In this document: positions 1-64,000 of the stretch, in pieces
Numbering within the stretch: the first letter of the stretch is position 1
Layout of the letters: every line of letters starts with the position of its first letter
From: a virus
Direction: 5' to 3' (one strand)
IMG/VR virus record: IMGVR_UViG_3300048080_000657
DNA: 64,000 nt
Program-made: the position numbers and the translations under genes
Notes under the pieces: generated by a model
The model's database searches: none
Told to the model about the DNA's origin: nothing
Seen by the model: the letters and a program-made list of their open reading frames with translations, nothing else

Positions 1-162
1 ATTTTCTCGAATCCGTGATGAAAGCGCTCAGGGCTGGGCGGGCGCTGAGCGACAGACAGAAAGAGAAACTCGATGAGATGTGGGACAAGTATCTTGGCGA
101 GCGTGCGGACAAGGATGCGCCGCCACGCGATGAGGATGAAGACCTAGACGTGGATTAGAAAA

Positions 163-555
163 GTGAGCGCACCCAAAAAGTCGAACCCCGCGGCCTCCGA
201 TCGCGGCGCCTTCCCCATCCGGATAGAAATCCACATCGTCCACGGATGGGCTATAAGCACAACCGCAGCGAGGAAGGCCCTAGTGCCAGATGAGCCGGTT
301 CCTGGCTTCGGCGTCGTCCTGGTCGACAAGGGCAGGGTGGCTCTCGTGGGCGAGATCATTGCCTCGGTCTTCCTTGGACGGGACCCCGTGGAGATTCCGA
401 TGCGCGGACCGGACGATGAGAGAAGGGTTCTCGCTGCCGCCGCGAGGACCGGGATGGAGCGGCTCCTCAAGGATGCGGGACCGCCGAAGCTCCTGGCGGT
501 AGTAGACGCCGGCCCGCCGCCGTTCTTGGATGAGAAACTCTTGCCTCGATCGTAG
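163..555 (+). CDS. hypothetical protein
   Basis: 130-aa ORF, GTG start, same strand as all neighbours; no motif recognised. Confidence 0.45.
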   Translation: MSAPKKSNPAASDRGAFPIRIEIHIVHGWAISTTAARKALVPDEPVPGFGVVLVDKGRVALVGEIIASVFLGRDPVEIPMRGPDDERRVLAAAARTGMERLLKDAGPPKLLAVVDAGPPPFLDEKLLPRS

Positions 556-704
556 AAGAGACTATACTCGACCTACTCCCCCGGAGGTTTCGTTGATGTT
601 GAAATCGCAGTGGTGGTTGTATCTCGTCGGCTTCATCGTCTTTCCTTTCACGCTGCTTGCGGCAACCACGATCCCGATCTCGATCGGTTTCGGGATCGCC
701 CGCC

Positions 705-1049
705 ATGGCTAGGAGACCAAACCCCGTGGAAGAGAAACTTCCTTTGCAGCCCGGGGAGGCGGAAACAATCGCCACAGTCCACGGAAACGGCCACTCGAAG
801 TCGCCGTCTCTGGAAGAGACCGAGCAGATGATGCTTCAGGCTGCAGAAGAATGGGCGAGAGAGGCGGGACTCCAGCCTCCGCTCGATGTAATGAAACCCC
901 ATCGCGTCGAGTACCCGAGACAGGGGCATGGCTGGCAGGTGACCATCACCGAGAGGGAAGCGCGAAGGCGGATGGGCACGGCCGTCTTCGGATCGGATGG
1001 TCAGCGAAAAATGTGGACGATGGACACCGCTGGCGGAAGCTGTTGTTGA
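705..1049 (+). CDS. hypothetical protein
   Basis: ATG 705 in the 657..1049 frame; stop lies just before the next gene. Confidence 0.5.
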   Translation: MARRPNPVEEKLPLQPGEAETIATVHGNGHSKSPSLEETEQMMLQAAEEWAREAGLQPPLDVMKPHRVEYPRQGHGWQVTITEREARRRMGTAVFGSDGQRKMWTMDTAGGSCC

Positions 1050-1056
1050 GAAAACC

Positions 1057-3834
1057 ATGTCTAAGATCCTGCTCGGTTGTGCGGGGAAGAGGCCGGTTCA
1101 CATTGACCTGAAGACTCTTCTCACCACCCGAGGGCTTGTTCAGGCCTCCAGCGGCGGCGGCAAGAGCAGGACGCTTCGGCGCCTCGCCGAACAGTTGTTT
1201 GGAAAGGTCCAGACGTTCATCATCGACAAGGAGGGCGAGTTCCCCAGTCTGCGGGAGAAGTTTGGATACGTCCTTGTCGGGAAGGGCGGGGAGACGCCCA
1301 CGGACACGCGGTCGGCCGAACTCGTCTGCCACAAGCTCCTCCAACATGGCGCGTCCGCCGTATTTGATCTTTACGACCTGAAAGATCCAGACCGCCACCG
1401 ATGGGTGAGGCTGTTCCTCCACGCCCTCATGAACGCGCCGAAGAGCCTCTGGCGGCCGCTTGTCGTCATCGTGGATGAGGCGCACAGGTTCTGCATGGAT
1501 TCAGCGACGGACATTCTCACGCAGAAAGGCTGGAGGAAGTGGGATGAGGTCCATGCTGGCGACCTCATTGTTGCATACGATTTGACCAAGGAGACGTGCC
1601 TAGAAGAAGCAGTGCAACGGGTGATCATGCGGCCTTATGAAGGTGAAATGGTTGTGCTGCAAAGCGATGGAATTGATGCGTTGGTCACTCCAGATCATCG
1701 AGTAGTGTATAAAACGACCCAGAGAGGCATGGGTCGATATGGGAAAATGTATGGACCATTCCTCAGGGCGGCTTCGGAACTGCCGCAGTACATCCAAATA
1801 CCTATAAGCCCAGGGCTTTCTGGAAAAGGCATCGCAGATTTGACCTTAGAGCATTGCCATCTTCTCGGGTGGATTATTACGGATGGCAATTTCACCGGAG
1901 GAAACCGAAAGAAGTATATTTCTATAGAGCAATCGGTCGCCACCGTAAAGGGATCGGAGTCCACCGTCGCTGTACTCGATAGGCTGACAGACAAGTGTAA
2001 TGCTCTCAGTGTTTACGATCGTCAACCAAGGATCACTACTTCCAAAACGGGGAGAGCCATACGGCATAGCCAGACGCGCACTTATTACCTTGGACAGAAA
2101 CTCTCCGAAGAACTGCTCAGGTGGTTGGGCTCTGATATCCACCGCATTCCGAGACGGTTGTTAATCGAAGGGTCCCGTAAGCAACTCGAGGCTCTTCTTC
2201 AAGGCCTTCTCGAAGGGGATGGTACGCGCAGTAAACGTCAAGATCATGGTTGGAAAGGATGGATCACCTTTTATCCGGGCAATTCAGAAGCATTGGCGGA
2301 CGATTTCTTGGAACTGTGCGCTCGGTTTGGCATAAGTGCTTCTAAGGCATGGGTGCCCTCTATCAGGCAGTGGCATATTCATCTATCGCGAAGACGTTTT
2401 CATTATGTGAGGAAAACAGAGCGGAAGTTCTACAGTGGTATGACATGGGACGTCACCGTTCCTTCTGGCGCTTTTGTCGCACGTAGACACGGGAGAGTCT
2501 TCGTTACCGGGAACTGTCCGGAGAGGGGGCAGGGCGAAAGTGAAGCCTATGGGGCGATGATCGATCTCGCGACGGACGGGCGCAAAAGGGGGTTCGCCGC
2601 GGTCTACGCGACCCAGAGGCTCGGGAAGCTTTCAAAGAATGCGAGTGCCGAGCTCCTCAATCGTTTCGTCGGCCGGACCATCGAGGACATCGACGTCGAT
2701 AGGGCAGCCGATCTCCTCTCCGTTCGCCGTGCCGACCGGGTTGATTTCGAACACTGTCTCAAGACGCTCAAGCCCGGGCACTTCTGGTCCTTCGGCCAGG
2801 CGGTTTCTACAGAAAGGGTGCTCGTCTATGTCGGGCCGGTCGTGACGACGCATCCAGAGCCGGGCTCCCCCGCAGCCGCGGCCCTCCCGCCAACTCCACA
2901 GAAGGTGAAGGCGCTCCTCCCAAAGCTCGCGGATCTTCCGAAGCAAGCAGAAGAAAAGGCGAAGACCGAGGCCGAGCTCAGAGCCGAGATTTGTACACTC
3001 AAGGCACAGGTTGTCGCGCAGGGAAGGGAACGGGCGACCGCCGCGACCCCGAGGCCGGAGACAAAGAGGATCGAGATTCCGGTGGTCTCCGACGGGCAGA
3101 TTCGTCGCCTGGAACAGGCGCTGAAAAGAGCCGACGAGATCTCTGCGCGTGCCCTACAGGCGATAGGCAAGTTGACGCTTGAGGATTCCGCCAAGACGAT
3201 CCGGGCCGCGATCACCGAGGCGAGGTCGCTCGGGGCGGGGCGACCGGCGTCGACAGGCCCGTCAAGAGCGCTGACTCCGGCCCCGCGGCCGCCGATGAAA
3301 GCCGCAGCGCGTCCGATCCCGGTCGCGCCGGGCAACGGCAACGGACAGGATCTCATCGCCGGCGAGCGCAGGATGATCGAGATCCTCGCGCAGTTCTATC
3401 CCGGCACGCGGACTCGGTCGCAGCTCGGCGCGCTCGCCGGATACACCCCGAGTGGTGGCACGTTCGGGAATTACTTCGGACGCCTCAAACGTCTCGGCTA
3501 CATCCGCGAAAATGCGGACGGCTCTGTCTCCCTCAGCGTTGAGGGCCTAGACCTCTTCGGCGGACACCCGCCTACTGGCCCGAGGACATCTAGGGAGCTC
3601 ATCGATATGTGGCGTTCGAAGCTCCTCTCCGGCGAACGCAAGATGCTGGACGTCCTGGTGGAAACGTATCCGGACCCGATGACGCGCGAGGAGCTTGGCG
3701 AACACACCGGCTTCACGGCAACAGGAGGGACGTTCGGGAACTATCTCGGCACACTGCGCAGGAACGCGCTTGTGATTGTGGAGGGTGAGAATGTCAAAGC
3801 CGCAGACACGCTGTTCGAGCTCCAGAAAGTCTGA
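1057..3834 (+). CDS. HerA/FtsK-like (DUF87-type) ATPase with intein and two C-terminal winged-helix repeats
   Basis: Walker A (QASSGGGKS), Walker B (VVIVDEAH), DGRKRG..ATQR motif; duplicated GER(R/K)M....GGTFGNY units near the C-terminus. Confidence 0.85.
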   Translation: MSKILLGCAGKRPVHIDLKTLLTTRGLVQASSGGGKSRTLRRLAEQLFGKVQTFIIDKEGEFPSLREKFGYVLVGKGGETPTDTRSAELVCHKLLQHGASAVFDLYDLKDPDRHRWVRLFLHALMNAPKSLWRPLVVIVDEAHRFCMDSATDILTQKGWRKWDEVHAGDLIVAYDLTKETCLEEAVQRVIMRPYEGEMVVLQSDGIDALVTPDHRVVYKTTQRGMGRYGKMYGPFLRAASELPQYIQIPISPGLSGKGIADLTLEHCHLLGWIITDGNFTGGNRKKYISIEQSVATVKGSESTVAVLDRLTDKCNALSVYDRQPRITTSKTGRAIRHSQTRTYYLGQKLSEELLRWLGSDIHRIPRRLLIEGSRKQLEALLQGLLEGDGTRSKRQDHGWKGWITFYPGNSEALADDFLELCARFGISASKAWVPSIRQWHIHLSRRRFHYVRKTERKFYSGMTWDVTVPSGAFVARRHGRVFVTGNCPERGQGESEAYGAMIDLATDGRKRGFAAVYATQRLGKLSKNASAELLNRFVGRTIEDIDVDRAADLLSVRRADRVDFEHCLKTLKPGHFWSFGQAVSTERVLVYVGPVVTTHPEPGSPAAAALPPTPQKVKALLPKLADLPKQAEEKAKTEAELRAEICTLKAQVVAQGRERATAATPRPETKRIEIPVVSDGQIRRLEQALKRADEISARALQAIGKLTLEDSAKTIRAAITEARSLGAGRPASTGPSRALTPAPRPPMKAAARPIPVAPGNGNGQDLIAGERRMIEILAQFYPGTRTRSQLGALAGYTPSGGTFGNYFGRLKRLGYIRENADGSVSLSVEGLDLFGGHPPTGPRTSRELIDMWRSKLLSGERKMLDVLVETYPDPMTREELGEHTGFTATGGTFGNYLGTLRRNALVIVEGENVKAADTLFELQKV
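1492..2514 (+). mobile_element. intein with LAGLIDADG homing endonuclease (341 aa)
   Basis: Begins Cys (CMDSATDILT) just after Walker B, ends VTGN followed by Cys+1; LLGWIITDG and LLQGLLEGDG motifs; visibly more AT-rich than the flanks. Confidence 0.9.
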
Positions 3835-3870
3835 TCGGAGTATGGACCTGGCCTTGGAGAGAGGGTAGAA

Positions 3871-4659
3871 GTGGGGAAGGGCACGAGGATAAGCTGGGCC
3901 ACAGATTCGCTGTCAACCCACTGGGGATGCACTGAAGTTTCGCAGTCGCCTGCATGCGAACATTGCTACGCCCGCGAGTTCTCGAAGCGGCTTGGCTATG
4001 ATCTATGGGGCAACGACAAGCCAAGGCGCTTCTTCGGGGACGAGCACTGGAACGAGCCGAGGAAGTGGAACGCCATCGCGGAGCGCACCGGCCAGCGCAG
4101 GCGCATCTTCGTCAACTCGATGTCCGACACGTTCGAGGGACGCCGTGATCTCGACCCGGTGCGTGAGAGGCTCTGGAGGCTCATCCCGGAGACCCCGTAC
4201 TGTGACTACCTTTTGCTCACAAAGCGGCCGCAGAACATCCTTCGGATGGTACCGTCTGGGTGGCTCGACCGCTGGCCGGAGAACGTGTGGGCCGGGACCA
4301 CGGCAGAGACCCAGCGTTGGGCCGACATCCGCTTGCCTTTCATGGAGAAAGTGCCTGCGCCGGTGATCTTCGTGTCTGCCGAGCCGCTCCTGGAGCAGCT
4401 GGATCTCCGGCCGTACCTGCACTTCGTGAGATGGTGCCTTATAGGCGGAGAATCGGGCCACGGAGCGAGGCTGATGGAGAAGGCGTGGGCGCTTGACCTC
4501 ATCGCACAGTGTCGAGAGGCGAAAGTCGCGGCGCACTTCAAGCAAAAGGGCGCCGTGTTGGCACGGGAGATGGGCTGCAAGGACAAAGCCGGGAAAGACC
4601 CGAGCGAGTGGTCAGAGGATCTGCGGACCCAACAATTCCCTGAAGCGGCTATTGCATGA
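3871..4659 (+). CDS. DUF5131 (phage Gp37/Gp68) family protein
   Basis: TRISWATD..WGCTEVS..CEHCYA, IFVNSMSD, LLTKRP, FVSAEPLL, IGGESG motifs. Confidence 0.88.
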   Translation: MGKGTRISWATDSLSTHWGCTEVSQSPACEHCYAREFSKRLGYDLWGNDKPRRFFGDEHWNEPRKWNAIAERTGQRRRIFVNSMSDTFEGRRDLDPVRERLWRLIPETPYCDYLLLTKRPQNILRMVPSGWLDRWPENVWAGTTAETQRWADIRLPFMEKVPAPVIFVSAEPLLEQLDLRPYLHFVRWCLIGGESGHGARLMEKAWALDLIAQCREAKVAAHFKQKGAVLAREMGCKDKAGKDPSEWSEDLRTQQFPEAAIA

Positions 4660-5019
4660 GCTTTGTCTGCCAAAGGTGCCACGACGCGACATGCGTCCGC
4701 GAACACTCGACCACGCTGAGCGGCCGTTGCCACTGCTGCGGCAGGGGGGCTGAGTGTATCGACTGTCCAAGCCTGCCCGATCCGGTCCGCAGGGGGCGGG
4801 AGCTTCAACTTCAGCGGTACAGGAACACGACGCGTGTCGAGTACCCGTCGAGAAGGGCCGAAGCCTGATGAAAAATAAAAGGAGCCAGGCTACCGCATCA
4901 AGGAGAGGCAGCCTGGCCCTGGAGAGAGGGCAATTCCATTCCCACTGTCAGGATGATACGATGGGGGTGGCGCTGACACAATAGCGGTCTTATGGGTGGA
5001 GAGAGAACTCGGAGACAGA

Positions 5020-5625
5020 ATGGCGGAACTCTACATCGATCTTGAAACGACCGGGCTACCTCCCTACAATGCGCACGTTGTAGAGGTCGCCGCAGTGGCG
5101 ATCGGCGAAGGGGGGACGGAGATCGGCCATTTCGCGACGTTCGTGAACCCGGGCTCGGCCGCGCTTCTCGGCGCGGATCCCAAGGCCATGGCGGTCCATG
5201 GGATTCCTGTCCCGGACATCGAATCTGCGCCACCCACGGAGCAGGTCGCACGCGATTTGGCAGCCTTTCTCGAGACCCACGCTGGCACACGGCTCCATGC
5301 CTTCAACAACCAGTTCGAGGCCGGGATCCTGACGTGCCCGCCATGGGCGGTCGAGCCGGCCCGCTGGGGAGAGTGCGTGATGCTCGCGGCCATGCGCGTG
5401 ATAGGCGCTGCGGGGGCGCTCCGGAGGCGGACCACCGGCGACCTCAAGTGGCCCACGCTCGACGAGGCGGCCTCCTTTTTCGGCGTGCCGCGGATGGTGC
5501 GTCACCGGGCCCTCGACGACGCGCGGACCACGGCGCGCGTGCATCGTGCGCTTCTCCTTCGTGATGAAAAAGAGGAGGAATCGTTGTCGGACGAGGTGAG
5601 GCTCCTGATGGAGGACGGCCTGTGA
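5020..5625 (+). CDS. DEDDh 3'-5' exonuclease (DnaQ-like)
   Basis: IDLETTG (ExoI), AFNNQFE (ExoII), HRALDDA (ExoIII). Confidence 0.88.
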   Translation: MAELYIDLETTGLPPYNAHVVEVAAVAIGEGGTEIGHFATFVNPGSAALLGADPKAMAVHGIPVPDIESAPPTEQVARDLAAFLETHAGTRLHAFNNQFEAGILTCPPWAVEPARWGECVMLAAMRVIGAAGALRRRTTGDLKWPTLDEAASFFGVPRMVRHRALDDARTTARVHRALLLRDEKEEESLSDEVRLLMEDGL

Positions 5626-6119
5626 TGCCGCCCGGAGATTCCCCGTTCACGCCCCCTGAGAACCTGGAGGCGGCGAAGAAGGGCTGCGGCGGGTGTGGCG
5701 GTCCGGTGCGCATCCCCCCGGCGGGAGACCCCTTTTCGGACGGTCCGCAGAAGGGGCGCTATCGCTGCGCGGAATGCTGGACGCTCTGGTGGAACGAGCA
5801 TCCCGGGGATCTCGTCGACGAAGAGACGAGGGAGTACGTCGCTGCGGAGGCCTCGAAGATCCGCATTCGCCGGGCCCACGAGGCGCGCATCAAGGAGCGC
5901 CATGGACTGACGCTCGGCCAGGCGGAGATCCTCTTCGAGGACGGAGAGAGCCGCGTCTTCCTGACGGAGCGCGGGACGCTCCTCTTCAGCATCGACTGTC
6001 CCGAGCACTTCTCGCCAGACGAGTTCGACCCGGACCGGTTGCGCACGCTCGTTCGCGCGCTCTCGGTCGTGCACCAGAAGTTCCCGGACTTCGGTCTTGC
6101 CCGCGTTGGTGCGGAATGA
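5622..6119 (+). CDS. hypothetical protein with two CxxC pairs
   Basis: CGGC and CAEC; stop/start overlap with the previous gene. Confidence 0.6.
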   Translation: MMPPGDSPFTPPENLEAAKKGCGGCGGPVRIPPAGDPFSDGPQKGRYRCAECWTLWWNEHPGDLVDEETREYVAAEASKIRIRRAHEARIKERHGLTLGQAEILFEDGESRVFLTERGTLLFSIDCPEHFSPDEFDPDRLRTLVRALSVVHQKFPDFGLARVGAE

Positions 6120-6340
6120 CGACGGCCGACAGGGATGCCGTCGATCTCAAGGGCGACCTGGTATGGCTCGTCCACTCCGGATTCTCCGTGGCGGTGAGAA
6201 CTGTCCCGCCCGGGAGGGCTTTCCATGTCCGCGCCGTGAGGGAGGAGCGTCCGCTCGAGGCGGATGATGAGAAGATCGAGGCGGCGGTTGCAAAGGTGCG
6301 CCGCGCTGCAGAGCGACGGATGAGCGAGGGGCTTGCCTGA
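6116..6340 (+). CDS. hypothetical protein
   Basis: ATGA overlap with the upstream stop. Confidence 0.55.
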   Translation: MTTADRDAVDLKGDLVWLVHSGFSVAVRTVPPGRAFHVRAVREERPLEADDEKIEAAVAKVRRAAERRMSEGLA

Positions 6341-6342
6341 GC

Positions 6343-6371
6343 TTGACCTCGCGTGGTACACCTGGTATACT
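6343..6371 (+). promoter_or_regulatory. sigma70-type promoter with operator-like box
   Basis: TTGACC-17-TATACT; GTACAC-CTGG-TATAC overlaps the -10. Confidence 0.8.
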
Positions 6372-6636
6372 TCGGTATGCGCAGCCGGGTCGTATCCAAG
6401 ACGCGGTGCTCTTCTTCCGAGAGAAGGTATAATCTCCGTATGGCGAAGCTGCCGAACTACAAGGGCTCGCTCCGTGCAGCACCCTGGGCGGAGATCCGGC
6501 TCACCGAGGAGAACAGGGAGTCGCTCCGGCGGGCGGCCGCGAGAGGCTGCGTGATTTGTGGCGCTGCCGGTTACCTGGGGAGCGGCCTCAAGGTCCAGGT
6601 CTGTGCCTGTGTGAACCGGAGGACCGAGGAGGCCTC

Positions 6637-6909
6637 ATGAAGGAGTTCTTCAGCATCCTCGCCGGCGCCGCTCTTGGCGCAGGCCTGTATTCGCTCGCGA
6701 AGCAGCGCCCTCTGGCGGAGGGGAACATCCTGCGCATGGGAGGCCTGCTCATGTTAGGCGATACCGTGGGCGAGTTGGCGTCTTGGGCCACCAAGGCGAT
6801 GAAGGAGGCCGAGGCGGCGGCGCTGCCCGGCCCGAAAGAGTGGAGCCCTAGAACCGGTAGGTGCCGGTGCAGCCACGCGAGGGCGTACTCCGGCGTCACC
6901 TTTCGGTAA
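6637..6909 (+). CDS. small membrane protein
   Basis: Hydrophobic N-terminus FFSILAGAALGAGLYSL. Confidence 0.55.
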   Translation: MKEFFSILAGAALGAGLYSLAKQRPLAEGNILRMGGLLMLGDTVGELASWATKAMKEAEAAALPGPKEWSPRTGRCRCSHARAYSGVTFR

Positions 6910-6912
6910 CGG

Positions 6913-7018
6913 TGTCACCGCATTGTGGCAGGAGTCCTTCATGGAGACAGCCTGAATCCGTGATTCCGTCGCAGAAACCGTGACCGGGGAGTGTCACCGC
7001 ATTGGCCTTGGAATTGCA
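6913..7018 (+). promoter_or_regulatory. sigma54-like -24/-12 promoter with paired TGTCACCGCATT boxes
   Basis: TGGC-N7-TTGCA at 7003-7018; 12-bp boxes at 6913 and 6992 (79 bp apart). Confidence 0.65.
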
Positions 7019-7054
7019 TGTACCTCTAGGGTCATCTGACCTAAGGAGGATAAT

Positions 7055-7375
7055 ATGAGTGGACGCATCGCCATCAACGTCTGCGACATGACGTACTTCA
7101 CGGACCCGAAGATGCCGATCCAGCCGGCGGCTCTTCTTCTCCAGGACTTCATCACGAAGGACAGCCCCACGGTGAACATCAACACCATGCTGGATTCGGG
7201 CGCCGTGATCCTCGACGGCCCTGCCTCGCAGGACGAGAAGCGGGTGAATGCCCTCGTCGAGCTCCTCCAGACCGTCCTCGGCCCGAAGAAGATCGGTCGG
7301 CGGGTGCGGTGCTACCAGGAAGGGCCGCGGGGTGGTTGGTCTGAGATCAGCGTCCGTTCAAAGGCGACGGTCTGA
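7055..7375 (+). CDS. hypothetical protein
   Basis: Strong SD AAGGAGG upstream of the ATG. Confidence 0.7.
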   Translation: MSGRIAINVCDMTYFTDPKMPIQPAALLLQDFITKDSPTVNINTMLDSGAVILDGPASQDEKRVNALVELLQTVLGPKKIGRRVRCYQEGPRGGWSEISVRSKATV

Positions 7376-7386
7376 AGGAGGGGTCG

Positions 7387-8322
7387 ATGAACGATAAGAA
7401 GAGGCCGCTCGTGGTCAGCTACGGGATGGGCGTTGACTCGACGGCCATGCTCGTGGGCTTGGCCCAGCGCGGGATCAGGCCCGACCTCATCCTCTTTGCC
7501 GACACGGGCGGAGAGAAGGTACAGACCTACCAGTACCTGGAGACGATGAACGCGTGGCTTCGCGCGCACGGGATGCCGGAGGTCACCGTGCTCCAGTACG
7601 CCGCCCGCGACTTCAAGAACTGGCCCGCCTATCACACGCTCGAGGAGAACTGCCTGACGAATGGGACGCTTCCGAGCGAGGCGTTCGGGTTCGGATCCTG
7701 CTCGATGAAGTGGAAGCAGCAGCCCCAGAACAAGTTCATGAAGACGTGGGCCCCTGCGGTCGAGGCTTGGAAGGCCGGGCTCAAGGTCAGGAAGGCCATC
7801 GGCTACGACGCCTCCCCGGCCGACCAGAAGCGCCGCTGCTCCGCCGACAAGATCACGTTCAAGGTGAACGCGGCGGACGCCAAGCGCTACGACTTCTGGT
7901 ATCCGCTCCAGGAGTGGGGCTGGACCAGACTCGACTGCGTCCGTGAGATCGCGCAGGCCGGGCTCCCGGTGCCGGTGAAGAGTGCGTGCTTCTACTGCCC
8001 GAACATGACCAAGCAGGAGGTCCGCGAGCTGCCTGCGAATCAACTCCAGCGGATCGTGGTCATGGAGGCCCGAGCTCTGCCGCGCCTGACCAAGATCGAG
8101 GGGCTGTGGCGGAACGGCTGCAAGGGGACGCGAGGCGGCGATCCGAAGCCGGGCCGCATGACGACCTTCATCCGCGACGAGCAGCTCCTCCCGGCGGAGG
8201 AGATCGCGCGGCTCGAGGCCGTGGTTCCGAAGGAGATCGTCCTCAGGAACGAGGTGAAGGCCTCTGGCCAGGAAGTCCCGACGTGGAGTGAGTTCTTCGA
8301 TATGGTCGGGATCAAGGCATAG
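7387..8322 (+). CDS. PAPS-reductase-like (PP-loop) protein
   Basis: VVSYGMGVDSTAML PP-loop variant; KSACFYCP. Confidence 0.8.
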   Translation: MNDKKRPLVVSYGMGVDSTAMLVGLAQRGIRPDLILFADTGGEKVQTYQYLETMNAWLRAHGMPEVTVLQYAARDFKNWPAYHTLEENCLTNGTLPSEAFGFGSCSMKWKQQPQNKFMKTWAPAVEAWKAGLKVRKAIGYDASPADQKRRCSADKITFKVNAADAKRYDFWYPLQEWGWTRLDCVREIAQAGLPVPVKSACFYCPNMTKQEVRELPANQLQRIVVMEARALPRLTKIEGLWRNGCKGTRGGDPKPGRMTTFIRDEQLLPAEEIARLEAVVPKEIVLRNEVKASGQEVPTWSEFFDMVGIKA

Positions 8323-8363
8323 GACGAGACGAAATAGTCACGAAAGACTCGAAAGGTGACACG

Positions 8364-9146
8364 ATGAACCTGAACGACTACGACCTGATCTTGGTGAACA
8401 CGAGCGGAGGCAAAGACTCCTCCGTAGCGGCGTTCGTCGTCACCCGCATGGCCGAGGAGTGGGACGTCAAGAGCCGCATCGTCCTAGTCCACGCCACCTT
8501 CGCCGAGGAATGGGCTGGGACCGTAGACCTCGTTCGGAAGCAGGCCGAGCAACTTGCGCTCCCGCTCGTTGTCGTGGAGCGCGGCGAAGACCTCCTCAAA
8601 TACGTGGAGCGCCGTGGGATGTGGCCCTCCTCCCAGCAAAGGTACTGCACAAGCGACTTCAAGCGGGCGCCCATCGACAAGGTCATCACGGCCCGAGCGC
8701 CCGGACTCGACAAGCCCGCAAAGGTTCTCAACGTCATGGGAATACGCGCCGATGAATCGCCCGCCAGGGCGAAGCGCCAGGCTTTCAAGCATGACGAGCG
8801 CCGCACGAACGGCCGCCGCATCGTGGACGAGTGGCTCCCCATCTTCAGCATGACTCTGGAGCGCGTGTGGGCCATCATCAAGGCGAACGGCATCCCGGTT
8901 CATCCGGCCTACGCCCTAGGAATGCCGCGCCTCTCGTGTGTCTTCTGCATCTTCGCCCCGAAGGCTGCGCTCGTCTTGGCTGGCAAGCACAACCCTGAAC
9001 TCCTCCGGCGGTACGCCGAGGTCGAGAAGAAGATCGGCCATCAGTTTCGCGGCGAGCCCGGAAAGAAGGGCGGCCTGTCGATGGCCGAGGTGTTAGATGC
9101 CGTAGAAGCTGGGGCATCCGGACCTGTTCCAGACTGGAAAATGTGA
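8364..9146 (+). CDS. phosphoadenosine-phosphosulfate reductase family protein
   Basis: NTSGGKDS, RYCTSDFK, GIRADES..R, RLSCVFCI. Confidence 0.88.
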   Translation: MNLNDYDLILVNTSGGKDSSVAAFVVTRMAEEWDVKSRIVLVHATFAEEWAGTVDLVRKQAEQLALPLVVVERGEDLLKYVERRGMWPSSQQRYCTSDFKRAPIDKVITARAPGLDKPAKVLNVMGIRADESPARAKRQAFKHDERRTNGRRIVDEWLPIFSMTLERVWAIIKANGIPVHPAYALGMPRLSCVFCIFAPKAALVLAGKHNPELLRRYAEVEKKIGHQFRGEPGKKGGLSMAEVLDAVEAGASGPVPDWKM

Positions 9147-9361
9147 ATCACGAACGGAGGACTCGATGAGTCACAAAAGGATGCAGTGCCTGAGATGCTG
9201 GTCCCCTTGCGCTGATAACATGGCGCACTGCCTCAGGTGTCAGTTGGAGCGGGCGAGGCATGATCGTGCGCAAGAGATCGCTGACCGTCTCACAGATGCT
9301 CGGCTGCGCAGGCTCGCGATGGCAACGCGCAGCGAAGAGCCCCTCGTATAGCGGAGGACAC

Positions 9362-9619
9362 ATGACGGACTCAAGGAAGAAGGCGGCGACCAAGCGGGTA
9401 CGCAGCGCAGAGCACTGTCTCTACCAGGCTGAGGAACTGCTGGAGAAGGCGCAGGCCCATCTCAGCGCAATCCTCATCGGCCTGAACCAGAACTACGCCA
9501 AGATCGGCAAGCTCCGGGAACACGTGAGGGTACAGATGTACGACCTGGAGCGTTGCCGGGAGACCGGCCTGTGTGAGATGGACGAGACGCTCCCGTTGAA
9601 GTCAGGAGCATCGCGATGA
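9362..9619 (+). CDS. hypothetical coiled-coil protein
   Basis: SD GGAGG before ATG 9362. Confidence 0.55.
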   Translation: MTDSRKKAATKRVRSAEHCLYQAEELLEKAQAHLSAILIGLNQNYAKIGKLREHVRVQMYDLERCRETGLCEMDETLPLKSGASR

Positions 9620-9900
9620 TGTGGCCGTTCAGCATTCTTGTTCTGGGCCGCCGCTACCTGACGCGCATCGGCGTGGCGGGCTTGCGCACAGCGATGGGCA
9701 TGGCACCGATGAGGCGGCCGGAGCCCGGGGAGACCATGGATGAATACAAGGCCTACATGAGCCTCGTCCGCAGAGAGACGCTCCAGGCGGCGCCGCCGGA
9801 CCTAGCGGCGAGCTTCCTCGATGGCCGTCCGTCCGGCCCGAAGGAATGGAGTCCCCGCGGGCACCGAAAACAAGATCAATGCGATGACACCCGACGGTAA
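9616..9900 (+). CDS. hypothetical protein
   Basis: Overlapping start; C-terminal GPKEWSPR is shared with the 6637..6909 product. Confidence 0.5.
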   Translation: MMWPFSILVLGRRYLTRIGVAGLRTAMGMAPMRRPEPGETMDEYKAYMSLVRRETLQAAPPDLAASFLDGRPSGPKEWSPRGHRKQDQCDDTRR

Positions 9901-10009
9901 CAGTGTCACCGCATTAGAACACAGCCTCTCCTATGGCGATCAGCCGAACCACGAAATCCGCGCGGAAACGAAGCCTGTGGCCTGTCACCGCATTGGCCCG
10001 TGATTTGCA
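9878..10009 (+). promoter_or_regulatory. second sigma54-like promoter with paired TGTCACCGCATT boxes
   Basis: TGGC-N7-TTGCA at 9994-10009; boxes at 9904 and 9983 (79 bp apart); inverted copy AATGCGATGACAC at 9878. Confidence 0.65.
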
Positions 10010-10346
10010 GGTATGTACCCCATGATCTGCGGACATTGCCACGCGCACCGGGCCCGTGCCTTTCGGGAGATTCGTTGCCACTGGACGACGTGCCGTTCGG
10101 ACGCGCGCTGGGCACGCGTGGTCGTTCTCCGTAGGGCTGGCAGCCAGGACGAGGCGGACCGCCTGGTCCGGCGCATCATGGGCATCCAAGGACCGCCCAT
10201 GACGGAGGAGAAGAAGGCGGAGCTGAGAGCGTGGGGTGAAGCTCACAAGGACGAGATCCGCGAGAAGCGGCGCATGAGGATCCTCACGCGCAGGAGAACG
10301 TTGGAGCTGCTCGCTGCGGGAACCAGAAGACGTTAAGGAGGGAGCG

Positions 10347-11138
10347 ATGAACATGAACCAGCGCTGGGAGGAAGGCCGTCCCCGGTGGCGGAGCGACCGC
10401 GAGGTGATCCGGCCCTCGGAGTACGAGGTCGTGCCGATGGCGGGAAAGGATCCCGTCGCGGTCTCATTCGTGGAGGCGCATCACTACTCGAGGTCGTTCC
10501 CCTCGGGCCGCTTTTCGTTCGGCCTGCACCGTCATGGAAGGCTCTCGGGCGTCGCGGTCTTCAGCCACCCGACGAACGACCTCACGCTCACGAACGTGTT
10601 CCCCTGCGACAGCCTCGAGGCGATCGAGCTTGGCCGCCTGGTCCTCCTCGACGAGATTCCGGGGAATGGGGAGAGCTGGTTCGTTTCGAGATGTTTCGAT
10701 CTCCTTCGAAAGGAAGGGATCCGCGGCGTAGTCAGCTTCAGCGACCCCATGAAGAGACGTGCGGCGGACGGCACGGTCGTCATGCCGGGCCACTGGGGAT
10801 GCGTCTACCAGAGCCTGAACGCCGTCTACACCGGCCGCGGCACCGCGCGCACGCTCCGTCTCTTCCAGGATGGCACCGTCTTCAACGAGCGGACGATCCA
10901 GAAGATCCGGAAGCAGGAGCGCGGCTGGGAAGCGGCCGTCGCGGGCTTGCAGGCACGTGGCGCCGGCCCCCTCGATGGCGAGCCGCGCGAGTGGCTCCGG
11001 ACCTGGCTGCCTCAGCTGACTCGCCCCCTCCGCCATGCGGGGAACCACCGGTACGTCTGGGCCCTTGACCGGCGGCTCTGCGGAGCCCTGCCGGCGCCGC
11101 TGCCCTACCCGAAGTTGATCGACGCGGAGGCCGCTTGA
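10347..11138 (+). CDS. Mom-family DNA modification protein (GNAT-like)
   Basis: FVEAHHYS, GVAVFSHP, IELGRLVLLD, ESWFVSRC, VVSFSDP, GHWGCVYQSLN match phage Mu Mom-like proteins as recalled. Confidence 0.78.
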   Translation: MNMNQRWEEGRPRWRSDREVIRPSEYEVVPMAGKDPVAVSFVEAHHYSRSFPSGRFSFGLHRHGRLSGVAVFSHPTNDLTLTNVFPCDSLEAIELGRLVLLDEIPGNGESWFVSRCFDLLRKEGIRGVVSFSDPMKRRAADGTVVMPGHWGCVYQSLNAVYTGRGTARTLRLFQDGTVFNERTIQKIRKQERGWEAAVAGLQARGAGPLDGEPREWLRTWLPQLTRPLRHAGNHRYVWALDRRLCGALPAPLPYPKLIDAEAA

Positions 11139-11170
11139 GCCACTCTTGTGAGAATGAAAGGAGAGATGCC

Positions 11171-11425
11171 ATGCCCAAGGTGTTGAAGGACGAGGTCATC
11201 CGTGAGTTCCCGGCGATCGGGAAGTACCGCATCCGCCTGCTCTCCGGCAAGGAGGGAAGCCGGGTCCTTGACATCCGCGAGTACGTCACGGGCGAGACAT
11301 TCGAGGGATTCACGCGCAGGGGCGTCCGCTTGGCGGAGGCAGACGTGGAGCTGCTGCGCAAGATGGTCGATGAGATCGTCTCGAGCAAACTCATGGAGAC
11401 AAAGAAGGGCGGGGATGCGTCATAG
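11171..11425 (+). CDS. PC4/YdbC-like ssDNA-binding protein
   Basis: VLDIREY...GFTRRGVRL motif. Confidence 0.7.
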   Translation: MPKVLKDEVIREFPAIGKYRIRLLSGKEGSRVLDIREYVTGETFEGFTRRGVRLAEADVELLRKMVDEIVSSKLMETKKGGDAS

Positions 11426-12539
11426 GGATGACGGGTCCCCAGGTGGGGCGCCGTCGTACTGCAGCAGCTGCGACAAGTTCGTCCGCGATGGCGCCGGCAA
11501 CCAGGAGCGAACGCCGCGGGGCAGGATCCTCAGGTTCTGCTGGGTGTGCTGGAAGAGGCGATGCGAGGCTGCGTCTGGGAAGAGTACGCGATAGGGATAA
11601 AACGACCATGAAACGCCGCAAGGTCTGGAAGCAATGCGACGGCTGTGGGCGCCGGGAGAAACTCGAAGGCGGGGTGCGCCATTGGTGCAAGTGCCACCCC
11701 GCAGGATTCGTGATGATTCCCGACGTGAGCCGTCAGCTCGCGGCCAGGGCTGTTGGGATGATGTGTGGGTTCGTGCGCAAGGAGGACAGATGAGCGTGCT
11801 GGGAGAGCCGTATCCGCACGACGGCGGCTGCTCGGAATGCCGCTCGCGCCAAGTCTGCAACGTCTGCGGCTACCTGCTCTCGGGAGGGGTCTGCACGAAT
11901 GGGCGATGCTTGTTCTGCCACGGCAGAGTGTGTACGCCCGGTGGGGAAACCGCCCCCGGTCACGGCTTCGGATCGCGTGGTGCCGCCGTGTTGGCGAGCT
12001 ACGAGATGCAGTCGCGTTAGTGGAGATTCATGAGATGAAACCTTACCTGTGGTGCCCGCACAAGGCTTGCGATGTCTACAAGTCTCCAGAGCAACTGTGC
12101 GACGTTTGCGAGGCGGTACGTCTTGAGGTTCGCACCGCCGTTGAGATGAACCTCGGCGAGGCACGAAAGAACATCCTGATCACGCTTCAAGGGCAGATGG
12201 ACAGAGTGATGAAGTCTGGTCTTTAGCTTCGATACGGGACTGAACACAATGATGATCTCGAAACCGGACGGCCATGAGCAGTGCTCTGTATCCACCGGAA
12301 TCTGTGATCGCCTTACGTTCGGTCGCGGCACCTTAGATTCCAACGGCTACTGGGCGATCCCCTGTGGCGAATGCGCCAGAAACTTCGAGAACGCCAATCC
12401 AAAGTACGGGGAATGTTGGCCTACCAAAAGCGATACTAGGTTATGTCCTCTGTGCGGCAGGACACGAGGGCTTAGGGCCTGCCCCTGTCATTGATGGCTT
12501 CATCGGTGAAATGGGATTGCCCACTGAAAGGACGGTCGG

Positions 12540-12743
12540 ATGCCGAAGGTACGCGATATGCGAAAGGAAAAGGCTGCAACGCTGTTGAGGCGGATCAAGG
12601 AAGGCCCGTCCTTTTCTGGTACTCCGTTCCACGACCCATTCACACCAGAAGAGGCAGCCCGTCAGTACAAGTTGTGGGCCGATTCGTGGATCGTCGAGCA
12701 GGTATCCGAGTTGGTTCCTGAGCTCAGGGCGAAGCGCGAATGA
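12540..12743 (+). CDS. hypothetical protein
   Basis: Stop lies inside the junction site at 12734. Confidence 0.5.
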   Translation: MPKVRDMRKEKAATLLRRIKEGPSFSGTPFHDPFTPEEAARQYKLWADSWIVEQVSELVPELRAKRE

Positions 12744-12765
12744 ACTGAAAGGTGAGGCCTGAATC

Positions 12766-12993
12766 ATGACCTTGATGACTCGGGAGGAGATGTACGAACT
12801 GCATGGGCTTCTTCATCGGCTGTGGTCGAAGGCTCAAGGGAGGGAAGCCTATGACAAGAAGGAATGGATGCGCCTTGAGGCGCTGACCGGGAATGCTATC
12901 AGCGCGATCCTCGGGCCGGAGGCGGAGCGGGTCGGGTACATGAACCTGATTACTCCAGCGGTTCAGGATTCCAGCGGAGGGCCTAAGCCATGA
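12766..12993 (+). CDS. hypothetical protein
   Basis: Follows the junction site; overlaps the next start. Confidence 0.55.
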   Translation: MTLMTREEMYELHGLLHRLWSKAQGREAYDKKEWMRLEALTGNAISAILGPEAERVGYMNLITPAVQDSSGGPKP

Positions 12994-13319
12994 CTATCGT
13001 GAAAGTGAAAGCGGACCCTCCGTTTGAGGCTGGGAAGTGGTGCGATGAGCACATCATGCGGGTGCCCTGCACCATGTGCCCGCCGCCATCCCCGAGGTGT
13101 AAGCACGAAAAGGCCGTGGTCGCTGATTGGGTCGAGAGCCAGGTGATCAGCCTCCGGTGCTCGTGCGGAGTCGGCTGGAGCGGGCTCCCGTATAGCTGGC
13201 GCTCCCGTCGGGGCATCCGTCATTCGCCGCCCAAGTGGGTGCAGCGGTTCATCGACGCCTGCAAGGTGGACGGGATGGATTTGGTGAATCACAAAACCAG
13301 CGGAGGGGCTAAGCCATGA
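12990..13319 (+). CDS. Cys-rich hypothetical protein flanked by ~32-bp direct repeats
   Basis: CCAGCGGAGG(G)(C/G)CTAAGCCATGAC..TCGTGAA at 12971 and 13297. Confidence 0.55.
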   Translation: MTIVKVKADPPFEAGKWCDEHIMRVPCTMCPPPSPRCKHEKAVVADWVESQVISLRCSCGVGWSGLPYSWRSRRGIRHSPPKWVQRFIDACKVDGMDLVNHKTSGGAKP

Positions 13320-13471
13320 CATTCGTGAAGAGACGTAAGCCGCCGCCGAAGATCGAGACGCCAGCGGACATCGCCTTCTGGCTCCCGAAGAAGCAACGCT
13401 CAAAGGTGAAGGCCACTACCAGCGAATCGCGTAAGGCACAGAAGGCAGATTGAGTGCCAGAGGAGGATAGC

Positions 13472-13690
13472 ATGGACAACTTGGAGTTGTGCGCCCGGAA
13501 CGTGAGGGCGGCCCTGCGGGAAGTGCGGAACGCCTACAACGCGGCGAAGGAGATTGAGGAGGACGGGGAGAAGTACAGGCGAGACCTCGACCAAGTGATT
13601 CACCATCTGGAAGGGCTCTCGTTTGCTCTCCGCCTTCGTCAGCAAGAACACCTTGTGCCCCCGCTTGGGGAAGTCCAGAAAGTGTCGTAG
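13472..13690 (+). CDS. hypothetical protein
   Basis: SD AGGAGG upstream. Confidence 0.55.
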   Translation: MDNLELCARNVRAALREVRNAYNAAKEIEEDGEKYRRDLDQVIHHLEGLSFALRLRQQEHLVPPLGEVQKVS

Positions 13691-14010
13691 TGGCACAGAA
13701 GAGGTAGAGAGTGCCGACGTTGCATGAATCCGACGAATCACGAAAGCCCTGAAAGGAGAACACCTCACCATGCCTTTCGGTAAATATTCAGAGAGGCTCT
13801 GCGGGAACGGGGAGTGTGGGAAGAGATTCAAGCCCACGACCCCCTGGCAGGAGTGCTGCGACGCTTCGTGCCGCGCGCACCGGACCTATCTCCGGCACAC
13901 GTTGCCCAAGCGGCGCCGCGAGCAGCGCCTCCGTACCTCGGGCAAGTAAAGGCACTTGCCCGCCGCTCTCTGCCGACCTATAATCCCGGTGTTGGGCGGA
14001 GGCACCGGAC

Positions 14011-14223
14011 ATGGCATTCAACGACGACATTGCCTGGTTTGAAGCGAACCGCTACTTCGTCGCCCAGTCCTACCGCGGCCAGTACGTCCTGGTCAAGGAC
14101 CAGACGGTCCATGGTGCATATCCCACCTACGCGGACGCTTACAACGCCGGCGTCGCGAGGTTCGGGACCGAAAGGTTCCTTGTGGAACACGCGACAGAGG
14201 AGCCTCCGACCGCGATGGTCTGA
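14011..14223 (+). CDS. DUF5678-like small protein
   Basis: AWFEAN..Y.GQYVLVKD..VHG.Y.T..DAY..G pattern; typical partner of the downstream protease. Confidence 0.6.
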   Translation: MAFNDDIAWFEANRYFVAQSYRGQYVLVKDQTVHGAYPTYADAYNAGVARFGTERFLVEHATEEPPTAMV

Positions 14224-14225
14224 AG

Positions 14226-14816
14226 ATGAGACTGTCGACCTTCCCGCACCCGGATCTTGTATGGGCACCTCCACGCCGGCGCCTCGGCCAGTCGATGGAC
14301 GTTGCGGAGCTCCTCAGACAACAGGGTGCCATCGTGGATGTCGAGGTGGGGCCGCCGGCGTCGATTGCGGCGGCCATGCGAGAGAAGGGACAAACACCGC
14401 CAGCGCGCCAGATCGTGAAAGGCCTCGTAGACACCGGTGCGTCGATCTCCACGGTCGACGAAGGCATCGCGGTGTCCGCTGGCCTCCAGCCCACGGGGAC
14501 CGTGGAGCTCGGCGGCGTGGGTGGATCCGCACAGCGCACGGTCTATGCTGCCCGGTTCGGGTTGCCTCAGTACGGCGTCGAATTCGATCCGATCGAGATC
14601 GCCGGCGTATCGATCGCCTTCGCGCCCATCCAGGTCCTGATAGGCAGGGACGTCCTCAAGCGGCTTCAACTCGATTACAGTGGCCCGGAGGGGGCGTTCG
14701 CGCTCACGGAGAATGGTGCTCTCGGCATCTCTTCCGGGTTCCCGCTCGTGCCCGTGGCGATCGGCGCGGGGGCGATCGCGCTCACTGTCCTGTTAGCATC
14801 GGGCGTACTCCGCTAG
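14226..14816 (+). CDS. retropepsin-like (clan AA) aspartyl protease with C-terminal TM segment
   Basis: GLVDTGAS and LIGRDVL motifs; hydrophobic C-terminus. Confidence 0.85.
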   Translation: MRLSTFPHPDLVWAPPRRRLGQSMDVAELLRQQGAIVDVEVGPPASIAAAMREKGQTPPARQIVKGLVDTGASISTVDEGIAVSAGLQPTGTVELGGVGGSAQRTVYAARFGLPQYGVEFDPIEIAGVSIAFAPIQVLIGRDVLKRLQLDYSGPEGAFALTENGALGISSGFPLVPVAIGAGAIALTVLLASGVLR

Positions 14817-14830
14817 CCCCCTCCAACCCC

Positions 14831-14859
14831 TTGACTGTTGATGGTACACTCGGTATACT
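14831..14859 (+). promoter_or_regulatory. sigma70-type promoter with operator-like box
   Basis: TTGACT-17-TATACT; GTACAC-TCGG-TATAC. Confidence 0.8.
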
Positions 14860-14888
14860 ACCATGCGTCGGAATCAAGGAGGCGCGAC

Positions 14889-15173
14889 ATGCAGGATTCC
14901 TTGTGGATGCAGACGGCGAGGTTCTTCATCATCGTCGTGCCGATCCTCATGCTCATAACCCATGTCGTAGCGCACCTCCTCGACCGTCTCCGCGCACCGG
15001 CGGACTTCCCGGACGTGGAGTTCGTGGACGAGGTGCGTCTCACGCCGGAGATCGAGAAGGAGTTCCTGTCCGGGCCGGACGCGCCGGATTCTAGGGTCGA
15101 GGTCAAGGCCTTCATGGACGGACGCCTGACGCTCGAGGAGTTCGTCGAGATTCAGCGAAGGAGGAGAGCATGA
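14889..15173 (+). CDS. small membrane-anchored protein
   Basis: TM segment FFIIVVPILMLITHVVA; downstream of promoter and SD. Confidence 0.6.
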   Translation: MQDSLWMQTARFFIIVVPILMLITHVVAHLLDRLRAPADFPDVEFVDEVRLTPEIEKEFLSGPDAPDSRVEVKAFMDGRLTLEEFVEIQRRRRA

Positions 15174-15451
15174 CGGAGACCCAGGGACTGGAGGTTCGGT
15201 TTCTCGACCAAACCGGTGCGAAGAGCATCAAGGCGAGGATTGCGTTGACGGTCCAGGTCAAGCGGATCGTCCCGGCGATCATCACCAAGATGAGCCTCCC
15301 GATTACGGCCCCGGACGGCACGCCCATGAGCTACAGCCTCGACAGCAAGCGTCTGGGCATGCGCCTTCAGGAGAACCAGACGCTCCCGGAGGCTGGGATC
15401 AAGGAAGGGGACGTCTTGATTGTCTACCCGGAAATTGTTGCGGGCAGATGA
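15170..15451 (+). CDS. ubiquitin-like beta-grasp protein (YukD/EsaB-like)
   Basis: L.ENQTL.EAGIKEGDVL.VYPEIVAG signature. Confidence 0.75.
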   Translation: MTETQGLEVRFLDQTGAKSIKARIALTVQVKRIVPAIITKMSLPITAPDGTPMSYSLDSKRLGMRLQENQTLPEAGIKEGDVLIVYPEIVAGR

Positions 15452-15777
15452 CTCGCAGATACACACGGACCGACTTCGTCAACGCTTTCTGGAAGAAGGT
15501 CTGGACCGTCTGCATCGCGGGGCATGCGATCGGAATGGCCGCCGCGGACGGCCTGTGTAGCGAGGCGAAATGACGTCCCGGACGCCCTTGTGCCGCGAAT
15601 GCGGCTGTGAAAAACTACGCCGATTCGACGGGGGCGGCTATGTCTTCTACTGCTACTGCCGCGACTGGAGGACGGTCATGCGTGTCCTTGATCATGCGCG
15701 CCAGATAGAAACACGCAGGCGTCGGCCGGGGCGACGGGTAGTTTCACGGTATGGCGCGGCGGGCTCCTAGGCGAGCG

Positions 15778-16674
15778 ATGAAACACACGGGCATCCGAAT
15801 GGATACCAGCCACGACGAGGCCTCCCTGACGCTCATCGAGGCGATCGTGGAGTTCTTCCGGGGCAAAAACGGTACAGTCCATGTTCAGGAGCTCTACGCC
15901 GCTCTCCCCGACAGACTGCCTCATTCCCTCCGCGCGCGGATCTATGAGAACCTCGGCGGGCTCTTCCGGCGCATCGGGCGTGGCCTCTACGTGGCCGTCG
16001 AGGGAGAAGCCGCGTGCCTCGTCGTCCAAGGCGACGTCTGGGAGGAAGCGAGGAAGCTGCCCTCTGAGTTTGCCCAGGCGCTCATCACCGATCCCCCGTA
16101 CGACTGGCTGGACGTGGTGAACAAGATTCACACCTCGACCCGCAAGAGGATGCGCTGGGACTTCGAGCGGCGCGAAGTCGACCGTGAGCTCGGCCTCGAG
16201 CTCTACCGCGTCCTCAAGGAGGGTGCGCATGCCTTCTTCTTCGTGCCGGCGGAGACGGCCACGACGCGGCCGCACATCGAGCACTTTATCGGGATCCTCG
16301 AGTCCTGCGGATTCACGTTCAACAAGCGTTTCGTATGGGACAAGCAGGTCCTTGGCATGGGGTACAACGGACGGGCGAGGCACGAGGGAATCCTCTTCAT
16401 GTCGAAGGGCCGGAGGCGAAAGCCCTGCGATCTCTCCGTGCCCGACGTGCTGTCCTTCAAGTCGATCGACGCGCGCCTTCGGCGGCATGGGTGCGAGAAG
16501 CCGCAGGGGCTGCTCGAGCAGCTTATCCGCTTCACGACCCGGGCTGGGGAGCTCGTACTCGACATCTTCGCTGGGTCTCTTTCTACTGGACGTGCCGCTC
16601 TCCGGCTCGGGCGAGACTCCCTCATGATCGAGAAGGACCCGCGCGCCCTCGAGGCCGCGGTCAGCGGGCCTTGA
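15778..16674 (+). CDS. N4-C/N6-A DNA methyltransferase (beta class) with N-terminal HTH-like domain
   Basis: ITDPPY; HGCEKP..L; VLDIFAGS.STG. Confidence 0.88.
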   Translation: MKHTGIRMDTSHDEASLTLIEAIVEFFRGKNGTVHVQELYAALPDRLPHSLRARIYENLGGLFRRIGRGLYVAVEGEAACLVVQGDVWEEARKLPSEFAQALITDPPYDWLDVVNKIHTSTRKRMRWDFERREVDRELGLELYRVLKEGAHAFFFVPAETATTRPHIEHFIGILESCGFTFNKRFVWDKQVLGMGYNGRARHEGILFMSKGRRRKPCDLSVPDVLSFKSIDARLRRHGCEKPQGLLEQLIRFTTRAGELVLDIFAGSLSTGRAALRLGRDSLMIEKDPRALEAAVSGP

Positions 16675-16699
16675 CGCTTGAGAGTACACCGGGTATACT
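16671..16699 (+). promoter_or_regulatory. sigma70-type promoter with operator-like box
   Basis: TTGACG-17-TATACT; GTACAC-CGGG-TATAC. Confidence 0.8.
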
Positions 16700-16723
16700 A
16701 ACTGGCTGTACGGAGGCACCACG

Positions 16724-16930
16724 ATGATGTATGTCCAGCAGGGCGAGTGGCTGATCTACACACCGATCTACGCGGGGACCGCGGACGAGGTCACCAAAGC
16801 GGCAAGATGCCCGCACGCGATCTACATCGAAGTCTCCAAGACGGATCAGGACGGCTGGACGATGGTCCTCGATCGCTGTTCGGCCTGCATCGCCGTCAGG
16901 ACCAAGGCGAAGCGTCCGGTCGATGAATGA
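16724..16930 (+). CDS. hypothetical protein
   Basis: SD GGAGG; follows the promoter. Confidence 0.55.
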   Translation: MMYVQQGEWLIYTPIYAGTADEVTKAARCPHAIYIEVSKTDQDGWTMVLDRCSACIAVRTKAKRPVDE

Positions 16931-17272
16931 CTGGACGAAGAAGAGGGGGAAAACGCGGATGGGGCACGAGGCGACCCCTTGGAAGATCACGGCAAAAGGC
17001 GGCGGATGCTGCACCATCGGTACCATCAATTCCCACACGATCGCGAGAGTGGGCGGCCGGACACAGCGCCAGGCGTTCGCGAATGCGGTCCGGATCGTCC
17101 GATGCGTGAACCTCTGTGACGGTCTGACGACCCTCGAGATCAGGAGGCTCTCCCAAGAAGCAAGGAATCGGTGTCAGGACGTGGCAGGGAAGGCCCCGCG
17201 CATGGCGAAAGGTTTTCGGCGTTCGTCGGTTGACGTTGCACGAAAGGGATGATCCGTGAAAGGGCGTGACAG

Positions 17273-17542
17273 ATGAACATATCCGATGTCTACACGGGCG
17301 CGGCGATGGTCGTGGCGCTCCTTCTCTTCTGGCGGCTTTATAGGTGTGCGCATGCCTGGGAGCTCGTAGACAAGACCGAGCTGCCATCGGCGTGCGAGGT
17401 GTGGAGCAAGATCGACCCTAAGGAGATTACGTATTACCCTGGAGACCTTCCACGCTTGACGGCGAGGACGGTGATTCTCGCGCTCCGATGCCCGAAGTGC
17501 GGGGCGGCGAAGATCTGGAAGACGACGTCGAAGGTCGATTGA
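17273..17542 (+). CDS. small membrane protein with CPKC
   Basis: N-terminal TM segment; follows a variant junction site at 17238. Confidence 0.55.
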   Translation: MNISDVYTGAAMVVALLLFWRLYRCAHAWELVDKTELPSACEVWSKIDPKEITYYPGDLPRLTARTVILALRCPKCGAAKIWKTTSKVD

Positions 17543-17571
17543 GCCGAAGACGCGTACCGGGTGATTCGCGC

Positions 17572-17892
17572 ATGGTGAAGAATGTCAACGACGAGGCCCT
17601 CGCAGACCGGCTCGATAGAAAGGGCCTGTTCGCGGTGGCGTTTGTCGAGTACGACTCGATCCCCTGCAAGCACTTCCTGCCGGAGCTGGACGCCGTGGCG
17701 GAGATACTTGAGTGGAAGATGGAGTTCTGCCGGATCTATGCGACCGAGAACCCGGCGATCACCCTAGACCTGGGTGTAGAATGCGTGCCGACGCTGCTCG
17801 TCTTCCGGGACGGCAAGGAGATTGCCCGCTACGAGGGCCCGTACACCCGTCAGGCGATGGAAGAACGATTGAGGCCGTTATGCCTGGGATAA
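17572..17892 (+). CDS. thioredoxin-like protein with atypical SxxC active site
   Basis: FAVAF...SIPCK; ITLDLGVECVPTLLVFRDGKEIARYEG. Confidence 0.75.
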   Translation: MVKNVNDEALADRLDRKGLFAVAFVEYDSIPCKHFLPELDAVAEILEWKMEFCRIYATENPAITLDLGVECVPTLLVFRDGKEIARYEGPYTRQAMEERLRPLCLG

Positions 17893-17920
17893 AGCGGAAG
17901 AGCACAACCGTGGCAGGACG

Positions 17921-18652
17921 ATGAGCTCCAAGGACTGGTCTCCCAGAAAGATCCTAAGCCTCCTGAAGACTGATGAGAGGCAACGGTTCATTCGGATGAA
18001 GGCCAAGGTTGGGCAACTGACCAACGGCATATCCGAGGATGTGCTGTGGCTCTGTGACCTCGTGGAGCGCCTAGCCAAGTTGACTCCGGAAGAATACGAT
18101 TTTCAGAAGTTACTCGCCCTGGTCAACCACGTCTCCCAGACCGCATATGCGCTGCGATATGACCGCCGCGAGGTTATGTGGAAAACAACGACGCTTTCTC
18201 CCGAGAATACCAAGGAAAATATCCATCTTCTGGAGGTCACGACACAGTCCCAAGTGTGCGATGCGGTACTCGTCGTCAGGCCCTACGTGAGGCTGATGCC
18301 GGGGACGACAGAAGAAGCGATGGAAGAGTTAAGAAAGGGTCTTGTCTCCTTCTATGTGGATGGACTCGACGTGACGCAACGCTGCTTGATAGACGAGTTC
18401 CTGGTGCGGCCGGATGGCTCCGGGATACGGAGGCGGCCATGGGCATTCTCGATCAGCCCTACGAATGCATCAGTCTTTCCAGCAACACTCCTCGACGACC
18501 TGCAACAGGCGCTTCCCAATGAGCAGGTAGGCGTATTCCTGCCCAACGGCACGCACGTTATCCTGATGCTGCGCATGGAGGAGGCCCTCAAGCAGGAGAT
18601 CACGGTTAAGGCGGGCCTCGTGGCCGCGAGATACACTACGAAAGCATTATGA
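17921..18652 (+). CDS. hypothetical protein
   Basis: 243-aa ORF, no motif recognised. Confidence 0.7.
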   Translation: MSSKDWSPRKILSLLKTDERQRFIRMKAKVGQLTNGISEDVLWLCDLVERLAKLTPEEYDFQKLLALVNHVSQTAYALRYDRREVMWKTTTLSPENTKENIHLLEVTTQSQVCDAVLVVRPYVRLMPGTTEEAMEELRKGLVSFYVDGLDVTQRCLIDEFLVRPDGSGIRRRPWAFSISPTNASVFPATLLDDLQQALPNEQVGVFLPNGTHVILMLRMEEALKQEITVKAGLVAARYTTKAL

Positions 18653-18654
18653 AA

Positions 18655-18797
18655 GGTGGATTGAAATAACTCACGGCGAGAATGGCTCCAACGGCAAGGA
18701 TTGAAACGATGCGACCACGCCGCGAGGCATCCCGCTAGTTGGAAAGAGAAAGCGCGGATTGAAACGGCGACATCGAGGCGGAGATCGTGGATAGAAT
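18655..18797 (+). repeat. cluster of GGATTGAAA(C/T) CRISPR-repeat 3' ends, highly degenerate
   Basis: Copies at 18658, 18698, 18756 and GGATAGAAT at 18789; irregular spacing. Confidence 0.5.
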
Positions 18798-18841
18798 GTC
18801 GTGGATGTGGCCTTACGTGAAACCTTGATAGGAGGGACCCC

Positions 18842-19360
18842 ATGAGCAGGATGCTGGTCGTGATGGTGGCAGGGTTGTTCATGTTTCAGGGCTGTTCCAC
18901 AGTCCGAGACATCCCCGACGAGGACCTCGCCCGTGGGATCAGGACGGCGGCGCGGGGCGCAGCGCAATATGGCCTCGGATACGTGCTCAACAAGGAGCCG
19001 GCCAAGGCTGCGGCGGTAGCAGACGGCGCCCGCCTGGCGGTGAAGGCCCTGCGGGAGAACGTGATTCCTGCCCTCTCGGGATCATCGACGCAGGAGGTTC
19101 TCCGCTCGGCCGTGGAGACGGCACTGGATGAGCTGAGCAAGAAACTGACCCCGTCCGTGGTCCTGGCCGTCCAGCTCGCGCTGGATGTCGTTGCAGCCAA
19201 CGTGACGCTGCCCGTCAACCCGGCCGACCGCCTGAGCGACCGAACGAAGGGAGCACTCTTGGCACTCTTCCAGGGACTGGCCGACGGGCTCGAGGCGGGG
19301 GCATCGCTCGCCCCCGTGCGAGACACGCCGCCGGCGAAGCTGTTCTGGCCGAAGAACTGA
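18842..19360 (+). CDS. predicted lipoprotein
   Basis: Signal peptide with lipobox FQG|C. Confidence 0.7.
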   Translation: MSRMLVVMVAGLFMFQGCSTVRDIPDEDLARGIRTAARGAAQYGLGYVLNKEPAKAAAVADGARLAVKALRENVIPALSGSSTQEVLRSAVETALDELSKKLTPSVVLAVQLALDVVAANVTLPVNPADRLSDRTKGALLALFQGLADGLEAGASLAPVRDTPPAKLFWPKN

Positions 19361-19368
19361 AGACAAAG

Positions 19369-19587
19369 GTCATCCGCGGACGGTCGCGTGGATTGAAACT
19401 TCTCTCACGAGGGACAGCATGTGGAGATCCGCTCTGTTGATCCATTACCCAAGTGGGACGTGGATTGAAACGACGACCCTCCGGACTACGACTACTGGTG
19501 CTCCATGATTCAAGCAGGGCGTGGATTGAAACGGAGACCACCTTGGCGTGATCACGGAGCGTATCGCGTCGCTCCCCCTGGAGATCG
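19369..19587 (+). CRISPR. degenerate type I-C-like mini-array (3 repeats plus 1 partial), no cas genes nearby
   Basis: CGTGGATTGAAAC ends at 19399, 19471, 19532; 35 nt later GTCGCTCCCC (typical I-C repeat start) at 19568. Confidence 0.6.
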
Positions 19588-19609
19588 TTCCTGATACAAT
19601 CCAGATTGG

Positions 19610-20029
19610 ATGAAATGCTCAGGTTGTGCGAAGGAAGTGGACCCGAAGACCGAGGGCATCGAGCTCTGGGGGTCCTGGTTCTGCTCGGCTTGCTTCATCG
19701 GCCGCTCCCAGGGACTACATCGCGAGCTCACGCCGGAGGATGTAGAGTTGCTCAAGCTGATAGGGAGGGAACTGGCAGGCCTCCTGCCGGCGGATCTCCT
19801 CGAGATGATCTTGGCCGGCTACTACAAGCGGACGACGGGCCTTTCGACGCCACCGCCCAAGATGGAGACGGAGCGGTGCATTGGAGAGCTCCAGAGGATC
19901 ACGGCGTTCGCTTGCTTCAGGCAGGTTCTGAACCTGCTCAAGACCTGGCAGGACATGTTCTCGGGTTTCGTCCAGGAACAGGAGCAAGAGATCAGAGAGA
20001 AGATCCGGCGCCTAACGGAAGGGGAATAG
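19610..20029 (+). CDS. Zn-finger hypothetical protein
   Basis: CSGC...CSAC; extended -10 TGATACAAT at 19592. Confidence 0.65.
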   Translation: MKCSGCAKEVDPKTEGIELWGSWFCSACFIGRSQGLHRELTPEDVELLKLIGRELAGLLPADLLEMILAGYYKRTTGLSTPPPKMETERCIGELQRITAFACFRQVLNLLKTWQDMFSGFVQEQEQEIREKIRRLTEGE

Positions 20030-20081
20030 AGCTTTCACGACATGTAACATTCGTGCACGGGTGCATATGCTGATCGCAGGG

Positions 20082-20585
20082 ATGACACGGACCGCGGAGC
20101 TCAGCCCCTGCCGGCGCTACCGGTACACTCTGGGCCGACGCTGGGGCGGGAAGCCCGGAGGGGTAGCGTGGATCATGCTCAATCCATCGACGGCTGACGC
20201 GGAGCGCGACGATCCCACGATCAGGAGATGCATGACCTTTACCCAGCGGCTCGGATACGACGCGTTGGTGGTTGTGAACCTCTTTGCCTGGAGAGCCACC
20301 TATCCTCGGGACCTGATCGACGCGGAGGATCCCGTTGGCCCGGAGAACGGCCTGTGGGTCCGGCGTGCCTGCCACCAAGCCGCGCTCGTGGTCGCCGCCT
20401 GGGGCGCCCTCGAGAAGCCACTCCGGGGCGCCGCAGGGGTAATCTCAAGGATCATCCTGGACGACGGCTACAAGCTGAAGTGCCTCGGCACCACCAAGGA
20501 CGGCCAGCCGCGGCATCCGCTCTATATCGCCGCGGACACTCCCCTAGTTGATTGGGAGGCACTGCCCACGACCGATCCCGCTTGA
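20082..20585 (+). CDS. DUF1643 family protein
   Basis: S.CRRYRYTL, IMLNPSTAD...DDPTIRRC, VNLFA.RAT.P, G.PRHPLY. Confidence 0.88.
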   Translation: MTRTAELSPCRRYRYTLGRRWGGKPGGVAWIMLNPSTADAERDDPTIRRCMTFTQRLGYDALVVVNLFAWRATYPRDLIDAEDPVGPENGLWVRRACHQAALVVAAWGALEKPLRGAAGVISRIILDDGYKLKCLGTTKDGQPRHPLYIAADTPLVDWEALPTTDPA

Positions 20586-20610
20586 CACCATACAGTAAAC
20601 CCGGTATACT
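20582..20610 (+). promoter_or_regulatory. sigma70-type promoter with operator-like box
   Basis: TTGACA-17-TATACT; GTAAAC-CCGG-TATAC. Confidence 0.8.
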
Positions 20611-20612
20611 GC

Positions 20613-20933
20613 ATGGAGAATCCAATGGATACCCCAGCTGACCTGATCAGGATGGCCGCGGATGCCGCGTGGAACGACGGCGGCGTCAATACGGATGAGA
20701 AACGTATCTTGAATGAGTTGGCCGACGCTCTTTCGGGCCTGTCTCTCGAGGAGATCCGTCGCCTGGCTGGGAACCAGAAACCCAAGGTGTTTGTCAAGGC
20801 GCTGATCGCACCCGGAAAGCATGTGGCGCAGATCGTCAACGAAAGCCCCGGATCGCTGGAGCTCTGGCTTGAGACTGCCGATGGGATGCGTCACATCCGG
20901 CATCTCGATGCCGGCGCTAGCATCTATCTGTAG
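20613..20933 (+). CDS. hypothetical protein
   Basis: Follows the promoter; precedes the first dense array site. Confidence 0.6.
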   Translation: MENPMDTPADLIRMAADAAWNDGGVNTDEKRILNELADALSGLSLEEIRRLAGNQKPKVFVKALIAPGKHVAQIVNESPGSLELWLETADGMRHIRHLDAGASIYL

Positions 20934-21738
20934 GGAATGCACCTAATGGTCAAAAGGTGAGGAGAATTGATGATCGACTGGAAGCGCATCGAGAAGACAA
21001 CCGTATCGGTCGGCGACCTCATCAGGATCGCCCGCGATCTGTGCGACGGAGACGGGGACAACGTAGAGTACCAGCGGGCATTGGCAGAACTCGTCTGCGA
21101 TGCGGCCGGAATCCCGATGGCGCTGAAGGCCGAGGTGGGCCACCGCATGGGCCTGAAGTGCAGCGTCGAGTAGATCACACTTTTGATCAAAGGTGAGGTA
21201 TGAACTGTGCTCGGTGCGAAACATTAGAAGGCCAGTTGAACGAAGCCAAGAGACTCCTTTCCGAAGCCCAGCATTGGATTGGTGTTGATCCCACTTACGA
21301 GGAGTCGGTAGCTATGGATGCGCTGGGTAAGAAAATAGCAGGGTTCCTGGGGAAAAGTGAAGAGCACCACGATCACCAAAGTGATCAAAGGTGAGGTCCG
21401 GATCATGATAAAAGCAAAACACAGGCATCGGTGGACTCCCGCTCACTTCATGAGCACCGTGGGATGGGTCAAGGCTTGCCGCGCCAGGGAGTGCCCCACC
21501 CCAATGAAGGCCGTTCAACCGAATCAGGTACGCCTTTCCAACGCAGCACGCACGCAATAGACCATTGGTGAGACGATGAAGAAAAAGGTCCTAGACCGCT
21601 GGGTGACGAGGTTTCTGAAACGGCTGGCCAAAGAAGAGGCCAAGATGTGGAAAGGCTGGCTTCAGAGATGGACGTCGACTGTTCAGGAAGATCTGATGGG
21701 CTATCGACGGGATCTAGGCCGCACGAAATGAATTATTG

Positions 21739-22041
21739 ATGAGGCAGAACCAGGTGGATGCTCAAATGAACAACGCCAAGGTGCGAGTCCCTCAGGGTCC
21801 GAAGGGCCCAAAGGCGATGCTGGCCCTCGTCGAGAAGTGGAAGGACATTCCCGAAGGAACCCCCGTCATCGTCACGAAGGACTTCGGCGAGCAGTTCCAT
21901 ACCAAGACCCGCTCGGCGCCCTGGCTGCTGGGAAGCAGCTCCCGCGACCCTGGGCACACCGCGGTCATCATGGTCGAAGGCATCAGCGGCGGCTACGGCC
22001 TGTGGCGGGTCCGCCTGGATTCTGTGGAACGCACCAAATAA
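21739..22041 (+). CDS. cassette hypothetical protein
   Basis: ATG supplied by the upstream site; TAA lies in the core of the next site. Confidence 0.65.
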   Translation: MRQNQVDAQMNNAKVRVPQGPKGPKAMLALVEKWKDIPEGTPVIVTKDFGEQFHTKTRSAPWLLGSSSRDPGHTAVIMVEGISGGYGLWRVRLDSVERTK

Positions 22042-22280
22042 ACAAAAGGTGAGCGATGACCCAAGAGACGGTAGGCCCCGGGCCGGCCTTCAATGATGAG
22101 CTTAGCCGACTCGCGAAGACATGGGCGCCGCCTGGCAGGGCGAGCGATTTCTTGATGGACGTCACCAAGGTGGTGATATCTGCCATCCAGGCCGGACGGG
22201 CGGCCGCTCAGGGGGCCCAAGGAATCGTGGTCTGCGGGAAGTGCGGCAAGGTCGTTCACCAATGCGAACATTGGTGAGGC

Positions 22281-22559
22281 ATGAAGACCATCGGATACCG
22301 GCTGCAGGAGGATTTGTACCACAAAGGATGGGAAGCGCGGCAGACCATCGAGATGCCGTCCGGGGCGAAGATCCTGTCCGTCACCGTGCAGGCCGGGGTT
22401 CCGACGGTTTGGGCGCTGGTCAATCCAGAGGCTCCGACGGAAGCACGATACCTCTATATCACCGAAGGCGGGGCCGAACTGGGCGACGAGTTCGTCGGAC
22501 GGCGTTTCATCGGAACCCTTCCGGCCTTCAGGGACTCCGCGATGCACATATGGGAATAG
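22281..22559 (+). CDS. conserved phage hypothetical protein
   Basis: MKTI..Y.L...MP.GAKILSV.VQ.G.P.VWALV pattern common in phage small proteins. Confidence 0.65.
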   Translation: MKTIGYRLQEDLYHKGWEARQTIEMPSGAKILSVTVQAGVPTVWALVNPEAPTEARYLYITEGGAELGDEFVGRRFIGTLPAFRDSAMHIWE

Positions 22560-22610
22560 GTGATGTGAGGGTCTCGTGCGACCCGCACAGAATTATAGAA
22601 AGGTGAGGAG

Positions 22611-23315
22611 ATGAACGACATCGTCAAGCCGATGACCCGCGACGGCTTGGTCGGCTGGGATGCCTACGGGCAGCTCTGGCTCTGGCGCGTGCAGGGCGAA
22701 AGACGGGAAGGGACCATCATCGCCGACGTTCGGGATAAGGTATGCTGCGTCTGCCGACGCGGCTGGGAGCTCAGCGCGGCGAGCATGGGCGACCAGTATT
22801 TCTGGTCGAATCGGGCCGAATGGGCGCATGAGACCTGCTACATCCGGCACTTGGCGCTCGACGAATTCGATTTCTGGTGTTCGGCCTTGGTCGGGGCCGG
22901 GTTCATCTTCGGACCGATGGACAATCCGAGGATGATCGCAGAGGGAGGCCCCGCCCTCGAGGCCCTTCCGAACGGATACTGGGGCCAGAAGGATCTCTGG
23001 GGTACCGGGATTCCCTGGTACCGGGCGCGGCTCCTCAAGAAGCTTGAGAACCGAGACAACGCCGCCCTCGGGCGCACCCTCAAGCTCGGTATGCGCAAGA
23101 GGGTCCACCATCTCGAGATCGAGGTCGGTTTCGGGCCCTACGATAGGACCCTCGCGGCCGAGCTTTTCAAGTCCGAGGATGTCACCAAGGAGATCGGCGA
23201 AGACCGCATGATGGTCCATGCTTGGGGACGGGACAAGGCCCGGGAGTACCTCAAGCACTTCGCGGAGATTCTCGGCGTGAAGAGCAGGGCCGCCGAGGCG
23301 GCGCTCACGAAATAG
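22611..23315 (+). CDS. cassette hypothetical protein (paralog of 36193..36858)
   Basis: MNDI..P.T.DGLVGWD...Q.WLW shared with the second copy. Confidence 0.8.
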   Translation: MNDIVKPMTRDGLVGWDAYGQLWLWRVQGERREGTIIADVRDKVCCVCRRGWELSAASMGDQYFWSNRAEWAHETCYIRHLALDEFDFWCSALVGAGFIFGPMDNPRMIAEGGPALEALPNGYWGQKDLWGTGIPWYRARLLKKLENRDNAALGRTLKLGMRKRVHHLEIEVGFGPYDRTLAAELFKSEDVTKEIGEDRMMVHAWGRDKAREYLKHFAEILGVKSRAAEAALTK

Positions 23316-23516
23316 GCAAAAGGTGAGGCAATGACACCGAAACAGTGGGCCAAAGAACTAGGTCTGGCACCGACGGCTTGGCAGACCATCGGAAATTACC
23401 AGTACGAGTTCGACGAGAACGGCTACACGGGATGGTACCGCTGCGTGGGCGGGAGGCTCGCGGATGGCCGGTGGCCCCAGTGGCGCATGGAATAGTCAAA
23501 AGGTGAGGAGCGCAAG

Positions 23517-23894
23517 ATGAGCGACTGCGTGTGCTGTTCCCAGGGATGCCCCAAGGACGGGGCGGTCGCCCACAAGGGCGAGCGGTGGTGCCAACAATGC
23601 CAGAAGGACGGATGCACCAAGCCCAGACTGGAAAGCAAGGAGATCAGAAAAATCGTGATCGAGGGGCCGCGAGGACGGGCGCTAGTTACTAGGCTATTCA
23701 AGGCGAAGTTTCGGGTGCTGTCCTTGAGCACGACGGATCCGGCGCGCATATTCGTATACGAGTTTGATGCTGAGGCGCTGAAGGACTACTTGGACGGAAA
23801 CGGAGAGCACGCGGAATATGTTCTGGCGATCGAGCCGCTGGACAAGCGAATGCTCGATCTGGTGGGTCGGCCCAATCCCGAAGGTTCGCATTAA
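23517..23894 (+). CDS. cassette hypothetical protein, Cys-rich N-terminus
   Basis: Bounded by sites 23485 and 23888. Confidence 0.65.
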   Translation: MSDCVCCSQGCPKDGAVAHKGERWCQQCQKDGCTKPRLESKEIRKIVIEGPRGRALVTRLFKAKFRVLSLSTTDPARIFVYEFDAEALKDYLDGNGEHAEYVLAIEPLDKRMLDLVGRPNPEGSH

Positions 23895-23919
23895 ATAGCC
23901 AAAAGGTGAGGAGGAAGAC

Positions 23920-24246
23920 ATGGGAATCCCAATCTCCGGCAGCAGCAATGTGCTCGCGCGGGCCCTCTCGGCGAGGAGGCATAGCCAGGGGAATCCGGAC
24001 CACGAAATCGTGGGATCCGGGGATCTCCAGCAACTTGGAGCCCAAGAAGAGGCGCTCCAGGCTGGCGGATTTGAAGTGGGCCGGCGGGACGTGTATCCCA
24101 CGGTGCCGAAAGGTGATGTCCTCCGCGCGCTCACCTTCCTCTACAAGAGACGCGTGAAGGGCTGGTGGAACATGGAGCACAGCTTGGTTCCGGTCGTCTG
24201 TAGTCAGGCCGTATTCGACAAGGCGCTCGGTAGGATCACCAAATAA
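23920..24246 (+). CDS. cassette hypothetical protein
   Basis: Bounded by sites 23888 and 24236. Confidence 0.65.
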   Translation: MGIPISGSSNVLARALSARRHSQGNPDHEIVGSGDLQQLGAQEEALQAGGFEVGRRDVYPTVPKGDVLRALTFLYKRRVKGWWNMEHSLVPVVCSQAVFDKALGRITK

Positions 24247-24265
24247 CCAAAAGGTGAGGTGAGCG

Positions 24266-24586
24266 ATGAAGACGGCCCAAGACCTCAAGGAACAAGGCGG
24301 TGGTCCTTGGTTGGGTATTGCACGGAGTTGGCTCCAGTCCCACAAGCGCAACGGCGATCGTGTCACCTGGGGCAGCTTAGAGGAGCTCCAACCTCCGATG
24401 ACGGTCCGGGACGTGGAGGATCTGGCGGCGCATGTCGCCGCAGCCGCACAGAATGAAGAGGCGAAGAAGTACGAGGGTCTTCTGCTGGCGGCGAAACTGG
24501 CGGTCGAGGGGCTCGAGAAGTTCTCAATGAATGAGGCTTGGCATCTTCGCACGGCGATCGAGAAAGTCGAAGGTCGCGCGAAATAA
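24266..24586 (+). CDS. cassette hypothetical protein
   Basis: Bounded by sites 24236 and 24576. Confidence 0.65.
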   Translation: MKTAQDLKEQGGGPWLGIARSWLQSHKRNGDRVTWGSLEELQPPMTVRDVEDLAAHVAAAAQNEEAKKYEGLLLAAKLAVEGLEKFSMNEAWHLRTAIEKVEGRAK

Positions 24587-25083
24587 CCCAAAGGTGAGGA
24601 ACCAGATGCCCAGCGAAATACAGTTCGAGCGGTGGGGAGAGGACCAGATCCGGGCGGGCCGCTTCGTCGGCAAGACGGTGAAGGAATTCTCGTTCGGCGA
24701 AGCCAATGACGGTCGCGACGAGCGCCTAACCATCCTGTTCACCGACAACACGGCGTTGGTGATCGAGAGCCGCGTCACGCAGAAGGAGAGCTGGCTGATC
24801 CTGGGGGCCCGCGGGGAGGATGGGGCCCCAATCCGGGTTCGAAAGGTGATCATCGAATAGCCCAAAGGTGAGGAAGCCATGAAGGTGGGCGAATGCGTTG
24901 CGTGGGGGCTCTTCAACTGTGAGACCCGCAAACTAGTGGGAGGGAGAGGTACGCCCTATATCTCCGGTACCAAGTTGGGCGTGGAGAACATGGCAGTCGG
25001 CCGAAATGAAGTTCCAGTGCGAGTGAGGATAGTTCCGATCCTAGATCGCAAAAGAGCCAGAAGGTGAGGCGCGTCGAGGACCC

Positions 25084-26121
25084 ATGAAAGTCGAGCTTGA
25101 CCAGCGGGTGAAGGACGGGTGGATCAATGCCACCAAGAGCGGGAATCTGACGCTATATAATTACTCGAACCGCTGCGTTTTCGAGAAGTGGTGGGACCCG
25201 TACACGATGGCCGCGCGCGGCTTGGTGCTGGACGAGATCGGGTGCATCCTCGCCCGCCCCTGGCCGAAGTTCTTCAACCTTGGGGAACGTCCAGACGACA
25301 AGCTCCCCGCCGAGACCCCGGAGCTATCCAAGAAGTACGACGGCTCCCTGCTGATCGTCTTCTTTGATCGCGTCAGGTGGCGGGCCGTGACCCGTGGCTG
25401 CTGGGAGAACGTCCAGACTCAATACGCGACGAAATGGCTGGAGCAGTACGGGGAAAGGCTCCAGCCCCAGTACACCTACCTTTTCGAGCTTGTAGCGCCC
25501 TGGAATCGAATCGTGGTGCATTACCCGAAGGACGACATGATCCTGCTCGGGATCGTCGCCACGGACACGGGCGAGGACTGGAGCTACGCGGAGACCAGGC
25601 AGGAGGCCCTCCGAATGGGCCTGACTCCAGTGGAGTTCGAAACCCGCCCAATCGACTCTCTGAATCTTGAGGATCCTGCCATCAAGAATGAGGAGGGATT
25701 CGTTGCGCGATTCAGCAACGGCTTCCGGGTCAAGCTGAAGTACCGCCAGTATCTCTACCTGCACAAGATTGTTACGGGCCTGTCGGTCAAGGGGATTTGG
25801 GAGATTCTCGCCAGCGGGAACCAGCCCGACTTCTCGAACGTGCCGGATGAGTTCATGGGCTGGTACACGAAGCAGCGGGAGAAGATCCAAGGCGCCTTCG
25901 ACCAGCTCAAGGCTCAGGCCATTGCCATATTCCAGGCCATCGGCAAGAAGGAAACGCGCAAGGACTACGCCCTCGAGTACACGAAACACGGCGAGGTCGC
26001 CGGGGCCCTGTTCCGGCTGCTCGACGGGAAAGATGTGGCCGACGTGCTCTGGAAGCGGTGCCGTCCGGAGATTCACGAGGTTTTCAAGGTGGACGAATCA
26101 AGTGAAGGACGCAAGCCATGA
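25084..26121 (+). CDS. T4 Rnl1-like RNA ligase
   Basis: ARGLV, ARPWPKFFN, motif I KKYDGS, EEGFV, KLKY. Confidence 0.88.
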   Translation: MKVELDQRVKDGWINATKSGNLTLYNYSNRCVFEKWWDPYTMAARGLVLDEIGCILARPWPKFFNLGERPDDKLPAETPELSKKYDGSLLIVFFDRVRWRAVTRGCWENVQTQYATKWLEQYGERLQPQYTYLFELVAPWNRIVVHYPKDDMILLGIVATDTGEDWSYAETRQEALRMGLTPVEFETRPIDSLNLEDPAIKNEEGFVARFSNGFRVKLKYRQYLYLHKIVTGLSVKGIWEILASGNQPDFSNVPDEFMGWYTKQREKIQGAFDQLKAQAIAIFQAIGKKETRKDYALEYTKHGEVAGALFRLLDGKDVADVLWKRCRPEIHEVFKVDESSEGRKP

Positions 26122-26846
26122 CCGACGTAACGCGTTTCCTCGATGCTCTCGAGGCGAAGGAGACTCCTGAGGTGTTCCAGCGGCTCTGCGCCATAGCGAA
26201 GGCTGGTGAGATGAAGTGGGGCATTACTCCTGGCGACTGGGGCGCGCCTGACCTATCGGGAGGCTGATTTGCCTTTTGCCTCGCGCGGGCGCGAGGACAG
26301 ACACCTAGGCTGATATCTCATGGAAACGGTGACGTCACTTATAGCGAGGGCAATTGCGGTACGGTCGCTGTGGAGGCCTCTATAATTCTTCGGGAAGTTT
26401 TCTATGACAGGGACTACACCGAGTGGTCCTTCTCAAACCGCGTCGAGATCGTCGCGGAATTGGCGGGAAGGGTACGCGAATCAGCGGATTCGAGCAAGAG
26501 GGCCAAGTGATCAAGGATGGCATGATCAGAGTCGGAAACGGCCCCGCGTCTTGGGGTTTCACGCGACAGAAGTTCACTGGTGATTCGTACCTCTGGAAAA
26601 CCGGAGATCGAATCATGGTCAGTTTCATCGTCGCCAAGGAGCAGGGAAAGGGGAACTTCTCCGCCTTGGTGAAGGCCATCGAAGCCGATGGCTTCAAGGT
26701 AGCGGTTCCGACGCCGCTTGGAAAGATGCCTTCGATCCTTCAGCGATGGGGATTCCGGCCGCACTACGAAGTAGAGCCGGATCTAGGCGAGACGGTTGAA
26801 GTTTGGTGTCGATAGACGACTGGCTAGAAACAGGAAAGGAGAAGCA

Positions 26847-27155
26847 ATGAACAAGTACAAGCCGTTTCCCGAGGACTCAACGATTGGCGACCTCTACCAT
26901 CCAGCTATGAAGCTGGAGGCTGTAGAGGAGGCGAAGGACTACTTCGAGCGCCTGGTCGAGTACGGCATGGCGCACGGCCAGAGCCGAGAGGAGGCCGAGA
27001 AGAACTTGGGCTACTTCTCCGGGTACTACGATGCGACGACGGCGCAGAGAGTTTTCAAGCTGTTCGAGTGCGCTCATCCGTTTTTCGGAACGACGCGGCA
27101 CGGTGCTGCCGAGGAACTTGAGGCTGGCAAGAGGATGGCGAAGTCTCGTAAGTAG
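26847..27155 (+). CDS. hypothetical protein
   Basis: SD AAAGGAG. Confidence 0.6.
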   Translation: MNKYKPFPEDSTIGDLYHPAMKLEAVEEAKDYFERLVEYGMAHGQSREEAEKNLGYFSGYYDATTAQRVFKLFECAHPFFGTTRHGAAEELEAGKRMAKSRK

Positions 27156-27161
27156 GGAATC

Positions 27162-27431
27162 ATGATGAAGAGGGGCCGAGGCAGTTCGCTGACACGGGCC
27201 TTTGATTTGATTATCGCACTACGTCGGCACCGTTACGGAATGGACATCAAGGAGATTCAGACCCATTTGGGCACGTGTCTACGCCAAACGTGGCGTTATC
27301 TCAGGATGCTGGAGCGCGCAGGGGTAAAGCTTGAATGGAAGAAGGAGCCGCTCTCCTATCCGGGGGTGTGGCATCGGCTTATCCGGCTCGTGAACGTGTG
27401 CGGGTACAAGCTGACCGAGTCGCCTAAGTGA
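27162..27431 (+). CDS. winged-HTH DNA-binding protein
   Basis: LTRAFDLIIAL....MDIKEI...LG...RQTWRYLRMLE. Confidence 0.65.
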   Translation: MMKRGRGSSLTRAFDLIIALRRHRYGMDIKEIQTHLGTCLRQTWRYLRMLERAGVKLEWKKEPLSYPGVWHRLIRLVNVCGYKLTESPK

Positions 27432-28728
27432 GGATTGACGTAATGAACGATCCAGAAGGCGGCTTCGCTTGTCCGTTGTGCGGCCTCGCGCACCCGCATA
27501 GGCACGGTGCCTCTAATGGGAAGCAGATTCGTCAACTCCACAAGGCCGCCGAGGTGACAAAGGAGCGCGGCTCGTGGAAAAGTGCATATCCATTGATTGT
27601 GGTCAACTGTCCAGAATGCGGTGGATGCTCGGCCTTCCATCGGTGCAATATCCGCGAGGACACTGACGGCTTCGCGGAGAACCAGAGGACTGGCAATAGA
27701 GTCATGAGATGCCCGCATTGCCGGAAGTTCATGGTTCTTCATCTGGTCGGCTGGAACCCAAAGGCCGGGATGGGTGTCGCGTAACTGACGAAACGTGAAT
27801 GGAGGGGATATGAGCGATCATAGCCATTGCTTCTGCCAGGCTATCACTGACGAGTACGACAAGTGTTGCTACTGCGGGGAGCCAAAGAAACGAGACAGGA
27901 AGCGATGCACGTCCCATTGCATGTGCCAGCGGTCTGAAAAGGATGGTCTAGCCTGGATCACTTGCTGTAAGTGTGGCGACTCAACCCGCCTCTTTACCGG
28001 GCCTGCGTAATCACGCTATAGCTCTGACGCATATGAGCAAAGACGAACCGATTAGCGAGGAGTATTTCGAGTATCGGCTCAACCACACGATGAAGGTTGG
28101 CGAATGGAGTGGGTTGAATGAAGCCGCCGGTCTCCTCATGAAGAAAGCCCTTGAGGCGTTTGAGCAGGGAGACAGGGAGGCACATCGGTACCGCAAACTC
28201 TCAAAGGAACTCAAGACGCTGGCAACCACGCGGCATCCTGGGCCGCCCAAATAGCTCATGCGCGGCTTAATTTTGAACGGTCTTGAGTGGCTCTGGGAAC
28301 TGCGCTCGCTCCCCGAGTGGGAGCGCCGCGGCGGTGTCGGCGAGGCCGCAAGCATGACGCGGTTCTACATCGGAGAGGCGTGGCTGTACTTCAAGGCAGC
28401 GTGGGACGTGTGGACGGAATAACCGGTACGTCTAAGGAGGGTAAGTGAGGATCGAAGTTGAGGCGCACCACATAATTTGCGGTGAGCGCTACAGTACATC
28501 ACGGTGTCCCATCGCCTTGGCCGTGACATCGAGGCTCCCGGCGGGCCGTTACGCCATCGTCGATCAAGAGAGCGTCTATGTGCGAGAGCGTGGCAGGCTT
28601 CCAGAAGAATTCGAGCAGGCGTTCCTGCTTCCAGAAGTGGCGCGAAAATTTGTAAAAAAGTACGACGCACAGGGCCCCGTTTGGCCATTCGCGTTCGAGA
28701 TGGACGACACAGGCGAAAGGAGACAGTC

Positions 28729-28980
28729 ATGAATAAGGCACTATGCTTGGCATTCCTCTGCTGGTTAGGTCTCTGCAGCGTTGGGTGTGACGAGGGAGGT
28801 AAAGGAGACGGGGCGCAGAAGAGCAGGACGACCCTCGGCGTGTTCTCGGGGGTGGACATCAGGACTATCGAGCACGACAAGCATTTGTTCGTAGTGGGGT
28901 ACACCGGGAGTACGGAGGGTGGGCTGTCGATCCTGCATCACCCGGCCTGCCCCTGCGGAACGCTCAAGCCAGAAAAGTGA
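28729..28980 (+). CDS. predicted secreted protein or lipoprotein
   Basis: Hydrophobic N-terminus ending SVG|C. Confidence 0.55.
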   Translation: MNKALCLAFLCWLGLCSVGCDEGGKGDGAQKSRTTLGVFSGVDIRTIEHDKHLFVVGYTGSTEGGLSILHHPACPCGTLKPEK

Positions 28981-29034
28981 GGCGCCTTTGTTGCGAGAGA
29001 CGCATAACTTGAATTCTGAGAAATGAGGTGAAGC

Positions 29035-29460
29035 GTGGGCAGAGAAGTCCGTAGAGTCCCGGCAGACTGGAAGCATCCGAAGAACGACGAGGGCCACTAC
29101 CTCCCCATGCACAAGCACTTCCCGTACAACGAGGAAAAAGTCCAGGAGGGCCTCAAGGACGGGTGGCTCAAAGACGAGCCCCCGAACTACGGTTGCGACG
29201 TCATGCCACAGTGGCCCGCATCCGAACGGACCCACCTCCAGATGTACGAGACCTGCTCCGAAGGGACGCCGATTTCCCCCGTGATGGAGACGCCCAAGAA
29301 GCTGGCGCGATGGCTGGCCGACAACGGCGCGTCAGCCAACGGCTCCTCGACGGCCTCCTACGAGGCATGGCTGGCGACGATCAAGCGAGGGTGGGCTCCC
29401 TCCATGGCTGGAAGGGCTGGCGAGATCACCAGCGGGGTCGAAGGATTGGCGAAGCTGTAG
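29035..29460 (+). CDS. conserved phage hypothetical protein
   Basis: MGREVRRVPADWKHP...QMYETCSEGTPISPV pattern. Confidence 0.65.
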   Translation: MGREVRRVPADWKHPKNDEGHYLPMHKHFPYNEEKVQEGLKDGWLKDEPPNYGCDVMPQWPASERTHLQMYETCSEGTPISPVMETPKKLARWLADNGASANGSSTASYEAWLATIKRGWAPSMAGRAGEITSGVEGLAKL

Positions 29461-29495
29461 TACGACTTGAAAGACGAACTACGGAGGATTAATCA

Positions 29496-29759
29496 ATGTT
29501 CGATGAGTTCAAGGACGAGTTCCTGAAGTTCGAGAGGGTCAAGGACAAGCTCAGCCAGCGCCCCGACCTCCACGCCTTCATCCTGCTGGACAAGCTTCTC
29601 CCTGGTACGGGAGATATGGTGGCGGGGGCGGATCATGACGAGATCTACCTATCGCCCGATCCGGAAGAACTGGCGAAGGTGGCGACGAAGGATCAACTTC
29701 GGGACCTCCACAGGTGCGGGGTCCGCGCGGACGGCAACGGCCTGTGTATGTTCGCGTAA
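29496..29759 (+). CDS. hypothetical protein
   Basis: SD GGAGG; 87 aa. Confidence 0.6.
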   Translation: MFDEFKDEFLKFERVKDKLSQRPDLHAFILLDKLLPGTGDMVAGADHDEIYLSPDPEELAKVATKDQLRDLHRCGVRADGNGLCMFA

Positions 29760-31250
29760 GACCAATTCATAGAAGGTGACGACGATGAAATGCTTGGACT
29801 GCGGCGGTGAGCCCGACAGCACGAAGCATCAGATGACGTGCGTGAAACTGCGCCCTGATAACCAAGAGATCACCCAGCTCCGCTCCGAGGTTGGGGGTTG
29901 GAAAGCCGCCTATGAGCGGTGCGTGAAGGACCTTGAGGATGCACAGAAGGAAACCCTGAAGGCCATGGAGGAGAGGGCTGTCACGTTTCTTCAGGTTGGT
30001 GAACTCAAGAAGGCGCTCTACGCCGAATGCAGGGCGCTCTCCTGCGGCCCTGAGTGTGAAGGTGGAGGCTACCGCAGTTGTCGCGGGTGCGACAATCGAG
30101 CGCGGGCGGCCTACGGTCTTGGCTGGGGTAGTGTCACCGAAAAGCCATTCTCAGACTCCGAGATAAAGGCGCGGCTGGCGCTGATCGAGAATGGCAAGTG
30201 CCCTGAGTGTGGTCAGAAAGTACACCTACACAACTGCACCGACAAGCAGAAGTGCGAAGCCTTGGTTCCGGTGGACGACCACATCGGCGGCTCCCTCTCC
30301 TGCGGGAAACCGCTCCCGTGCCCGTTGCACAGATGAACGCATCTATGACTCCTGAGGAAAGATTCTGTTCTGCGGAGAGGACCGGCCCGATCGGCTCCAT
30401 GAGTCACCGCGACTGGTGCGATCTTCACGGCACTTGGACGTTCGATTGTCTACTTCGTCTCAGGCTTACGTTCCGCCCGTTGCCTGACGACAAAAAGTAT
30501 CGTGACGCGCTAGAGCGGAAGCGCAATCGTTGAAGAGCTAGACGATGAAATACATCATCGCCAAGGGCAGCGCCAAGCTACCCTTATTCTGGAGCCGGGA
30601 TGGGTGGGCGTCGATCACCCATTGGGCCAGCCGCTACGAGACGAAGGAGGCCGCCGAGAAGGCCATCAAGATTCTTGGGCTTGAGAAGGAGCAAGAGATT
30701 CGGGTGGAGGTACGCGAATCGTGAAGACGATGAACGTGCAACAGGCATACAGCCGTCTCGGTGGCTTCCGATCCCTCGCCCAAGGGTGGGACAGCTATTC
30801 AGGGAAGCCGATCAGCCCCAAGGCAATCGACAAGGCGTATGAGTTGCTTGGACTGTTGCGGGACGGATGGACTCCGGTTCCCTGCTCTGATGGGTCTGTT
30901 CAGCTTGAGTCCCATGAAAACGGCGTGGACATCGAGATCAGGATTTCGGAGACTTAGAAGATGAAGTCCAAGAAGCGCGTCAAGTGCGCCTTCTGCGGAA
31001 AGCGCAGGAAGCCACTATGCAAGGGAGGAATCCGATGCCGACAGTGTTCGGATCGGATGTGTGGACGATGAGGTCGATGACCAGCGTCAAGTGGAAGCCG
31101 GGAGTCGGAGGCCCCGCGTGTGTCTGCTGCACGAAAGGACCGCCGCGTAAGTGGAAGCCGAAGCTGCGCCGGTTGGAGCGCAGGAAGGCCAAGCAGAGCC
31201 GCCATGAGGAGTCGTAGACCATGACTTAGACAAATGTTGACTGAAGCGAA

Positions 31251-31290
31251 ATAAAAAGGCCCCGGAGAGCACGGTCTTGATTCCGGGGCC
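31251..31290 (-). terminator. intrinsic terminator-like hairpin reading on the minus strand
   Basis: GGCCCCGGA/TCCGGGGCC 9-bp inverted repeat preceded on + by an A-tract. Confidence 0.5.
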
Positions 31291-32112
31291 GGTAAGGTGA
31301 AGCGAGGATTATACGAGGTTGCGCGAATGATTGCCAGCGTGGAGGCGAGCCTGTGAAGAAGCTGGTTGAGTTCAGAAAGCATCCTGACTGCGCCCCCGGA
31401 ACATGGTGGTGGATGAGCGACGGAACCGACCCGAGCGGGCCGACGATCTCCTGTCCGAAGTGCCAAGCCCTCCACGGCCTTGACCACAAGGTGGCCGCTG
31501 ACGGGGAACTTGACCCGTCCATCGTCTGTACCCGATGTGACTTCCACGAGTACGGGAAGCTGATGGGATGGACTTACGGGGAGAAGGATTTCAGGACCCA
31601 GGCTTCTTAGACGAATCGGAGGTAACACGTAATGATGACCCGCTCCTGCGCCCTCTGCGGCTCGGTGAAGACTGGGCTGGAGGCTGAGATAAAGGCCGGT
31701 GGCGAGGCTTTTTCTGTGGCACTGGATCACTGGTGGCGCGGGATGCACAAGCCCGGATGCAGGTATCTCGAATGGTCTGCCTCTGAGCGGACAGCCTACT
31801 TCATGGAACACGGGAGCCCACTCTCGTCGGTGGAGGAATAAGAACGATGGCGAGACGCTCTCGGAGAACTTAACGTGAAACGCTGTTGCGTTTGTAAATG
31901 CAAGCGGCCTGAGCCCGCATCCAAAGCCACGAAGGAGGGCTGGGCAGGATGTCGTGTTATGTCTCGCGGCCAGAAATCACATTGGTTCTGCCCGCTCCAT
32001 CGACGGGGGGATGAGGGGCGATCGTCTCCAGTAATTGAGCACGCGGAGGCAGTTGCGGATGGAGAAGTCCAGTGTGAGGTCGCTTAACGGACAAAGGTGA
32101 TCCAGACAGCCC

Positions 32113-32142
32113 TTGACCTTCCATGAGTAAACGCGGTATACT
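32113..32142 (+). promoter_or_regulatory. sigma70-type promoter with operator-like box, between two junction sites
   Basis: TTGACC-18-TATACT; GTAAAC-GCGG-TATAC. Confidence 0.75.
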
Positions 32143-32186
32143 ATCGGAGACAGATTACCAATCAATCAAAAGGTGAGGCTGAGCGC

Positions 32187-32588
32187 ATGAGCAGAAACAG
32201 ATGCCGGACGACCTGCGATTGCGGACTGGACTTCTCCTATCGTCCCGAGATCGGGGAAAGACCTCCTTCAGCCCTGATCGAAGGCCCGGAATACCTCCGG
32301 CAGATCGGCTGGGAGGATTGCCCTTACGACACGGACGGATGGCATGAGAAGGGAACCACCCTATTTGCGAAGGTCCTCTGTCCACTGTGCTTGACGGAGT
32401 TCGTCGGCTGGTTCTGCCCCCCGGACATGCCTCAATGGGACGGGCCGGAGTGGCGGATTTACGACACATCGTACTGGAGCTCCTACAACGACGAGCCCGG
32501 AGAGGAAGACAAACGGAACCGGCGCGACCCAGCCGAGGTTTCCGCCTCGCTCAAGAAGTTGTCGGATCACGAATCAACCAAAAGGTGA
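32187..32588 (+). CDS. cassette hypothetical protein
   Basis: Ends DHESTKR* encoded by site 32567. Confidence 0.7.
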   Translation: MSRNRCRTTCDCGLDFSYRPEIGERPPSALIEGPEYLRQIGWEDCPYDTDGWHEKGTTLFAKVLCPLCLTEFVGWFCPPDMPQWDGPEWRIYDTSYWSSYNDEPGEEDKRNRRDPAEVSASLKKLSDHESTKR

Positions 32589-33214
32589 GGAAACCATGGG
32601 GAACAACTGGCCTGATTTCCGGAATATGACGAGAGAAGAGGCGATCTCCAGGCTGAGGGAGATGGGGGACGAAAAACTGTCTCCGCTAATCCGATGGATC
32701 TCGGAATCGAGCGTCCTAGGCGGCTCGTATCAAGAGATCCGGGTTACGATGGCGGAAGCGGAAAGGCGCGCGGTCAGGAAGGCAAAAGGCGAGGACGTTT
32801 CCAGCGAACCGCACGAATTAGTCAAAAGAATACCAAAGCTGCCTCCAATAGAACCTGGTGAACCGGCACCGTTTGGAGTCGCATAACAGTCAAAAGGTGA
32901 GGAACGCTACATGACTATCCCGGTGCTGAAGTACGTGAGCGGGCAGATCGAGCCCGACGCCGACGTGTTCATCATCCTGGACTACATGCCGCCGTATCCC
33001 AGCAAGGACACGGTGCCGCAGAAGGTGGTGGTCTGGAGCAGGTCCTGCAATGCCTTCGTCAGGTTCTTCGAGGATCCGCTCTGGGACGTCTACGGCGACG
33101 ATTTTGGGACCGTGGAGCGGGCGATGGACGTGGCCTCGCGGGCGCCGAAGCCTCGGAAACCGTACATCAAAACCACCTTTTCGTTGAATCATCCTTCAGA
33201 CAAAAGGTGAGGCC

Positions 33215-34369
33215 ATGGGGAAAAGCAGATACGAAGTGGTGGCCAAGCTCGTCTGGGACGGCGGCGATGAAGTGCGCATTCCGGAGGAGCTGGGAACACC
33301 GCGCGACGACCAGATGCGTGGAACGCCTGGAGAACGCTTGAGTGAGCTCTCCGGGCGTGTGTGCTACGACTCGCTCGGAAAGGGTCGCTCTAGCTACGAC
33401 TACCACAGGCACATCAAGGGAGTAGGCCACTTTTCGGTCTACGAGCACCACCAGATAACGGTGTTCGTCGGCAACGAGAAGCTCGAAGGCGGTCGATTGC
33501 TGCAGGCCAGGACGCTCGTCAACCGCCCCGGCATCTTCGTCCGCTTCGGGAAGGATGGCGCTCGGCTCACGTTCAACCCCAGGGTGCTCCTCGACTGGGA
33601 CCAGTGGAACGACCCCGAGGACCCGGACGCGCTGTGGCTGAAGGACGTCCTTCTCTACTACGCGGAGCAGGACTGGCCGAGAATTACCCCGTGCGAAGCC
33701 TTCCGAACCGCAGAGAACTGTACGTCGGTCGCGCTCTGCAGCCGGCGGATGGCACCGGATCACGACGAGGAGAAGTGGGTCAGCATGTTCATCACGGGCT
33801 CCCGCGGTATGACCCATGAGCTCGTCCGGCACGGCGATCGGACCGCCATTTCCCAGAGATCCACGCGATTCGTAGACGAGGACGGCTCCCCCTGGATCGA
33901 CCATCCGCTCGTTCAGGAGTTCCTCGGGTCGAACGAGCCGCTTCCGGAGGATCCGGGCGATCGCATCAGGGGCGCCCTCAAGGCCCTGATCGAGGACACG
34001 AAGAGCGCCGCCCGGGCAACGTACGCCAAGGCTGCGGAGTGGCTGCAGAGGTGGCTGGCTTTGAAAGGAACCGACAAACTCACGGCTCGGAAGCAGGCCC
34101 GCGGCGCCGCGCGCGGCTACCTCGGGAATGCGCTCTACACCGAACTCGTCTTCTCGGCGTCCGTGGCTCAGTGGAAGCGGATGATCCGGCTGCGCTGCAA
34201 TGACGGGGCCGATGGGGAGATCCGTGCTGTCTTCGTGGAGGTCCTGAAGGAACTCAAGCAGTGTCAATATGCCCGAGCTTTCGAGGCTTTCGATCTCGTG
34301 CCGGCCTCCGATGGTGTCGGACATGTCGCGAGCGAGCGAAAGCCGATGCACGTTCCGGCCCAAAGGTGA
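33215..34369 (+). CDS. thyX: FAD-dependent thymidylate synthase
   Basis: GH.SVYEH, SRGMTHELVRHG, SQRSTRF, R....A..EIR. Confidence 0.82.
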   Translation: MGKSRYEVVAKLVWDGGDEVRIPEELGTPRDDQMRGTPGERLSELSGRVCYDSLGKGRSSYDYHRHIKGVGHFSVYEHHQITVFVGNEKLEGGRLLQARTLVNRPGIFVRFGKDGARLTFNPRVLLDWDQWNDPEDPDALWLKDVLLYYAEQDWPRITPCEAFRTAENCTSVALCSRRMAPDHDEEKWVSMFITGSRGMTHELVRHGDRTAISQRSTRFVDEDGSPWIDHPLVQEFLGSNEPLPEDPGDRIRGALKALIEDTKSAARATYAKAAEWLQRWLALKGTDKLTARKQARGAARGYLGNALYTELVFSASVAQWKRMIRLRCNDGADGEIRAVFVEVLKELKQCQYARAFEAFDLVPASDGVGHVASERKPMHVPAQR

Positions 34370-35246
34370 GAATATGGACGACAAGAGCAAAGATGAGATC
34401 ATGAGGGAGGCGGCGGGGCTTCTTGAGCTTTGGCTTCATCCTATGAGAATCCACTGTACAGCTCCTATGCACAACGGAGAAGGCGTACTTTCATGCACAT
34501 GTCGACAGGCCGAATTGAGAAGCCGAACGTTGGAGTTTCTGTCCGAGAAGCTCAGGTCTCATCGTTTGCTCGAAAGGTGAGGTTGGCATGGAACAGGGTG
34601 AGCGGGAAGTCCTGATGCGGCAACTCGAGGAGCGCCGTGACATCATCGACGTCTACAAGCGCATCCTTGGTGAAGTTCAAGCCGAGCGCGACCGCTGTCG
34701 CGAAGCCCTCGTGGCATTGAAGGGTGGAGACTGCTGGTGCGAGATGGCGGTAGGTAATCCGATGGTACGGAGACACTCGACAGGATGCCAGATGGCCACA
34801 GACCTGACGAAGGCGATGGGGCTTCCCGAACCCAGGCACGGAAGCGTCGAAAGGTGAGTGGTGAGGTATCATCTGAATTCCGGAAGAGTGGATCACCAGG
34901 GGATTCCGACGGCCGCCTGCAGCGAGAAGCATTTTCGGAATCTGTCACCAATTCTGTCGATGGTGAACTGCCGCCGGTGCTTACGGTCCAAGAAGGCTCA
35001 TCAAAGAGTCGAAAGGTGAGGGGGAGACCATGACGACGGCATACAGGGAAGTCCGGCCGACGAAGGACCTGCTCGCCCAACGGCGATGGGGCTGGGCCCT
35101 GCTGACCACGTTCGGGGAGCAGAACCCGTGCGGTGGAGGCGGTCACCTCTTCCGCCGGCACATCTGGAAGGATGGGAAGTGCCGCCGTTGCAGTCAGGCC
35201 CGGACCGACAAGACGCGCCACAGTATCGAAAGGTGAGGCTGGAATC

Positions 35247-35555
35247 ATGCAAGTCGAATGGCACGAGGACGATAGGCCGAAGCCAGACGGCCACTATGCC
35301 ACGATCAACCGGAAGAGATTCCCGACTGTGACCGTAAGCAAGGTGCAACGATTCAGGTCAAACCGTGTCGTTCGCGACCTGCTCGACGCGGCGAGGCAGG
35401 GGCGTAAGTTAGATTTGAACGAGATCGCCATCCGCGCTGGGCATGGCGCGTACTCCAAGGACGAGATGCATGAACTGTACCGGCTTATTGGGTACTCGGT
35501 CTGTGGATTTTCTGAAGCGTTCGAGGACGATTCGATAGGCTCCGATCTTTGGTGA
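35247..35555 (+). CDS. cassette hypothetical protein
   Basis: Between sites 35215 and 35563. Confidence 0.6.
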   Translation: MQVEWHEDDRPKPDGHYATINRKRFPTVTVSKVQRFRSNRVVRDLLDAARQGRKLDLNEIAIRAGHGAYSKDEMHELYRLIGYSVCGFSEAFEDDSIGSDLW

Positions 35556-36192
35556 GCGATCCACATCAAACAGACGAAAGGTGAGGTCACGATGGGAACT
35601 CCGGTGATGTGTGGGCGGCACGACTACATGGGCTTCGAGCCGTGTCCGCGTTGCAAGGCCGTCGGGGCCTTGGCCGCCAATGTGCTGGTCGAGGCAAGGA
35701 TGCTTCGGGAGATTTACGAGAAGTCCCCGATGCCGCTGGAAGCTACGTCGCTGAATCGGGCGATGAAGAGCGTCGTGGACGCGATCCGTACCTTCGACAC
35801 ATCGCCCGAGGCGCGCTCATAGAATCGTCGAAAGGTGAGGATATGACGCCGGAGCGTTTTGGCGAAATCAGAGAACGAAGCCGCTACGCCAACGGAGGCT
35901 TCGCTGGCCTGAGCGAGCAGGAAGCCGAAGAACTGATTGCAGAGGTCGAACGGCTCAAGGACGAACTCCAGCGTGCATTCCAGCGCGAAGACTGTTGGCG
36001 CAACGGCAACGCCCTTCTGCGGCGCGTCGAGGTCCACCTGGTCGACCGCCGCAAGATGGAACCTCGCCACTCGCGGGAGAACCACACATGCCCAGAGTGC
36101 GAGACGCTGGCCGAGTTGAGGCTCGCGCGAAACGAATAACCAGAGATGAAGCTGCCCAGAGATCACGAATCCGTGGAAAGGTGAGGGACGGC

Positions 36193-36858
36193 ATGAACGA
36201 CATTCTTCGGCCGCTGACGGCGGACGGCTTGGTGGGCTGGGACCAGTTCAACCAGATCTGGCTCTGGGAGGTCGAGGGTGAGACGCGGCGTGGGCACATC
36301 ATCGCCGACGTCAGGGAGAAGATCTGCAGAGTCTGCAACCGCGGCTGGGAGACGACAGCCAAGGGCCTGGGGGACCAGTACTACTGGCAGACCCGGGAGG
36401 AGTGGGCCCACGCGAGTTGCTTCGTGCGCTATCTGGCCCTGCGCGAGTACTCCTTCTGGCATGATGCACTCTGCGGGGTATTCCGGTTCGAGCGGCCGGC
36501 GGAGATCCCCAACGAGTACGGTGGGGCGTGGAACACGCCTTGGTACCGGGTAACGCTGCTCGACGTGCCGCGGACACTCAAACTGGGGCACCGGAAGCGG
36601 GTCTACCACATGGAGATTGAACCGGAGGGGCGGTACGCCCCGCCTGCGGACGATACGCCGGAGGCCGCAGCCAAGCGGTTCGCGGCGAGGGCGCGGACGA
36701 ACCTATCGCACGCGACGAAGCTCTTCGAGGCGGAAGAGGTGACCAAAGAGGTGGGAGCGGACATGGTGCTCGTCCACGCCTGGACAGAAGAGAAGGCCCG
36801 TGAATACCTGAAGCACTTCGCGCAGGTCTTGGGCCTGCCACCGCGGGAGCAACGATGA
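36193..36858 (+). CDS. cassette hypothetical protein (paralog of 22611..23315)
   Basis: Shared N-terminus and C-terminal A..YLKHFA..LG. Confidence 0.8.
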   Translation: MNDILRPLTADGLVGWDQFNQIWLWEVEGETRRGHIIADVREKICRVCNRGWETTAKGLGDQYYWQTREEWAHASCFVRYLALREYSFWHDALCGVFRFERPAEIPNEYGGAWNTPWYRVTLLDVPRTLKLGHRKRVYHMEIEPEGRYAPPADDTPEAAAKRFAARARTNLSHATKLFEAEEVTKEVGADMVLVHAWTEEKAREYLKHFAQVLGLPPREQR

Positions 36859-37040
36859 GGCTGGGCAAAATCTCCAGTACGCGGTACGCCGTGGAAGAGG
36901 CGATCCGTCTCTCGAAGGAGAGGCGCATCACCTGGGAGGCCGGGGCCCGCGCGATGAGCGACGTGGCGTCCTGGGAGGAGATCGCCAGGGGGATGCGGCG
37001 GCGGCGAGCTCCGGATCACGAATCCATCGAAAGGTGAGAA

Positions 37041-37283
37041 ATGAAGCTCGAAGAGGTCCTTAAAGAACGGGCCGCGGAGTTCCACGCTTGCCCGTTCTGT
37101 GGGCTAGTCAACGATCCCGACCATATGGGAAACCTGGTCATCTGGGTTTACACTGTAGGTGGAGAGAAGAGCCGCACCTATGCTATACGGTGCACCGGCT
37201 GCCGTGGCGAGGGGCCGATGGCCTTCACCGAAGATGAAGCGTTGGGTCTTTGGAATGGCCGTCACGAAACTAGCAAAAGGTGA
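37041..37283 (+). CDS. Lar-like restriction-alleviation zinc-finger protein
   Basis: ACPFCG...IRCTGCRGEGP...EAL..WNGR. Confidence 0.65.
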   Translation: MKLEEVLKERAAEFHACPFCGLVNDPDHMGNLVIWVYTVGGEKSRTYAIRCTGCRGEGPMAFTEDEALGLWNGRHETSKR

Positions 37284-37292
37284 GTTCACACA

Positions 37293-37805
37293 ATGAGCAT
37301 GGGAATCCGGCGATGGATCGACGCGCTTACGATGAACAGATCCCATCGGTGCTGGCCCCACGTCGTTCGCGCCTATATGGCCAAGGAGGAGCGCGAAACG
37401 GTGTCTCGGCTGTTCCGGGAGCACGGGATCAAGTACACGAAGGAGAAGCGGCGGCTGCGCGTCGCCTACAAGATTCCGTGGGGCATCGATTTCGACATTC
37501 ATAATCCAGCCGCGTGTCCGAAAGCAGGAACCTGGAACGGCCCGCTGGAGTGCCTGATGGCCGTCTTGGATGCCGACTGCAAGGACGCGACTGGAGATCG
37601 TGTGCGGGTACAGGTCGGCAATGATCCGTCATGCAAGCATGAAGAGACGACGCCGTGGGAGAAGGCGTCATTCGGGGTCATTCCGATCTACGGTGCCAAC
37701 TGCATCAGGTGCGGCGAATTCGCCTTCCGATTCCCTCCGCAGGAGGAGGTAAGCCCGAAGCAGATGGAGGCCGCGTTCGATGAGATGAAAAGGATGATCG
37801 GCTAG
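37293..37805 (+). CDS. cassette hypothetical protein
   Basis: Between sites 37262 and 37807. Confidence 0.65.
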   Translation: MSMGIRRWIDALTMNRSHRCWPHVVRAYMAKEERETVSRLFREHGIKYTKEKRRLRVAYKIPWGIDFDIHNPAACPKAGTWNGPLECLMAVLDADCKDATGDRVRVQVGNDPSCKHEETTPWEKASFGVIPIYGANCIRCGEFAFRFPPQEEVSPKQMEAAFDEMKRMIG

Positions 37806-38721
37806 ATCACGATTCGAGCGAAAGGTGAGCCGATGATGAAATGGTTGAGGCGGTTCTCGTGCTGGATGTTCGGCCACTATTTCGGCGGTCCGTTGGTATG
37901 GGGGCGAATGGACTGCCTTCACTGCGATTGGTGGTGCGACATGAGGATTCCGGCGTCGAAGTGGGGGCGTCAATACTGAGCGAAAGGTGAAGCCCAAGAA
38001 GAAGTCCGTCCGAAAACCACGCGATGGCCGCGATCGTCGATGCCGAAGAACAGGTGACCTGCCGGCTTGGCTCGCGGGAAGCGTGATCTCGGGCGAGAAA
38101 CGTCACGGGCCAGGTCGTCGGTTGAAGGATTGAGGATCGACCGCTGATGCACATTTGAGGGGATAGGTGATGGAACCCGTCGAAGTGGTCAAGGCGCAGT
38201 TGGCCGGCGCGGTCTTGGCGTCTGTAATGTTCTTTCGGCCGGAAGCCATCATCGAGGTCTTTCGGCTCAGCAGGGAGTTGGGCGAGCGTGGTGTCTCGTC
38301 GGAAGAGGTGGACGCGGTATTCGATGTCGTAGCTTCCCTCCAAGCAGAGGGCAAGCGCATCCTCCGTGGTCAATAAGCCATGTTTGAACTCGTGCTCGGC
38401 GGCCTTCTGCAGCTCACGGCCGCCCACCTGAAGAGCAAGAAGGGCCAGGGATGGGTTACGGTTCCCGAGCTGGCCGAAGCGATGCGGAAGGCGGGCGAGG
38501 AGATGAAGGAGCTTCTCCGGAAGCACGGCGTCAAGGTCGATCCGGATCACGAATCTATCGAAAGGTGATGGGCGGAGTATGATATCCGTGAAGTTGGTCT
38601 TCGCGTGGTACGACTTTTGGGTGGGCTGGTTCTGGGACCGTCAGAAGAGGCGGCTCTATGTCTTCCCGGTCCCGATGCTGGGCCTGATGATCCAGTTTTG
38701 CAGTTCCAGCGAAAGGCGTCC

Positions 38722-39351
38722 ATGACGGTCTGGTTTTCTTCGGACCAGCACTTCGGCCACGAGCGCGTCATCGGCTACACTGGCCGCCCGTTCAAGGATG
38801 CCGAAGAGATGGGCGAGGCGCTCGTGGAGAGCTGGAACGCCGTCGTTCAACCCGGAGATGTGATCTACCACCTTGGGGACTTCGCCTTCCTTCGCCCAGA
38901 CGCAGTTCCTCCTCTGGTGAAGCGCCTTCGCGGGCAGATCCACCTTGTGCGCGGGAACCACGACCGCTTCCTGAAGGACAAGCGGCGCGACTTCGGCTTT
39001 GCCTGGATCGGGGAGTACAAGGAGGTCAAGGTCGGCGAGCAGAAGATCGTCCTGTGCCACTACCCGTTCCTCACGTGGAACGGGCGTCATCACGGCAGCT
39101 GGAGCCTCCACGGCCACTCGCACGGAAGCCTCCCGCGCGATTTCTCGACAAAGCGCCTGGACATTGGGGTGGACGCCGTGGCCGCGCTTCTGGCCGGCGG
39201 CGGACCGCGATACCCGGCGGGCTATCGCCCCATCTCCTACGAGGAGGTATCGGTCGAGATGGGGAAGCACGGGATTGCCGCCGTAGATCACCACGAAGCC
39301 AGGGGCGGCGAAGATGGTGACGAACCCGATGGTCCGCGCGAATCATCTTAA
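38722..39351 (+). CDS. calcineurin-like metallophosphoesterase
   Basis: SDQHFGH, HLGDF, RGNHD, HGHSH. Confidence 0.88.
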   Translation: MTVWFSSDQHFGHERVIGYTGRPFKDAEEMGEALVESWNAVVQPGDVIYHLGDFAFLRPDAVPPLVKRLRGQIHLVRGNHDRFLKDKRRDFGFAWIGEYKEVKVGEQKIVLCHYPFLTWNGRHHGSWSLHGHSHGSLPRDFSTKRLDIGVDAVAALLAGGGPRYPAGYRPISYEEVSVEMGKHGIAAVDHHEARGGEDGDEPDGPRESS

Positions 39352-39371
39352 AGGTGACGGTCGATTAGCAC

Positions 39372-39401
39372 TTGACCGACCACCAGTAAACGTAGTATAC
39401 T
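39372..39401 (+). promoter_or_regulatory. sigma70-type promoter with operator-like box
   Basis: TTGACC-18-TATACT; GTAAAC-GTAG-TATAC; directly after site 39336. Confidence 0.75.
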
Positions 39402-39457
39402 GACGAGATGACGCGACCCACGCTCTTCAGGACATCACAGCACCGGAAGGGTGAGCA

Positions 39458-40417
39458 ATGAGCGAGTGGAAGGTTCAGGTCGTCAAGGTCGGGGCGCTTA
39501 CCAAGCATCCGAACGCGGATCGGCTGCTCCTCACCCAAGTCTTCGATTACCCGGTCATCACGGCGATCGGGGAACACAAGGAAGGGGACCTCGCCGTCTA
39601 CGTCCCGGTCGACAGCGTCGTGCCGGCGGACGATCCTCGCTGGGTGTTCCTCCAGGGGCACCTTCGGATCAAGGCACGAAAGCTCCGCGGAATCTTCTCG
39701 ATGGGCCTCCTAACGAAGGCCGATCCGGACATGAAGGAGAGCGAAATAGTCGCGGAGCGCCTCCGCATCACGAAATACGAGCCACCGGAGCCGGCCACGA
39801 CCGGCGGGGAGGCCGAGAAGTGCCCGTTCGAGTGGCCGAAGTACACGGATCTCGAAAGCATCCGGCGCTATCCGGAGGTCCTCACCGAAGGCGAAGAGGT
39901 GGTCATCACGGAAAAGGTCCACGGCACGTCTTCGAGATATGTCTGGAAGGACGGCCGGCTCTGGGTCGGCTCCCATAAGGAGGTCAAGCGAGAGTGCAAG
40001 GAATCCGCCTACTGGAAGGCGGCTGTCCAGATCGACCTCGCTAGGCGCCTTGAAACGATGCCAAGCATCGCGATCTACGGCGAGGTCTACGGTTGGGTCC
40101 AGGACCTCCGCTACGGCCACACCCCCGGAAAGGTGAGCTTGGTCCTTTTCGATGCGATGGATCTCTCTACGCTGCGGTATCTCGATGTGGACGACTTCTT
40201 GGTGCTCGCGAAGAAGTTTGAACTGCCAACGGTCCCGATCCTCTACCGCGGCCCTTGGAAGCAGGATCTTCGCGCCTTGGCGGAGGGGAAGACGATGCTC
40301 GGCGCCGACCATGTCCGGGAAGGCTTCGTCGTGCGGCCCCTGAAGGAACGCTTCGATGAGCGCATCCAGCGCGTCGTTCTCAAGTACCATGGCGAAGGGT
40401 ATCTTCTGAAGGCATAG
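39458..40417 (+). CDS. RNA ligase (ATP), DRB0094/Rnl2-like family
   Basis: N-terminal HPNADRL OB domain; TEKVHGTS; YGEVYG; REGFVV; LKY. Confidence 0.88.
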   Translation: MSEWKVQVVKVGALTKHPNADRLLLTQVFDYPVITAIGEHKEGDLAVYVPVDSVVPADDPRWVFLQGHLRIKARKLRGIFSMGLLTKADPDMKESEIVAERLRITKYEPPEPATTGGEAEKCPFEWPKYTDLESIRRYPEVLTEGEEVVITEKVHGTSSRYVWKDGRLWVGSHKEVKRECKESAYWKAAVQIDLARRLETMPSIAIYGEVYGWVQDLRYGHTPGKVSLVLFDAMDLSTLRYLDVDDFLVLAKKFELPTVPILYRGPWKQDLRALAEGKTMLGADHVREGFVVRPLKERFDERIQRVVLKYHGEGYLLKA

Positions 40418-41097
40418 AAGCGCCGAAAGGTGAGGGACATGAAACCTTGTAATGTGTGTGGGAAGTCTCCTGACCGGTGCTCATGCCCGGTCGTCAAGAT
40501 AGACCGCTACCTATGTACGCTCTGCTACTATCACGGAGTAAGGTCTGAGATGGTCCTACACGAGGACGCTCGTGGATTCGTCTCTCACTGGACCTGCAGG
40601 AACACTTCCGCCTGTGCAGCAAGAAAAGTAGGCGTACACCAAAGCGCAGAAAGATGAGGAGAACCGATGACGAGTCAGGAATACGGACAGATGCAAGCGT
40701 TCCCGGGTCCCGTTGTCCCAGGCGGCGTGACTCGTCGGGACTGGCTCTACGGCATGGGCTTCCAGGGCATCATGGCCAGCGGGAAACAACTCGGGACCAA
40801 TGAGATCACGGCGCGACTGAGCCCGCTGGTCGACGCGATCCTCGAGGACCTGGCCAAGGCTCACCAAAGCGCGGATAGGTGAATCGCATGTTTGAGCCAC
40901 GCGACACATTCCAGAGAATCCTGTATCTGCTCATGGCGGTGACTCTTCCGTTTACTGCCTTCCGGATGTTCAGGATCGGTGAGCCGACTGTGGGCGCGAT
41001 CTGTGGGGCTTGGGCGCTGATTGCCGTGCTTCACACGATGCAGTGGCTCGTACAGGCCGTAAGAGATCACGGAAGTGCTGAAAGGTGAGGACGCCCA

Positions 41098-41313
41098 ATG
41101 ATGAACGATTTAAGCGGGATCGTCGGGGACGTCTACGAAGATCCAAGTACCCATTGGATCATGTTGCGGATTGATGCCTGTGACTGTCACGGCCCCTCAG
41201 TGGCGTCACGGCATCTTTTGCGTGTCAGGGAGCTTCCAGTAGATGAAAAGTGGCTGGTGGACAGACGGGGGAAGAGGATTTGTGTCCAGACTGTTGTCTT
41301 TGATCTTTCATGA
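41098..41313 (+). CDS. cassette hypothetical protein (paralog of 46810..47025)
   Basis: VYEDP.THWIMLRID.C.CHG.SV. Confidence 0.75.
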   Translation: MMNDLSGIVGDVYEDPSTHWIMLRIDACDCHGPSVASRHLLRVRELPVDEKWLVDRRGKRICVQTVVFDLS

Positions 41314-41944
41314 TCACCGAAGGACTGAAAGGTGAGGAGGCTACAATGCTAATTTGGCTGGCTTGCCTGCTCCTGGGGCACAAGACCGTCAGCAAGGTCG
41401 CCATTGGCGAAAAGTACGACTACATCAATCCGATAACTGGGCTCCCGGACAAGGGGCAGGATTTCACCTTTGTCCGGCTCGGCTTCTGTGCGCGGTGCGG
41501 TCATAAGGTCCACGACGGGAAGGCGTACCCGATGGTGTCCAAACAAGACCTCGCAGAGCACCAATCTACTGAAAGATGAGGTTCGGGCCATGAATGAGAC
41601 GCAGATCGCTAAGTTGAAGACCATCCATGGGGACTATCGTATAGACTGGCCCGACGCGATATTTGCGCCTTGGGATGCTCCTCCGATTGGCATGCGGGTT
41701 CGGCGTGGGAACATGACGGGCAAGGTGATTGGCATAGACGATCGCGAGGAACTTCCCGACCGTGTCCACGGAGAATGCCTGAGCTGCTCCTGCCCGAATT
41801 TGAATCCTTGCTTCGGATGGTGGAAGATCGAATCGGAGCAGTACATGAAGGACGGGAAGCCGCAGGTGCTGCTCGAGTATCCGCCAGCTTGGGTTCCGGC
41901 CGAGACGAGTAGGTCACTAATCAACTGAAAAGTGAGGTAAGACG

Positions 41945-42073
41945 ATGGAAGTCCTGTTTGTAATAGCCGGATTCGGGGTTGGTTTTCTCGTCGCGCTCTA
42001 CCTTACGGCCAGGGTGCGGAGAAGCCACCAAACCAATCAACCGAAAAGTGAGCGCATAACGGAGGAAAAATGA
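41945..42073 (+). CDS. 42-aa membrane peptide (paralog of 49059..49166)
   Basis: MEVLFVIAGFGVGFLVALYL; translated by hand, below the ORF-track cutoff. Confidence 0.65.
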   Translation: MEVLFVIAGFGVGFLVALYLTARVRRSHQTNQPKSERITEEK

Positions 42074-42444
42074 AGCTGCAAGACCTACCTCGGGACTTGG
42101 TCGGCGGAGCACTTGTAGAGTACAAGAATAACTGCGGGTTCGATCTTGAGTACGGTCGGGCCACGATCACCGACATGGGCATGGACGGCGAGATGTTCTT
42201 CATCAAGACCGACCGGAAGGACGCCTTCCTGACCCAGAACGTCTCCCCGATGGTTGAGAGGATGGGTTTCACGGCCGAAGTCCAGAAGCAGGGAGAGATC
42301 TACTTGATTCGCTCCTCGATGGGGTGGCGCTACGCACTCGCCCCCAAAGGTGTCGAGATTCCCCAGCGGCCCCACTGGCTGGCCGTGAGCGACGACGAGT
42401 TCGACAACTCTGTGAAGAAGACTCTAATGGGACGGTCAGACTAA
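42070..42444 (+). CDS. cassette hypothetical protein
   Basis: SD GGAGG; stop directly before site 42445. Confidence 0.65.
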   Translation: MKLQDLPRDLVGGALVEYKNNCGFDLEYGRATITDMGMDGEMFFIKTDRKDAFLTQNVSPMVERMGFTAEVQKQGEIYLIRSSMGWRYALAPKGVEIPQRPHWLAVSDDEFDNSVKKTLMGRSD

Positions 42445-42519
42445 TCACGAATCAACTAAAAGGTGAGGACGGCACGGAAGAGTGCCAGTTCATGTACAGG
42501 CAGATAAAGGAGAACGCCC

Positions 42520-43587
42520 ATGCGCTTTGACGTCTCGAATGTTCGGGTCGAAAGCCACGCCGCTCGGCTGTCCTCGCATGTGGATCAGATGAAGCGGATG
42601 GTCGGTTCCAGCGTCGAGTCCGTTTCGAAGCCGCCCAAAGGGCAGATCATCTGCAGCTCGGCTGGGAACCAGCTCGTGGAAGCCGTCGGCGTGGCGTTCG
42701 CCAAGCACTACCCGCTCGTTCTGTCCCCGGACGCCATCTGGCTCACCGTGGCCCAGGGCCTCGCCAACCACATCAACCGGCACGCCGAGGACGTCCGGAA
42801 GAAGTTCGTCGCCCACCAAGGCAAGGCGCAGATCGTGATCCAGCGCGACGGCTTCATCAAGGGCGCTCAGGACAACGACTGGGAGGGGGTGTTCGCGGAG
42901 TTCTCGGACAAGATCAAGAGGCACATCGGGGACGCCAACCACAAGATGATCGTGGCCGACTTCTCCACGACAGGAGCCATGGAGCGCGCCGCCTCCGAAG
43001 TCGTCCTCATTGACGCGATGCAGTCCTACTTCGAATACGGGGAGATAACGTGTTGCGGCATCCCGAACATCGAGCTGACCGGCACGGCCGAGGACTGGGA
43101 GCGGCTCCGGGACAAGGTGAACGGCTGGGTCTTCGATGGGGTGGCCGATCTTTCCTGGTGGACGACGCCGCTCAAGCGGGTGTTAGACGCCTTCGTGGCG
43201 GCGTCCAAGGGAGTCATCGACCGGGAGTGGTGGGAGTCCTTCTACAAGGAGGACTCCGGATCTGGATCCGGAGCCGTCTCCAAGGTCTCCGGCTGGATCA
43301 ACTGGCTCTTCCCGTACACGAACGACTGGCAGAAGAAGCTCACCCGTAACAGCAAGGTCGGCGTGTCGGGCTTGGAGTACGGCGACGGCCTGCAGGAAAG
43401 CGACTACCCGGGTTCGCTCTCCAAGGCCCCATTCGAGTGGAACTACTTCGGCAACCTCTTCGACATGGAGCTGCTGGCCGGGGTGAGTGCCGTGGCGCAG
43501 GATCAGACGACCTGCGCGATCACGCCGAACGTTGGCTGGGCCGTCCGCGAGATCGGCAAGACGAAGAAGCCCAAGATCAAGTGGTAG
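42520..43587 (+). CDS. DUF4419 family protein
   Basis: AF..HYPLVLSPDAIWL...QG, ADFSTT, M.SYFEY..CGIP.I.L.GT.EDW..L, VSGWI. Confidence 0.82.
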   Translation: MRFDVSNVRVESHAARLSSHVDQMKRMVGSSVESVSKPPKGQIICSSAGNQLVEAVGVAFAKHYPLVLSPDAIWLTVAQGLANHINRHAEDVRKKFVAHQGKAQIVIQRDGFIKGAQDNDWEGVFAEFSDKIKRHIGDANHKMIVADFSTTGAMERAASEVVLIDAMQSYFEYGEITCCGIPNIELTGTAEDWERLRDKVNGWVFDGVADLSWWTTPLKRVLDAFVAASKGVIDREWWESFYKEDSGSGSGAVSKVSGWINWLFPYTNDWQKKLTRNSKVGVSGLEYGDGLQESDYPGSLSKAPFEWNYFGNLFDMELLAGVSAVAQDQTTCAITPNVGWAVREIGKTKKPKIKW

Positions 43588-43633
43588 GACGCGCCAGATC
43601 ACGAATCTACTAAAAGGTGAGGAATAGCGCGCT

Positions 43634-43798
43634 ATGAACATAAAGCACCGCCATCAGATCACGTTTCGGATGAAGCCCGGCGAGGTGCGTGCTCTAGATC
43701 GCTTGGCCAAGCGGCAGGAAATCAGTCGGGCCGAACTGGTGCGGCGCATTCTCCTGAAGGCGTGTCCGGGCTGGAAGCACGATTCCACTAAAAGGTGA
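43634..43798 (+). CDS. ribbon-helix-helix (CopG-like) protein
   Basis: ITFRMKPGEVRALDRLAKRQEISRAELVRRIL; hand-translated. Confidence 0.7.
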   Translation: MNIKHRHQITFRMKPGEVRALDRLAKRQEISRAELVRRILLKACPGWKHDSTKR

Positions 43799-44383
43799 GG
43801 AATATGCCCATCACGCCAGCGCCCATAGGTGAGGACATTCGGTTGTTCTGCCCTCGATGCAATAAAGAGGTGGCGAAGATTCATGGCGCCCTGTTCGAGA
43901 GGATCAAGAAGGACTACCCGATGTTCTGCGTCTACCACCCGGAATGCGAGGGCTTGAAAGCTGGAGAAGTCTTGAGGCTTCCGTCCGACTGGCTAGAGGA
44001 TCCTTCGGATGGCCCGGAGTGCGTGGGTGGAGCGCACCAATCCACCAAAAGGTGAGGTCGGCTCAGAAACCGATAGAAGAGGGCTAAGGAGAACAGAATG
44101 AACGGAAGCCTAAATACTCCGGGGTTCAGAGCGGCCTACCGCAAAGGTTACGAAGCAGGGAAAGCCGGAAGGTCGGATAGGGGATGTCCCTACAAGGCCA
44201 AGAGACCGACGGGCCGCTACACGTTTGCGGAGGTCATGCTTTCTAGGTGGATGGAAGGGTGGAGACATGGAAGGGCCGGGATTCGGTCCCGTCTCGTTGC
44301 GGAAGGTCACCAAGCCGATTCGCCAGTGGCACAGAAGGTAGAAAGTGCGGATCACCAATCCCCTAAAAGGTGAGGAAAACCGG

Positions 44384-45367
44384 ATGAACATGAGCGCATG
44401 GATGATGCTCGGGTTTGGGATCATGGTCCTACTGTTTTACATCGCCATCGTCATCAGGTACCGACCGCGCACGAATTCAGCGGCCGAGCCGGCGAACTCC
44501 CATCCGGGCCGGGTGATCCCGCCCGGCATGCCAATCATCCGCGCCCTCAAGGAGGCGGGCGGCGATCTGCGCGAGCTGCAGAGCCAAGCCATCACGCCCG
44601 CCGGCGGCCGTCTGCCGTTCAGGTCTGGACAGTGGCTCCGCAACAAGCTGGACGGCACCCTCGTGGCGTATGTGGGCCCGAGCGGACTACCGGATTACAA
44701 CTGGCTCGAGGCGTCCGTCCTCCGTCCTTATCTCGACCACGCCGACCACTACGAACCCGCGTTCCCCCGTGAGGGCGAGTGGTGGCAGAAGAGGCCGTGC
44801 CTCAAGATACATCCCCTACCGAAGGACACTGCATGGTGCGCCAGCCCGCTCCAATGGTGCTACACGGTCGGCGACTACACGAGCCCGAGGTGCGGCACAT
44901 CAAAGCCGGGTTGGGATATGATGTTCGCCAGTGAGCGGAACGCCTGCGAGTGCGGCTGCCTCGCGCCCGTCAACTTCGGCTTTGGGAAGGGGCTGACCGC
45001 GTTCCCTCGCATGCGCATTGTCAATGACCATGCCAAGATCGCGGAGCGACCCCGGTTCCGTGTGGGCCAGTGGGTGCGCGTCCGCTCCACTCGGTTCCTC
45101 GCCAAGCTGGTCAGTGCAGGGGGAGAAGGCTGGTGGAGCGTCGCCGAGTCTGTCGACCAGCTTAGCCATGTGGGGACTCCTGAGAGCAACCTTGAGCCCG
45201 CCCTGCCACGCGAGGGCGAGTGGTGGGAGAGCGATCACGTCGGCATCACGCGGGAGCCGTTTCAGTGGGAACGCCAGGGCGTCTTCGCCACCTTCGGTGA
45301 TGCATATCTCGCTCTCTGCGTCGATGAGGGCTGTTTGCGTCCTGTCAACTTCGGGCGAGGAAAGTGA
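44384..45367 (+). CDS. membrane-anchored protein with an internally duplicated domain
   Basis: N-terminal TM; FR.GQW.R...EPA.PREGEWW...CL.PVNFG.G occurs twice. Confidence 0.7.
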   Translation: MNMSAWMMLGFGIMVLLFYIAIVIRYRPRTNSAAEPANSHPGRVIPPGMPIIRALKEAGGDLRELQSQAITPAGGRLPFRSGQWLRNKLDGTLVAYVGPSGLPDYNWLEASVLRPYLDHADHYEPAFPREGEWWQKRPCLKIHPLPKDTAWCASPLQWCYTVGDYTSPRCGTSKPGWDMMFASERNACECGCLAPVNFGFGKGLTAFPRMRIVNDHAKIAERPRFRVGQWVRVRSTRFLAKLVSAGGEGWWSVAESVDQLSHVGTPESNLEPALPREGEWWESDHVGITREPFQWERQGVFATFGDAYLALCVDEGCLRPVNFGRGK

Positions 45368-45405
45368 GCCGAGTTTCAGATCACCAATCCTCTGTTTAGT
45401 GAGCT

Positions 45406-45963
45406 GTGAAGAATAAACCGTGCCTGGGGAAGTGGAGCCGTCACACTTGGAAGACACTTCCCAATGCCCGCCAACTCTGCCAGCGCCCAGGGTGCATGAA
45501 ACTCAATCCTCTCGGAGTTCCTGCATTCGTACGGTTCTGGGATCACGTTGAACTACACGGAAAGTGCTGGTTATACACCGGCCAAAAGAATGCGGATGGT
45601 TATGGGCTGTGGACCATCAAGGAAGCTGGCATTAAGAGGAATGTCAAGGCCCACCGCTATTCATTCTTCCTCTATTATGGATATCTACCCTATGGCGCAG
45701 AAGAGCTGGATCATACTTGCGACAACCGAGCGTGCGTAAATCCGGATCACCTTACAGTCAAGACCCATCTAAAGAATATCAGGCGGATGAAGAGGTTTCA
45801 TTTTGCGAAACTGACTCCGCAGATAGCTCATGAGATTCGGAAACTCACAGGAGCTGGAGGTAGTGTAAAAGACATCGCGAAGCGTTACAGAGTTTCCGAG
45901 ATTACGATATATCGCATTCGCAGTGGGATCACGTGGAAGGTTGACGCATCACCAAAGCCATGA
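45406..45963 (+). CDS. HNH (His-Me) endonuclease
   Basis: CWLYTG..N.DGYG; KAHRYS; ELDHTCDNRACVNPDHL. Confidence 0.88.
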   Translation: MKNKPCLGKWSRHTWKTLPNARQLCQRPGCMKLNPLGVPAFVRFWDHVELHGKCWLYTGQKNADGYGLWTIKEAGIKRNVKAHRYSFFLYYGYLPYGAEELDHTCDNRACVNPDHLTVKTHLKNIRRMKRFHFAKLTPQIAHEIRKLTGAGGSVKDIAKRYRVSEITIYRIRSGITWKVDASPKP

Positions 45964-46809
45964 AAGGTGAGGACGAGATGATGAACTCCGACGCGGAGCG
46001 TGAAGGTGCCCATAAGGAAAGAGACAGGATCCTGAAGGCTCTCAAGGTCTGGCGGACACAGTACGAATCCTCGATGCCAGGGCCTTATGACCTGAACGCC
46101 ATCTGCCGGACCTGTGTGGATTCGGCCATTAGGATTGTCGAGCAGGAATGCCCTGAAAGGTGAACGGGATGAACCTCGAAGACGTTGATTTCAGGAATCT
46201 CGATCCGCTGGAGACGATCAAGAAACTCAGGTCCTTCGGGAAGCCCGGACTTGAGCCTCTGGTTCTGTGGATTGCCAGGGGTTACGCCTACGACAAGGCG
46301 AATCACGCCGTTCGCGTCTCGATTGCCGATGGCGAGAGGGAGGCGGAAGGATTGATTCGCCAGGCGGGATCACCAAATCCCCGAAAGGTGAGGTCAGCAA
46401 CGTAAGCCATGAGCCACAAGAGGAGGCGTCAGTTCACCTGTGGAGCTTGCTGCAAGAGGTTTAACTGGAGTGAGCGAGTGAAGGAGTTTCTGGGTCGTTG
46501 GCATTGTGGGCCGTGCTGGAGTAGGTGGACTTCAAGAAACCTGACGACGAATCACACAAGCCCTGAAAGGTGAGGCTGCGGATGAAGCGGAACGCTATCG
46601 CGGAATTGGAAATGCGCAGGAGAGCTCTCAGGGAGTGCTACACCGAACGCCGTATGTCCTTGGCCGAGGGGATGCTGGAGGGATTCTGGATCATCGGGCT
46701 TCTAACCCAGAATGAATGCGTGAAATGGCAGGACAGGCTTTACGAGATTCGTAAGCAGTGGCTGGTTCGAAGGGAAATCGAATCACAGAATCCATAAAAG
46801 GTGAAGACG

Positions 46810-47025
46810 ATGGAGACGGAACTGAACGGCGTCATTGGCGCTGTTTATGAGGACCCTGCTACCCACTGGATCATGTTGCGGATTGACGACTGCGAATGTC
46901 ATGGGGCTTCTGTAGTCTTGCCGCATGTGCTTCGTATCAGAGAGCTTCCCGTGGACGAGAAATGGCTCGCAGACCGACGAGGGAAGAGGATCTGTGTCCA
47001 GACATCCGTGCTGGTGGAGCAGTAA
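46810..47025 (+). CDS. cassette hypothetical protein (paralog of 41098..41313)
   Basis: See paralog. Confidence 0.75.
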   Translation: METELNGVIGAVYEDPATHWIMLRIDDCECHGASVVLPHVLRIRELPVDEKWLADRRGKRICVQTSVLVEQ

Positions 47026-49058
47026 GGTCACCAAAGCGATAAAAGGTGAGGTGGAAAGATGCGCTTCTGGAGGCCGAAGTCTTGGTGGAAGACGCCCTTC
47101 CCGTTCTTCCGGCTCTTGATGGAGCCCTTCGTCTCGATCATTGTCGAGGAGCCTGTTAGCTACAAGGAGAATGGCTATCCGTTCAGCGTGCGCCTCTCTT
47201 TTTTAGCCGGACGTCCCTGGCTAAGGCTTCGGCTCTGGTACTGGCAGATCAGCATCATTGCCGACATCCTCCGTGGAATTGGGTTCAGAAACCGGTGGTA
47301 TTGGCGCTGGTGGCGCACGTCCCCGGAGGGATGGTTCACGATGGGGCAGTGGGAAGAATCACGGAAGCGATGAAAGGTGAGGTGATGAGATCGAGGCCGA
47401 AGTGGACGGTGTGCTACAACATCGTGAGCCTGGAGTCCGACCGGTGGATCGGTCACGGCTGGGAATTCTTCGATGAGGACGCCCAAGCGATCTCATGCTA
47501 CGAGCGGCACAACAAGGCGGGCAACTGCGCCACCAAGCGGCGGTACTACCATCCGACCGACTATGAGCATCTGGGAGCGGCCCACCGGTTCTGGGCCGAA
47601 CGGGAGCTCTCAGAGCACCAATCTATTGAAAGGGCCAAGGAACTCCTTGAGGATCTTGCTCACAGAACTAATGAAAGGTGAGGTCCGTGAAACCTAAGAA
47701 GCACGTTCACGAATTCGGTCCGTGGCATTGCAGGAACGGTTGCCCGGTGCAGATTCGGCTGTGCTTGGTCGATGGGTGCCGGGCGCGGATGGACATGGAC
47801 GGGAAGGTTAGGGTAGACCGTAAATCCGACGATCCGCACCAATCTATTGAAAGGTGACATCATGGATCAGACAGAGATGGACGCGAAGAATCGGTTCCTA
47901 GTCGAGCAGTTCCTTGAACGGCTGGCGCCAGGCGAGGTCATCGCGGCCGTCATGACGCTCCGGGTCGACGGGAAGGGCTTCGCCTGGTACCCGGCCGTCG
48001 AACGGCAGTCCGGCGCGCTGCTGGACCTGCTCCGCAAGAAGCCGGATGAGGTCTACATCGAGCGGCGCTCATAGATGTCTTGAAAAGTGAGGAAGCATAC
48101 ATGAAGAATCTGCTCGCGATCCTACTAGCGGTGGTCTTGGTCGGCTGCGAGACGAAGGCAGAACCGACCGTCACGGGTCCGTGGAAGAAGCTCGGGGAAG
48201 TCTCCAATGGGGCCGGAACGGGCACGGTCTTCTGGACCGTGAACACGGAGACTGGAGACCGGGTGTACGTCCTGGTCGGGGGGCATGTGGGCGGCGTGTA
48301 CGTACTCCCCGGAAAGACCCCGGCGGAATCACCGAACCGTTGAAAAGTGAGGCGGCATAATGAATCACGTCCCTTGTAGCCCTTGTACCTGCGGATGCAG
48401 AGTCTTCGGGATCACCGCTTTGGTTGACGCCAGAGGAGAACCTTGGTCTTCGCATATGCTGACATGCATCCGTTGTGGGAAGCGGTGGATCCCCAATGGC
48501 CCAGACCTCACCGCGGCCGACAAATGGCTCGACATGTTTGCTCCTCCCGATCACCAATCTGTTGAAAGGTGATGCAATGCCCGAAATGACACCAGAAGAT
48601 CGCGAGGAACTGATCCGGCTGGATAGGACGACGCCTGAAGAAGTTCAGGAGTTGATCCGGCGAGAGCGCATTTGCACGGCCCGGACGCAGATTCGTGAGG
48701 CGAAGTCTCGCCTTCAGGATCTCCAGGCGGAAGCTTTCGCTGAGATGGAGAAGATAAGGAAATGCACCGAACTCCTTCATGAACTTGGAGCCGATCCTGA
48801 CGGGTGGGACTAGGGAAACGCGCCAATCTGCTAAAAGGTGACATATGGGAGCGAAGTGCATCAGTCATCCGGGCCATGAGCTGGCATTCCGGGTTCCTCC
48901 TGATCCGGATTGTCGATGCCCAATCTGTCTTCGCCATCGGGCGGAGGCTCGGCGCGTGGGACGATGCTCCGAGGCCTGCGTCGTGTGTTTTGACGCGATT
49001 GATAGGGGTGTGAATCCTCCAGTCGATTCATCGAAGGCCTGAAAGGTGAGGTAAGACG

Positions 49059-49166
49059 ATGGAAGTCCTGTTTGTAATGGCCGGATTCGGGCTTGGTTTT
49101 CTCGTCGCGCTCTGCCTTCATGAGCGGTCCGGATGCGGAGAAGCACACCAATCTGCCGAAAGGTGA
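49059..49166 (+). CDS. 35-aa membrane peptide (paralog of 41945..42073)
   Basis: MEVLFVMAGFGLGFLVALCL; stop supplied by site 49145. Confidence 0.65.
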   Translation: MEVLFVMAGFGLGFLVALCLHERSGCGEAHQSAER

Positions 49167-50310
49167 GCCGGAAACATGGACAAGCCTTGCGAGAAGTGCG
49201 GTCACCCAGGGCCGTTCATCCCGAAGAGCATTCCCGATCCCGATCCGCGGAAGGGGATGAAGGTCTGCTGTACCGCTTGCGGAAAGGACATCACCTACGA
49301 CACCCATCAATGGAGGCACGAGCCCGATGGCCGCTGGGTCTGTTGCGATTGTATGGCTTCGACGAAAGCGCTCCGCGATATGACGCACAAATCCGCTGAA
49401 AGGTGAGGAGAATGAGCACTCGCGAGGAAAGACGGGCAGAGTTCGATGCGGCACTGAAAGCAGCCTTGAACTTGAGGCCCCTCTATGCTGCCATGGATGA
49501 GGAAGACCGGGTCGCACTTGTCAGGCGCTATCCGGATCCCGATCGATCACTCGGCGCGCTCTTCAAGGGCCCGCTGATCCAGTTGTTCGATCGGGCCGAT
49601 GACCTCCGGGCCCTCGATCACCAATCCGCAGAAAGGTGAGGCCCATGAAAGCGATCTTGAGTCCGGAAGAGAGGGCGGCTGGGTATTGCGATTGTTGCAG
49701 GAATTGCACACCCGAGAGGATGTGCCCAGCCTGCAAACAGATCGCTGAGGAGATCCGGGGAGCGCTTCAAGACGACCGGAAGCGCATCATCGCCGCTTTC
49801 GAGACGGCATGGGCTGCCCTAGGTGACAAGGATTGGGCTTGGAAAGAATCCCTGCTCTTCAAGATCAGGACGGGCCCTGACGAGACGCGTCAATCCGTAG
49901 AAAGGTGAGCTGGAAGTGGAACGAAGGACGATCCGCGGCGATCGCTCACTGGCGCCCTACTGGCACAGGAGCCAGACATTGAAGAACACGGAGCGGCTCT
50001 ATTGCCCCTGTGGATGCTTGGTCTACGACGGGCCGAAGCCGAACTTCGCGCGGATCAGCTGCCCGAAGTGTAAGAGGGTGACGGATGTCCCCAGGAATCC
50101 GCGCCAATCCGCCAAAAGGTGAGGGATTATGAACACGCCCATGGAAAAACGGATTCTAGAGAGCGTTGACCGCATCGACAAGCATGCCCAAGCGATCAGG
50201 TCTTTGCTCTTTGAAATCAGGAGGCTGTCCGTCGAGAAAGGCAACTGCAAGGATATCTGGCAGTTGGCCAACGAAGCTCTGAAGCACATTTCAGCCGAAA
50301 GGTGAGCGCG

Positions 50311-50556
50311 ATGAAGTGTGATGCCACTAAAGGCTGGTGTGCGTGCGGGGAGTTCCACGCAAAGCAGGAACCACCAGCCGCTCCCACGCCTGCAGCGATC
50401 GATGTATCTGCCGTAGCCAAGGAGCTTGGTCGCCGAGGTGGCCTCAAAGGAGGCCCAGCCAGAGCGAAGAAACTGTCTCCCGAACGCCGATCAGCGATCT
50501 CCAAGAAGGCGGCCGAGGTGCGATGGAGCTATCCGTTTGGAACCCCAAGAATTTAG
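50311..50556 (+). CDS. small basic protein with G..GG.KGG.ARA..L..E.R motif
   Basis: AKELGRRGGLKGGPARAKKLSPERRSAISKKAAEVRW. Confidence 0.65.
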   Translation: MKCDATKGWCACGEFHAKQEPPAAPTPAAIDVSAVAKELGRRGGLKGGPARAKKLSPERRSAISKKAAEVRWSYPFGTPRI

Positions 50557-50706
50557 TGAAATGCCGCAAGGTGAACAGAGTCCGATGGTAAACTCCGGGA
50601 TCGCTTCCGCGAGGGCGCGGCGGGGCCGCCGCAGGGACGCGGCAAGTCCCGGCCTCTGAGGAACCGGCTCTCTCCGGGGCCGCGTCCTTGCGGCAGCGAT
50701 AGTTGC

Positions 50707-50736
50707 TTGCCTGAGATATGGTATACGTGGTATACT
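50707..50736 (+). promoter_or_regulatory. sigma70-type promoter with perfect operator-like palindrome
   Basis: TTGCCT-18-TATACT; GTATAC-GTGG-TATAC. Confidence 0.7.
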
Positions 50737-52039
50737 TCCGACGCCGATGAAGGATCTCCTATTGGATTTGGGGCTTGCCTTCATCTTCGGATGGGGTGTG
50801 TGCTGGATCGCGACCTTCAACCTGGAGACCGGGAATGTGCGCCGCTGGCTGGGAGGCCACGTCCATCCCGGCTATTTCCGGTATAACAAAAAGGAGAGAG
50901 GCTCATGAAAACCGCGCAGAAGGCCATCCGTCACAGTAAGGCCGTCGGCAAGAAAAAGTCCGTTCTGTCCGAGCTCAAGCAACGGATCGACTCCTTGGAA
51001 AGAAGACTCTCCAGGGAGTGCGAGCGAATCGAGGCATGCCGTATCGCGATCGAAAGGGCCGGCCTGATGCCCTATATGCCGACGGCCGCACGACCGATGA
51101 AGGCCAAGCTTGTCAAGATTGTTGAGGAGATGAGGACAGGATTCCCGAGTTCCCCTGGTCGGCATCGCGAAAGACCATGAAACTGATCCGCTGGTTCCTG
51201 TGCAAGCTGGACATCCGGCACCGCCTCACCGAGGCTTGGCTGCCGCTGAAAGGCAGCGGATTGACGCGGGAGACAGCGGCTCTATGGGGCAGCAAGGTGG
51301 ATAGAGAGAGTGTGTCCTACTGCGTGTGCCGTGACTGTGGACAGATCATCGCCCCCTTCGAGGCTGCCTCTCGGAAGTGGCACGTGTCTACCAAAAGATG
51401 AGGAGCGCGACATGCTGACATGCATCCGTTGCACCCGCTGCAGCAAGGCCGGCGTATTCGACCTCGAGCTCGTCTTCGAGCCGAAGCACGAACGGTGCGG
51501 TTCCTGCGGACATGAGGCGGGGCACGCTTGGCACTACCGCTTTTGCACCTTCGGATGTTTTCTCGAGTGGATGAAGGAAGAGAAGGTCGCCGAGAATGGG
51601 TTGCCCTGTCAGGATTGCACAGTTCAACTGGGAATCACCACGCCCACTGGGTTCGCCGGCGGATTCAAGGAGAACGGGATCTGTAGGACCTGCGACGGCA
51701 AGAAGGCCGTTCGGGGTCGCCTCGTTGCGGTCGATCCGCTCGAGGCTGGGCCGCCCGGAAGCATAGCACACCAATAATCCAAAAGGTGAGGTCCGAATCA
51801 TGGCATACGCGCAAGGGATGAGGCTGGCCTATCTCTGTTTGGACGGCTGGGAGGGTCGTACAGAGGAACGGGTGGGAATTATCGGCGAGACGCCGAAGCG
51901 GTATCGAATCGTGTGCGACCGGCGAATCAAGTTGGCGGGTGCCCAGCGGTGGCTTGAGATAGGGAAGGATGTGCTGGTGCCGAAGTCGGCGGTTCGATTT
52001 GTGATCATCGGACCCAGCGAATCACGAAAAGCCTGAAAG

Positions 52040-52435
52040 GTGAGTGCCCTGCAAATGGTTGAGGCGGTCGATCAGGCGCGTGTCGAGGCCGTCCTGGACA
52101 TCCTGAGATCCTACAGGTTCCGCTACAGCACCGAGAAGGATCTCCAGAATGGCATTGCCAAGGCCCTGAAGGGACGGGACGTACTATTCGAGCGCGAAAA
52201 GGAGATCGGATCGAAGGGGGAGGCCATCGACTTCTTGGTCTGCGGAGGAATCGGCATCGAGGTGAAGATCAAGGGAGGTCCCTCTGACGTGGCCCGGCAA
52301 CTCATCGGATACGCCGAGTGCCAGGAGATCCGAACGGTCATCCTCGTGACTGGCCGGGCCCGACTCGGCAGGCTCCCTCCTACGCTCCAAGGCAAACCCG
52401 TCCATGTCGTGTCCCTCTGGGGGACCTTCCTGTGA
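52040..52435 (+). CDS. PD-(D/E)xK nuclease-like protein
   Basis: EKDLQ...IDFLV.GGIGIEVK...QL.GYA. Confidence 0.65.
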   Translation: MSALQMVEAVDQARVEAVLDILRSYRFRYSTEKDLQNGIAKALKGRDVLFEREKEIGSKGEAIDFLVCGGIGIEVKIKGGPSDVARQLIGYAECQEIRTVILVTGRARLGRLPPTLQGKPVHVVSLWGTFL

Positions 52436-54150
52436 AGCGCGTCTACGGGAAGGTCTGGCTCAAGGGTGGCCACTGGTATATCCAGGGCGAGCCGCATCTT
52501 CTCCTCCGGTTGAAAAGGATTTTCGCGCGTATTTGGGCTGGCCAGTATGGCGTGGTGACGCTCAAAGATACCGATGAGATTCGTCGGGAGATCGTGTGGC
52601 TCCTCGAACGGTATGCGATGACGGTTTCGCGCAAGGACCGTAAGGCCCTCGACGACGGCGCGCGTCGTCATGTCGAGAAGCTCGTCCGCCTGGATCGCCT
52701 GATCGACAGGAAATACGTCGGCCGGGTGTACAAGATGGCGATTCCTGCCAGGGAGTATCAGAAGCAGGCCGCTGAAATGGTCCTTGAGAATGGCTACCTC
52801 CTCTTGGCCGATGATCTCGGGACTGGTAAGACCGTCGGGGCCTTAGCGGTTCTGACCCGGAAAGCCACGTTGCCTGCGGTCGTCGTGACGCTCTCAGGGA
52901 CGATGCCCAGGCAGTGGAAAGACATGACGGCGGCCTTCCTGCCCAAACTCTCGGTCCATATTGTCAAGAAGGGGACACCTTACGAGTTGCCGAAGACCGA
53001 TGGGCGCGGTCCAGACCTGGTCGTTCTCAACTACCACAAGCTGAGTGGATGGGCGGAAACTCTCGCGGCCTACGTGAAGACGGTGATCTTTGATGAATGC
53101 CAGGAACTGCGGCGCCGACAGTCTCAGAAGTACCAAGCGGCTGAGTACGTTGCGCGCCGGGCCCGCTGGACCATGGGTCTGAGCGCCACCCCCATCTTCA
53201 ACCTCGGAGGCGAGATCTGGAACGTGGTGAACGTTCTCCGCGAGGATGCTCTCGGGACCTACGAGGAGTTCCTCCGGGAATGGTGCTACGGAGAGCGCGA
53301 TCACCGGAAGACACCGGCGGTCAAGGATCCTAAGGCTCTGGGCTCGCATCTTCGGGCGGAGCACATCATGCTCCGCCGGACACGAAAGGACCTCGGGCGC
53401 GAACTCCCGCCCCTGACGAAGATTCCACAGTACGTCGAGAGCGATGAGGCCGCCATGGACGGGATCAAGGACTCGGCGGCCGAGCTCGCCCGGATCATCC
53501 TCTCCAACGAAAAGATAGAGGGATTTGAACGCCTTCGGGCTTCTGAGGAGTTCGACCAGGTTCTCCGTCAAGCGACCGGGGTCGCGAAAGCTCCGTATGT
53601 TGCGGACTTCATCCGGCTTCTGGTGGAGGGGGATGATGAGCCGGTCCTCGTCTTCGCCTGGCACCGCGCGGTCTATGATATCCTTCTTTCCAAGCTCAGC
53701 AATCTTGGGCCGGTCATGTTCACCGGCTCCGAAACCACAGCGCAGAAGCACGAATCGCTCGGTAAATTCCTGAGGCGAGAGTCCAGGGTGATTCTCATGT
53801 CACTCCGTGCCGGCCAGGGAATGGACGGGCTCCAGAAGGTCTGCCGAACCGTCGTCTTTGCCGAGCTCGACTGGTCGCCAGCTGTCCACGATCAATGTAC
53901 TGGACGAGTCTTCCGGGACGGCCAGGAGGATCCCGTGACGGCGATCTTCTGCGTGGCCGAGAGAGGATCGGATCCGAGCATTGCGGAGACCCTTGGTGTC
54001 AAGACCGCCCAGATCGAAGGCATCCGGGATCCCGAAGGGGCGCTCCTCGAGGAGCTTCAGACGGATCCCGGAAGGATTCGCGCGCTCGCGCAGCGCTATA
54101 TGGAGAAGATCGGCAGGAAGGCTCCGACCATAGAAGCTCAAAAGGCCTGA
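52432..54150 (+). CDS. SNF2-family helicase
   Basis: LLADDLGTGKT, VIFDECQ, SATP, QCTGRVFRDGQ. Confidence 0.9.
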   Translation: MKRVYGKVWLKGGHWYIQGEPHLLLRLKRIFARIWAGQYGVVTLKDTDEIRREIVWLLERYAMTVSRKDRKALDDGARRHVEKLVRLDRLIDRKYVGRVYKMAIPAREYQKQAAEMVLENGYLLLADDLGTGKTVGALAVLTRKATLPAVVVTLSGTMPRQWKDMTAAFLPKLSVHIVKKGTPYELPKTDGRGPDLVVLNYHKLSGWAETLAAYVKTVIFDECQELRRRQSQKYQAAEYVARRARWTMGLSATPIFNLGGEIWNVVNVLREDALGTYEEFLREWCYGERDHRKTPAVKDPKALGSHLRAEHIMLRRTRKDLGRELPPLTKIPQYVESDEAAMDGIKDSAAELARIILSNEKIEGFERLRASEEFDQVLRQATGVAKAPYVADFIRLLVEGDDEPVLVFAWHRAVYDILLSKLSNLGPVMFTGSETTAQKHESLGKFLRRESRVILMSLRAGQGMDGLQKVCRTVVFAELDWSPAVHDQCTGRVFRDGQEDPVTAIFCVAERGSDPSIAETLGVKTAQIEGIRDPEGALLEELQTDPGRIRALAQRYMEKIGRKAPTIEAQKA

Positions 54151-54791
54151 GAGGTGATCTATGCGAACACCCATTACCACAGAGTTGCAACCGATCATCG
54201 ATCTTCCGGAGAGAGCGCCGAAGACCCCTCTCGACGCCTGGGTCGTCGTCGCCTACTGCTCCACGCAGGATCACTGGAAGATATTCAAGGAGCAATGGAT
54301 CAGCCAGGAGGTGGCGTGTCGGTTCGCCGAGAAACTCCACCCGATCTGGCAGCATCGGAAGATCTTTCGGCTACAGGTGGCTGAGGTGGTCGCCGCGCCC
54401 AGCACGCCTCCATAGAATGGAGCTTGCACGAAAGACCAGAAAGGCGACATGCAAGTAAACATCGCAACGGTGCATCGACTCCGCGGAGAGCTCCGTGCCG
54501 TGTTGCCCGAGCTGCAGCCGGGCCACATGGTGAGCAATGAGACGCTTTCGGCCTGTTTCTCGCTCTTGAACGAGGCCGTCATGCTCCGGCTGATTCAGGA
54601 GATTCAGGCGATGCGCAGAAGCGAGGTAGGGGTCGGCGAGGCCGCGGCTCTCATACAGGAGGTATCCAAGACGCTCTCGGATGCAATGGTCTCTGTAGTT
54701 CTGAAGCATGTGCCAGACGCGACGACGTTCTACACTTTCAGGCCGCCTCAGGAATAGGGATGATGAGCCACGATCACGGAATGATCTTTCG

Positions 54792-55277
54792 ATGAAACCG
54801 ATCTACCAATTAACCAATTCCGATTGCATGAGAGCGTGCGTTGCTTCGATCTTCGAACTTCCGCTCAAACGGGTGCCGTTCTTCGGTGAATCCGCGATCA
54901 AGGATATCAAGAACCGCAACGCCATGACTCACAAGGAGCGCAGCCGGGCGGCGCTCCAGCAGGCTGACGACTTCGCCGCGTGGCTGAAGGCGCATGGGCT
55001 CGACGTCGAGTACATCTCCGATCCAGACTGGGCGATCAAGCGCGGCGCGAAGGCTGCGCGATTGCCTTGGGGGCTCTGCATCGGAGGTGGAAGATCGCCC
55101 CGCGGGCCGTGGGATCATGCGACCGTCTGGGACGCCGCCGACTGGACAAATCGGAAGATGGTCCACGATCCCCACCCCTCGGGCGCGGGCCTGAAAGGGA
55201 AGCCGCACACGTTCACTTGCTTTCTGCTCGTGGACCCTGCGAAGTTCCGACGGGCTCTGTGTGATGGAAAAGTCTGA
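54792..55277 (+). CDS. hypothetical protein, possible papain-like Cys/His fold
   Basis: Q..NSDCMRACVASI; WDHATV; MVHDP. Confidence 0.55.
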   Translation: MKPIYQLTNSDCMRACVASIFELPLKRVPFFGESAIKDIKNRNAMTHKERSRAALQQADDFAAWLKAHGLDVEYISDPDWAIKRGAKAARLPWGLCIGGGRSPRGPWDHATVWDAADWTNRKMVHDPHPSGAGLKGKPHTFTCFLLVDPAKFRRALCDGKV

Positions 55278-58034
55278 ATTGACGAAAGGTGAAGCGACGG
55301 ATGCTGGTCCTCACGCGGTGCCCCGGCTAGGCGCTGTAGCCCGTGGACGTGGGCGTGCCCCTCTCAGGTGTGCGCCTCGTTGGGCAAGCCGCAGGGCACC
55401 GCGTAGGGATCAGCACGAATCGGACGAAAGGTGCGTACTGTGCGTGAAAGGAGTACGGTGACCTATCCTGAGTTGATCTGCCTGAGCTACGGGCACGACT
55501 GGTATCGAGTCGCGACCTCGGACACTTGCGAGCCCGCGGCCTACGCGGGTACGACGCTGTGCAAGCGCTGCGGCACCGCGCTACCTAGGACGGACGAGGG
55601 CCTGTACGCGATACTGGAAGGGAGAAGCCCAACGTGCAGACCTTGAACAGTCGCCTTTCCAGTGCCGAGCTGTGCCGGCTGAATGGCTGGGGGCCGGGAA
55701 CCCGACTCGTCGGCGACGAAGGCTGCGGGCCGACCGTCATCGAGATCACGGCCGTCGGGCAGGTTTCCATCTTGGCGAGGATGATCTCCCACAAGGGAGA
55801 ACCAGCAGACGGTTTCGAGAGCCTCTGGGGACTGGACAACCGTGATTGGCAGCCGCACGAATCCGACATAAGATGATCCGCGTAAACCTAGACCATCAGG
55901 TAGCGGCCTTCCTGGAGATGCGAATGCTCGCGTGGGAGATTGGCATCGCGTCCTTTATCCGAGAAGGATTGAGCCGCGAGGAGGCCGTACGAAAGTTCGC
56001 CGAGGTCTGGCAGCGGGCATCGCTCGCGCGCGAGAGGCGCTGGAAACCTCACAGAACTGGCGAAAGGTGAGGCCTGTGAAGAAATACATCTGTTGGCTTT
56101 TCGGGCATGCCAAACCGGTCTATCACGAATCCGGCGCCTTCTGGTGGTGTCCCCGCTGCGATAGGGCACTCGGAATCAACCAAAGACTGTGGACGCCGGA
56201 GGCCATGATTGCGGACGCTAACCGAAGAAGGCTCGGAGAATACGACTCCGGAGATACTCACAATAGAGGCGACCCGTGAAGACCCTCCGAACGTTCGGGA
56301 CCATTCGGCCAGGCGGCCAAGAGGTCGGCCTACGCGAGGACCTCGACGGCCAAGAGCGACTCGCGTGCCTCTGGATTCAGGCGGTCTCGCGCAGGCAGGG
56401 GACTGTGGGGGCTTGGCTAAGCACCGCCGACGCGAAAGTCCTGATGGGTTGGCTGAGAGCGTTCCTGCAGAAGCACAGAAGAGGCGAAAGGTGATCTATG
56501 AAGCATCCGGGAGGATACCAGCCGGACCCTTCGAAGAATCCGGCACCCGTGCCGCCGGCGGTGGGCTCAGCGATCCAGCCGCCGCCCGTGCTCGGACTCA
56601 CCTGTGGCTGCGGAGGTGTCATGAGGGTCTATTGGAGACCCAACGGAACGCGAGGAATCCAGTGCGAACAATGTTATGAGGGCGGACGTGGTCGACCGCC
56701 AGCTCACGAAAGAAGCAAAAGGTGAGGTCGATGGAATACAGCGACTACTGGATCTACCCAGGCGAACGGCGCCCCGTCGTGGTCAAGGCCAAGACCGAAG
56801 AGGAGGCCGAAGAGCTTGTCAGGAAGAGCCCGGAGTACGACGGCTTCGGAAGCCGAGTGTATCGCGTCGAAACGTTCGGCGAGCTGTGCGCACGAGGCGA
56901 AGCGCCATAGGCGTGAAAGGTGAGCGAGATAGGTAAGATTGGAGGAGCATGGCCATGAATCCTACGGATCAGATGGTGGTCGAGATCTTCAAGGGGGAGG
57001 CCGATCAGAACCACGAGTCCCTATGGCGGGTCGATGTCCGGCACACGGCCGCGGAACTCGATGGCCAGGCCATCGAGCCCGAGGATCAGGACTACAATGT
57101 CCTCGCCTTCACACCGGCGGGAGCGATCGCGAAGGTGATGGGAATCCTCACCCATCCCTGGCAGGCGTCCGGGAAAAGCAAAGACAAGAACCCGCTTCGG
57201 AATGTCCTCCCCATGCGGATCGAGATTCGTTCTGTCCGATGGATCGCCCAGGTGCACAAGTAGATCACCAAAGGCATGAAAGGTGAGGTCCGATTCATGA
57301 CATCTGCGACAGCGGGCGAGGAGATTTGCGCGAACGACTATTGCAAGCATCGGTACGATGCCCACAATTTGAGCGAGGCGGGCTCTGGCTGCATGGCGAA
57401 GGACTGGAACGCGGCAGATGCGGATACCTTTTGTCGGTGCCGTAGATTCAAGAGGCACACTTCCAGCGAGAGAAGGTCCACCGATGCCTAAGTGTGGATT
57501 CAGGGAATGCCGTCGTCCAGCTACCGGCGATGGTTCGCTTCCGTGGTCATGCGAGGAGTGCGCCCAAGAGTTGAATCCGGAGATTGAACGCTTGGCAGAT
57601 CAGCTCAACAAGGCCATAGAAGATGACATCCAGAAGAATTAAGACCGACCTATCCAACGATCAGCGGATCACCAAAGGCTAGAAAGGTGAGCCGTAGCTT
57701 ATGACGCCGCAGGACTTCGACCCGAAACGCGACCTGAAGACCGAGTTGGACGAGGAAGGGCTCGGGCGCAGGGTAACGTGTATGGCCTGCTGTCAGGTGA
57801 TCTTCAATCTCGGGCCCAACCCTTCCGAGCCTGAGCGGCTGAAGGAGGGGAAGAACTTGGCCCTTCACCTGGAGCTTTTCCACAACATGAGAGCTTTCTA
57901 CGGGCGGTGCAGGGATGCGTCGTGCCGGAGGTTCCATCTTTCGGCATTCGAGAAAGGCAAACTCCCGCCGGAATTTGAGGGAGTTGGCAATCCGCCAGTG
58001 TAGGATCACCAAAGGTTAGTAAGGTGAGGGATTG

Positions 58035-58559
58035 ATGCAGGCTGAAGAGAAGGCTCAGCTCGGCGCGGCCGCCGCTGAGATTCTGAAGATGCTCCAGACC
58101 TGGGGCTTCGACACGAACCAGTCCTGTCGAACGCTTCTCGGCGTGGCTGCGGTGATCATCGCCGAGGGATGCAGGGGAGATAAGGTTTGTCTCGATGATA
58201 CTCTTGACCGTTTCTGCAATACGATCAGGGAAATGGCCGAGGATGCGTTCGGGAAGCCCAAGAACGTCACCGCCTCGAAGATGGCCTTTGATACCCACAC
58301 CAAAGAAAGCCGCGATCTTGTGGAGCGGATGCTCAAGGAAGAGGAGGAAGGCGGCTATACCCCGATGATGGTAAGATTCCCCGTCAAGAAGGGCTGCCGG
58401 GCCTGTTCGGGTCAGACGGGGATGTTCCGGACGAGCGTCGTCAGGAAGAGGCTCTCGGACCGTTCGGTGACCCTCTGGGCAATCGTCACGCTTTGCGAAC
58501 AGTGCCTTGGGAACGCGGATGCCAAGGCGAAGTTGCTCGGGATGCTCACGGAAGGATAG
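58035..58559 (+). CDS. cassette hypothetical protein
   Basis: Between sites 58006 and 58546; TAG lies in the site core. Confidence 0.65.
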   Translation: MQAEEKAQLGAAAAEILKMLQTWGFDTNQSCRTLLGVAAVIIAEGCRGDKVCLDDTLDRFCNTIREMAEDAFGKPKNVTASKMAFDTHTKESRDLVERMLKEEEEGGYTPMMVRFPVKKGCRACSGQTGMFRTSVVRKRLSDRSVTLWAIVTLCEQCLGNADAKAKLLGMLTEG

Positions 58560-58563
58560 AAAG

Positions 58564-59562
58564 GTGAGCAAGAAGATCCTACTCCTCCAGCTCGACGGGA
58601 AGATCCCCAACATCGCCCTCATGAGGATCGCGGCACACCACCGCGCCCTGGGCGACGCCGTCGAGTTCCGCTGGGGGAGGACGGTCGCCTCGGCGTCACC
58701 CGATCTCTTCGACCGGCCGGATCGGGTCTATGCCTCGCTCATCTTCGAGCGGACGAAGCCCGTCGCGGAGCGGCTCCTACAGACGTATCCGGACTCCGTG
58801 GTGGGCGGAACCGGCTGGGACGTGGCCTCCTCCCTCGAGGCGGCCGGCATCACGACGAAGGCACAGGACTACTCGGTCTATCCCGCGTGGCGCCAGTCCA
58901 TCGGCTTCACGCAACGGGGTTGCCGACTCAAGTGCCCATTCTGCGTAGTCCCTACAAAGGAAGGCCCGGTCCGAGAGGAACAGACGATTGCCGAACTCTG
59001 GCGCGGGGAGCCCTGGCCCCGGGAGATCATCCTCCTCGACAACGACTTCTTCGGACAGGCCTCCTGGCCCAAGCGGATCGAGGAGCTACGCGCCGGCCGT
59101 TTCAAGGTGAGCTTCAACCAAGGAATCAACGCCCGCTTCCTCACCGATGAGACCGCAGCCGCCGTCGCCGGCGTCGACTACCGGGACGACCAGATGAAGG
59201 ATCGCCGGATCTACACGGCATGGGACAACAGGAAGGACGAGGGGCGCCTGTTCGCCGGCCTCGAGGCGCTCGTGCGCCACGGGGTCAGGCCCGACGACAT
59301 CATGGTCTACATGCTCCTTGGGTACTGGCCATGGTCGGATCTCGAGGATTGGGAGCACCGGCGCCGCCGGCTGCGCGAGTTCGGCTGCCGGCCCTATCCG
59401 ATGCCCTACGAGAGGACCCCCCAGGCTGTTGGATTTCAACGGTGGGTGATCGGCGCGTATGATAAGAGGATCGGCTGGCCGGAATGGGAGGCGGCGGGCT
59501 ACCGGCCTGAGCGCGTGGGCCTGCATGCGGAAACGCCCCTGTTCGAGGTCATCGAAGAGTAG
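58564..59562 (+). CDS. radical SAM protein
   Basis: PNIALM; TQRGCRLKCPFCVVP (CxxxCxxC); LLDNDF; FNQG; GTG start supplied by site 58546. Confidence 0.85.
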   Translation: MSKKILLLQLDGKIPNIALMRIAAHHRALGDAVEFRWGRTVASASPDLFDRPDRVYASLIFERTKPVAERLLQTYPDSVVGGTGWDVASSLEAAGITTKAQDYSVYPAWRQSIGFTQRGCRLKCPFCVVPTKEGPVREEQTIAELWRGEPWPREIILLDNDFFGQASWPKRIEELRAGRFKVSFNQGINARFLTDETAAAVAGVDYRDDQMKDRRIYTAWDNRKDEGRLFAGLEALVRHGVRPDDIMVYMLLGYWPWSDLEDWEHRRRRLREFGCRPYPMPYERTPQAVGFQRWVIGAYDKRIGWPEWEAAGYRPERVGLHAETPLFEVIEE

Positions 59563-60017
59563 AAAGATGAGCATGAAGAAGCGCCAGCGCTTCAAGTGTC
59601 ACGGATGTGACCGTCGCAAGGCCTTGAAGTACCTTCACCATCATCGGGACGAGAGGCCCTATTGTGTCGATTGTTGGAAGAGGATGTACTAGCACACTCG
59701 AGCAGAAAGGTGAGGGTATGAAGATTCTGGCGATCGACAATCTCGTATTCAAGCTGCCGGACACGTTCAAGGGCAGCTTCAGTGATGCTCTTCGTGCTCT
59801 GGCTCGCTATCACGACGGAAGCCCAACAGCGATAAGGCAGAAGAAGCAGCCAGGCGGTCGGCTGACAAGAAAAACGTGGGATGCCTTTCTGAGTGTTGTC
59901 GACAAGGGTGGTTGTCTGGCCTGCATCGCGTCACTTCAGAAGTGGACGGGAAAGACGTGGCGGAAGTTCCCACTGGAGAAGGGATGGAAGAAGTTGAAGT
60001 CACGGAAGAGCTGAAAG

Positions 60018-60422
60018 ATGATCAAGAGACTTTCTGATAGGGTATGGCAGGCCGATGAGGCGGACGCCAGGAAATTGTGTGAGGGGCATTCCGAACGTTG
60101 GCTTACCGAAGGTTTTAAGGCGGTGCTTTGTCCGGCATTCAACGTCAGGATTCCTTATCACCCGCGGCTCGCGGCCATGATCCTGCCCGTATGGGATGAG
60201 ACGGACGCCCCGTCCGAGATGTTCGATTGCGCTGCCTATTTCCATAAGGCATTCGGCCCGACATTGGTTCATTGTCATGGAGGTTTGAACAGATCCTCAG
60301 CCTTCGCGGCCGCACTCCTTGTGGCCGACGGGATGTTTGTCGAGAAGGCTCTTGAATGTGTCAATGCCACACCCAATCCGGAGCTCCTTAGATCACTCCG
60401 GCGATGGGTGCAATCACGATAG
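60018..60422 (+). CDS. dual-specificity/Cys-phosphatase-like protein
   Basis: LVHCHGGLNRSS (HCxxGxxRS). Confidence 0.8.
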   Translation: MIKRLSDRVWQADEADARKLCEGHSERWLTEGFKAVLCPAFNVRIPYHPRLAAMILPVWDETDAPSEMFDCAAYFHKAFGPTLVHCHGGLNRSSAFAAALLVADGMFVEKALECVNATPNPELLRSLRRWVQSR

Positions 60423-60441
60423 ATCACCAAAGAGCACAAAG

Positions 60442-60921
60442 ATGAGTGCCCGAAGCTATAAGCTGCTTGATGGGACCAGCGTCCCGTTGAAGGTTCTCTC
60501 CAAGCGAGAGAAGGGCTTCATCCGCTCGCTTTGGGTGATGGCCTCTGATGGCGTCGACTACTTCGAGCTGTACCGCATCGCTTGCGGACCTAGGTCACCC
60601 GCTCTTCAAGGAAGATCGCGCGTAGACAAAGAGCTTGTCCAAACTCCCGTCTATCGGATAGCGAGAGACGTCGTAACCCGGACAGGGATTCGTAAAGGAC
60701 TGATTCTAGGCTCCGGCAAAGAGCCTGAAGTGGTTTCTTCATTGGCTCAGCTTCTGCAGCCGCTCAGCGTTCCACAGGCGGCGAGCCTGATCGGGATCTC
60801 TCGTATAGCTGTCTATAAGGCGATCCAGAAGGGCCACCTTCCAGTTGTGAAAGTAGGGAGCGTGCTGATCGTTGAACGAGGGGACGCCGAGGCTTACAAG
60901 AGATCCAGGCGGATCACATAA
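60442..60921 (+). CDS. protein with C-terminal excisionase/MerR-like HTH
   Basis: LSVPQAASLIGISRIAVYKAIQKGHLP..KVG. Confidence 0.75.
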   Translation: MSARSYKLLDGTSVPLKVLSKREKGFIRSLWVMASDGVDYFELYRIACGPRSPALQGRSRVDKELVQTPVYRIARDVVTRTGIRKGLILGSGKEPEVVSSLAQLLQPLSVPQAASLIGISRIAVYKAIQKGHLPVVKVGSVLIVERGDAEAYKRSRRIT

Positions 60922-61553
60922 GAGCGGAAAGGTGATGTGGGGAAGAACTTCCAGTGGGAGCGCCTCCAGAACATGAGAATTTATCTCGAGGAGAAAGGCC
61001 ACCGCTTCAGTGGGTTTCCGATGCAGTGCCAGAAGTGCGGCATCCTACTCGGGGTTCTTTCGGCTATGCTGGAGAAGGCGCCGGCCTGTGTGCCGCCGGC
61101 GCAGGATCACCAAAGGGCGGATCGGTGCGCGTATGACGCCAGAAGAGGAAAAGATCAGACGTGAGATGGCGGAGGTGAAAACCTTTACGCTTAATAGATG
61201 TCCGGGCTGCGGCGAGTTGCTTGGGTCTGGCTGGCAAACACGCAACGAAGCGATCCTTGAGTTCGCAAGGCACACACTTGGGTGTAAGGGCGTAAAAATG
61301 CTTGGAGCGCGCACCAAATCCTAGAAAGATGAGGAAAGGAAACAGCATGATGACGACGAATCAGGCGATCAAGGAAGCCACACGAGGCGTGCTCTCGAGC
61401 CGGGAATACCGCGCGCAGGTGATGGCAATCCTCGAAACTCGGCTTGAGACTGCGATCACCGAAGGTGACGACGAGGGGGCTTACGCTTATGCCGCAGGAA
61501 TCGAGGCTCTCAAGATCGAACCGCGCACCGAATCGTAGAAAGGTGATGTGGCC

Positions 61554-61811
61554 ATGACCTGCGACCAGTGCGGCTCCCCAATGGCGAACGTGGGGCGCCA
61601 GATCCAGCGGGGACACCGGGATGGCTGGATGGACGGCTGGGTGTGCCCGACGCGCCGCTGCCCAGGCTATGGGACCACCGATTTTCAACATTCCGTGACC
61701 CGCCGCTGGCCCGGGATGACGTTGATGTCGGAGGTACCGCTCCACGCAATGATTCTAGGTGCCGTGAAGTTCAGAGACGCATCGAAGGCAAGGATGAGTT
61801 TAAGGAGATAG
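61554..61811 (+). CDS. Zn-finger cassette protein (paralog of 62272..62499)
   Basis: CDQCG..MANVGRQI..GH...WMDGWVCP.RRCPGYGTTD. Confidence 0.75.
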   Translation: MTCDQCGSPMANVGRQIQRGHRDGWMDGWVCPTRRCPGYGTTDFQHSVTRRWPGMTLMSEVPLHAMILGAVKFRDASKARMSLRR

Positions 61812-62271
61812 ACATGGATAGGCGCATCTTCATGGCCGCGACCGCGGCCGCCCTCGTGGGCACGCTTCCCGTGGAGGCGAAGTCCGGGCGGGAGTTCCTG
61901 GGCAGCGCGGAGATCACGGGCGCGAAGGCCTGGAGGGTGGACGGCGTCCCGGGGCGCTCGAGCTACGCCGTCAGGGAGCAGGACGGCAGGCAGTACGTCG
62001 ACGTCTACGGCGATCCCGGCGTGCGCGGCCGGGTGAGGACGACGATCCGGTACACCTAGCGGCTCGCGATGATTCTCCAGCGTCTGGGGCTCTTGGTGTG
62101 TGTCGCCATAGCCGGCCTCAATGCGTGGTTCCGGAAGGGGACAGGTGAGGCGGCGCTGGACACGCCCGAGGGGCGGTGGATCCTCTTCGGAGTCATAGTC
62201 GCGCTCGCAGTGCTGCTCTGGGGCTTGGGCCGCGAGCGCGGCTCACCGAAGACGTGAAAGGTGAGGCGAGT

Positions 62272-62499
62272 ATGATGTGCGACCAGTGCGGCTTGGGGAT
62301 GGCGAACGTGGGGCGCCAGATCAAGCCAGGCCATCCAGAGATCTGGATGGACGGATGGGTCTGCCCGAAGCGCCGCTGCCCAGGCTACGGGACCACCGAC
62401 CACCGGGATTCCGTGAGCCGTTGGCCTGGGATGACGCTGATGCCGGAGGCGCCGCTCCACGCGATGATCCGAGGAGCGCTGAAGTTCAGGGACGCGTAG
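62272..62499 (+). CDS. Zn-finger cassette protein (paralog of 61554..61811)
   Basis: See paralog. Confidence 0.75.
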   Translation: MMCDQCGLGMANVGRQIKPGHPEIWMDGWVCPKRRCPGYGTTDHRDSVSRWPGMTLMPEAPLHAMIRGALKFRDA

Positions 62500-63175
62500 A
62501 AGACGTAAAAGGTGAGGTCAGCAATTGGGCCACGTTGCGGGAAACCGTGATGCCGCCCCGTGAAGAGGGGCGGTGGTTGGCAGCGAACCCACACTGCCTA
62601 ACGTCGGACCTGCGGGCGAGACGCGAGATTAGTGCCGCCAAGCGGCCACGGTTTCCCGCAATAGGGCACTGAAGAGGTAAAAGGTGAGGTCATGAACGAT
62701 CCAAGGAAACAAAAGTGCGTGGAGTGCGAGAAGAAACTCCATGGGGGCCCGAGCTGCACCAAGCACGGTATGGCCGGATTGGCGACCTTGGCAGAGGCCA
62801 TCTTGAAGGTGGCCAGGAATACTCGCCGAAGAGGCAACTGGTGAGCACGATGGTTCATTACATGAACGTCATCACACCGGGCCCGCTTATCATCGTGCGG
62901 ACCCCCTACCCGCTACCCCGTTGGAGGCTCGTACTTAAAGCCCTGACGCCGGTCGTGCAATCGCATGGTTATAAGCAGAAGGACATCAGCGCGATCGAGG
63001 GTTTGCTCCCATATCCGGACGATCCATGGAGCCCCGAGGAGACACAGTTCGCTTCCCGGATCGAGAAGGCATTTGCGGGAGACCCCGAGGTTCTACCCCG
63101 CTTTTGGCTGTACGATTGGAAGGCCGGGGAGTTCGTGGTGGCGCGAGAGCCTCATAGAAGAGATAAAAGGTGAGG

Positions 63176-63204
63176 TTGACAATACTGCCCATTCACTGTA
63201 GGCT
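63176..63204 (+). promoter_or_regulatory. sigma70-type promoter of the hicBA cassette
   Basis: TTGACA-17-TAGGCT immediately after site 63152. Confidence 0.6.
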
Positions 63205-63340
63205 TACTCTTGCTAGAACAAGACGGAAGGAGACCCACATAAACTCTCTCGGAAGCCGCCTTCGTCCCGACGGCGTCTTGTTCTAGCAGACATTCGTCCG
63301 ACGGGCGGGCGGCCTCCAGGTGAGTTCAAGGAGACCGTGT

Positions 63341-63553
63341 ATGACGTATACCGTGGTTGTCGACTACGATTCCGAAGAGCGTGTCTTTAACGTTTCGGTT
63401 CCTGCGCTTCCCGGATGTTTCGCCTGGGGCAAGACCAAGAGCCAGGCGCTGAGCAGGATTAAGGAGGTCATGCGCACTTACTTGGATGCACTCGTCGATC
63501 TGGGGCAGTCCATACCAGAGGAGGTCGACGTCGAGCGGGTCACGATCTCGTGA
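63341..63553 (+). CDS. hicB: HicB-like antitoxin
   Basis: YTVVVDYD.E...FNVSVPALPGCFAWGKT..QAL..IKE. Confidence 0.85.
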   Translation: MTYTVVVDYDSEERVFNVSVPALPGCFAWGKTKSQALSRIKEVMRTYLDALVDLGQSIPEEVDVERVTIS

Positions 63554-63771
63554 AGCCAAACCCGTCACGTCCAAAGGAAGTCGAAGCGGTAGTCTTGCGC
63601 ATGCGTTTCGTATTCATCCGTGAAGGCAAAGGAGCCCACCGCATCCATGCCCATGAGGATGGCAGGATGACGTCGATATCTTTTCATCCTGGAGATGTGC
63701 CTGCCGGAACGCTCCGAAAGATCATCTCCCAAATAGGCCTGACGGTAGAAGACTTCAACGAGATGGTCTGA
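63550..63771 (+). CDS. hicA: HicA-like mRNA interferase toxin
   Basis: REGKGAHRI.AH.DGR..SISFH..DVPAGTLRKII.Q.GL. Confidence 0.82.
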   Translation: MKPNPSRPKEVEAVVLRMRFVFIREGKGAHRIHAHEDGRMTSISFHPGDVPAGTLRKIISQIGLTVEDFNEMV

Positions 63772-64000
63772 CATACCCATGAGTCACGAAAGAAATAAAA
63801 GGTGAGGAATCTTCTCGCGTTCGTCATGCTGCGGTGTCGCTGCTGCGGAATGAAGATCCCTCACAAAGGGAGCTATGCTGAGATGTTGCGTGAGGCGATC
63901 CGGCGTGGATGGGTATTGCGTGGCCAGGATTACCTCTGTGAACGCTGCAAGCACTCGCCTAAGGTATAAAAGATGAATGGGGCCCAGCGCCGCCCCAAGC

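Follow-up and report, generated by a model that had tools for sequence, protein, structure and literature searches.

Stepwise drift of a six-base core between the gene-linking sites of a jumbo-phage array

Organization of the array

The window analysed here, a stretch of 64,000 nucleotides, belongs to a metagenomic contig of 216 kb from a jumbo phage. A position-weight scan that ignored the core located 94–97 plus-strand copies of a 24-nt motif, versus three weak ones on the minus strand. The motif comprises [T/G]CAC-N-R-A-W, followed by a 6-nt core and the segment AAAGGTGAGG, in a fixed 8-6-10 layout whose spacer is always 6 nt. Each site was taken to begin 14 nt before AAAGGTGAGG, with the 6 nt that directly adjoin this segment on its upstream side as the core. 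With up to one mismatch allowed, AAAGGTGAGG occurs 87 times, compared with 4.2 occurrences expected. From 20.9 kb to the end of the window, almost every small gene is preceded by the motif, which lies 1–12 nt upstream, and the array genes encode between 35 and 384 aa.

Isolated sites were found by the scan at 8338–8361 (plus strand), upstream of a PAPS-reductase gene, and at 12734 and 13738. The first dense block, at 20939–25069 on the plus strand, comprises 15 sites with scores above 13, each followed by a small ORF; this count leaves out site 21721 (score 12.7). Thereafter, the array is interrupted at 25084–32154 (plus strand) by other genes, whose upstream regions do not contain the AAAGGTGAGG motif. 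This gap is opened by a T4-type RNA ligase gene, includes a gene at 29496 with a GGAGG-type Shine-Dalgarno (SD) sequence upstream, and is bordered by two cores, GAGCCA and CAATCA, that are still only three positions apart. The main block (32155–52045, plus strand) contains 55 linker sites according to the scan and includes as cassettes ThyX (33215–34369) and DUF4419 (42520–43587). A SNF2-family helicase gene (52318–54150, plus strand), which has no site upstream, was used as the anchor for finding relatives. The third block, delimited by the scan at 55413–63978 on the plus strand, holds 23 linker sites.

One site of the third block, on the plus strand, serves as an example and comprises the left arm TCACCAAA (57265–57272), the variable core GGCATG (57273–57278), to which, with position −7, the autocorrelation of the motif is confined, and the SD-like right arm AAAGGTGAGG (57279–57288), with the start codon at 57297. 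Variant sites with AAAGATGA are found at 59549, 60000 and 60424 (59549–60447, plus strand), and site 58546, outside this interval, resembles them but has GTG. In AAAGATGA-type sites, translation appears to start within the motif itself, at the ATG or GTG in positions +4 to +6; the TTCTATGAAA arm of relatives is similar in this respect.

Translational features of the sites

The motif is oriented one way and is SD-like, yet it is conserved beyond what an SD sequence needs. The stop codon of the upstream ORF lies inside the site or within 2 nt of it in 59 of 93 cases, and start codons follow 1–12 nt past the site. For 31 upstream ORFs, the TGA at positions +5 to +7 of AAAGGTGAGG is itself the stop codon, and many cores consist of the stop codon of the upstream gene plus C-terminal codons. 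In most cases, the left arm forms part of the 3'-terminal coding sequence of the upstream ORF; TCAC(C) in this arm is the complement of the right-arm GGTGA and matches the anti-SD stretch of 16S rRNA exactly. Genes outside the array have canonical AAGGAGG-type SD sequences. That the conserved right arm is an SD region, and that the upstream stop is usually inside the site, had been overlooked in the original prediction for this DNA.

The site 24-mers have a mean minimum free energy of −3.1 kcal/mol, compared with −1.6 kcal/mol after shuffling, and no T-run. The arms show no base-pair covariation, their paired counts being equal to the independence expectation, so that a hairpin and a coupling role are only putative. 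The motif consensus contains no −35/−10 hexamers, and within 40–60 kb neither sigma-70-like promoters (5 vs 5.1 expected) nor intrinsic terminator-like sites (8 vs 15.5 expected) are in excess. No Rfam family matches the site.

Drift of the core along the array

The drift of the six-base core is a real feature of the array: adjacent cores have a mean Hamming distance of 2.38, compared with 3.93 for shuffled cores (sd 0.118; z = −13.1), and in a permutation test none of 100,000 shuffles reached the observed value. The four series of consecutive cores on which the original prediction was built were recovered, with the same cores and step sizes, by reading the sequence and by the position-weight scan. 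They extend over 23305–25046 (TAGGCA to GAGCCA) in the first block, 41558–44352 in the main block, and 56902–60914 and 62243–63955, both in the third block; weak site 43811 and the sites from 20939 to 22585 had been omitted. The chance distance, given there as 4.5, is 3.93 when measured because the core composition is biased, and the two anticipated outcomes, smaller distances between adjacent than between shuffled cores and a decay with array rank, were both borne out. By rank lag, the distance increases from 2.38 through 2.99, 3.32, 3.51 and 3.61 to 3.7 at lags 7–9, and the background of about 3.9–4.0 is reached from roughly lag 10. The drift persists when cores are shuffled within upstream-stop-position classes (z = −12.4) and holds in the 75 strongest sites alone, and wider gaps in base pairs are accompanied by larger adjacent core distances (Spearman 0.23, p=0.025).

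Autocorrelation was found only at positions −7 to −1, with none at the variable arm positions −14, −10, +8 and +9; outwards, it grades from strong at −7 to slight at −8/−9 and to none further out. This restriction is in keeping with arms moving together with the cassettes and with cores remaining at their positions. No two neighbouring cores in the window are identical, versus 31 pairs at distance 1; under any mixture of independently diverging sites, 14.8 or more identical pairs would be predicted (Poisson P about 4e-7). Core drift between neighbouring linkers, with cores that relatives retain in place despite swapped genes, appears to be undescribed so far, and it provides a testable handle on how phage gene arrays get built and shuffled.

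Paralogs and internal duplication

The genes between the sites had been described as non-paralogous, with tandem duplication thereby dismissed as an explanation, and this was upheld by an all-versus-all BLASTP comparison of 87 array ORFs, which returned only five true paralog pairs. One pair (g87/g88, 63% identity) occupies consecutive sites, with another ORF between both genes, and its cores differ at five of six positions. Paralogs elsewhere in the array have unrelated cores, each matching its own neighbourhood: the g8 family is found between TTATAG, TGAATC and CCGTGG, and g37/g52 have GTGCTG and TCCATA.

A recent internal duplication (g40/g61) involves plus-strand segments 41928–42053 (copy 1) and 49042–49168 (copy 2), which are about 95% identical, with homology starting at core position 4 of site 41914. 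At site 42030 of copy 1, the arms have been kept and the core CAACCG matches its local neighbours, with both of which it shares CAAC. At site 49145, the core CTGCCG departs from the paralogous CAACCG at two adjacent bases and has only partial likeness to nearby 49-kb cores, its distance being two to 49385 (CCGCTG) and 48820 (CTGCTA) and four to 49028.

Comparison with related phages

The same core drift is present in three related lineages; in relatives, homology blocks end at sites, unrelated genes replace those in between, and the order of the cores is kept. In a relative with 90–97% identity (contigs L115, L117 and L118), homology blocks begin or end at sites, and the right arm stays with the downstream gene (43599 vs L118:1283; 22585 vs L117:1030). 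The cores are identical or one to two positions apart even with both flanking genes unrelated (34559 at distance 1; 43777 at distance 2), for background chances of 0.025 for a distance of at most 1 and 0.13 for at most 2. Two members of a related family, L075 and L099, have 13 exact cores in common, which follow one another in the same order throughout (longest common subsequence of 13; shuffled mean 5.1, maximum 9), and most genes between these common cores have no blastp, tblastx or blastn similarity. An extra L075 site, TTAACA, lies exactly midway between the cores next to it, TAAACA and TTAGCA. Read inward, the arms of this family (GCACAGAA / TCATAGAA) form near-perfect inverted repeats of 8 bp. 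Arms flanking one conserved core have different origins on its two sides.

Relatives 3–20% apart in sequence have stable cores at syntenic positions; anchored comparisons reveal no slower evolution of the cores than of neighbouring DNA and a roughly neutral divergence. Identical neighbours number two in L119, where at least 7.0 are predicted, and three in L075 plus L099, where at least 6.0 are predicted, a weaker deficit than in the window. We recovered no clean insertion or deletion polymorphism flanked by homologous sequence on either side. The view of the cores as positional labels is supported: in relatives, the place and order of the cores persist despite the change of genes. The companion claim, that cassettes insert only at near-matching cores, was not supported in that form: cassettes have no core of their own, and the same gene family is found between unrelated cores, as for g8, g37/g52 and a 155-aa cassette in relatives (GAACGA / CAGGTG).

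Among the 85 largest ORFs of the window (64 of 216 kb covered), no integrase, transposase or recombinase was found, with neither a PF00589 nor a PHROG integrase match, and tblastn with the recombinase of relatives gave no match in the 64-kb window, which does not favour the homology-sensing recombinase that had been proposed. Nor was any member of this recombinase family found in the 216,145-bp contig among the 120 listed of 131 matches. A small tyrosine recombinase (229 aa; PF00589, E=2.8e-23) is a cassette inside the arrays of L077, L078, L104 and L076, and a 60%-identical relative is present in the array of L119, a contig in which motif and drift are likewise found. Residues R, K, H-x-x-R, H and Y are invariant in 34 members of the family. 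At one address, some close variants have the gene and others lack it, and homologs are also found in seven IMG/VR contigs of 37–45 kb without a motif array.

Proposed origin of the array and alternatives

The explanation we favour, to which we give about an even chance of being correct, is that the sites are both translation-start/coupling linkers and joints for cassette exchange, with the core as a spacer inherited by position, with growth of the array by local linker duplication and with identical neighbours purged. The 24-nt sites would link the small genes of a long, probably polycistronic, phage array, with the right arm AAAGGTGAGG as the putative ribosome-binding region. The TCACC left arm can pair with GGTGA, so that the unit looks like a termination-reinitiation or translational-coupling module. 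The comparison with relatives establishes the linkers as joints at which related phages exchange genes, with arms and ORF bodies being replaced and the 6–7-nt core staying with the position; the core is largely free of sequence constraint and therefore records descent. The array would have grown by repeated local events, each new linker being copied from the adjacent one as a result of either an insertion at a linker or an unequal exchange between two linkers, after which the duplicated gene was replaced. Copies identical to a neighbour would be lost, since a gene between two identical 24-mers is prone to deletion, and each surviving neighbour pair would therefore differ by at least one base; such purging would not be absolute, because relatives keep a few identical pairs. 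Distinct cores may then provide more homology for in-register exchange between co-infecting relatives and less for out-of-register exchange, and would constitute a passive address without a dedicated enzyme.

This growth was simulated with a nested model, in which a random linker is duplicated and the copy is born with one change, followed by background mutation. The simulated decay of 0.45, 0.29, 0.21 and 0.17, compared with 0.41, 0.26, 0.17 and 0.13 observed, is the fit of one chosen model and not a test against all alternatives; the histogram of core distances is also matched. A sequential copy chain from one end, with its geometric decay, did not fit the data. The notion that the array records its own assembly stands insofar as nested near-copying accounts for the distances and the slow decay, and not as a sequential chain. 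Against the favoured explanation, the left arm has only 4–6 conserved bases, too little to provide good homology to general recombination. As anchored comparisons did not reveal cores slower than neighbouring DNA, an address function under selection is putative at most.

Dedicated site-specific recombination, with cassettes exchanged or inserted by a phage recombinase solely where the overlaps of two sites match, appears rather unlikely. It would render the sites minimal core sites, with 8-nt arms, an outer TCAC/GTGA dyad and a 6–7-bp overlap, and the differing cores a heterospecific set, that is, an address system like engineered lox/FRT cassette exchange. Tyrosine recombinases (lox, FRT, dif) usually have overlaps of 6–8 bp, which are matched by the architecture and the 7-nt autocorrelated block; the missing covariation of RNA type favours protein recognition of DNA, and the different arm origins around a conserved core are as strand exchange in the core would yield. 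Stabilization of neighbours by a single mismatch fits the lack of identical pairs, and the inverted repeats of the related family and the recombinase genes within the arrays of relatives also speak for such an enzyme. Its apparent absence from the window and the contig, within the coverage given above, its variable presence at one address and its array-less homologs speak against it. Furthermore, the inner arm halves are asymmetric in the window (AAA on the same strand on both sides), with only the outer TCAC/GTGA being symmetric, and translation already explains the conservation of the right arm. We are equally doubtful that the arrays are a natural phage-borne cassette-exchange platform, in which 8-6/7-8 sites recombine only if their cores match, through the action of a small tyrosine recombinase reduced to the catalytic domain or of some other enzyme with its gene elsewhere in the 216-kb genome. 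If so, about a hundred graded cores would serve as heterospecific addresses, the exchange of genes between co-infecting phages would stay in register, and a single core mismatch would stabilize each cassette against excision.

Less probable still is local short-patch gene conversion or template switching, by which replication or repair would copy a nearby core into its neighbour, with the conserved arms as microhomology and continual homogenization. The autocorrelation gradient beyond −7, the growth of core distance with the gap in base pairs, and the second site of g40/g61, with its arms kept and two adjacent core bases changed, are consistent with it; the process should yield identical neighbours, of which the window has none, and the stability of syntenic cores argues against ongoing rapid homogenization. 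We rank slightly lower, as improbable, a position-specific regulatory code, in which an RNA or protein factor would read the core to set expression level or timing, with neighbours similarly set. Such a code would agree with positions that keep their core when the gene behind changes, and with a core in a loop or spacer directly upstream of the SD sequence or start codon. However, the cores form a continuous walk and not a few classes, many are merely an upstream stop plus C-terminal codons, their divergence is roughly neutral, and Rfam gave no match; we know of no candidate reader. Finally, tandem duplication of gene plus site followed by gene divergence, suggested by the consecutive-site pair g87/g88, or an artefact of composition or stop placement, suggested by the stop codon present in many cores, is highly improbable. 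The former is contradicted by the few paralog pairs and the range of gene lengths, by the near-complete difference between the cores of the consecutive paralogs, and by the arm positions, which would autocorrelate if co-duplicated; the latter is contradicted by a drift that survives both stop-codon classes and composition-preserving shuffles.

Relation to known systems

PeSL (promoter-early stem-loop) regulatory cassettes are found in T4-type phages (Arbiol et al. 2010, PMC2839356; Comeau et al. 2014, PMC4122927). Like the sites reported here, they are short conserved composite motifs directly upstream of small ORFan genes in hyperplastic regions, include the upstream stop codon, SD sequence and start in the unit, and mark the junctions where related phages differ by insertion, deletion or replacement; modular shuffling has been proposed for them. 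Mini-circles that arise through exchange between neighbouring motifs are a further PeSL trait. PeSLs are longer and more variable, with a strong sigma-70-like early promoter plus a G/C-rich hairpin serving as terminator or attenuator, both lacking here, whereas our sites have a fixed 8-6-10 layout with the central 6 nt as a stepwise-drifting positional label. Nothing comparable to a position-specific core label is described for PeSLs in these two papers.

Start-associated sequences (SAS) and extended SAS (ESAS) of Cluster K mycobacteriophages (Pope et al. 2011, PMC3203893) are likewise asymmetric and one-oriented, lie a few bases upstream of non-structural gene starts (3–7 bp from the start codon, versus 1–12 nt here), and have an SD-like core conserved past the need for rRNA pairing, often with the upstream stop inside. 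In ESAS, a variable spacer is additionally flanked by inverted repeats, for which RNA pairing has found no support. Differences concern sequence and host group, the consensus GGGATAGGAGCCC not being matched here, as well as copy number (11–19 per genome vs about 95 in 43 kb) and dimensions (17-bp inverted repeats with a 4–13-bp spacer vs 8–10-nt arms with a fixed 6-nt spacer). The same paper reports no positional relation between the spacers of neighbouring sites.

In loxP/lox511/lox2272, FRT/F3/F5 and dif (11-6-11), inverted arms flank an asymmetric spacer of 6–8 bp; in lox/FRT-type sites, spacer identity decides the partners, and one mismatch can block the reaction. These are engineered sets or single natural sites; the arms here are only 8 nt, and no recombinase was found in the 64-kb window. 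We know of no natural array of about 95 graded spacers.

Integron elements have been reported in phage genomes (PMC9892861). Integron cassette arrays resemble the present one in being long, one-oriented series of promoterless small genes with imperfectly palindromic sites in between, and in cassette content that varies between close relatives. They need IntI, attI and Pc, none of which is present in the 64-kb window, and their attC sites span 55–141 nt, with R''-L''/L'-R' boxes and a GTTRRRY core, compared with 24 nt and no GTTRRRY here. Unlike attC, the site described here doubles as a ribosome-binding region.

Architecture of the linker and its relation to the array genes

A core-blind scan of the window identified 94–97 copies of the motif on the + strand and three weak ones on the − strand, nearly all of them between 20.9 kb and the window end. 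Each site spans 24 nt on the + strand, with a left arm, [T/G]CAC-N-R-A-W, separated by six variable nucleotides (the core) from a right arm, AAAGGTGAGG. A small ORF (35–384 aa) begins 1–12 nt after nearly all of these sites. In 59 of 93 sites, the preceding ORF has its stop codon inside the site or at most 2 nt from it, and in 31 cases this stop is the TGA of GGTGAGG. Genes outside the array are preceded by canonical AAGGAGG-type ribosome-binding sites, so the conservation of AAAGGTGAGG is stricter than ordinary SD needs would require. The left-arm TCACC is the complement of GGTGA and equals the anti-SD stretch of the 16S rRNA, which together suggest a coupling hairpin that the two arms may form. 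This hairpin is only inferred, as the arms did not covary either in the window or in its relatives, a result that also ruled out structural selection on an RNA hairpin.

Sigma-70-like promoters and intrinsic terminators were not enriched between 40 and 60 kb. A known RNA family or tRNA-linked element was ruled out, as no Rfam family was matched at gathering thresholds and no tRNA was found in the window. When multi-copy occurrences of the window's exact motif were sought in IMG/VR, only single chance matches were returned. At four sites (58546, 59549, 60000 and 60424), an ATG or GTG at +4 to +6 seems to be the start codon within the motif, with the GAG/GGA-rich core as the likely SD, a layout matching that of the TTCTATGAAA arm found in relatives.

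Stepwise drift of neighbouring cores

The original prediction held that the cores drift stepwise along the array, and every core series quoted in its support was found as stated. The mean Hamming distance (d) between adjacent cores was 2.38, compared with 3.93 (sd 0.118) for cores in shuffled order (z = −13), with none of 100,000 shuffles as low, and the distance rose smoothly with array rank until background was reached at approximately rank 10. The shuffled-order test ruled out chance or composition as the cause of the drift, and a stop-codon register artefact was likewise discarded because shuffling within classes still yielded z = −12.4. Similarity between neighbours is confined to positions −7 to −1, and none at all was seen where the motif varies elsewhere (−14, −10, +8 and +9).

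Neighbouring cores are one or two changes apart and never identical in the window, where 31 pairs differ by a single base. Any mixture of independent-site divergence is bounded by P(0) ≥ (P1/6)^2/(P2/15), from which at least 14.8 identical neighbour pairs were expected against the 0 seen (Poisson P ~4e-7).

The claim that adjacent genes are not paralogous was borne out by all-vs-all BLASTP of the 87 array ORFs, which revealed five true paralog pairs, only one of them (g87/g88) at consecutive sites. The members of this pair are separated by another ORF and their upstream cores differ at 5/6 positions; together with the BLASTP result, this ruled out tandem gene duplication. Distant paralogs have unrelated cores, each resembling those of its own neighbours (TTATAG versus CCGTGG; GTGCTG versus TCCATA). 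A recent internal duplication, ~95% identical between 41928–42053 and 49042–49168, begins at position 4 of the core in its first site. The second site has retained its arms, including a rare C at +9, but two adjacent core bases differ between the copies, and the cores resemble those of their local neighbours, clearly at 42 kb and only partially at 49 kb. The duplicated unit comprises a tiny hydrophobic ORF (42 and 35 aa) along with parts of both flanking sites.

Conservation of cores by position in relatives

Relatives carrying the same linker system were obtained from three independent sources. The closest relative, at 90–97% identity, is represented by three JGI contigs of 2–3 kb (L115, L117 and L118), whose motif is the same as that of the window. 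Homology between the window and these contigs begins and ends at sites, and the right arm travels with the downstream gene (43599 versus L118:1283; 22585 versus L117:1030). Corresponding cores are identical or 1–2 changes apart, even between unrelated flanking genes: both flanking genes are unrelated at 34559 (d = 1) and at 43777 (d = 2), for background probabilities of P(d ≤ 1) = 0.025 and P(d ≤ 2) = 0.13. At one position, which differs in its upstream structure (five cassettes versus one gene), the core is unrelated (d = 4). The 3′ end of ThyX (window 34330–34371; L115:2402–2437) contains a 15-nt indel that gives the window a left arm of canonical form and leaves the relative without one; the site was apparently rebuilt at that junction. 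The claim that cores evolve more slowly than the flanking DNA was dropped, as cassette-anchored sites show ~10% core divergence, like their surroundings; the figure of 13/15 identical cores is biased in that core identity was part of how syntenic sites were recognised.

A variant-motif family was found in the metagenome contigs L074–L078, L088, L094, L099 and L104, with a helicase 55% identical. Its motif reads GCACAGAA, a 6-nt core and TTCTATGAAA, with the arms forming near-perfect inverted repeats and a start codon often at +4 to +6. Drift was present in every longer locus of this family (L075, z = −4.1; L099, z = −6.9; L094, z = −3.7). L075 and L099 have 13 exact cores in common, all of them co-ordered (shuffled-order mean 5.1, maximum 9), and most genes between these shared cores lack similarity by blastp, tblastx and sensitive blastn; at several sites, the 24-nt site itself is the sole homology. 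L075 also has an additional site whose core, TTAACA, is exactly intermediate between those of its neighbours. Three successive sites in L099 (9051, 9204 and 9420) have the identical core TTGAAC and degenerate right arms without RTGA, where identical neighbours may be tolerated because the sites are inactive. L119, which comes from a 108-kb ENA scaffold, carries the variant motif at 39 sites, with a drift of z = −7.6.

The distribution of the motif is patchy, as it was absent near the anchor genes (helicase/ThyX) in four relatives at 66–82% identity (L073, L079, L112 and L113), the vicinity of the helicase included, and its variant is present at ~55%. L051 (= L081), a 200-kb phage contig with a helicase 50% identical, contains a CRISPR-like array of >30 repeats at 17292–19740, with a unit containing AGCTTGCTCG and a period of ~72 nt; as a copy of the linker motif, this repeat was ruled out, being CRISPR-like and unrelated.

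Assembly of the arrays

As these sequence comparisons show, the linker is the unit that persists, genes and their attached arm variants are exchanged at linkers, and the core is inherited with the position. In the favoured reading, a new position would arise as a copy of the adjacent linker, through insertion at a linker or through unequal exchange with subsequent replacement of the duplicated gene, and deletion would remove those linker copies that are identical to their neighbour. Among the sequences compared, no clean case was recovered of a gene present in one phage and absent from another with homology on both flanks. Distinct cores would favour in-register over out-of-register exchange via homology length alone, which would constitute a passive version of the 'address' originally proposed, according to which cassettes are inserted only at near-matching cores. 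A nested-growth simulation with one founding change, each linker copy being 'born with one change', reproduced both the distance histogram and the slow rank decay; a purge-by-probability version saturated. Simulated copying at one end gave a geometric decay that misfits the data.

The stronger form of the address, a recombinase that demands core identity, is in our judgement improbable: the site architecture and the 7-nt block would fit such an enzyme, but no recombinase gene was found among the 85 largest ORFs of the window, or by tblastn with the recombinase of the relatives, in these 64 kb of the 216-kb genome. Ongoing short-patch conversion between neighbouring sites was considered as a further rival to linker copying; it should yield identical neighbours, and it is at odds with the stability of the cores between relatives.

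A candidate for the partner enzyme of the sites is a 229-aa catalytic-domain-only tyrosine recombinase, encoded after core TGAATC and just 3′ of the helicase in variant-motif contigs (L077:5014–5703, L078:3288–3974, L104:3722–4408 and L076:4003–4518). Other close variants have a different cassette at this core, and a homolog 60% identical is encoded in L119 (10001–10723). The L077-type protein matched PF00589 (E = 2.8e-23) and, weakly, Xer entries in the PDB, and the residues R, K, H-x-x-R, H and Y do not vary among 34 family members. Homologs in seven IMG/VR contigs (37–45 kb) without the motif count against a dedicated role, and none was found on the window's contig among the 120 members listed of 131 matched. 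The family, ~131 small members of 205–240 aa, also keeps C133, C146 and H150 invariant and occurs as an exchangeable cassette within the relatives' arrays.

Relation to known systems and significance

The nearest described elements are the PeSL cassettes of T4-type phages (PMC2839356, PMC4122927), which likewise lie upstream of ORFans and at mosaic junctions and are tied to modular shuffling. SAS/ESAS of Cluster K mycobacteriophages (PMC3203893) are also close, being start-associated, in one orientation and with the upstream stop within the motif, and likewise having inverted repeats around a variable spacer. The present motif, however, has neither the promoter and terminator features that define PeSLs nor the SAS consensus, and integron attC was ruled out as its identity. 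A literature search retrieved no description of neighbour-related, position-conserved spacers, and the graded positional barcode appears to be a new property among linker motifs of phage gene arrays.

Large phages contain extended stretches of small genes that turn over quickly and have no known function ('hyperplastic' regions), and it has long been asked how these gain, lose and swap genes without ruining expression. In the present array, explicit 24-nt elements form the junctions, and their central bases provide a rarely available label for each position that outlasts gene replacement and can be aligned between phages with unrelated genes. This label appears to record the order in which the positions arose, and its properties thus make the history of the array reconstructable from sequence. 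Whether linker recombination depends on 0, 1 or 2 core mismatches, and by which enzyme it proceeds, can be asked directly; if a core-matching recombinase were involved, the array would provide a natural set of ~100 orthogonal recombination sites.

Gene content of the window

The GC skew is positive along the entire window, a one-strand, gene-dense stretch whose source is a large phage. Its helicase exactly matches a JGI protein from a 216,145-bp contig, and a megablast search of INPHARED with bases 1–20000 gave no phage match. Pfam and PHROG matches included a HerA-like ATPase with a LAGLIDADG intein, DUF5131, PAPS reductases, a DNA methylase, a T4-type RNA ligase, ThyX and an SNF2 helicase. 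Further matches, to ORFs not mapped individually, included ribosome modulation factor (RMF), YukD, Mom-like DNA modification, a radical SAM protein, a second RNA ligase, several HNH endonucleases and a resolvase-type HTH_7 domain. The LAGLIDADG-type intein splits the HerA/DUF87-type ATPase gene at 997–3834, and inteins are also present in the helicase and RNR genes of relatives (P0004 and L113).

Follow-up and report, generated by a model that had tools for sequence, protein, structure and literature searches.

A short gene for a predicted single-pass, hydrophobic membrane peptide is found at two addresses in a block of small genes of a large phage, and at both addresses the similarity ends inside copies of a short module that recurs through the block. 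Stretches reaching from one such site to the next are gained, lost or swapped as pieces in this phage clade. We consider it probable that the two peptide genes are paralogues in a promoter-free operon of small genes, the units of which recombine via the short conserved module sequences, a modular shuffling comparable to that of the PeSL cassettes. Ordinary short-homology recombination, and not an integron-like machine, is most likely behind the gain, loss and swap of single genes. The window, i.e., the whole stretch of DNA analysed, comprises 64 kb of a 216-kb contig from sediment. The contig belongs to a jumbo phage of lytic type, and phage hallmark genes were found inside the window by Pfam scans. 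The genes and modules described below by position are on the + strand.

Modules at the gene junctions

The module has the consensus (ga)TCAC(c/g)AA-N7-RAAAGGTGAGG and a size of 22-26 nt. About 90 same-strand copies of TCAC-N14-GTGA were counted in the window, located at gene junctions, and the array between 20900 and 64000 comprises approximately 80 same-strand copies placed before small orphan genes. The density is high at 20.9-25 kb and 32-64 kb, and low among the larger enzyme genes. The pattern of the right arm gave 51 matches, 50 of them on the + strand, with 1.2 expected. The best-conserved part of the module is Shine-Dalgarno-like and stands at a fixed distance to start codons, which mostly follow 4-10 nt downstream of the GTGA. 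The stop codon of the upstream ORF lies inside the module in 67 of 84 cases, and in 33 of the 84 it is the TGA of GGTGA. The left arm TCACC is able to pair weakly with the right arm AAAGGTGAGG in a stem of 4-5 bp, giving a weak hairpin (-2.5 to -6.6 kcal/mol, mean pairing probability 0.46). A covarying fifth stem pair (TCACT with AGTGA at 41914) was considered and rejected, since it fails at other AAAAGTGAG sites. Adjacent modules are more alike than distant ones (3.77 versus 5.57 mismatches in 10 nt; none of 5000 permutations reached the observed value).

Between 40 and 51 kb we found 3 promoter-like sites (3.4 expected) and 2 terminator-like sites (8.5 expected), none of them at the motif. 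We read the modules as ribosome-binding elements, with a probable function in translational coupling, in a promoter-free operon of orphan genes; initiation and coupling of translation would be their primary role. No tRNAs were found in the window, megablast gave no match for 40-50 kb among deposited phage genomes, none of three window proteins checked by exact product was on record, and no RNA runs were listed as containing the stretch.

Conservation of the motif extends beyond that of the genes. It occurs in metagenomic phage contigs without DNA similarity to the window (L023, L056, L061, and L063), and also in L066, where similarity to the window is restricted to short patches. A pattern scan of viral contigs and reference genomes returned only single, chance-level matches. 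The motif is absent from the related 236-kb phage contig L001, whose RNA ligase is 74% identical; close relatives by gene content that are free of the motif are L001 and L124-L128.

The duplicated peptide gene

Copy A (41945..42073) codes for 42 aa and copy B (49059..49166) for 35 aa. Each contains a 19-residue stretch with a Kyte-Doolittle mean of 2.3-2.4, and in copy A the single hydrophobic helix is N-terminal and followed by a basic tail. A membrane peptide of 35-42 aa had thus been correctly recognized in the preliminary description. It had also been described as missed by ORF calling, which seems to apply to the 35-aa copy only, while the 42-aa copy is called in the public protein set. 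Copy A overlaps the next start by ATGA, and copy B ends with ...HQSAER at a TGA inside the next module.

The module in front of copy A (41914..41937) has the left arm TCAC at 41914-41917, the core CAACTG and the right arm GAAAAGTGAGG, which is the Shine-Dalgarno-like arm in a rare A variant. The upstream gene 41590-41928 has its stop region in this module, which is, judged from its position, the likely ribosome-binding site of copy A. Behind copy A there is a degenerate module (42025..42053; core CAACCG, right arm GAAAAGTGAGC) with a tandem duplication ACCAA-ACCAA within its left arm (42027..42036). Because of this duplication of 5 nt the N14 spacing is broken and the ORF of copy A runs past the TGA of the motif; with a single ACCAA it would end with ...SHQSTEK at that TGA. 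The degenerate module does not appear to be used as a ribosome-binding site, since the following gene is preceded by a GGAGG of its own (42061-42065). This gene (42070..42444) is an orphan of 124 aa with homologues of 77% nucleotide identity in the motif-free phage contigs L125-L128.

Copy B is preceded by the module 49028..49051 (left arm TCAT, core GGCCTG, right arm GAAAGGTGAGG), the variable part of which is an outlier in an otherwise smooth local series of sites. The module that follows (49145..49168; left arm ACAC, core CTGCCG, right arm GAAAGGTGAGC) is probably the ribosome-binding site of gene 49176-49406. The flanking cores differ between the two addresses, as had been claimed, and the right arms are address-specific: both at A are the rare AAAAGTGAG variant and both at B are AAAGGTGAG. 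The spacer in front of copy A (TAAGACGATG) is similar, in an ambiguous alignment, to the one behind the upstream-gene homologue in L124 (TAGACGATG).

Self-BLAST aligned 41925-42053 with 49039-49168 at 84% identity over 134 columns (E 1.8e-35), which confirmed the pair of array sites, and the sequences listed earlier were present as written. The longest exact run shared by both copies is 33 nt (41932-41964 = 49046-49078). The designation as a near-identical cassette was appropriate for the 5' part, where 71 of 74 positions are identical between 41925..41998 and 49039-49112, a tract made up of the right arm, the spacer GTAAGACG of 8 nt and the first 18 codons, including the ATG. It does not fit the 3' part, and the differences are unevenly distributed (3/74 versus 8/45 plus two indels, Fisher p = 0.02). 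The peptide pair is therefore not a clean copy, the 5' tract being near-identical and the 3' tract diverged and frame-shifted; the two indels in the tail restore the common frame of both copies at CAC CAA. The 20 codons that precede the first indel differ at three positions, each difference being non-synonymous (I/M, V/L, Y/C), and have no synonymous differences. Signs of coding are the strongly hydrophobic 19-mer and the conservative nature of the substitutions I/M and V/L.

The similarity ends inside the flanking sites and the neighbouring genes are outside the homology, in agreement with the bounds originally proposed. Identity is 12/40 in the 40 nt before the unit and 11/40 in the 40 nt after GTGAGC, i.e., at random level. 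When the 62 nt after the site were compared for all 3081 site pairs in the window, the duplicated pair was the sole outlier with an identity of 0.97, the next best pair having 0.50 and the mean being 0.27.

A search for the same unit elsewhere, suggested together with the original observation, was without success. The exact DNA pattern was not found in viral contigs, and tblastn against all fetched loci gave no credible match. A word-indexed search of 5.8 billion proteins returned only the window's own 42-aa product, and exhaustive phmmer against 1.84 billion representatives only the self-match. No PHROGs family was found for either peptide or for eight neighbours. Since no copy was found in any other genome, the evidence from the peptide gene stays within one genome.

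Gain, loss and exchange of units in related phages

The pair had been taken as direct evidence that the site-to-site unit is what moves. Relatives support this in so far as units between sites are gained, lost and swapped; they do not support a discrete cassette in an integron-like array of recombination sites. In a 99%-identical strain from a second sediment metagenome, the next-but-one unit after copy B (49398..49630, gene 49412-49639) is exactly absent, with the joint 49397->49631 and 11 nt (GAAAGGTGAGG) common to both sides. L066 and L078 differ by the presence or absence of one 413-bp unit, and the crossover is inside AAGGTGA. The two presence/absence joints regenerate a perfect module, and the 7-11 nt of the conserved right arm common to both parents are as expected from recombination between short direct repeats. 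L063 and L041 have different genes between orthologous neighbours and the same modules, and their homology stops at AAAGGTGAG and resumes in the next core. An extra unit of approximately 225 bp follows AAAGGTGAGGC in L022. The unit of the DUF4419 gene (42450-43622) has approximately 95% identity with one relative, the flanks of which differ; no viral relative of the DUF4419 protein was found in its search.

No more than about seven events make up this sample, and several breakpoints lie away from modules; the joints 44990 and 47606 fall inside genes. Many joints from read mapping, with sides of 20-26 nt, were set aside as likely cross-matches of the motif itself, and no back-joints with long sides were listed in the assembled contigs of the source runs. 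In the motif-free contig L125, the homology of gene 42070..42444 starts at the ATG and stops 2 nt short of the stop codon's end; its end is 36 nt earlier, at 42408, in L126-L128. The homology of neighbouring genes in L124 and L125-L128 likewise ends at or near gene borders. Since relatives without the motif show gene-bounded homology, an ending at a gene border is not in itself proof of the site as the agent, and selection for intact genes alone could therefore put breakpoints at junctions.

Origin of the duplication

For the PeSL-like shuffling we propose the following course. The module would unite the upstream stop codon, the Shine-Dalgarno-like right arm and the left arm in one element, and its arms of 8-11 nt may serve as short homology patches because each gene junction has them. 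Crossovers within the arms, whether through recombination by the phage or the host or through copy-choice in replication, would cause single genes with their spacer to be deleted, duplicated, inserted or exchanged, both junctions being inside modules. The peptide gene would have been copied by such an arm-to-arm crossover. A recent event, the copying itself or a later conversion, would have spanned at least the right arm, the spacer and the stretch coding for the helix, and the variable cores at each address would have stayed mostly local. Copy A may afterwards have gained the 5-nt tandem duplication, which would have disabled the downstream module and lengthened the tail. Both the recombination mechanism and the direction of copying are what we infer from the sequences. 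The uneven identity and the address-specific right arms are not predicted by a single clean copy, and later conversion or mutation is needed; the strong likeness of neighbouring cores is not explained by a simple arm-to-arm crossover.

The standard account of phage mosaicism, that of the Hendrix and Hatfull school, is random illegitimate recombination with selection. Random joining with selection for intact genes would give the motif no mechanistic part here, and the surviving junctions would fall in the motif because the intergenic space consists of the motif alone. The neighbour-gene homology bounded at or near ATG and stop in motif-free phages is in line with this, as are the breakpoints inside genes in some motif-bearing relatives. 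The joints that regenerate a perfect module with 7-11 nt shared, however, bear the signature of direct repeats, and we regard random joining as rather unlikely.

The window contains two other paralogue pairs. In pair X the members 41098..41313 and 46810..47025 have 72% amino-acid identity, and they are collinear with the peptide pair and lie near it at each of the two addresses, at distances of 0.85 kb and 2.25 kb. One old duplication could thus have copied a block with gene X (41098 / 46810) and the peptide gene (41945 / 49059), with later turnover between them, so that the single unit never moved alone. However, pair X is much more diverged and older. The third codon positions differ in 1/20 for the peptide pair versus 38/67 for pair X (Fisher p = 2e-5), the first 20 codons of the peptide pair show 0 synonymous differences versus a pS of 0.82 in pair X, and there is no similarity among the genes between the two pairs. 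The homology in pair X is lost approximately 35 nt before the downstream module, and in pair Y (61523..61787 with 62241-62502, 79% over 266 nt) it reaches from module to module. A block duplication, which is tenable only if the 5' part of the peptide gene was renewed by a recent conversion, is in our opinion improbable.

The preliminary description had also read the sites as integron-like, and this was not upheld. The 22-nt pseudo-palindromes would then be recombination sites of a dedicated phage recombinase, and cassettes would be excised, possibly as circles, and re-inserted elsewhere. In its favour are the common orientation of the approximately 90 sites, their position at gene junctions, and the gain and loss of site-bounded units, and the likeness of neighbouring sites could reflect site duplication on insertion. 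However, Pfam found no integrase/Phage_integrase, resolvase or transposase domains in the scanned + strand ORFs of at least 150 aa, in 64 of 216 kb (left out were the + strand frames of at least 150 aa at 5622-6119, 10385-11068, 11765-12226, 14226-14816, 18842-19360, 19606-20073, 20061-20585, 22121-22606, 28504-28980, 35609-36139, 39451-39978, 41470-41928, 61568-62059, and 62715-63173, and the minus-strand ORFs, which overlap + strand genes). The sole nuclease-type mobile gene found was an HNH homing endonuclease. The sites themselves, with 22-26 nt, a 4-bp stem, a Shine-Dalgarno-like best-conserved part, starts closely downstream and upstream stops inside, are unlike attC. The unit ends fold no better than shuffled sequence (z-scores -0.9 and +0.2) and have no structured hairpin, the RNA structure of the whole unit is not better than that of shuffled sequence, and no Rfam family matches. 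Crossovers map to the conserved arm and not to a defined core position. Excision and re-insertion by such a recombinase is accordingly very improbable.

A dedicated gene-capture system of approximately 100 sites, in which a phage enzyme encoded outside the window or replication-linked copying inserts units and duplicates the resident site, would explain why neighbouring sites resemble successive copies and would make the two-address peptide gene a product caught in the act and the array a phage analogue of integrons with a recombination site doubling as ribosome-binding site, and it is highly doubtful as well.

Comparison with known systems

Integron attC sites are 57-141 nt long and form an imperfect hairpin with R''-L''/L'-R' boxes, and an IntI-type tyrosine recombinase adjoins the array. 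The block described here has in common with integrons promoterless small genes in the same orientation, imperfectly palindromic sites between them, and single-gene units that are gained and lost. It differs in that no IntI-type recombinase was found in the scanned + strand ORFs of 64 of 216 kb, in sites of 22-26 nt without the R/L box architecture, in the site itself being the ribosome-binding site, in the location of the array in a lytic-type jumbo phage genome, and in joints with microhomology in the conserved arm. The boundary (linker) sequences of lambdoid phages, reportedly part of the module theory of Susskind and Botstein and treated by Clark et al. in 2001, are also short conserved intergenic sequences, at which optional genes are exchanged singly. 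Linkers are, however, sporadic and family-specific, with no single motif repeated approximately 100 times and no fixed relation to ribosome-binding sites.

Start-associated sequences (SAS, with ESAS) of Cluster K mycobacteriophages have the sequence GGGATAGGAGCCC, and their function is thought to be translational (Pope et al., 2011, PMC3203893). Like our module, the SAS (approximately 13 nt) is an asymmetric conserved sequence which contains a Shine-Dalgarno core, has one orientation and stands a few nt (3-7 for SAS) before start codons. In further similarity, SAS are confined to the non-structural genome half, the upstream stop codon is often inside, and an upstream inverted repeat accompanies about half of them. 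Our module has the consensus RAAAGGTGAGG, preceded by TCAC(C/G)AA, and not GGGATAGGAGCCC, and the phage group is another one. In addition, SAS number 10-20 sites per genome versus about 90 or more per 64 kb here, the inverted repeats of ESAS are 17 bp without pairing to the Shine-Dalgarno sequence, and SAS have not been linked to gene turnover.

The closest parallel to the proposed shuffling is found in PeSLs (promoter-early stem-loops), the mobile regulatory cassettes of T4-type phages, in which sigma-70 early promoters are joined to stable terminator stem-loops and for which mini-circles were demonstrated experimentally (Arbiol et al., 2010, PMC2839356; Comeau et al., 2014, PMC4122927). In both cases, hyperplastic regions of large phage genomes contain small orphan genes with short, conserved regulatory motifs on either side, and close relatives differ in motif-bounded genes that were inserted, deleted or replaced, with crossovers inside the motifs. 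Homologous recombination is proposed in both, with no dedicated integrase (here, in the scanned ORFs of the window). In contrast to PeSLs, the module has no promoter or terminator features in the 40-51 kb scan; it is a putative stop-start and ribosome-binding element whose stem is weak (4-5 bp) and which precedes the start codon by 4-10 nt, and it is present at nearly every gene of a polycistronic block.

It is still poorly understood by which means large phages obtain and turn over their numerous orphan genes, and so far only the PeSLs of T4-type phages have given a concrete motif-based mechanism. Here, a quite different motif, a ribosome-binding and stop-start module, is the junction for gain, loss and duplication of single genes in an uncultured clade of sediment phages, and the strain-level differences have nucleotide-exact joints. 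As the motif is absent from the close relatives L001 and L124-L128, turnover rates of single genes could be compared directly in its presence and absence. The findings suggest that an expression signal of any kind, if highly repeated, can at the same time be a scaffold for recombination, and that a gene shuffled in this way arrives already equipped for translation.

The duplicated unit and its peptide gene

Self-comparison of the window aligned 41925-42053 with 49039-49168 at 84% identity over 134 columns (E 1.8e-35), and this duplication is far beyond chance. A near-identical stretch at two addresses, with homology bounded by the sites (TCAC-N14-GTGA motifs at gene junctions), had been proposed in the preliminary description, and both points were borne out. 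The core sequences given there were correct at both addresses when the stretches were read, and pairwise alignment of the 40-nt flanks of the unit gave 12/40 and 11/40 identities, which is the random level. The longest exact run, 33 nt (41932-41964 and 49046-49078), lies in a 74-nt tract with 71 identities, which extends from CTGAAA of the upstream site through the 8-nt spacer GTAAGACG and the ATG to the end of 17 further codons. Among 3081 site pairs in the window this was the only one with similar sequence in the 62 nt following the site (identity 0.97, next best 0.50). Identity within the unit was uneven, with 3 differences in 74 positions of the 5' part and 8 in 45 of the 3' part (p = 0.02). 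Free drift of the tail would account for this, or else a recent conversion that renewed the 5' part alone.

The unit encodes a small peptide of 42 aa in copy A (41945-42073, + strand) and 35 aa in copy B (49059-49166, + strand). In both copies the N-terminal 19-mer is strongly hydrophobic (Kyte-Doolittle mean 2.3-2.4). The three differences in the first 20 codons are all non-synonymous (I/M, V/L and Y/C), two of them conservative. Past codon 20, two indels set the copies in different frames for about 22 nt, and both regain a common frame at CAC CAA, where the motif-encoded tail begins; this restoration of frame argues for coding constraint. At 42027-42036 copy A has ACCAA twice in tandem (ACCAA-ACCAA), so its downstream site loses the N14 spacing and the frame moves beyond the TGA of the motif, with the result that the ORF overlaps the next start codon. 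With a single ACCAA it would end in ...SHQSTEK at the motif stop, as many genes here do. The gene downstream of copy A is served by its own GGAGG and not by the module. The preliminary description had suggested looking for the same unit at other addresses in related genomes; no relative of the peptide was found in the protein collections searched, viral contigs or fetched loci, and PHROG contained no family for the peptide or its neighbours. In both sediment runs a contig matched the window from 49035 on (AGGCCTGAAAGG...) with other letters before (..AGAAGCGCACAT). With only 11-12 letters visible, this hints that another strain has the copy-B unit, or a related one, next to a different upstream neighbour.

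The junction module and its phage

The right-arm pattern gave 51 matches in the window against 1.2 expected, 50 of the 51 on the + strand, and a looser scan gave about 90 copies. Taken over 157 instances in the window and in its relatives, the consensus reads (ga)TCAC(c/g)AA, some 7 variable nt and RAAAGGTGAGG, i.e., TCAC-N14-GTGA. In most cases GTGA lies 4-10 nt before a start codon, and the upstream ORF stops at the TGA inside GGTGA in 33 of 84 cases and anywhere inside the site in 67 of 84. The arms are predicted to form a weak hairpin (-2.5 to -6.6 kcal/mol, mean pairing probability 0.46). The left-arm variants are mostly TCAT, GCAC and GCGC; just 3-4 pairs are retained, and no convincing covariation was found. 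Sigma-70-like promoters and intrinsic terminators showed no excess in 40-51 kb, and no Rfam family matched the site. From the start and stop positions, the weak hairpin and these negative results we take the site for a ribosome-binding and stop-start module of a long polycistronic block. It probably serves translational coupling: a terminating ribosome would open the weak hairpin masking the Shine-Dalgarno sequence. Unrelated proteins have a C-terminal tail of the (D)H(Q/E)SxER type in common at 33 sites, e.g., 49639, 49908 and 40657, because the TGA of GGTGA serves as their stop codon.

The window belongs to an uncultured jumbo phage. All its genes are on the + strand, its proteins are on record from a contig of 216,145 bp, and the source run is a sediment metagenome. 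Pfam matches include ThyX, two RNA ligases, a SNF2 helicase, an RNase T-type exonuclease, DUF5131, a Mom-like protein, a DNA methylase, PAPS-reductase-like proteins, an HNH homing endonuclease and an ATPase interrupted by a LAGLIDADG intein. The latter is a 945-aa ORF (997-3834) with a HerA/DUF87-type N-terminus, and since a LAGLIDADG domain breaks it, it is probably an intein-bearing ATPase. Two PAPS-reductase-like genes close to the Mom-like gene (7387-11138), with DUF5131 and the DNA methylase nearby, probably constitute a DNA-modification cluster. One co-occurring relative of very high abundance (contig depth 442 vs about 85) has position 44990 joined to 45944. It is therefore without the C-terminal extension of gene 44384-45367 and without any of the HNH homing-endonuclease gene (45406-45963), in what looks like an insertion polymorphism of a homing endonuclease.

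Turnover of units between modules

The preliminary description had held that the site-to-site unit is what moves. In comparisons beyond the peptide pair, such a unit is indeed often what turns over, with exceptions. Two metagenomic phage contigs, L066 and L078, are 98-99% identical apart from 413 extra bp in L066, and from their three junction sequences the crossover maps within AAGGTGA, with a perfect module regenerated. Contigs L063 and L041 share 93-96% identity on either side of a pair of unrelated genes, 134 and 174 nt long, one in each contig; homology stops with the final base of AAAGGTGAG and restarts in the next core. Contig L022 has about 225 extra bp directly after AAAGGTGAGGC. A contig in a second sediment metagenome, 99% identical to 49150-49397 and 49631-49897, skips exactly 233 nt, the unit of gene 49412-49639, and 11 nt at the joint (GAAAGGTGAGG) fit both sides. 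The stretch 42450-43622, a DUF4419 gene taken module to module, is about 95% identical in a relative with unrelated flanks, and homology between 61523-61787 and 62241-62502 likewise runs module to module. As counter-examples, homology between the older paralogues 41098-41313 and 46810-47025 is lost about 35 nt before the module, and two joints lie inside genes. Moreover, homologues of the genes next to copy A occur in motif-free phages, with homology ending at or near ORF borders, so mosaicism along gene borders arises without the motif too.

Origin of the two copies

Motif-assisted modular shuffling at the ribosome-binding modules is the explanation we hold to be rather likely. The 7-11 nt shared at each joint, like the exact way in which a module is regenerated, are as expected if recombination or copy-choice took place between short direct repeats. 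The downstream core at address A (AATCAACCGA) is near its local neighbours AATCAACTGA and AATCAACTAA, and that at address B (AATCTGCCGA) is near AATCTGCTAA and AATCCGCTGA, each unlike the core of the other copy, which fits crossovers that would fall in the conserved arms and leave the cores behind. Random joining followed by selection alone leaves the microhomology at the joints without explanation, and we regard it as improbable. One old block duplication would agree with the collinearity of the older paralogues with the peptide pair, but third positions differ at 1/20 in the peptide pair and at 38/67 in the paralogues (p = 2e-5), making a common event quite doubtful.

Neighbouring sites in 20900-64000 were more alike in the variable 10 nt than distant ones (3.77 vs 5.57 mismatches, reached in 0 of 5000 permutations). 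Simple arm-to-arm crossover does not account for this likeness, which hints at local site duplication or conversion between neighbours. In the local series of sites, otherwise smooth (AATCTG.. then AATCCG..), the one preceding copy B (49042, GAAGGCCTGA) stands out. The likeness of neighbouring sites would suit an integron-like enzyme system, but this had no positive support, the sites read as ribosome-binding modules, and no site-specific recombinase turned up among those + strand ORFs of at least 150 aa that were scanned with Pfam in the 64-kb window of the 216-kb genome; we therefore prefer motif-assisted shuffling and consider such a system very unlikely.

Distribution of the motif and related systems

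The closest described system is that of the PeSL (promoter-early stem-loop) cassettes of T4-type phages, in which repeated regulatory motifs recombine so that orphan genes are deleted, inserted and replaced with no dedicated integrase (PMC2839356). The present motif differs in kind and, by its position and make-up, comes nearer to the start-associated sequences known from Cluster K mycobacteriophages (PMC3203893). It is retained in four metagenomic phage contigs that resemble the window nowhere at the DNA level (L023, L056, L061 and L063) and in L066, which has only short patches of similarity; such retention means that it must be strongly constrained. Phages related in gene content, namely L001 (an IMG/VR contig of 236 kb with an RNA ligase 74% identical in amino acids), L124 and L125-L128, have no full TCAC-N14-GTGA and use overlapping stop-start codons or ordinary AGGAG-type sites instead; L124 and L125-L128 share the neighbours of copy A at 72-77% nucleotide identity. 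The unit is real and bounded as the preliminary description had it, and both motif and clade are new. Since relatives that are free of it share some of the genes, the motif is a recent innovation of one clade, superimposed on an older gene pool.
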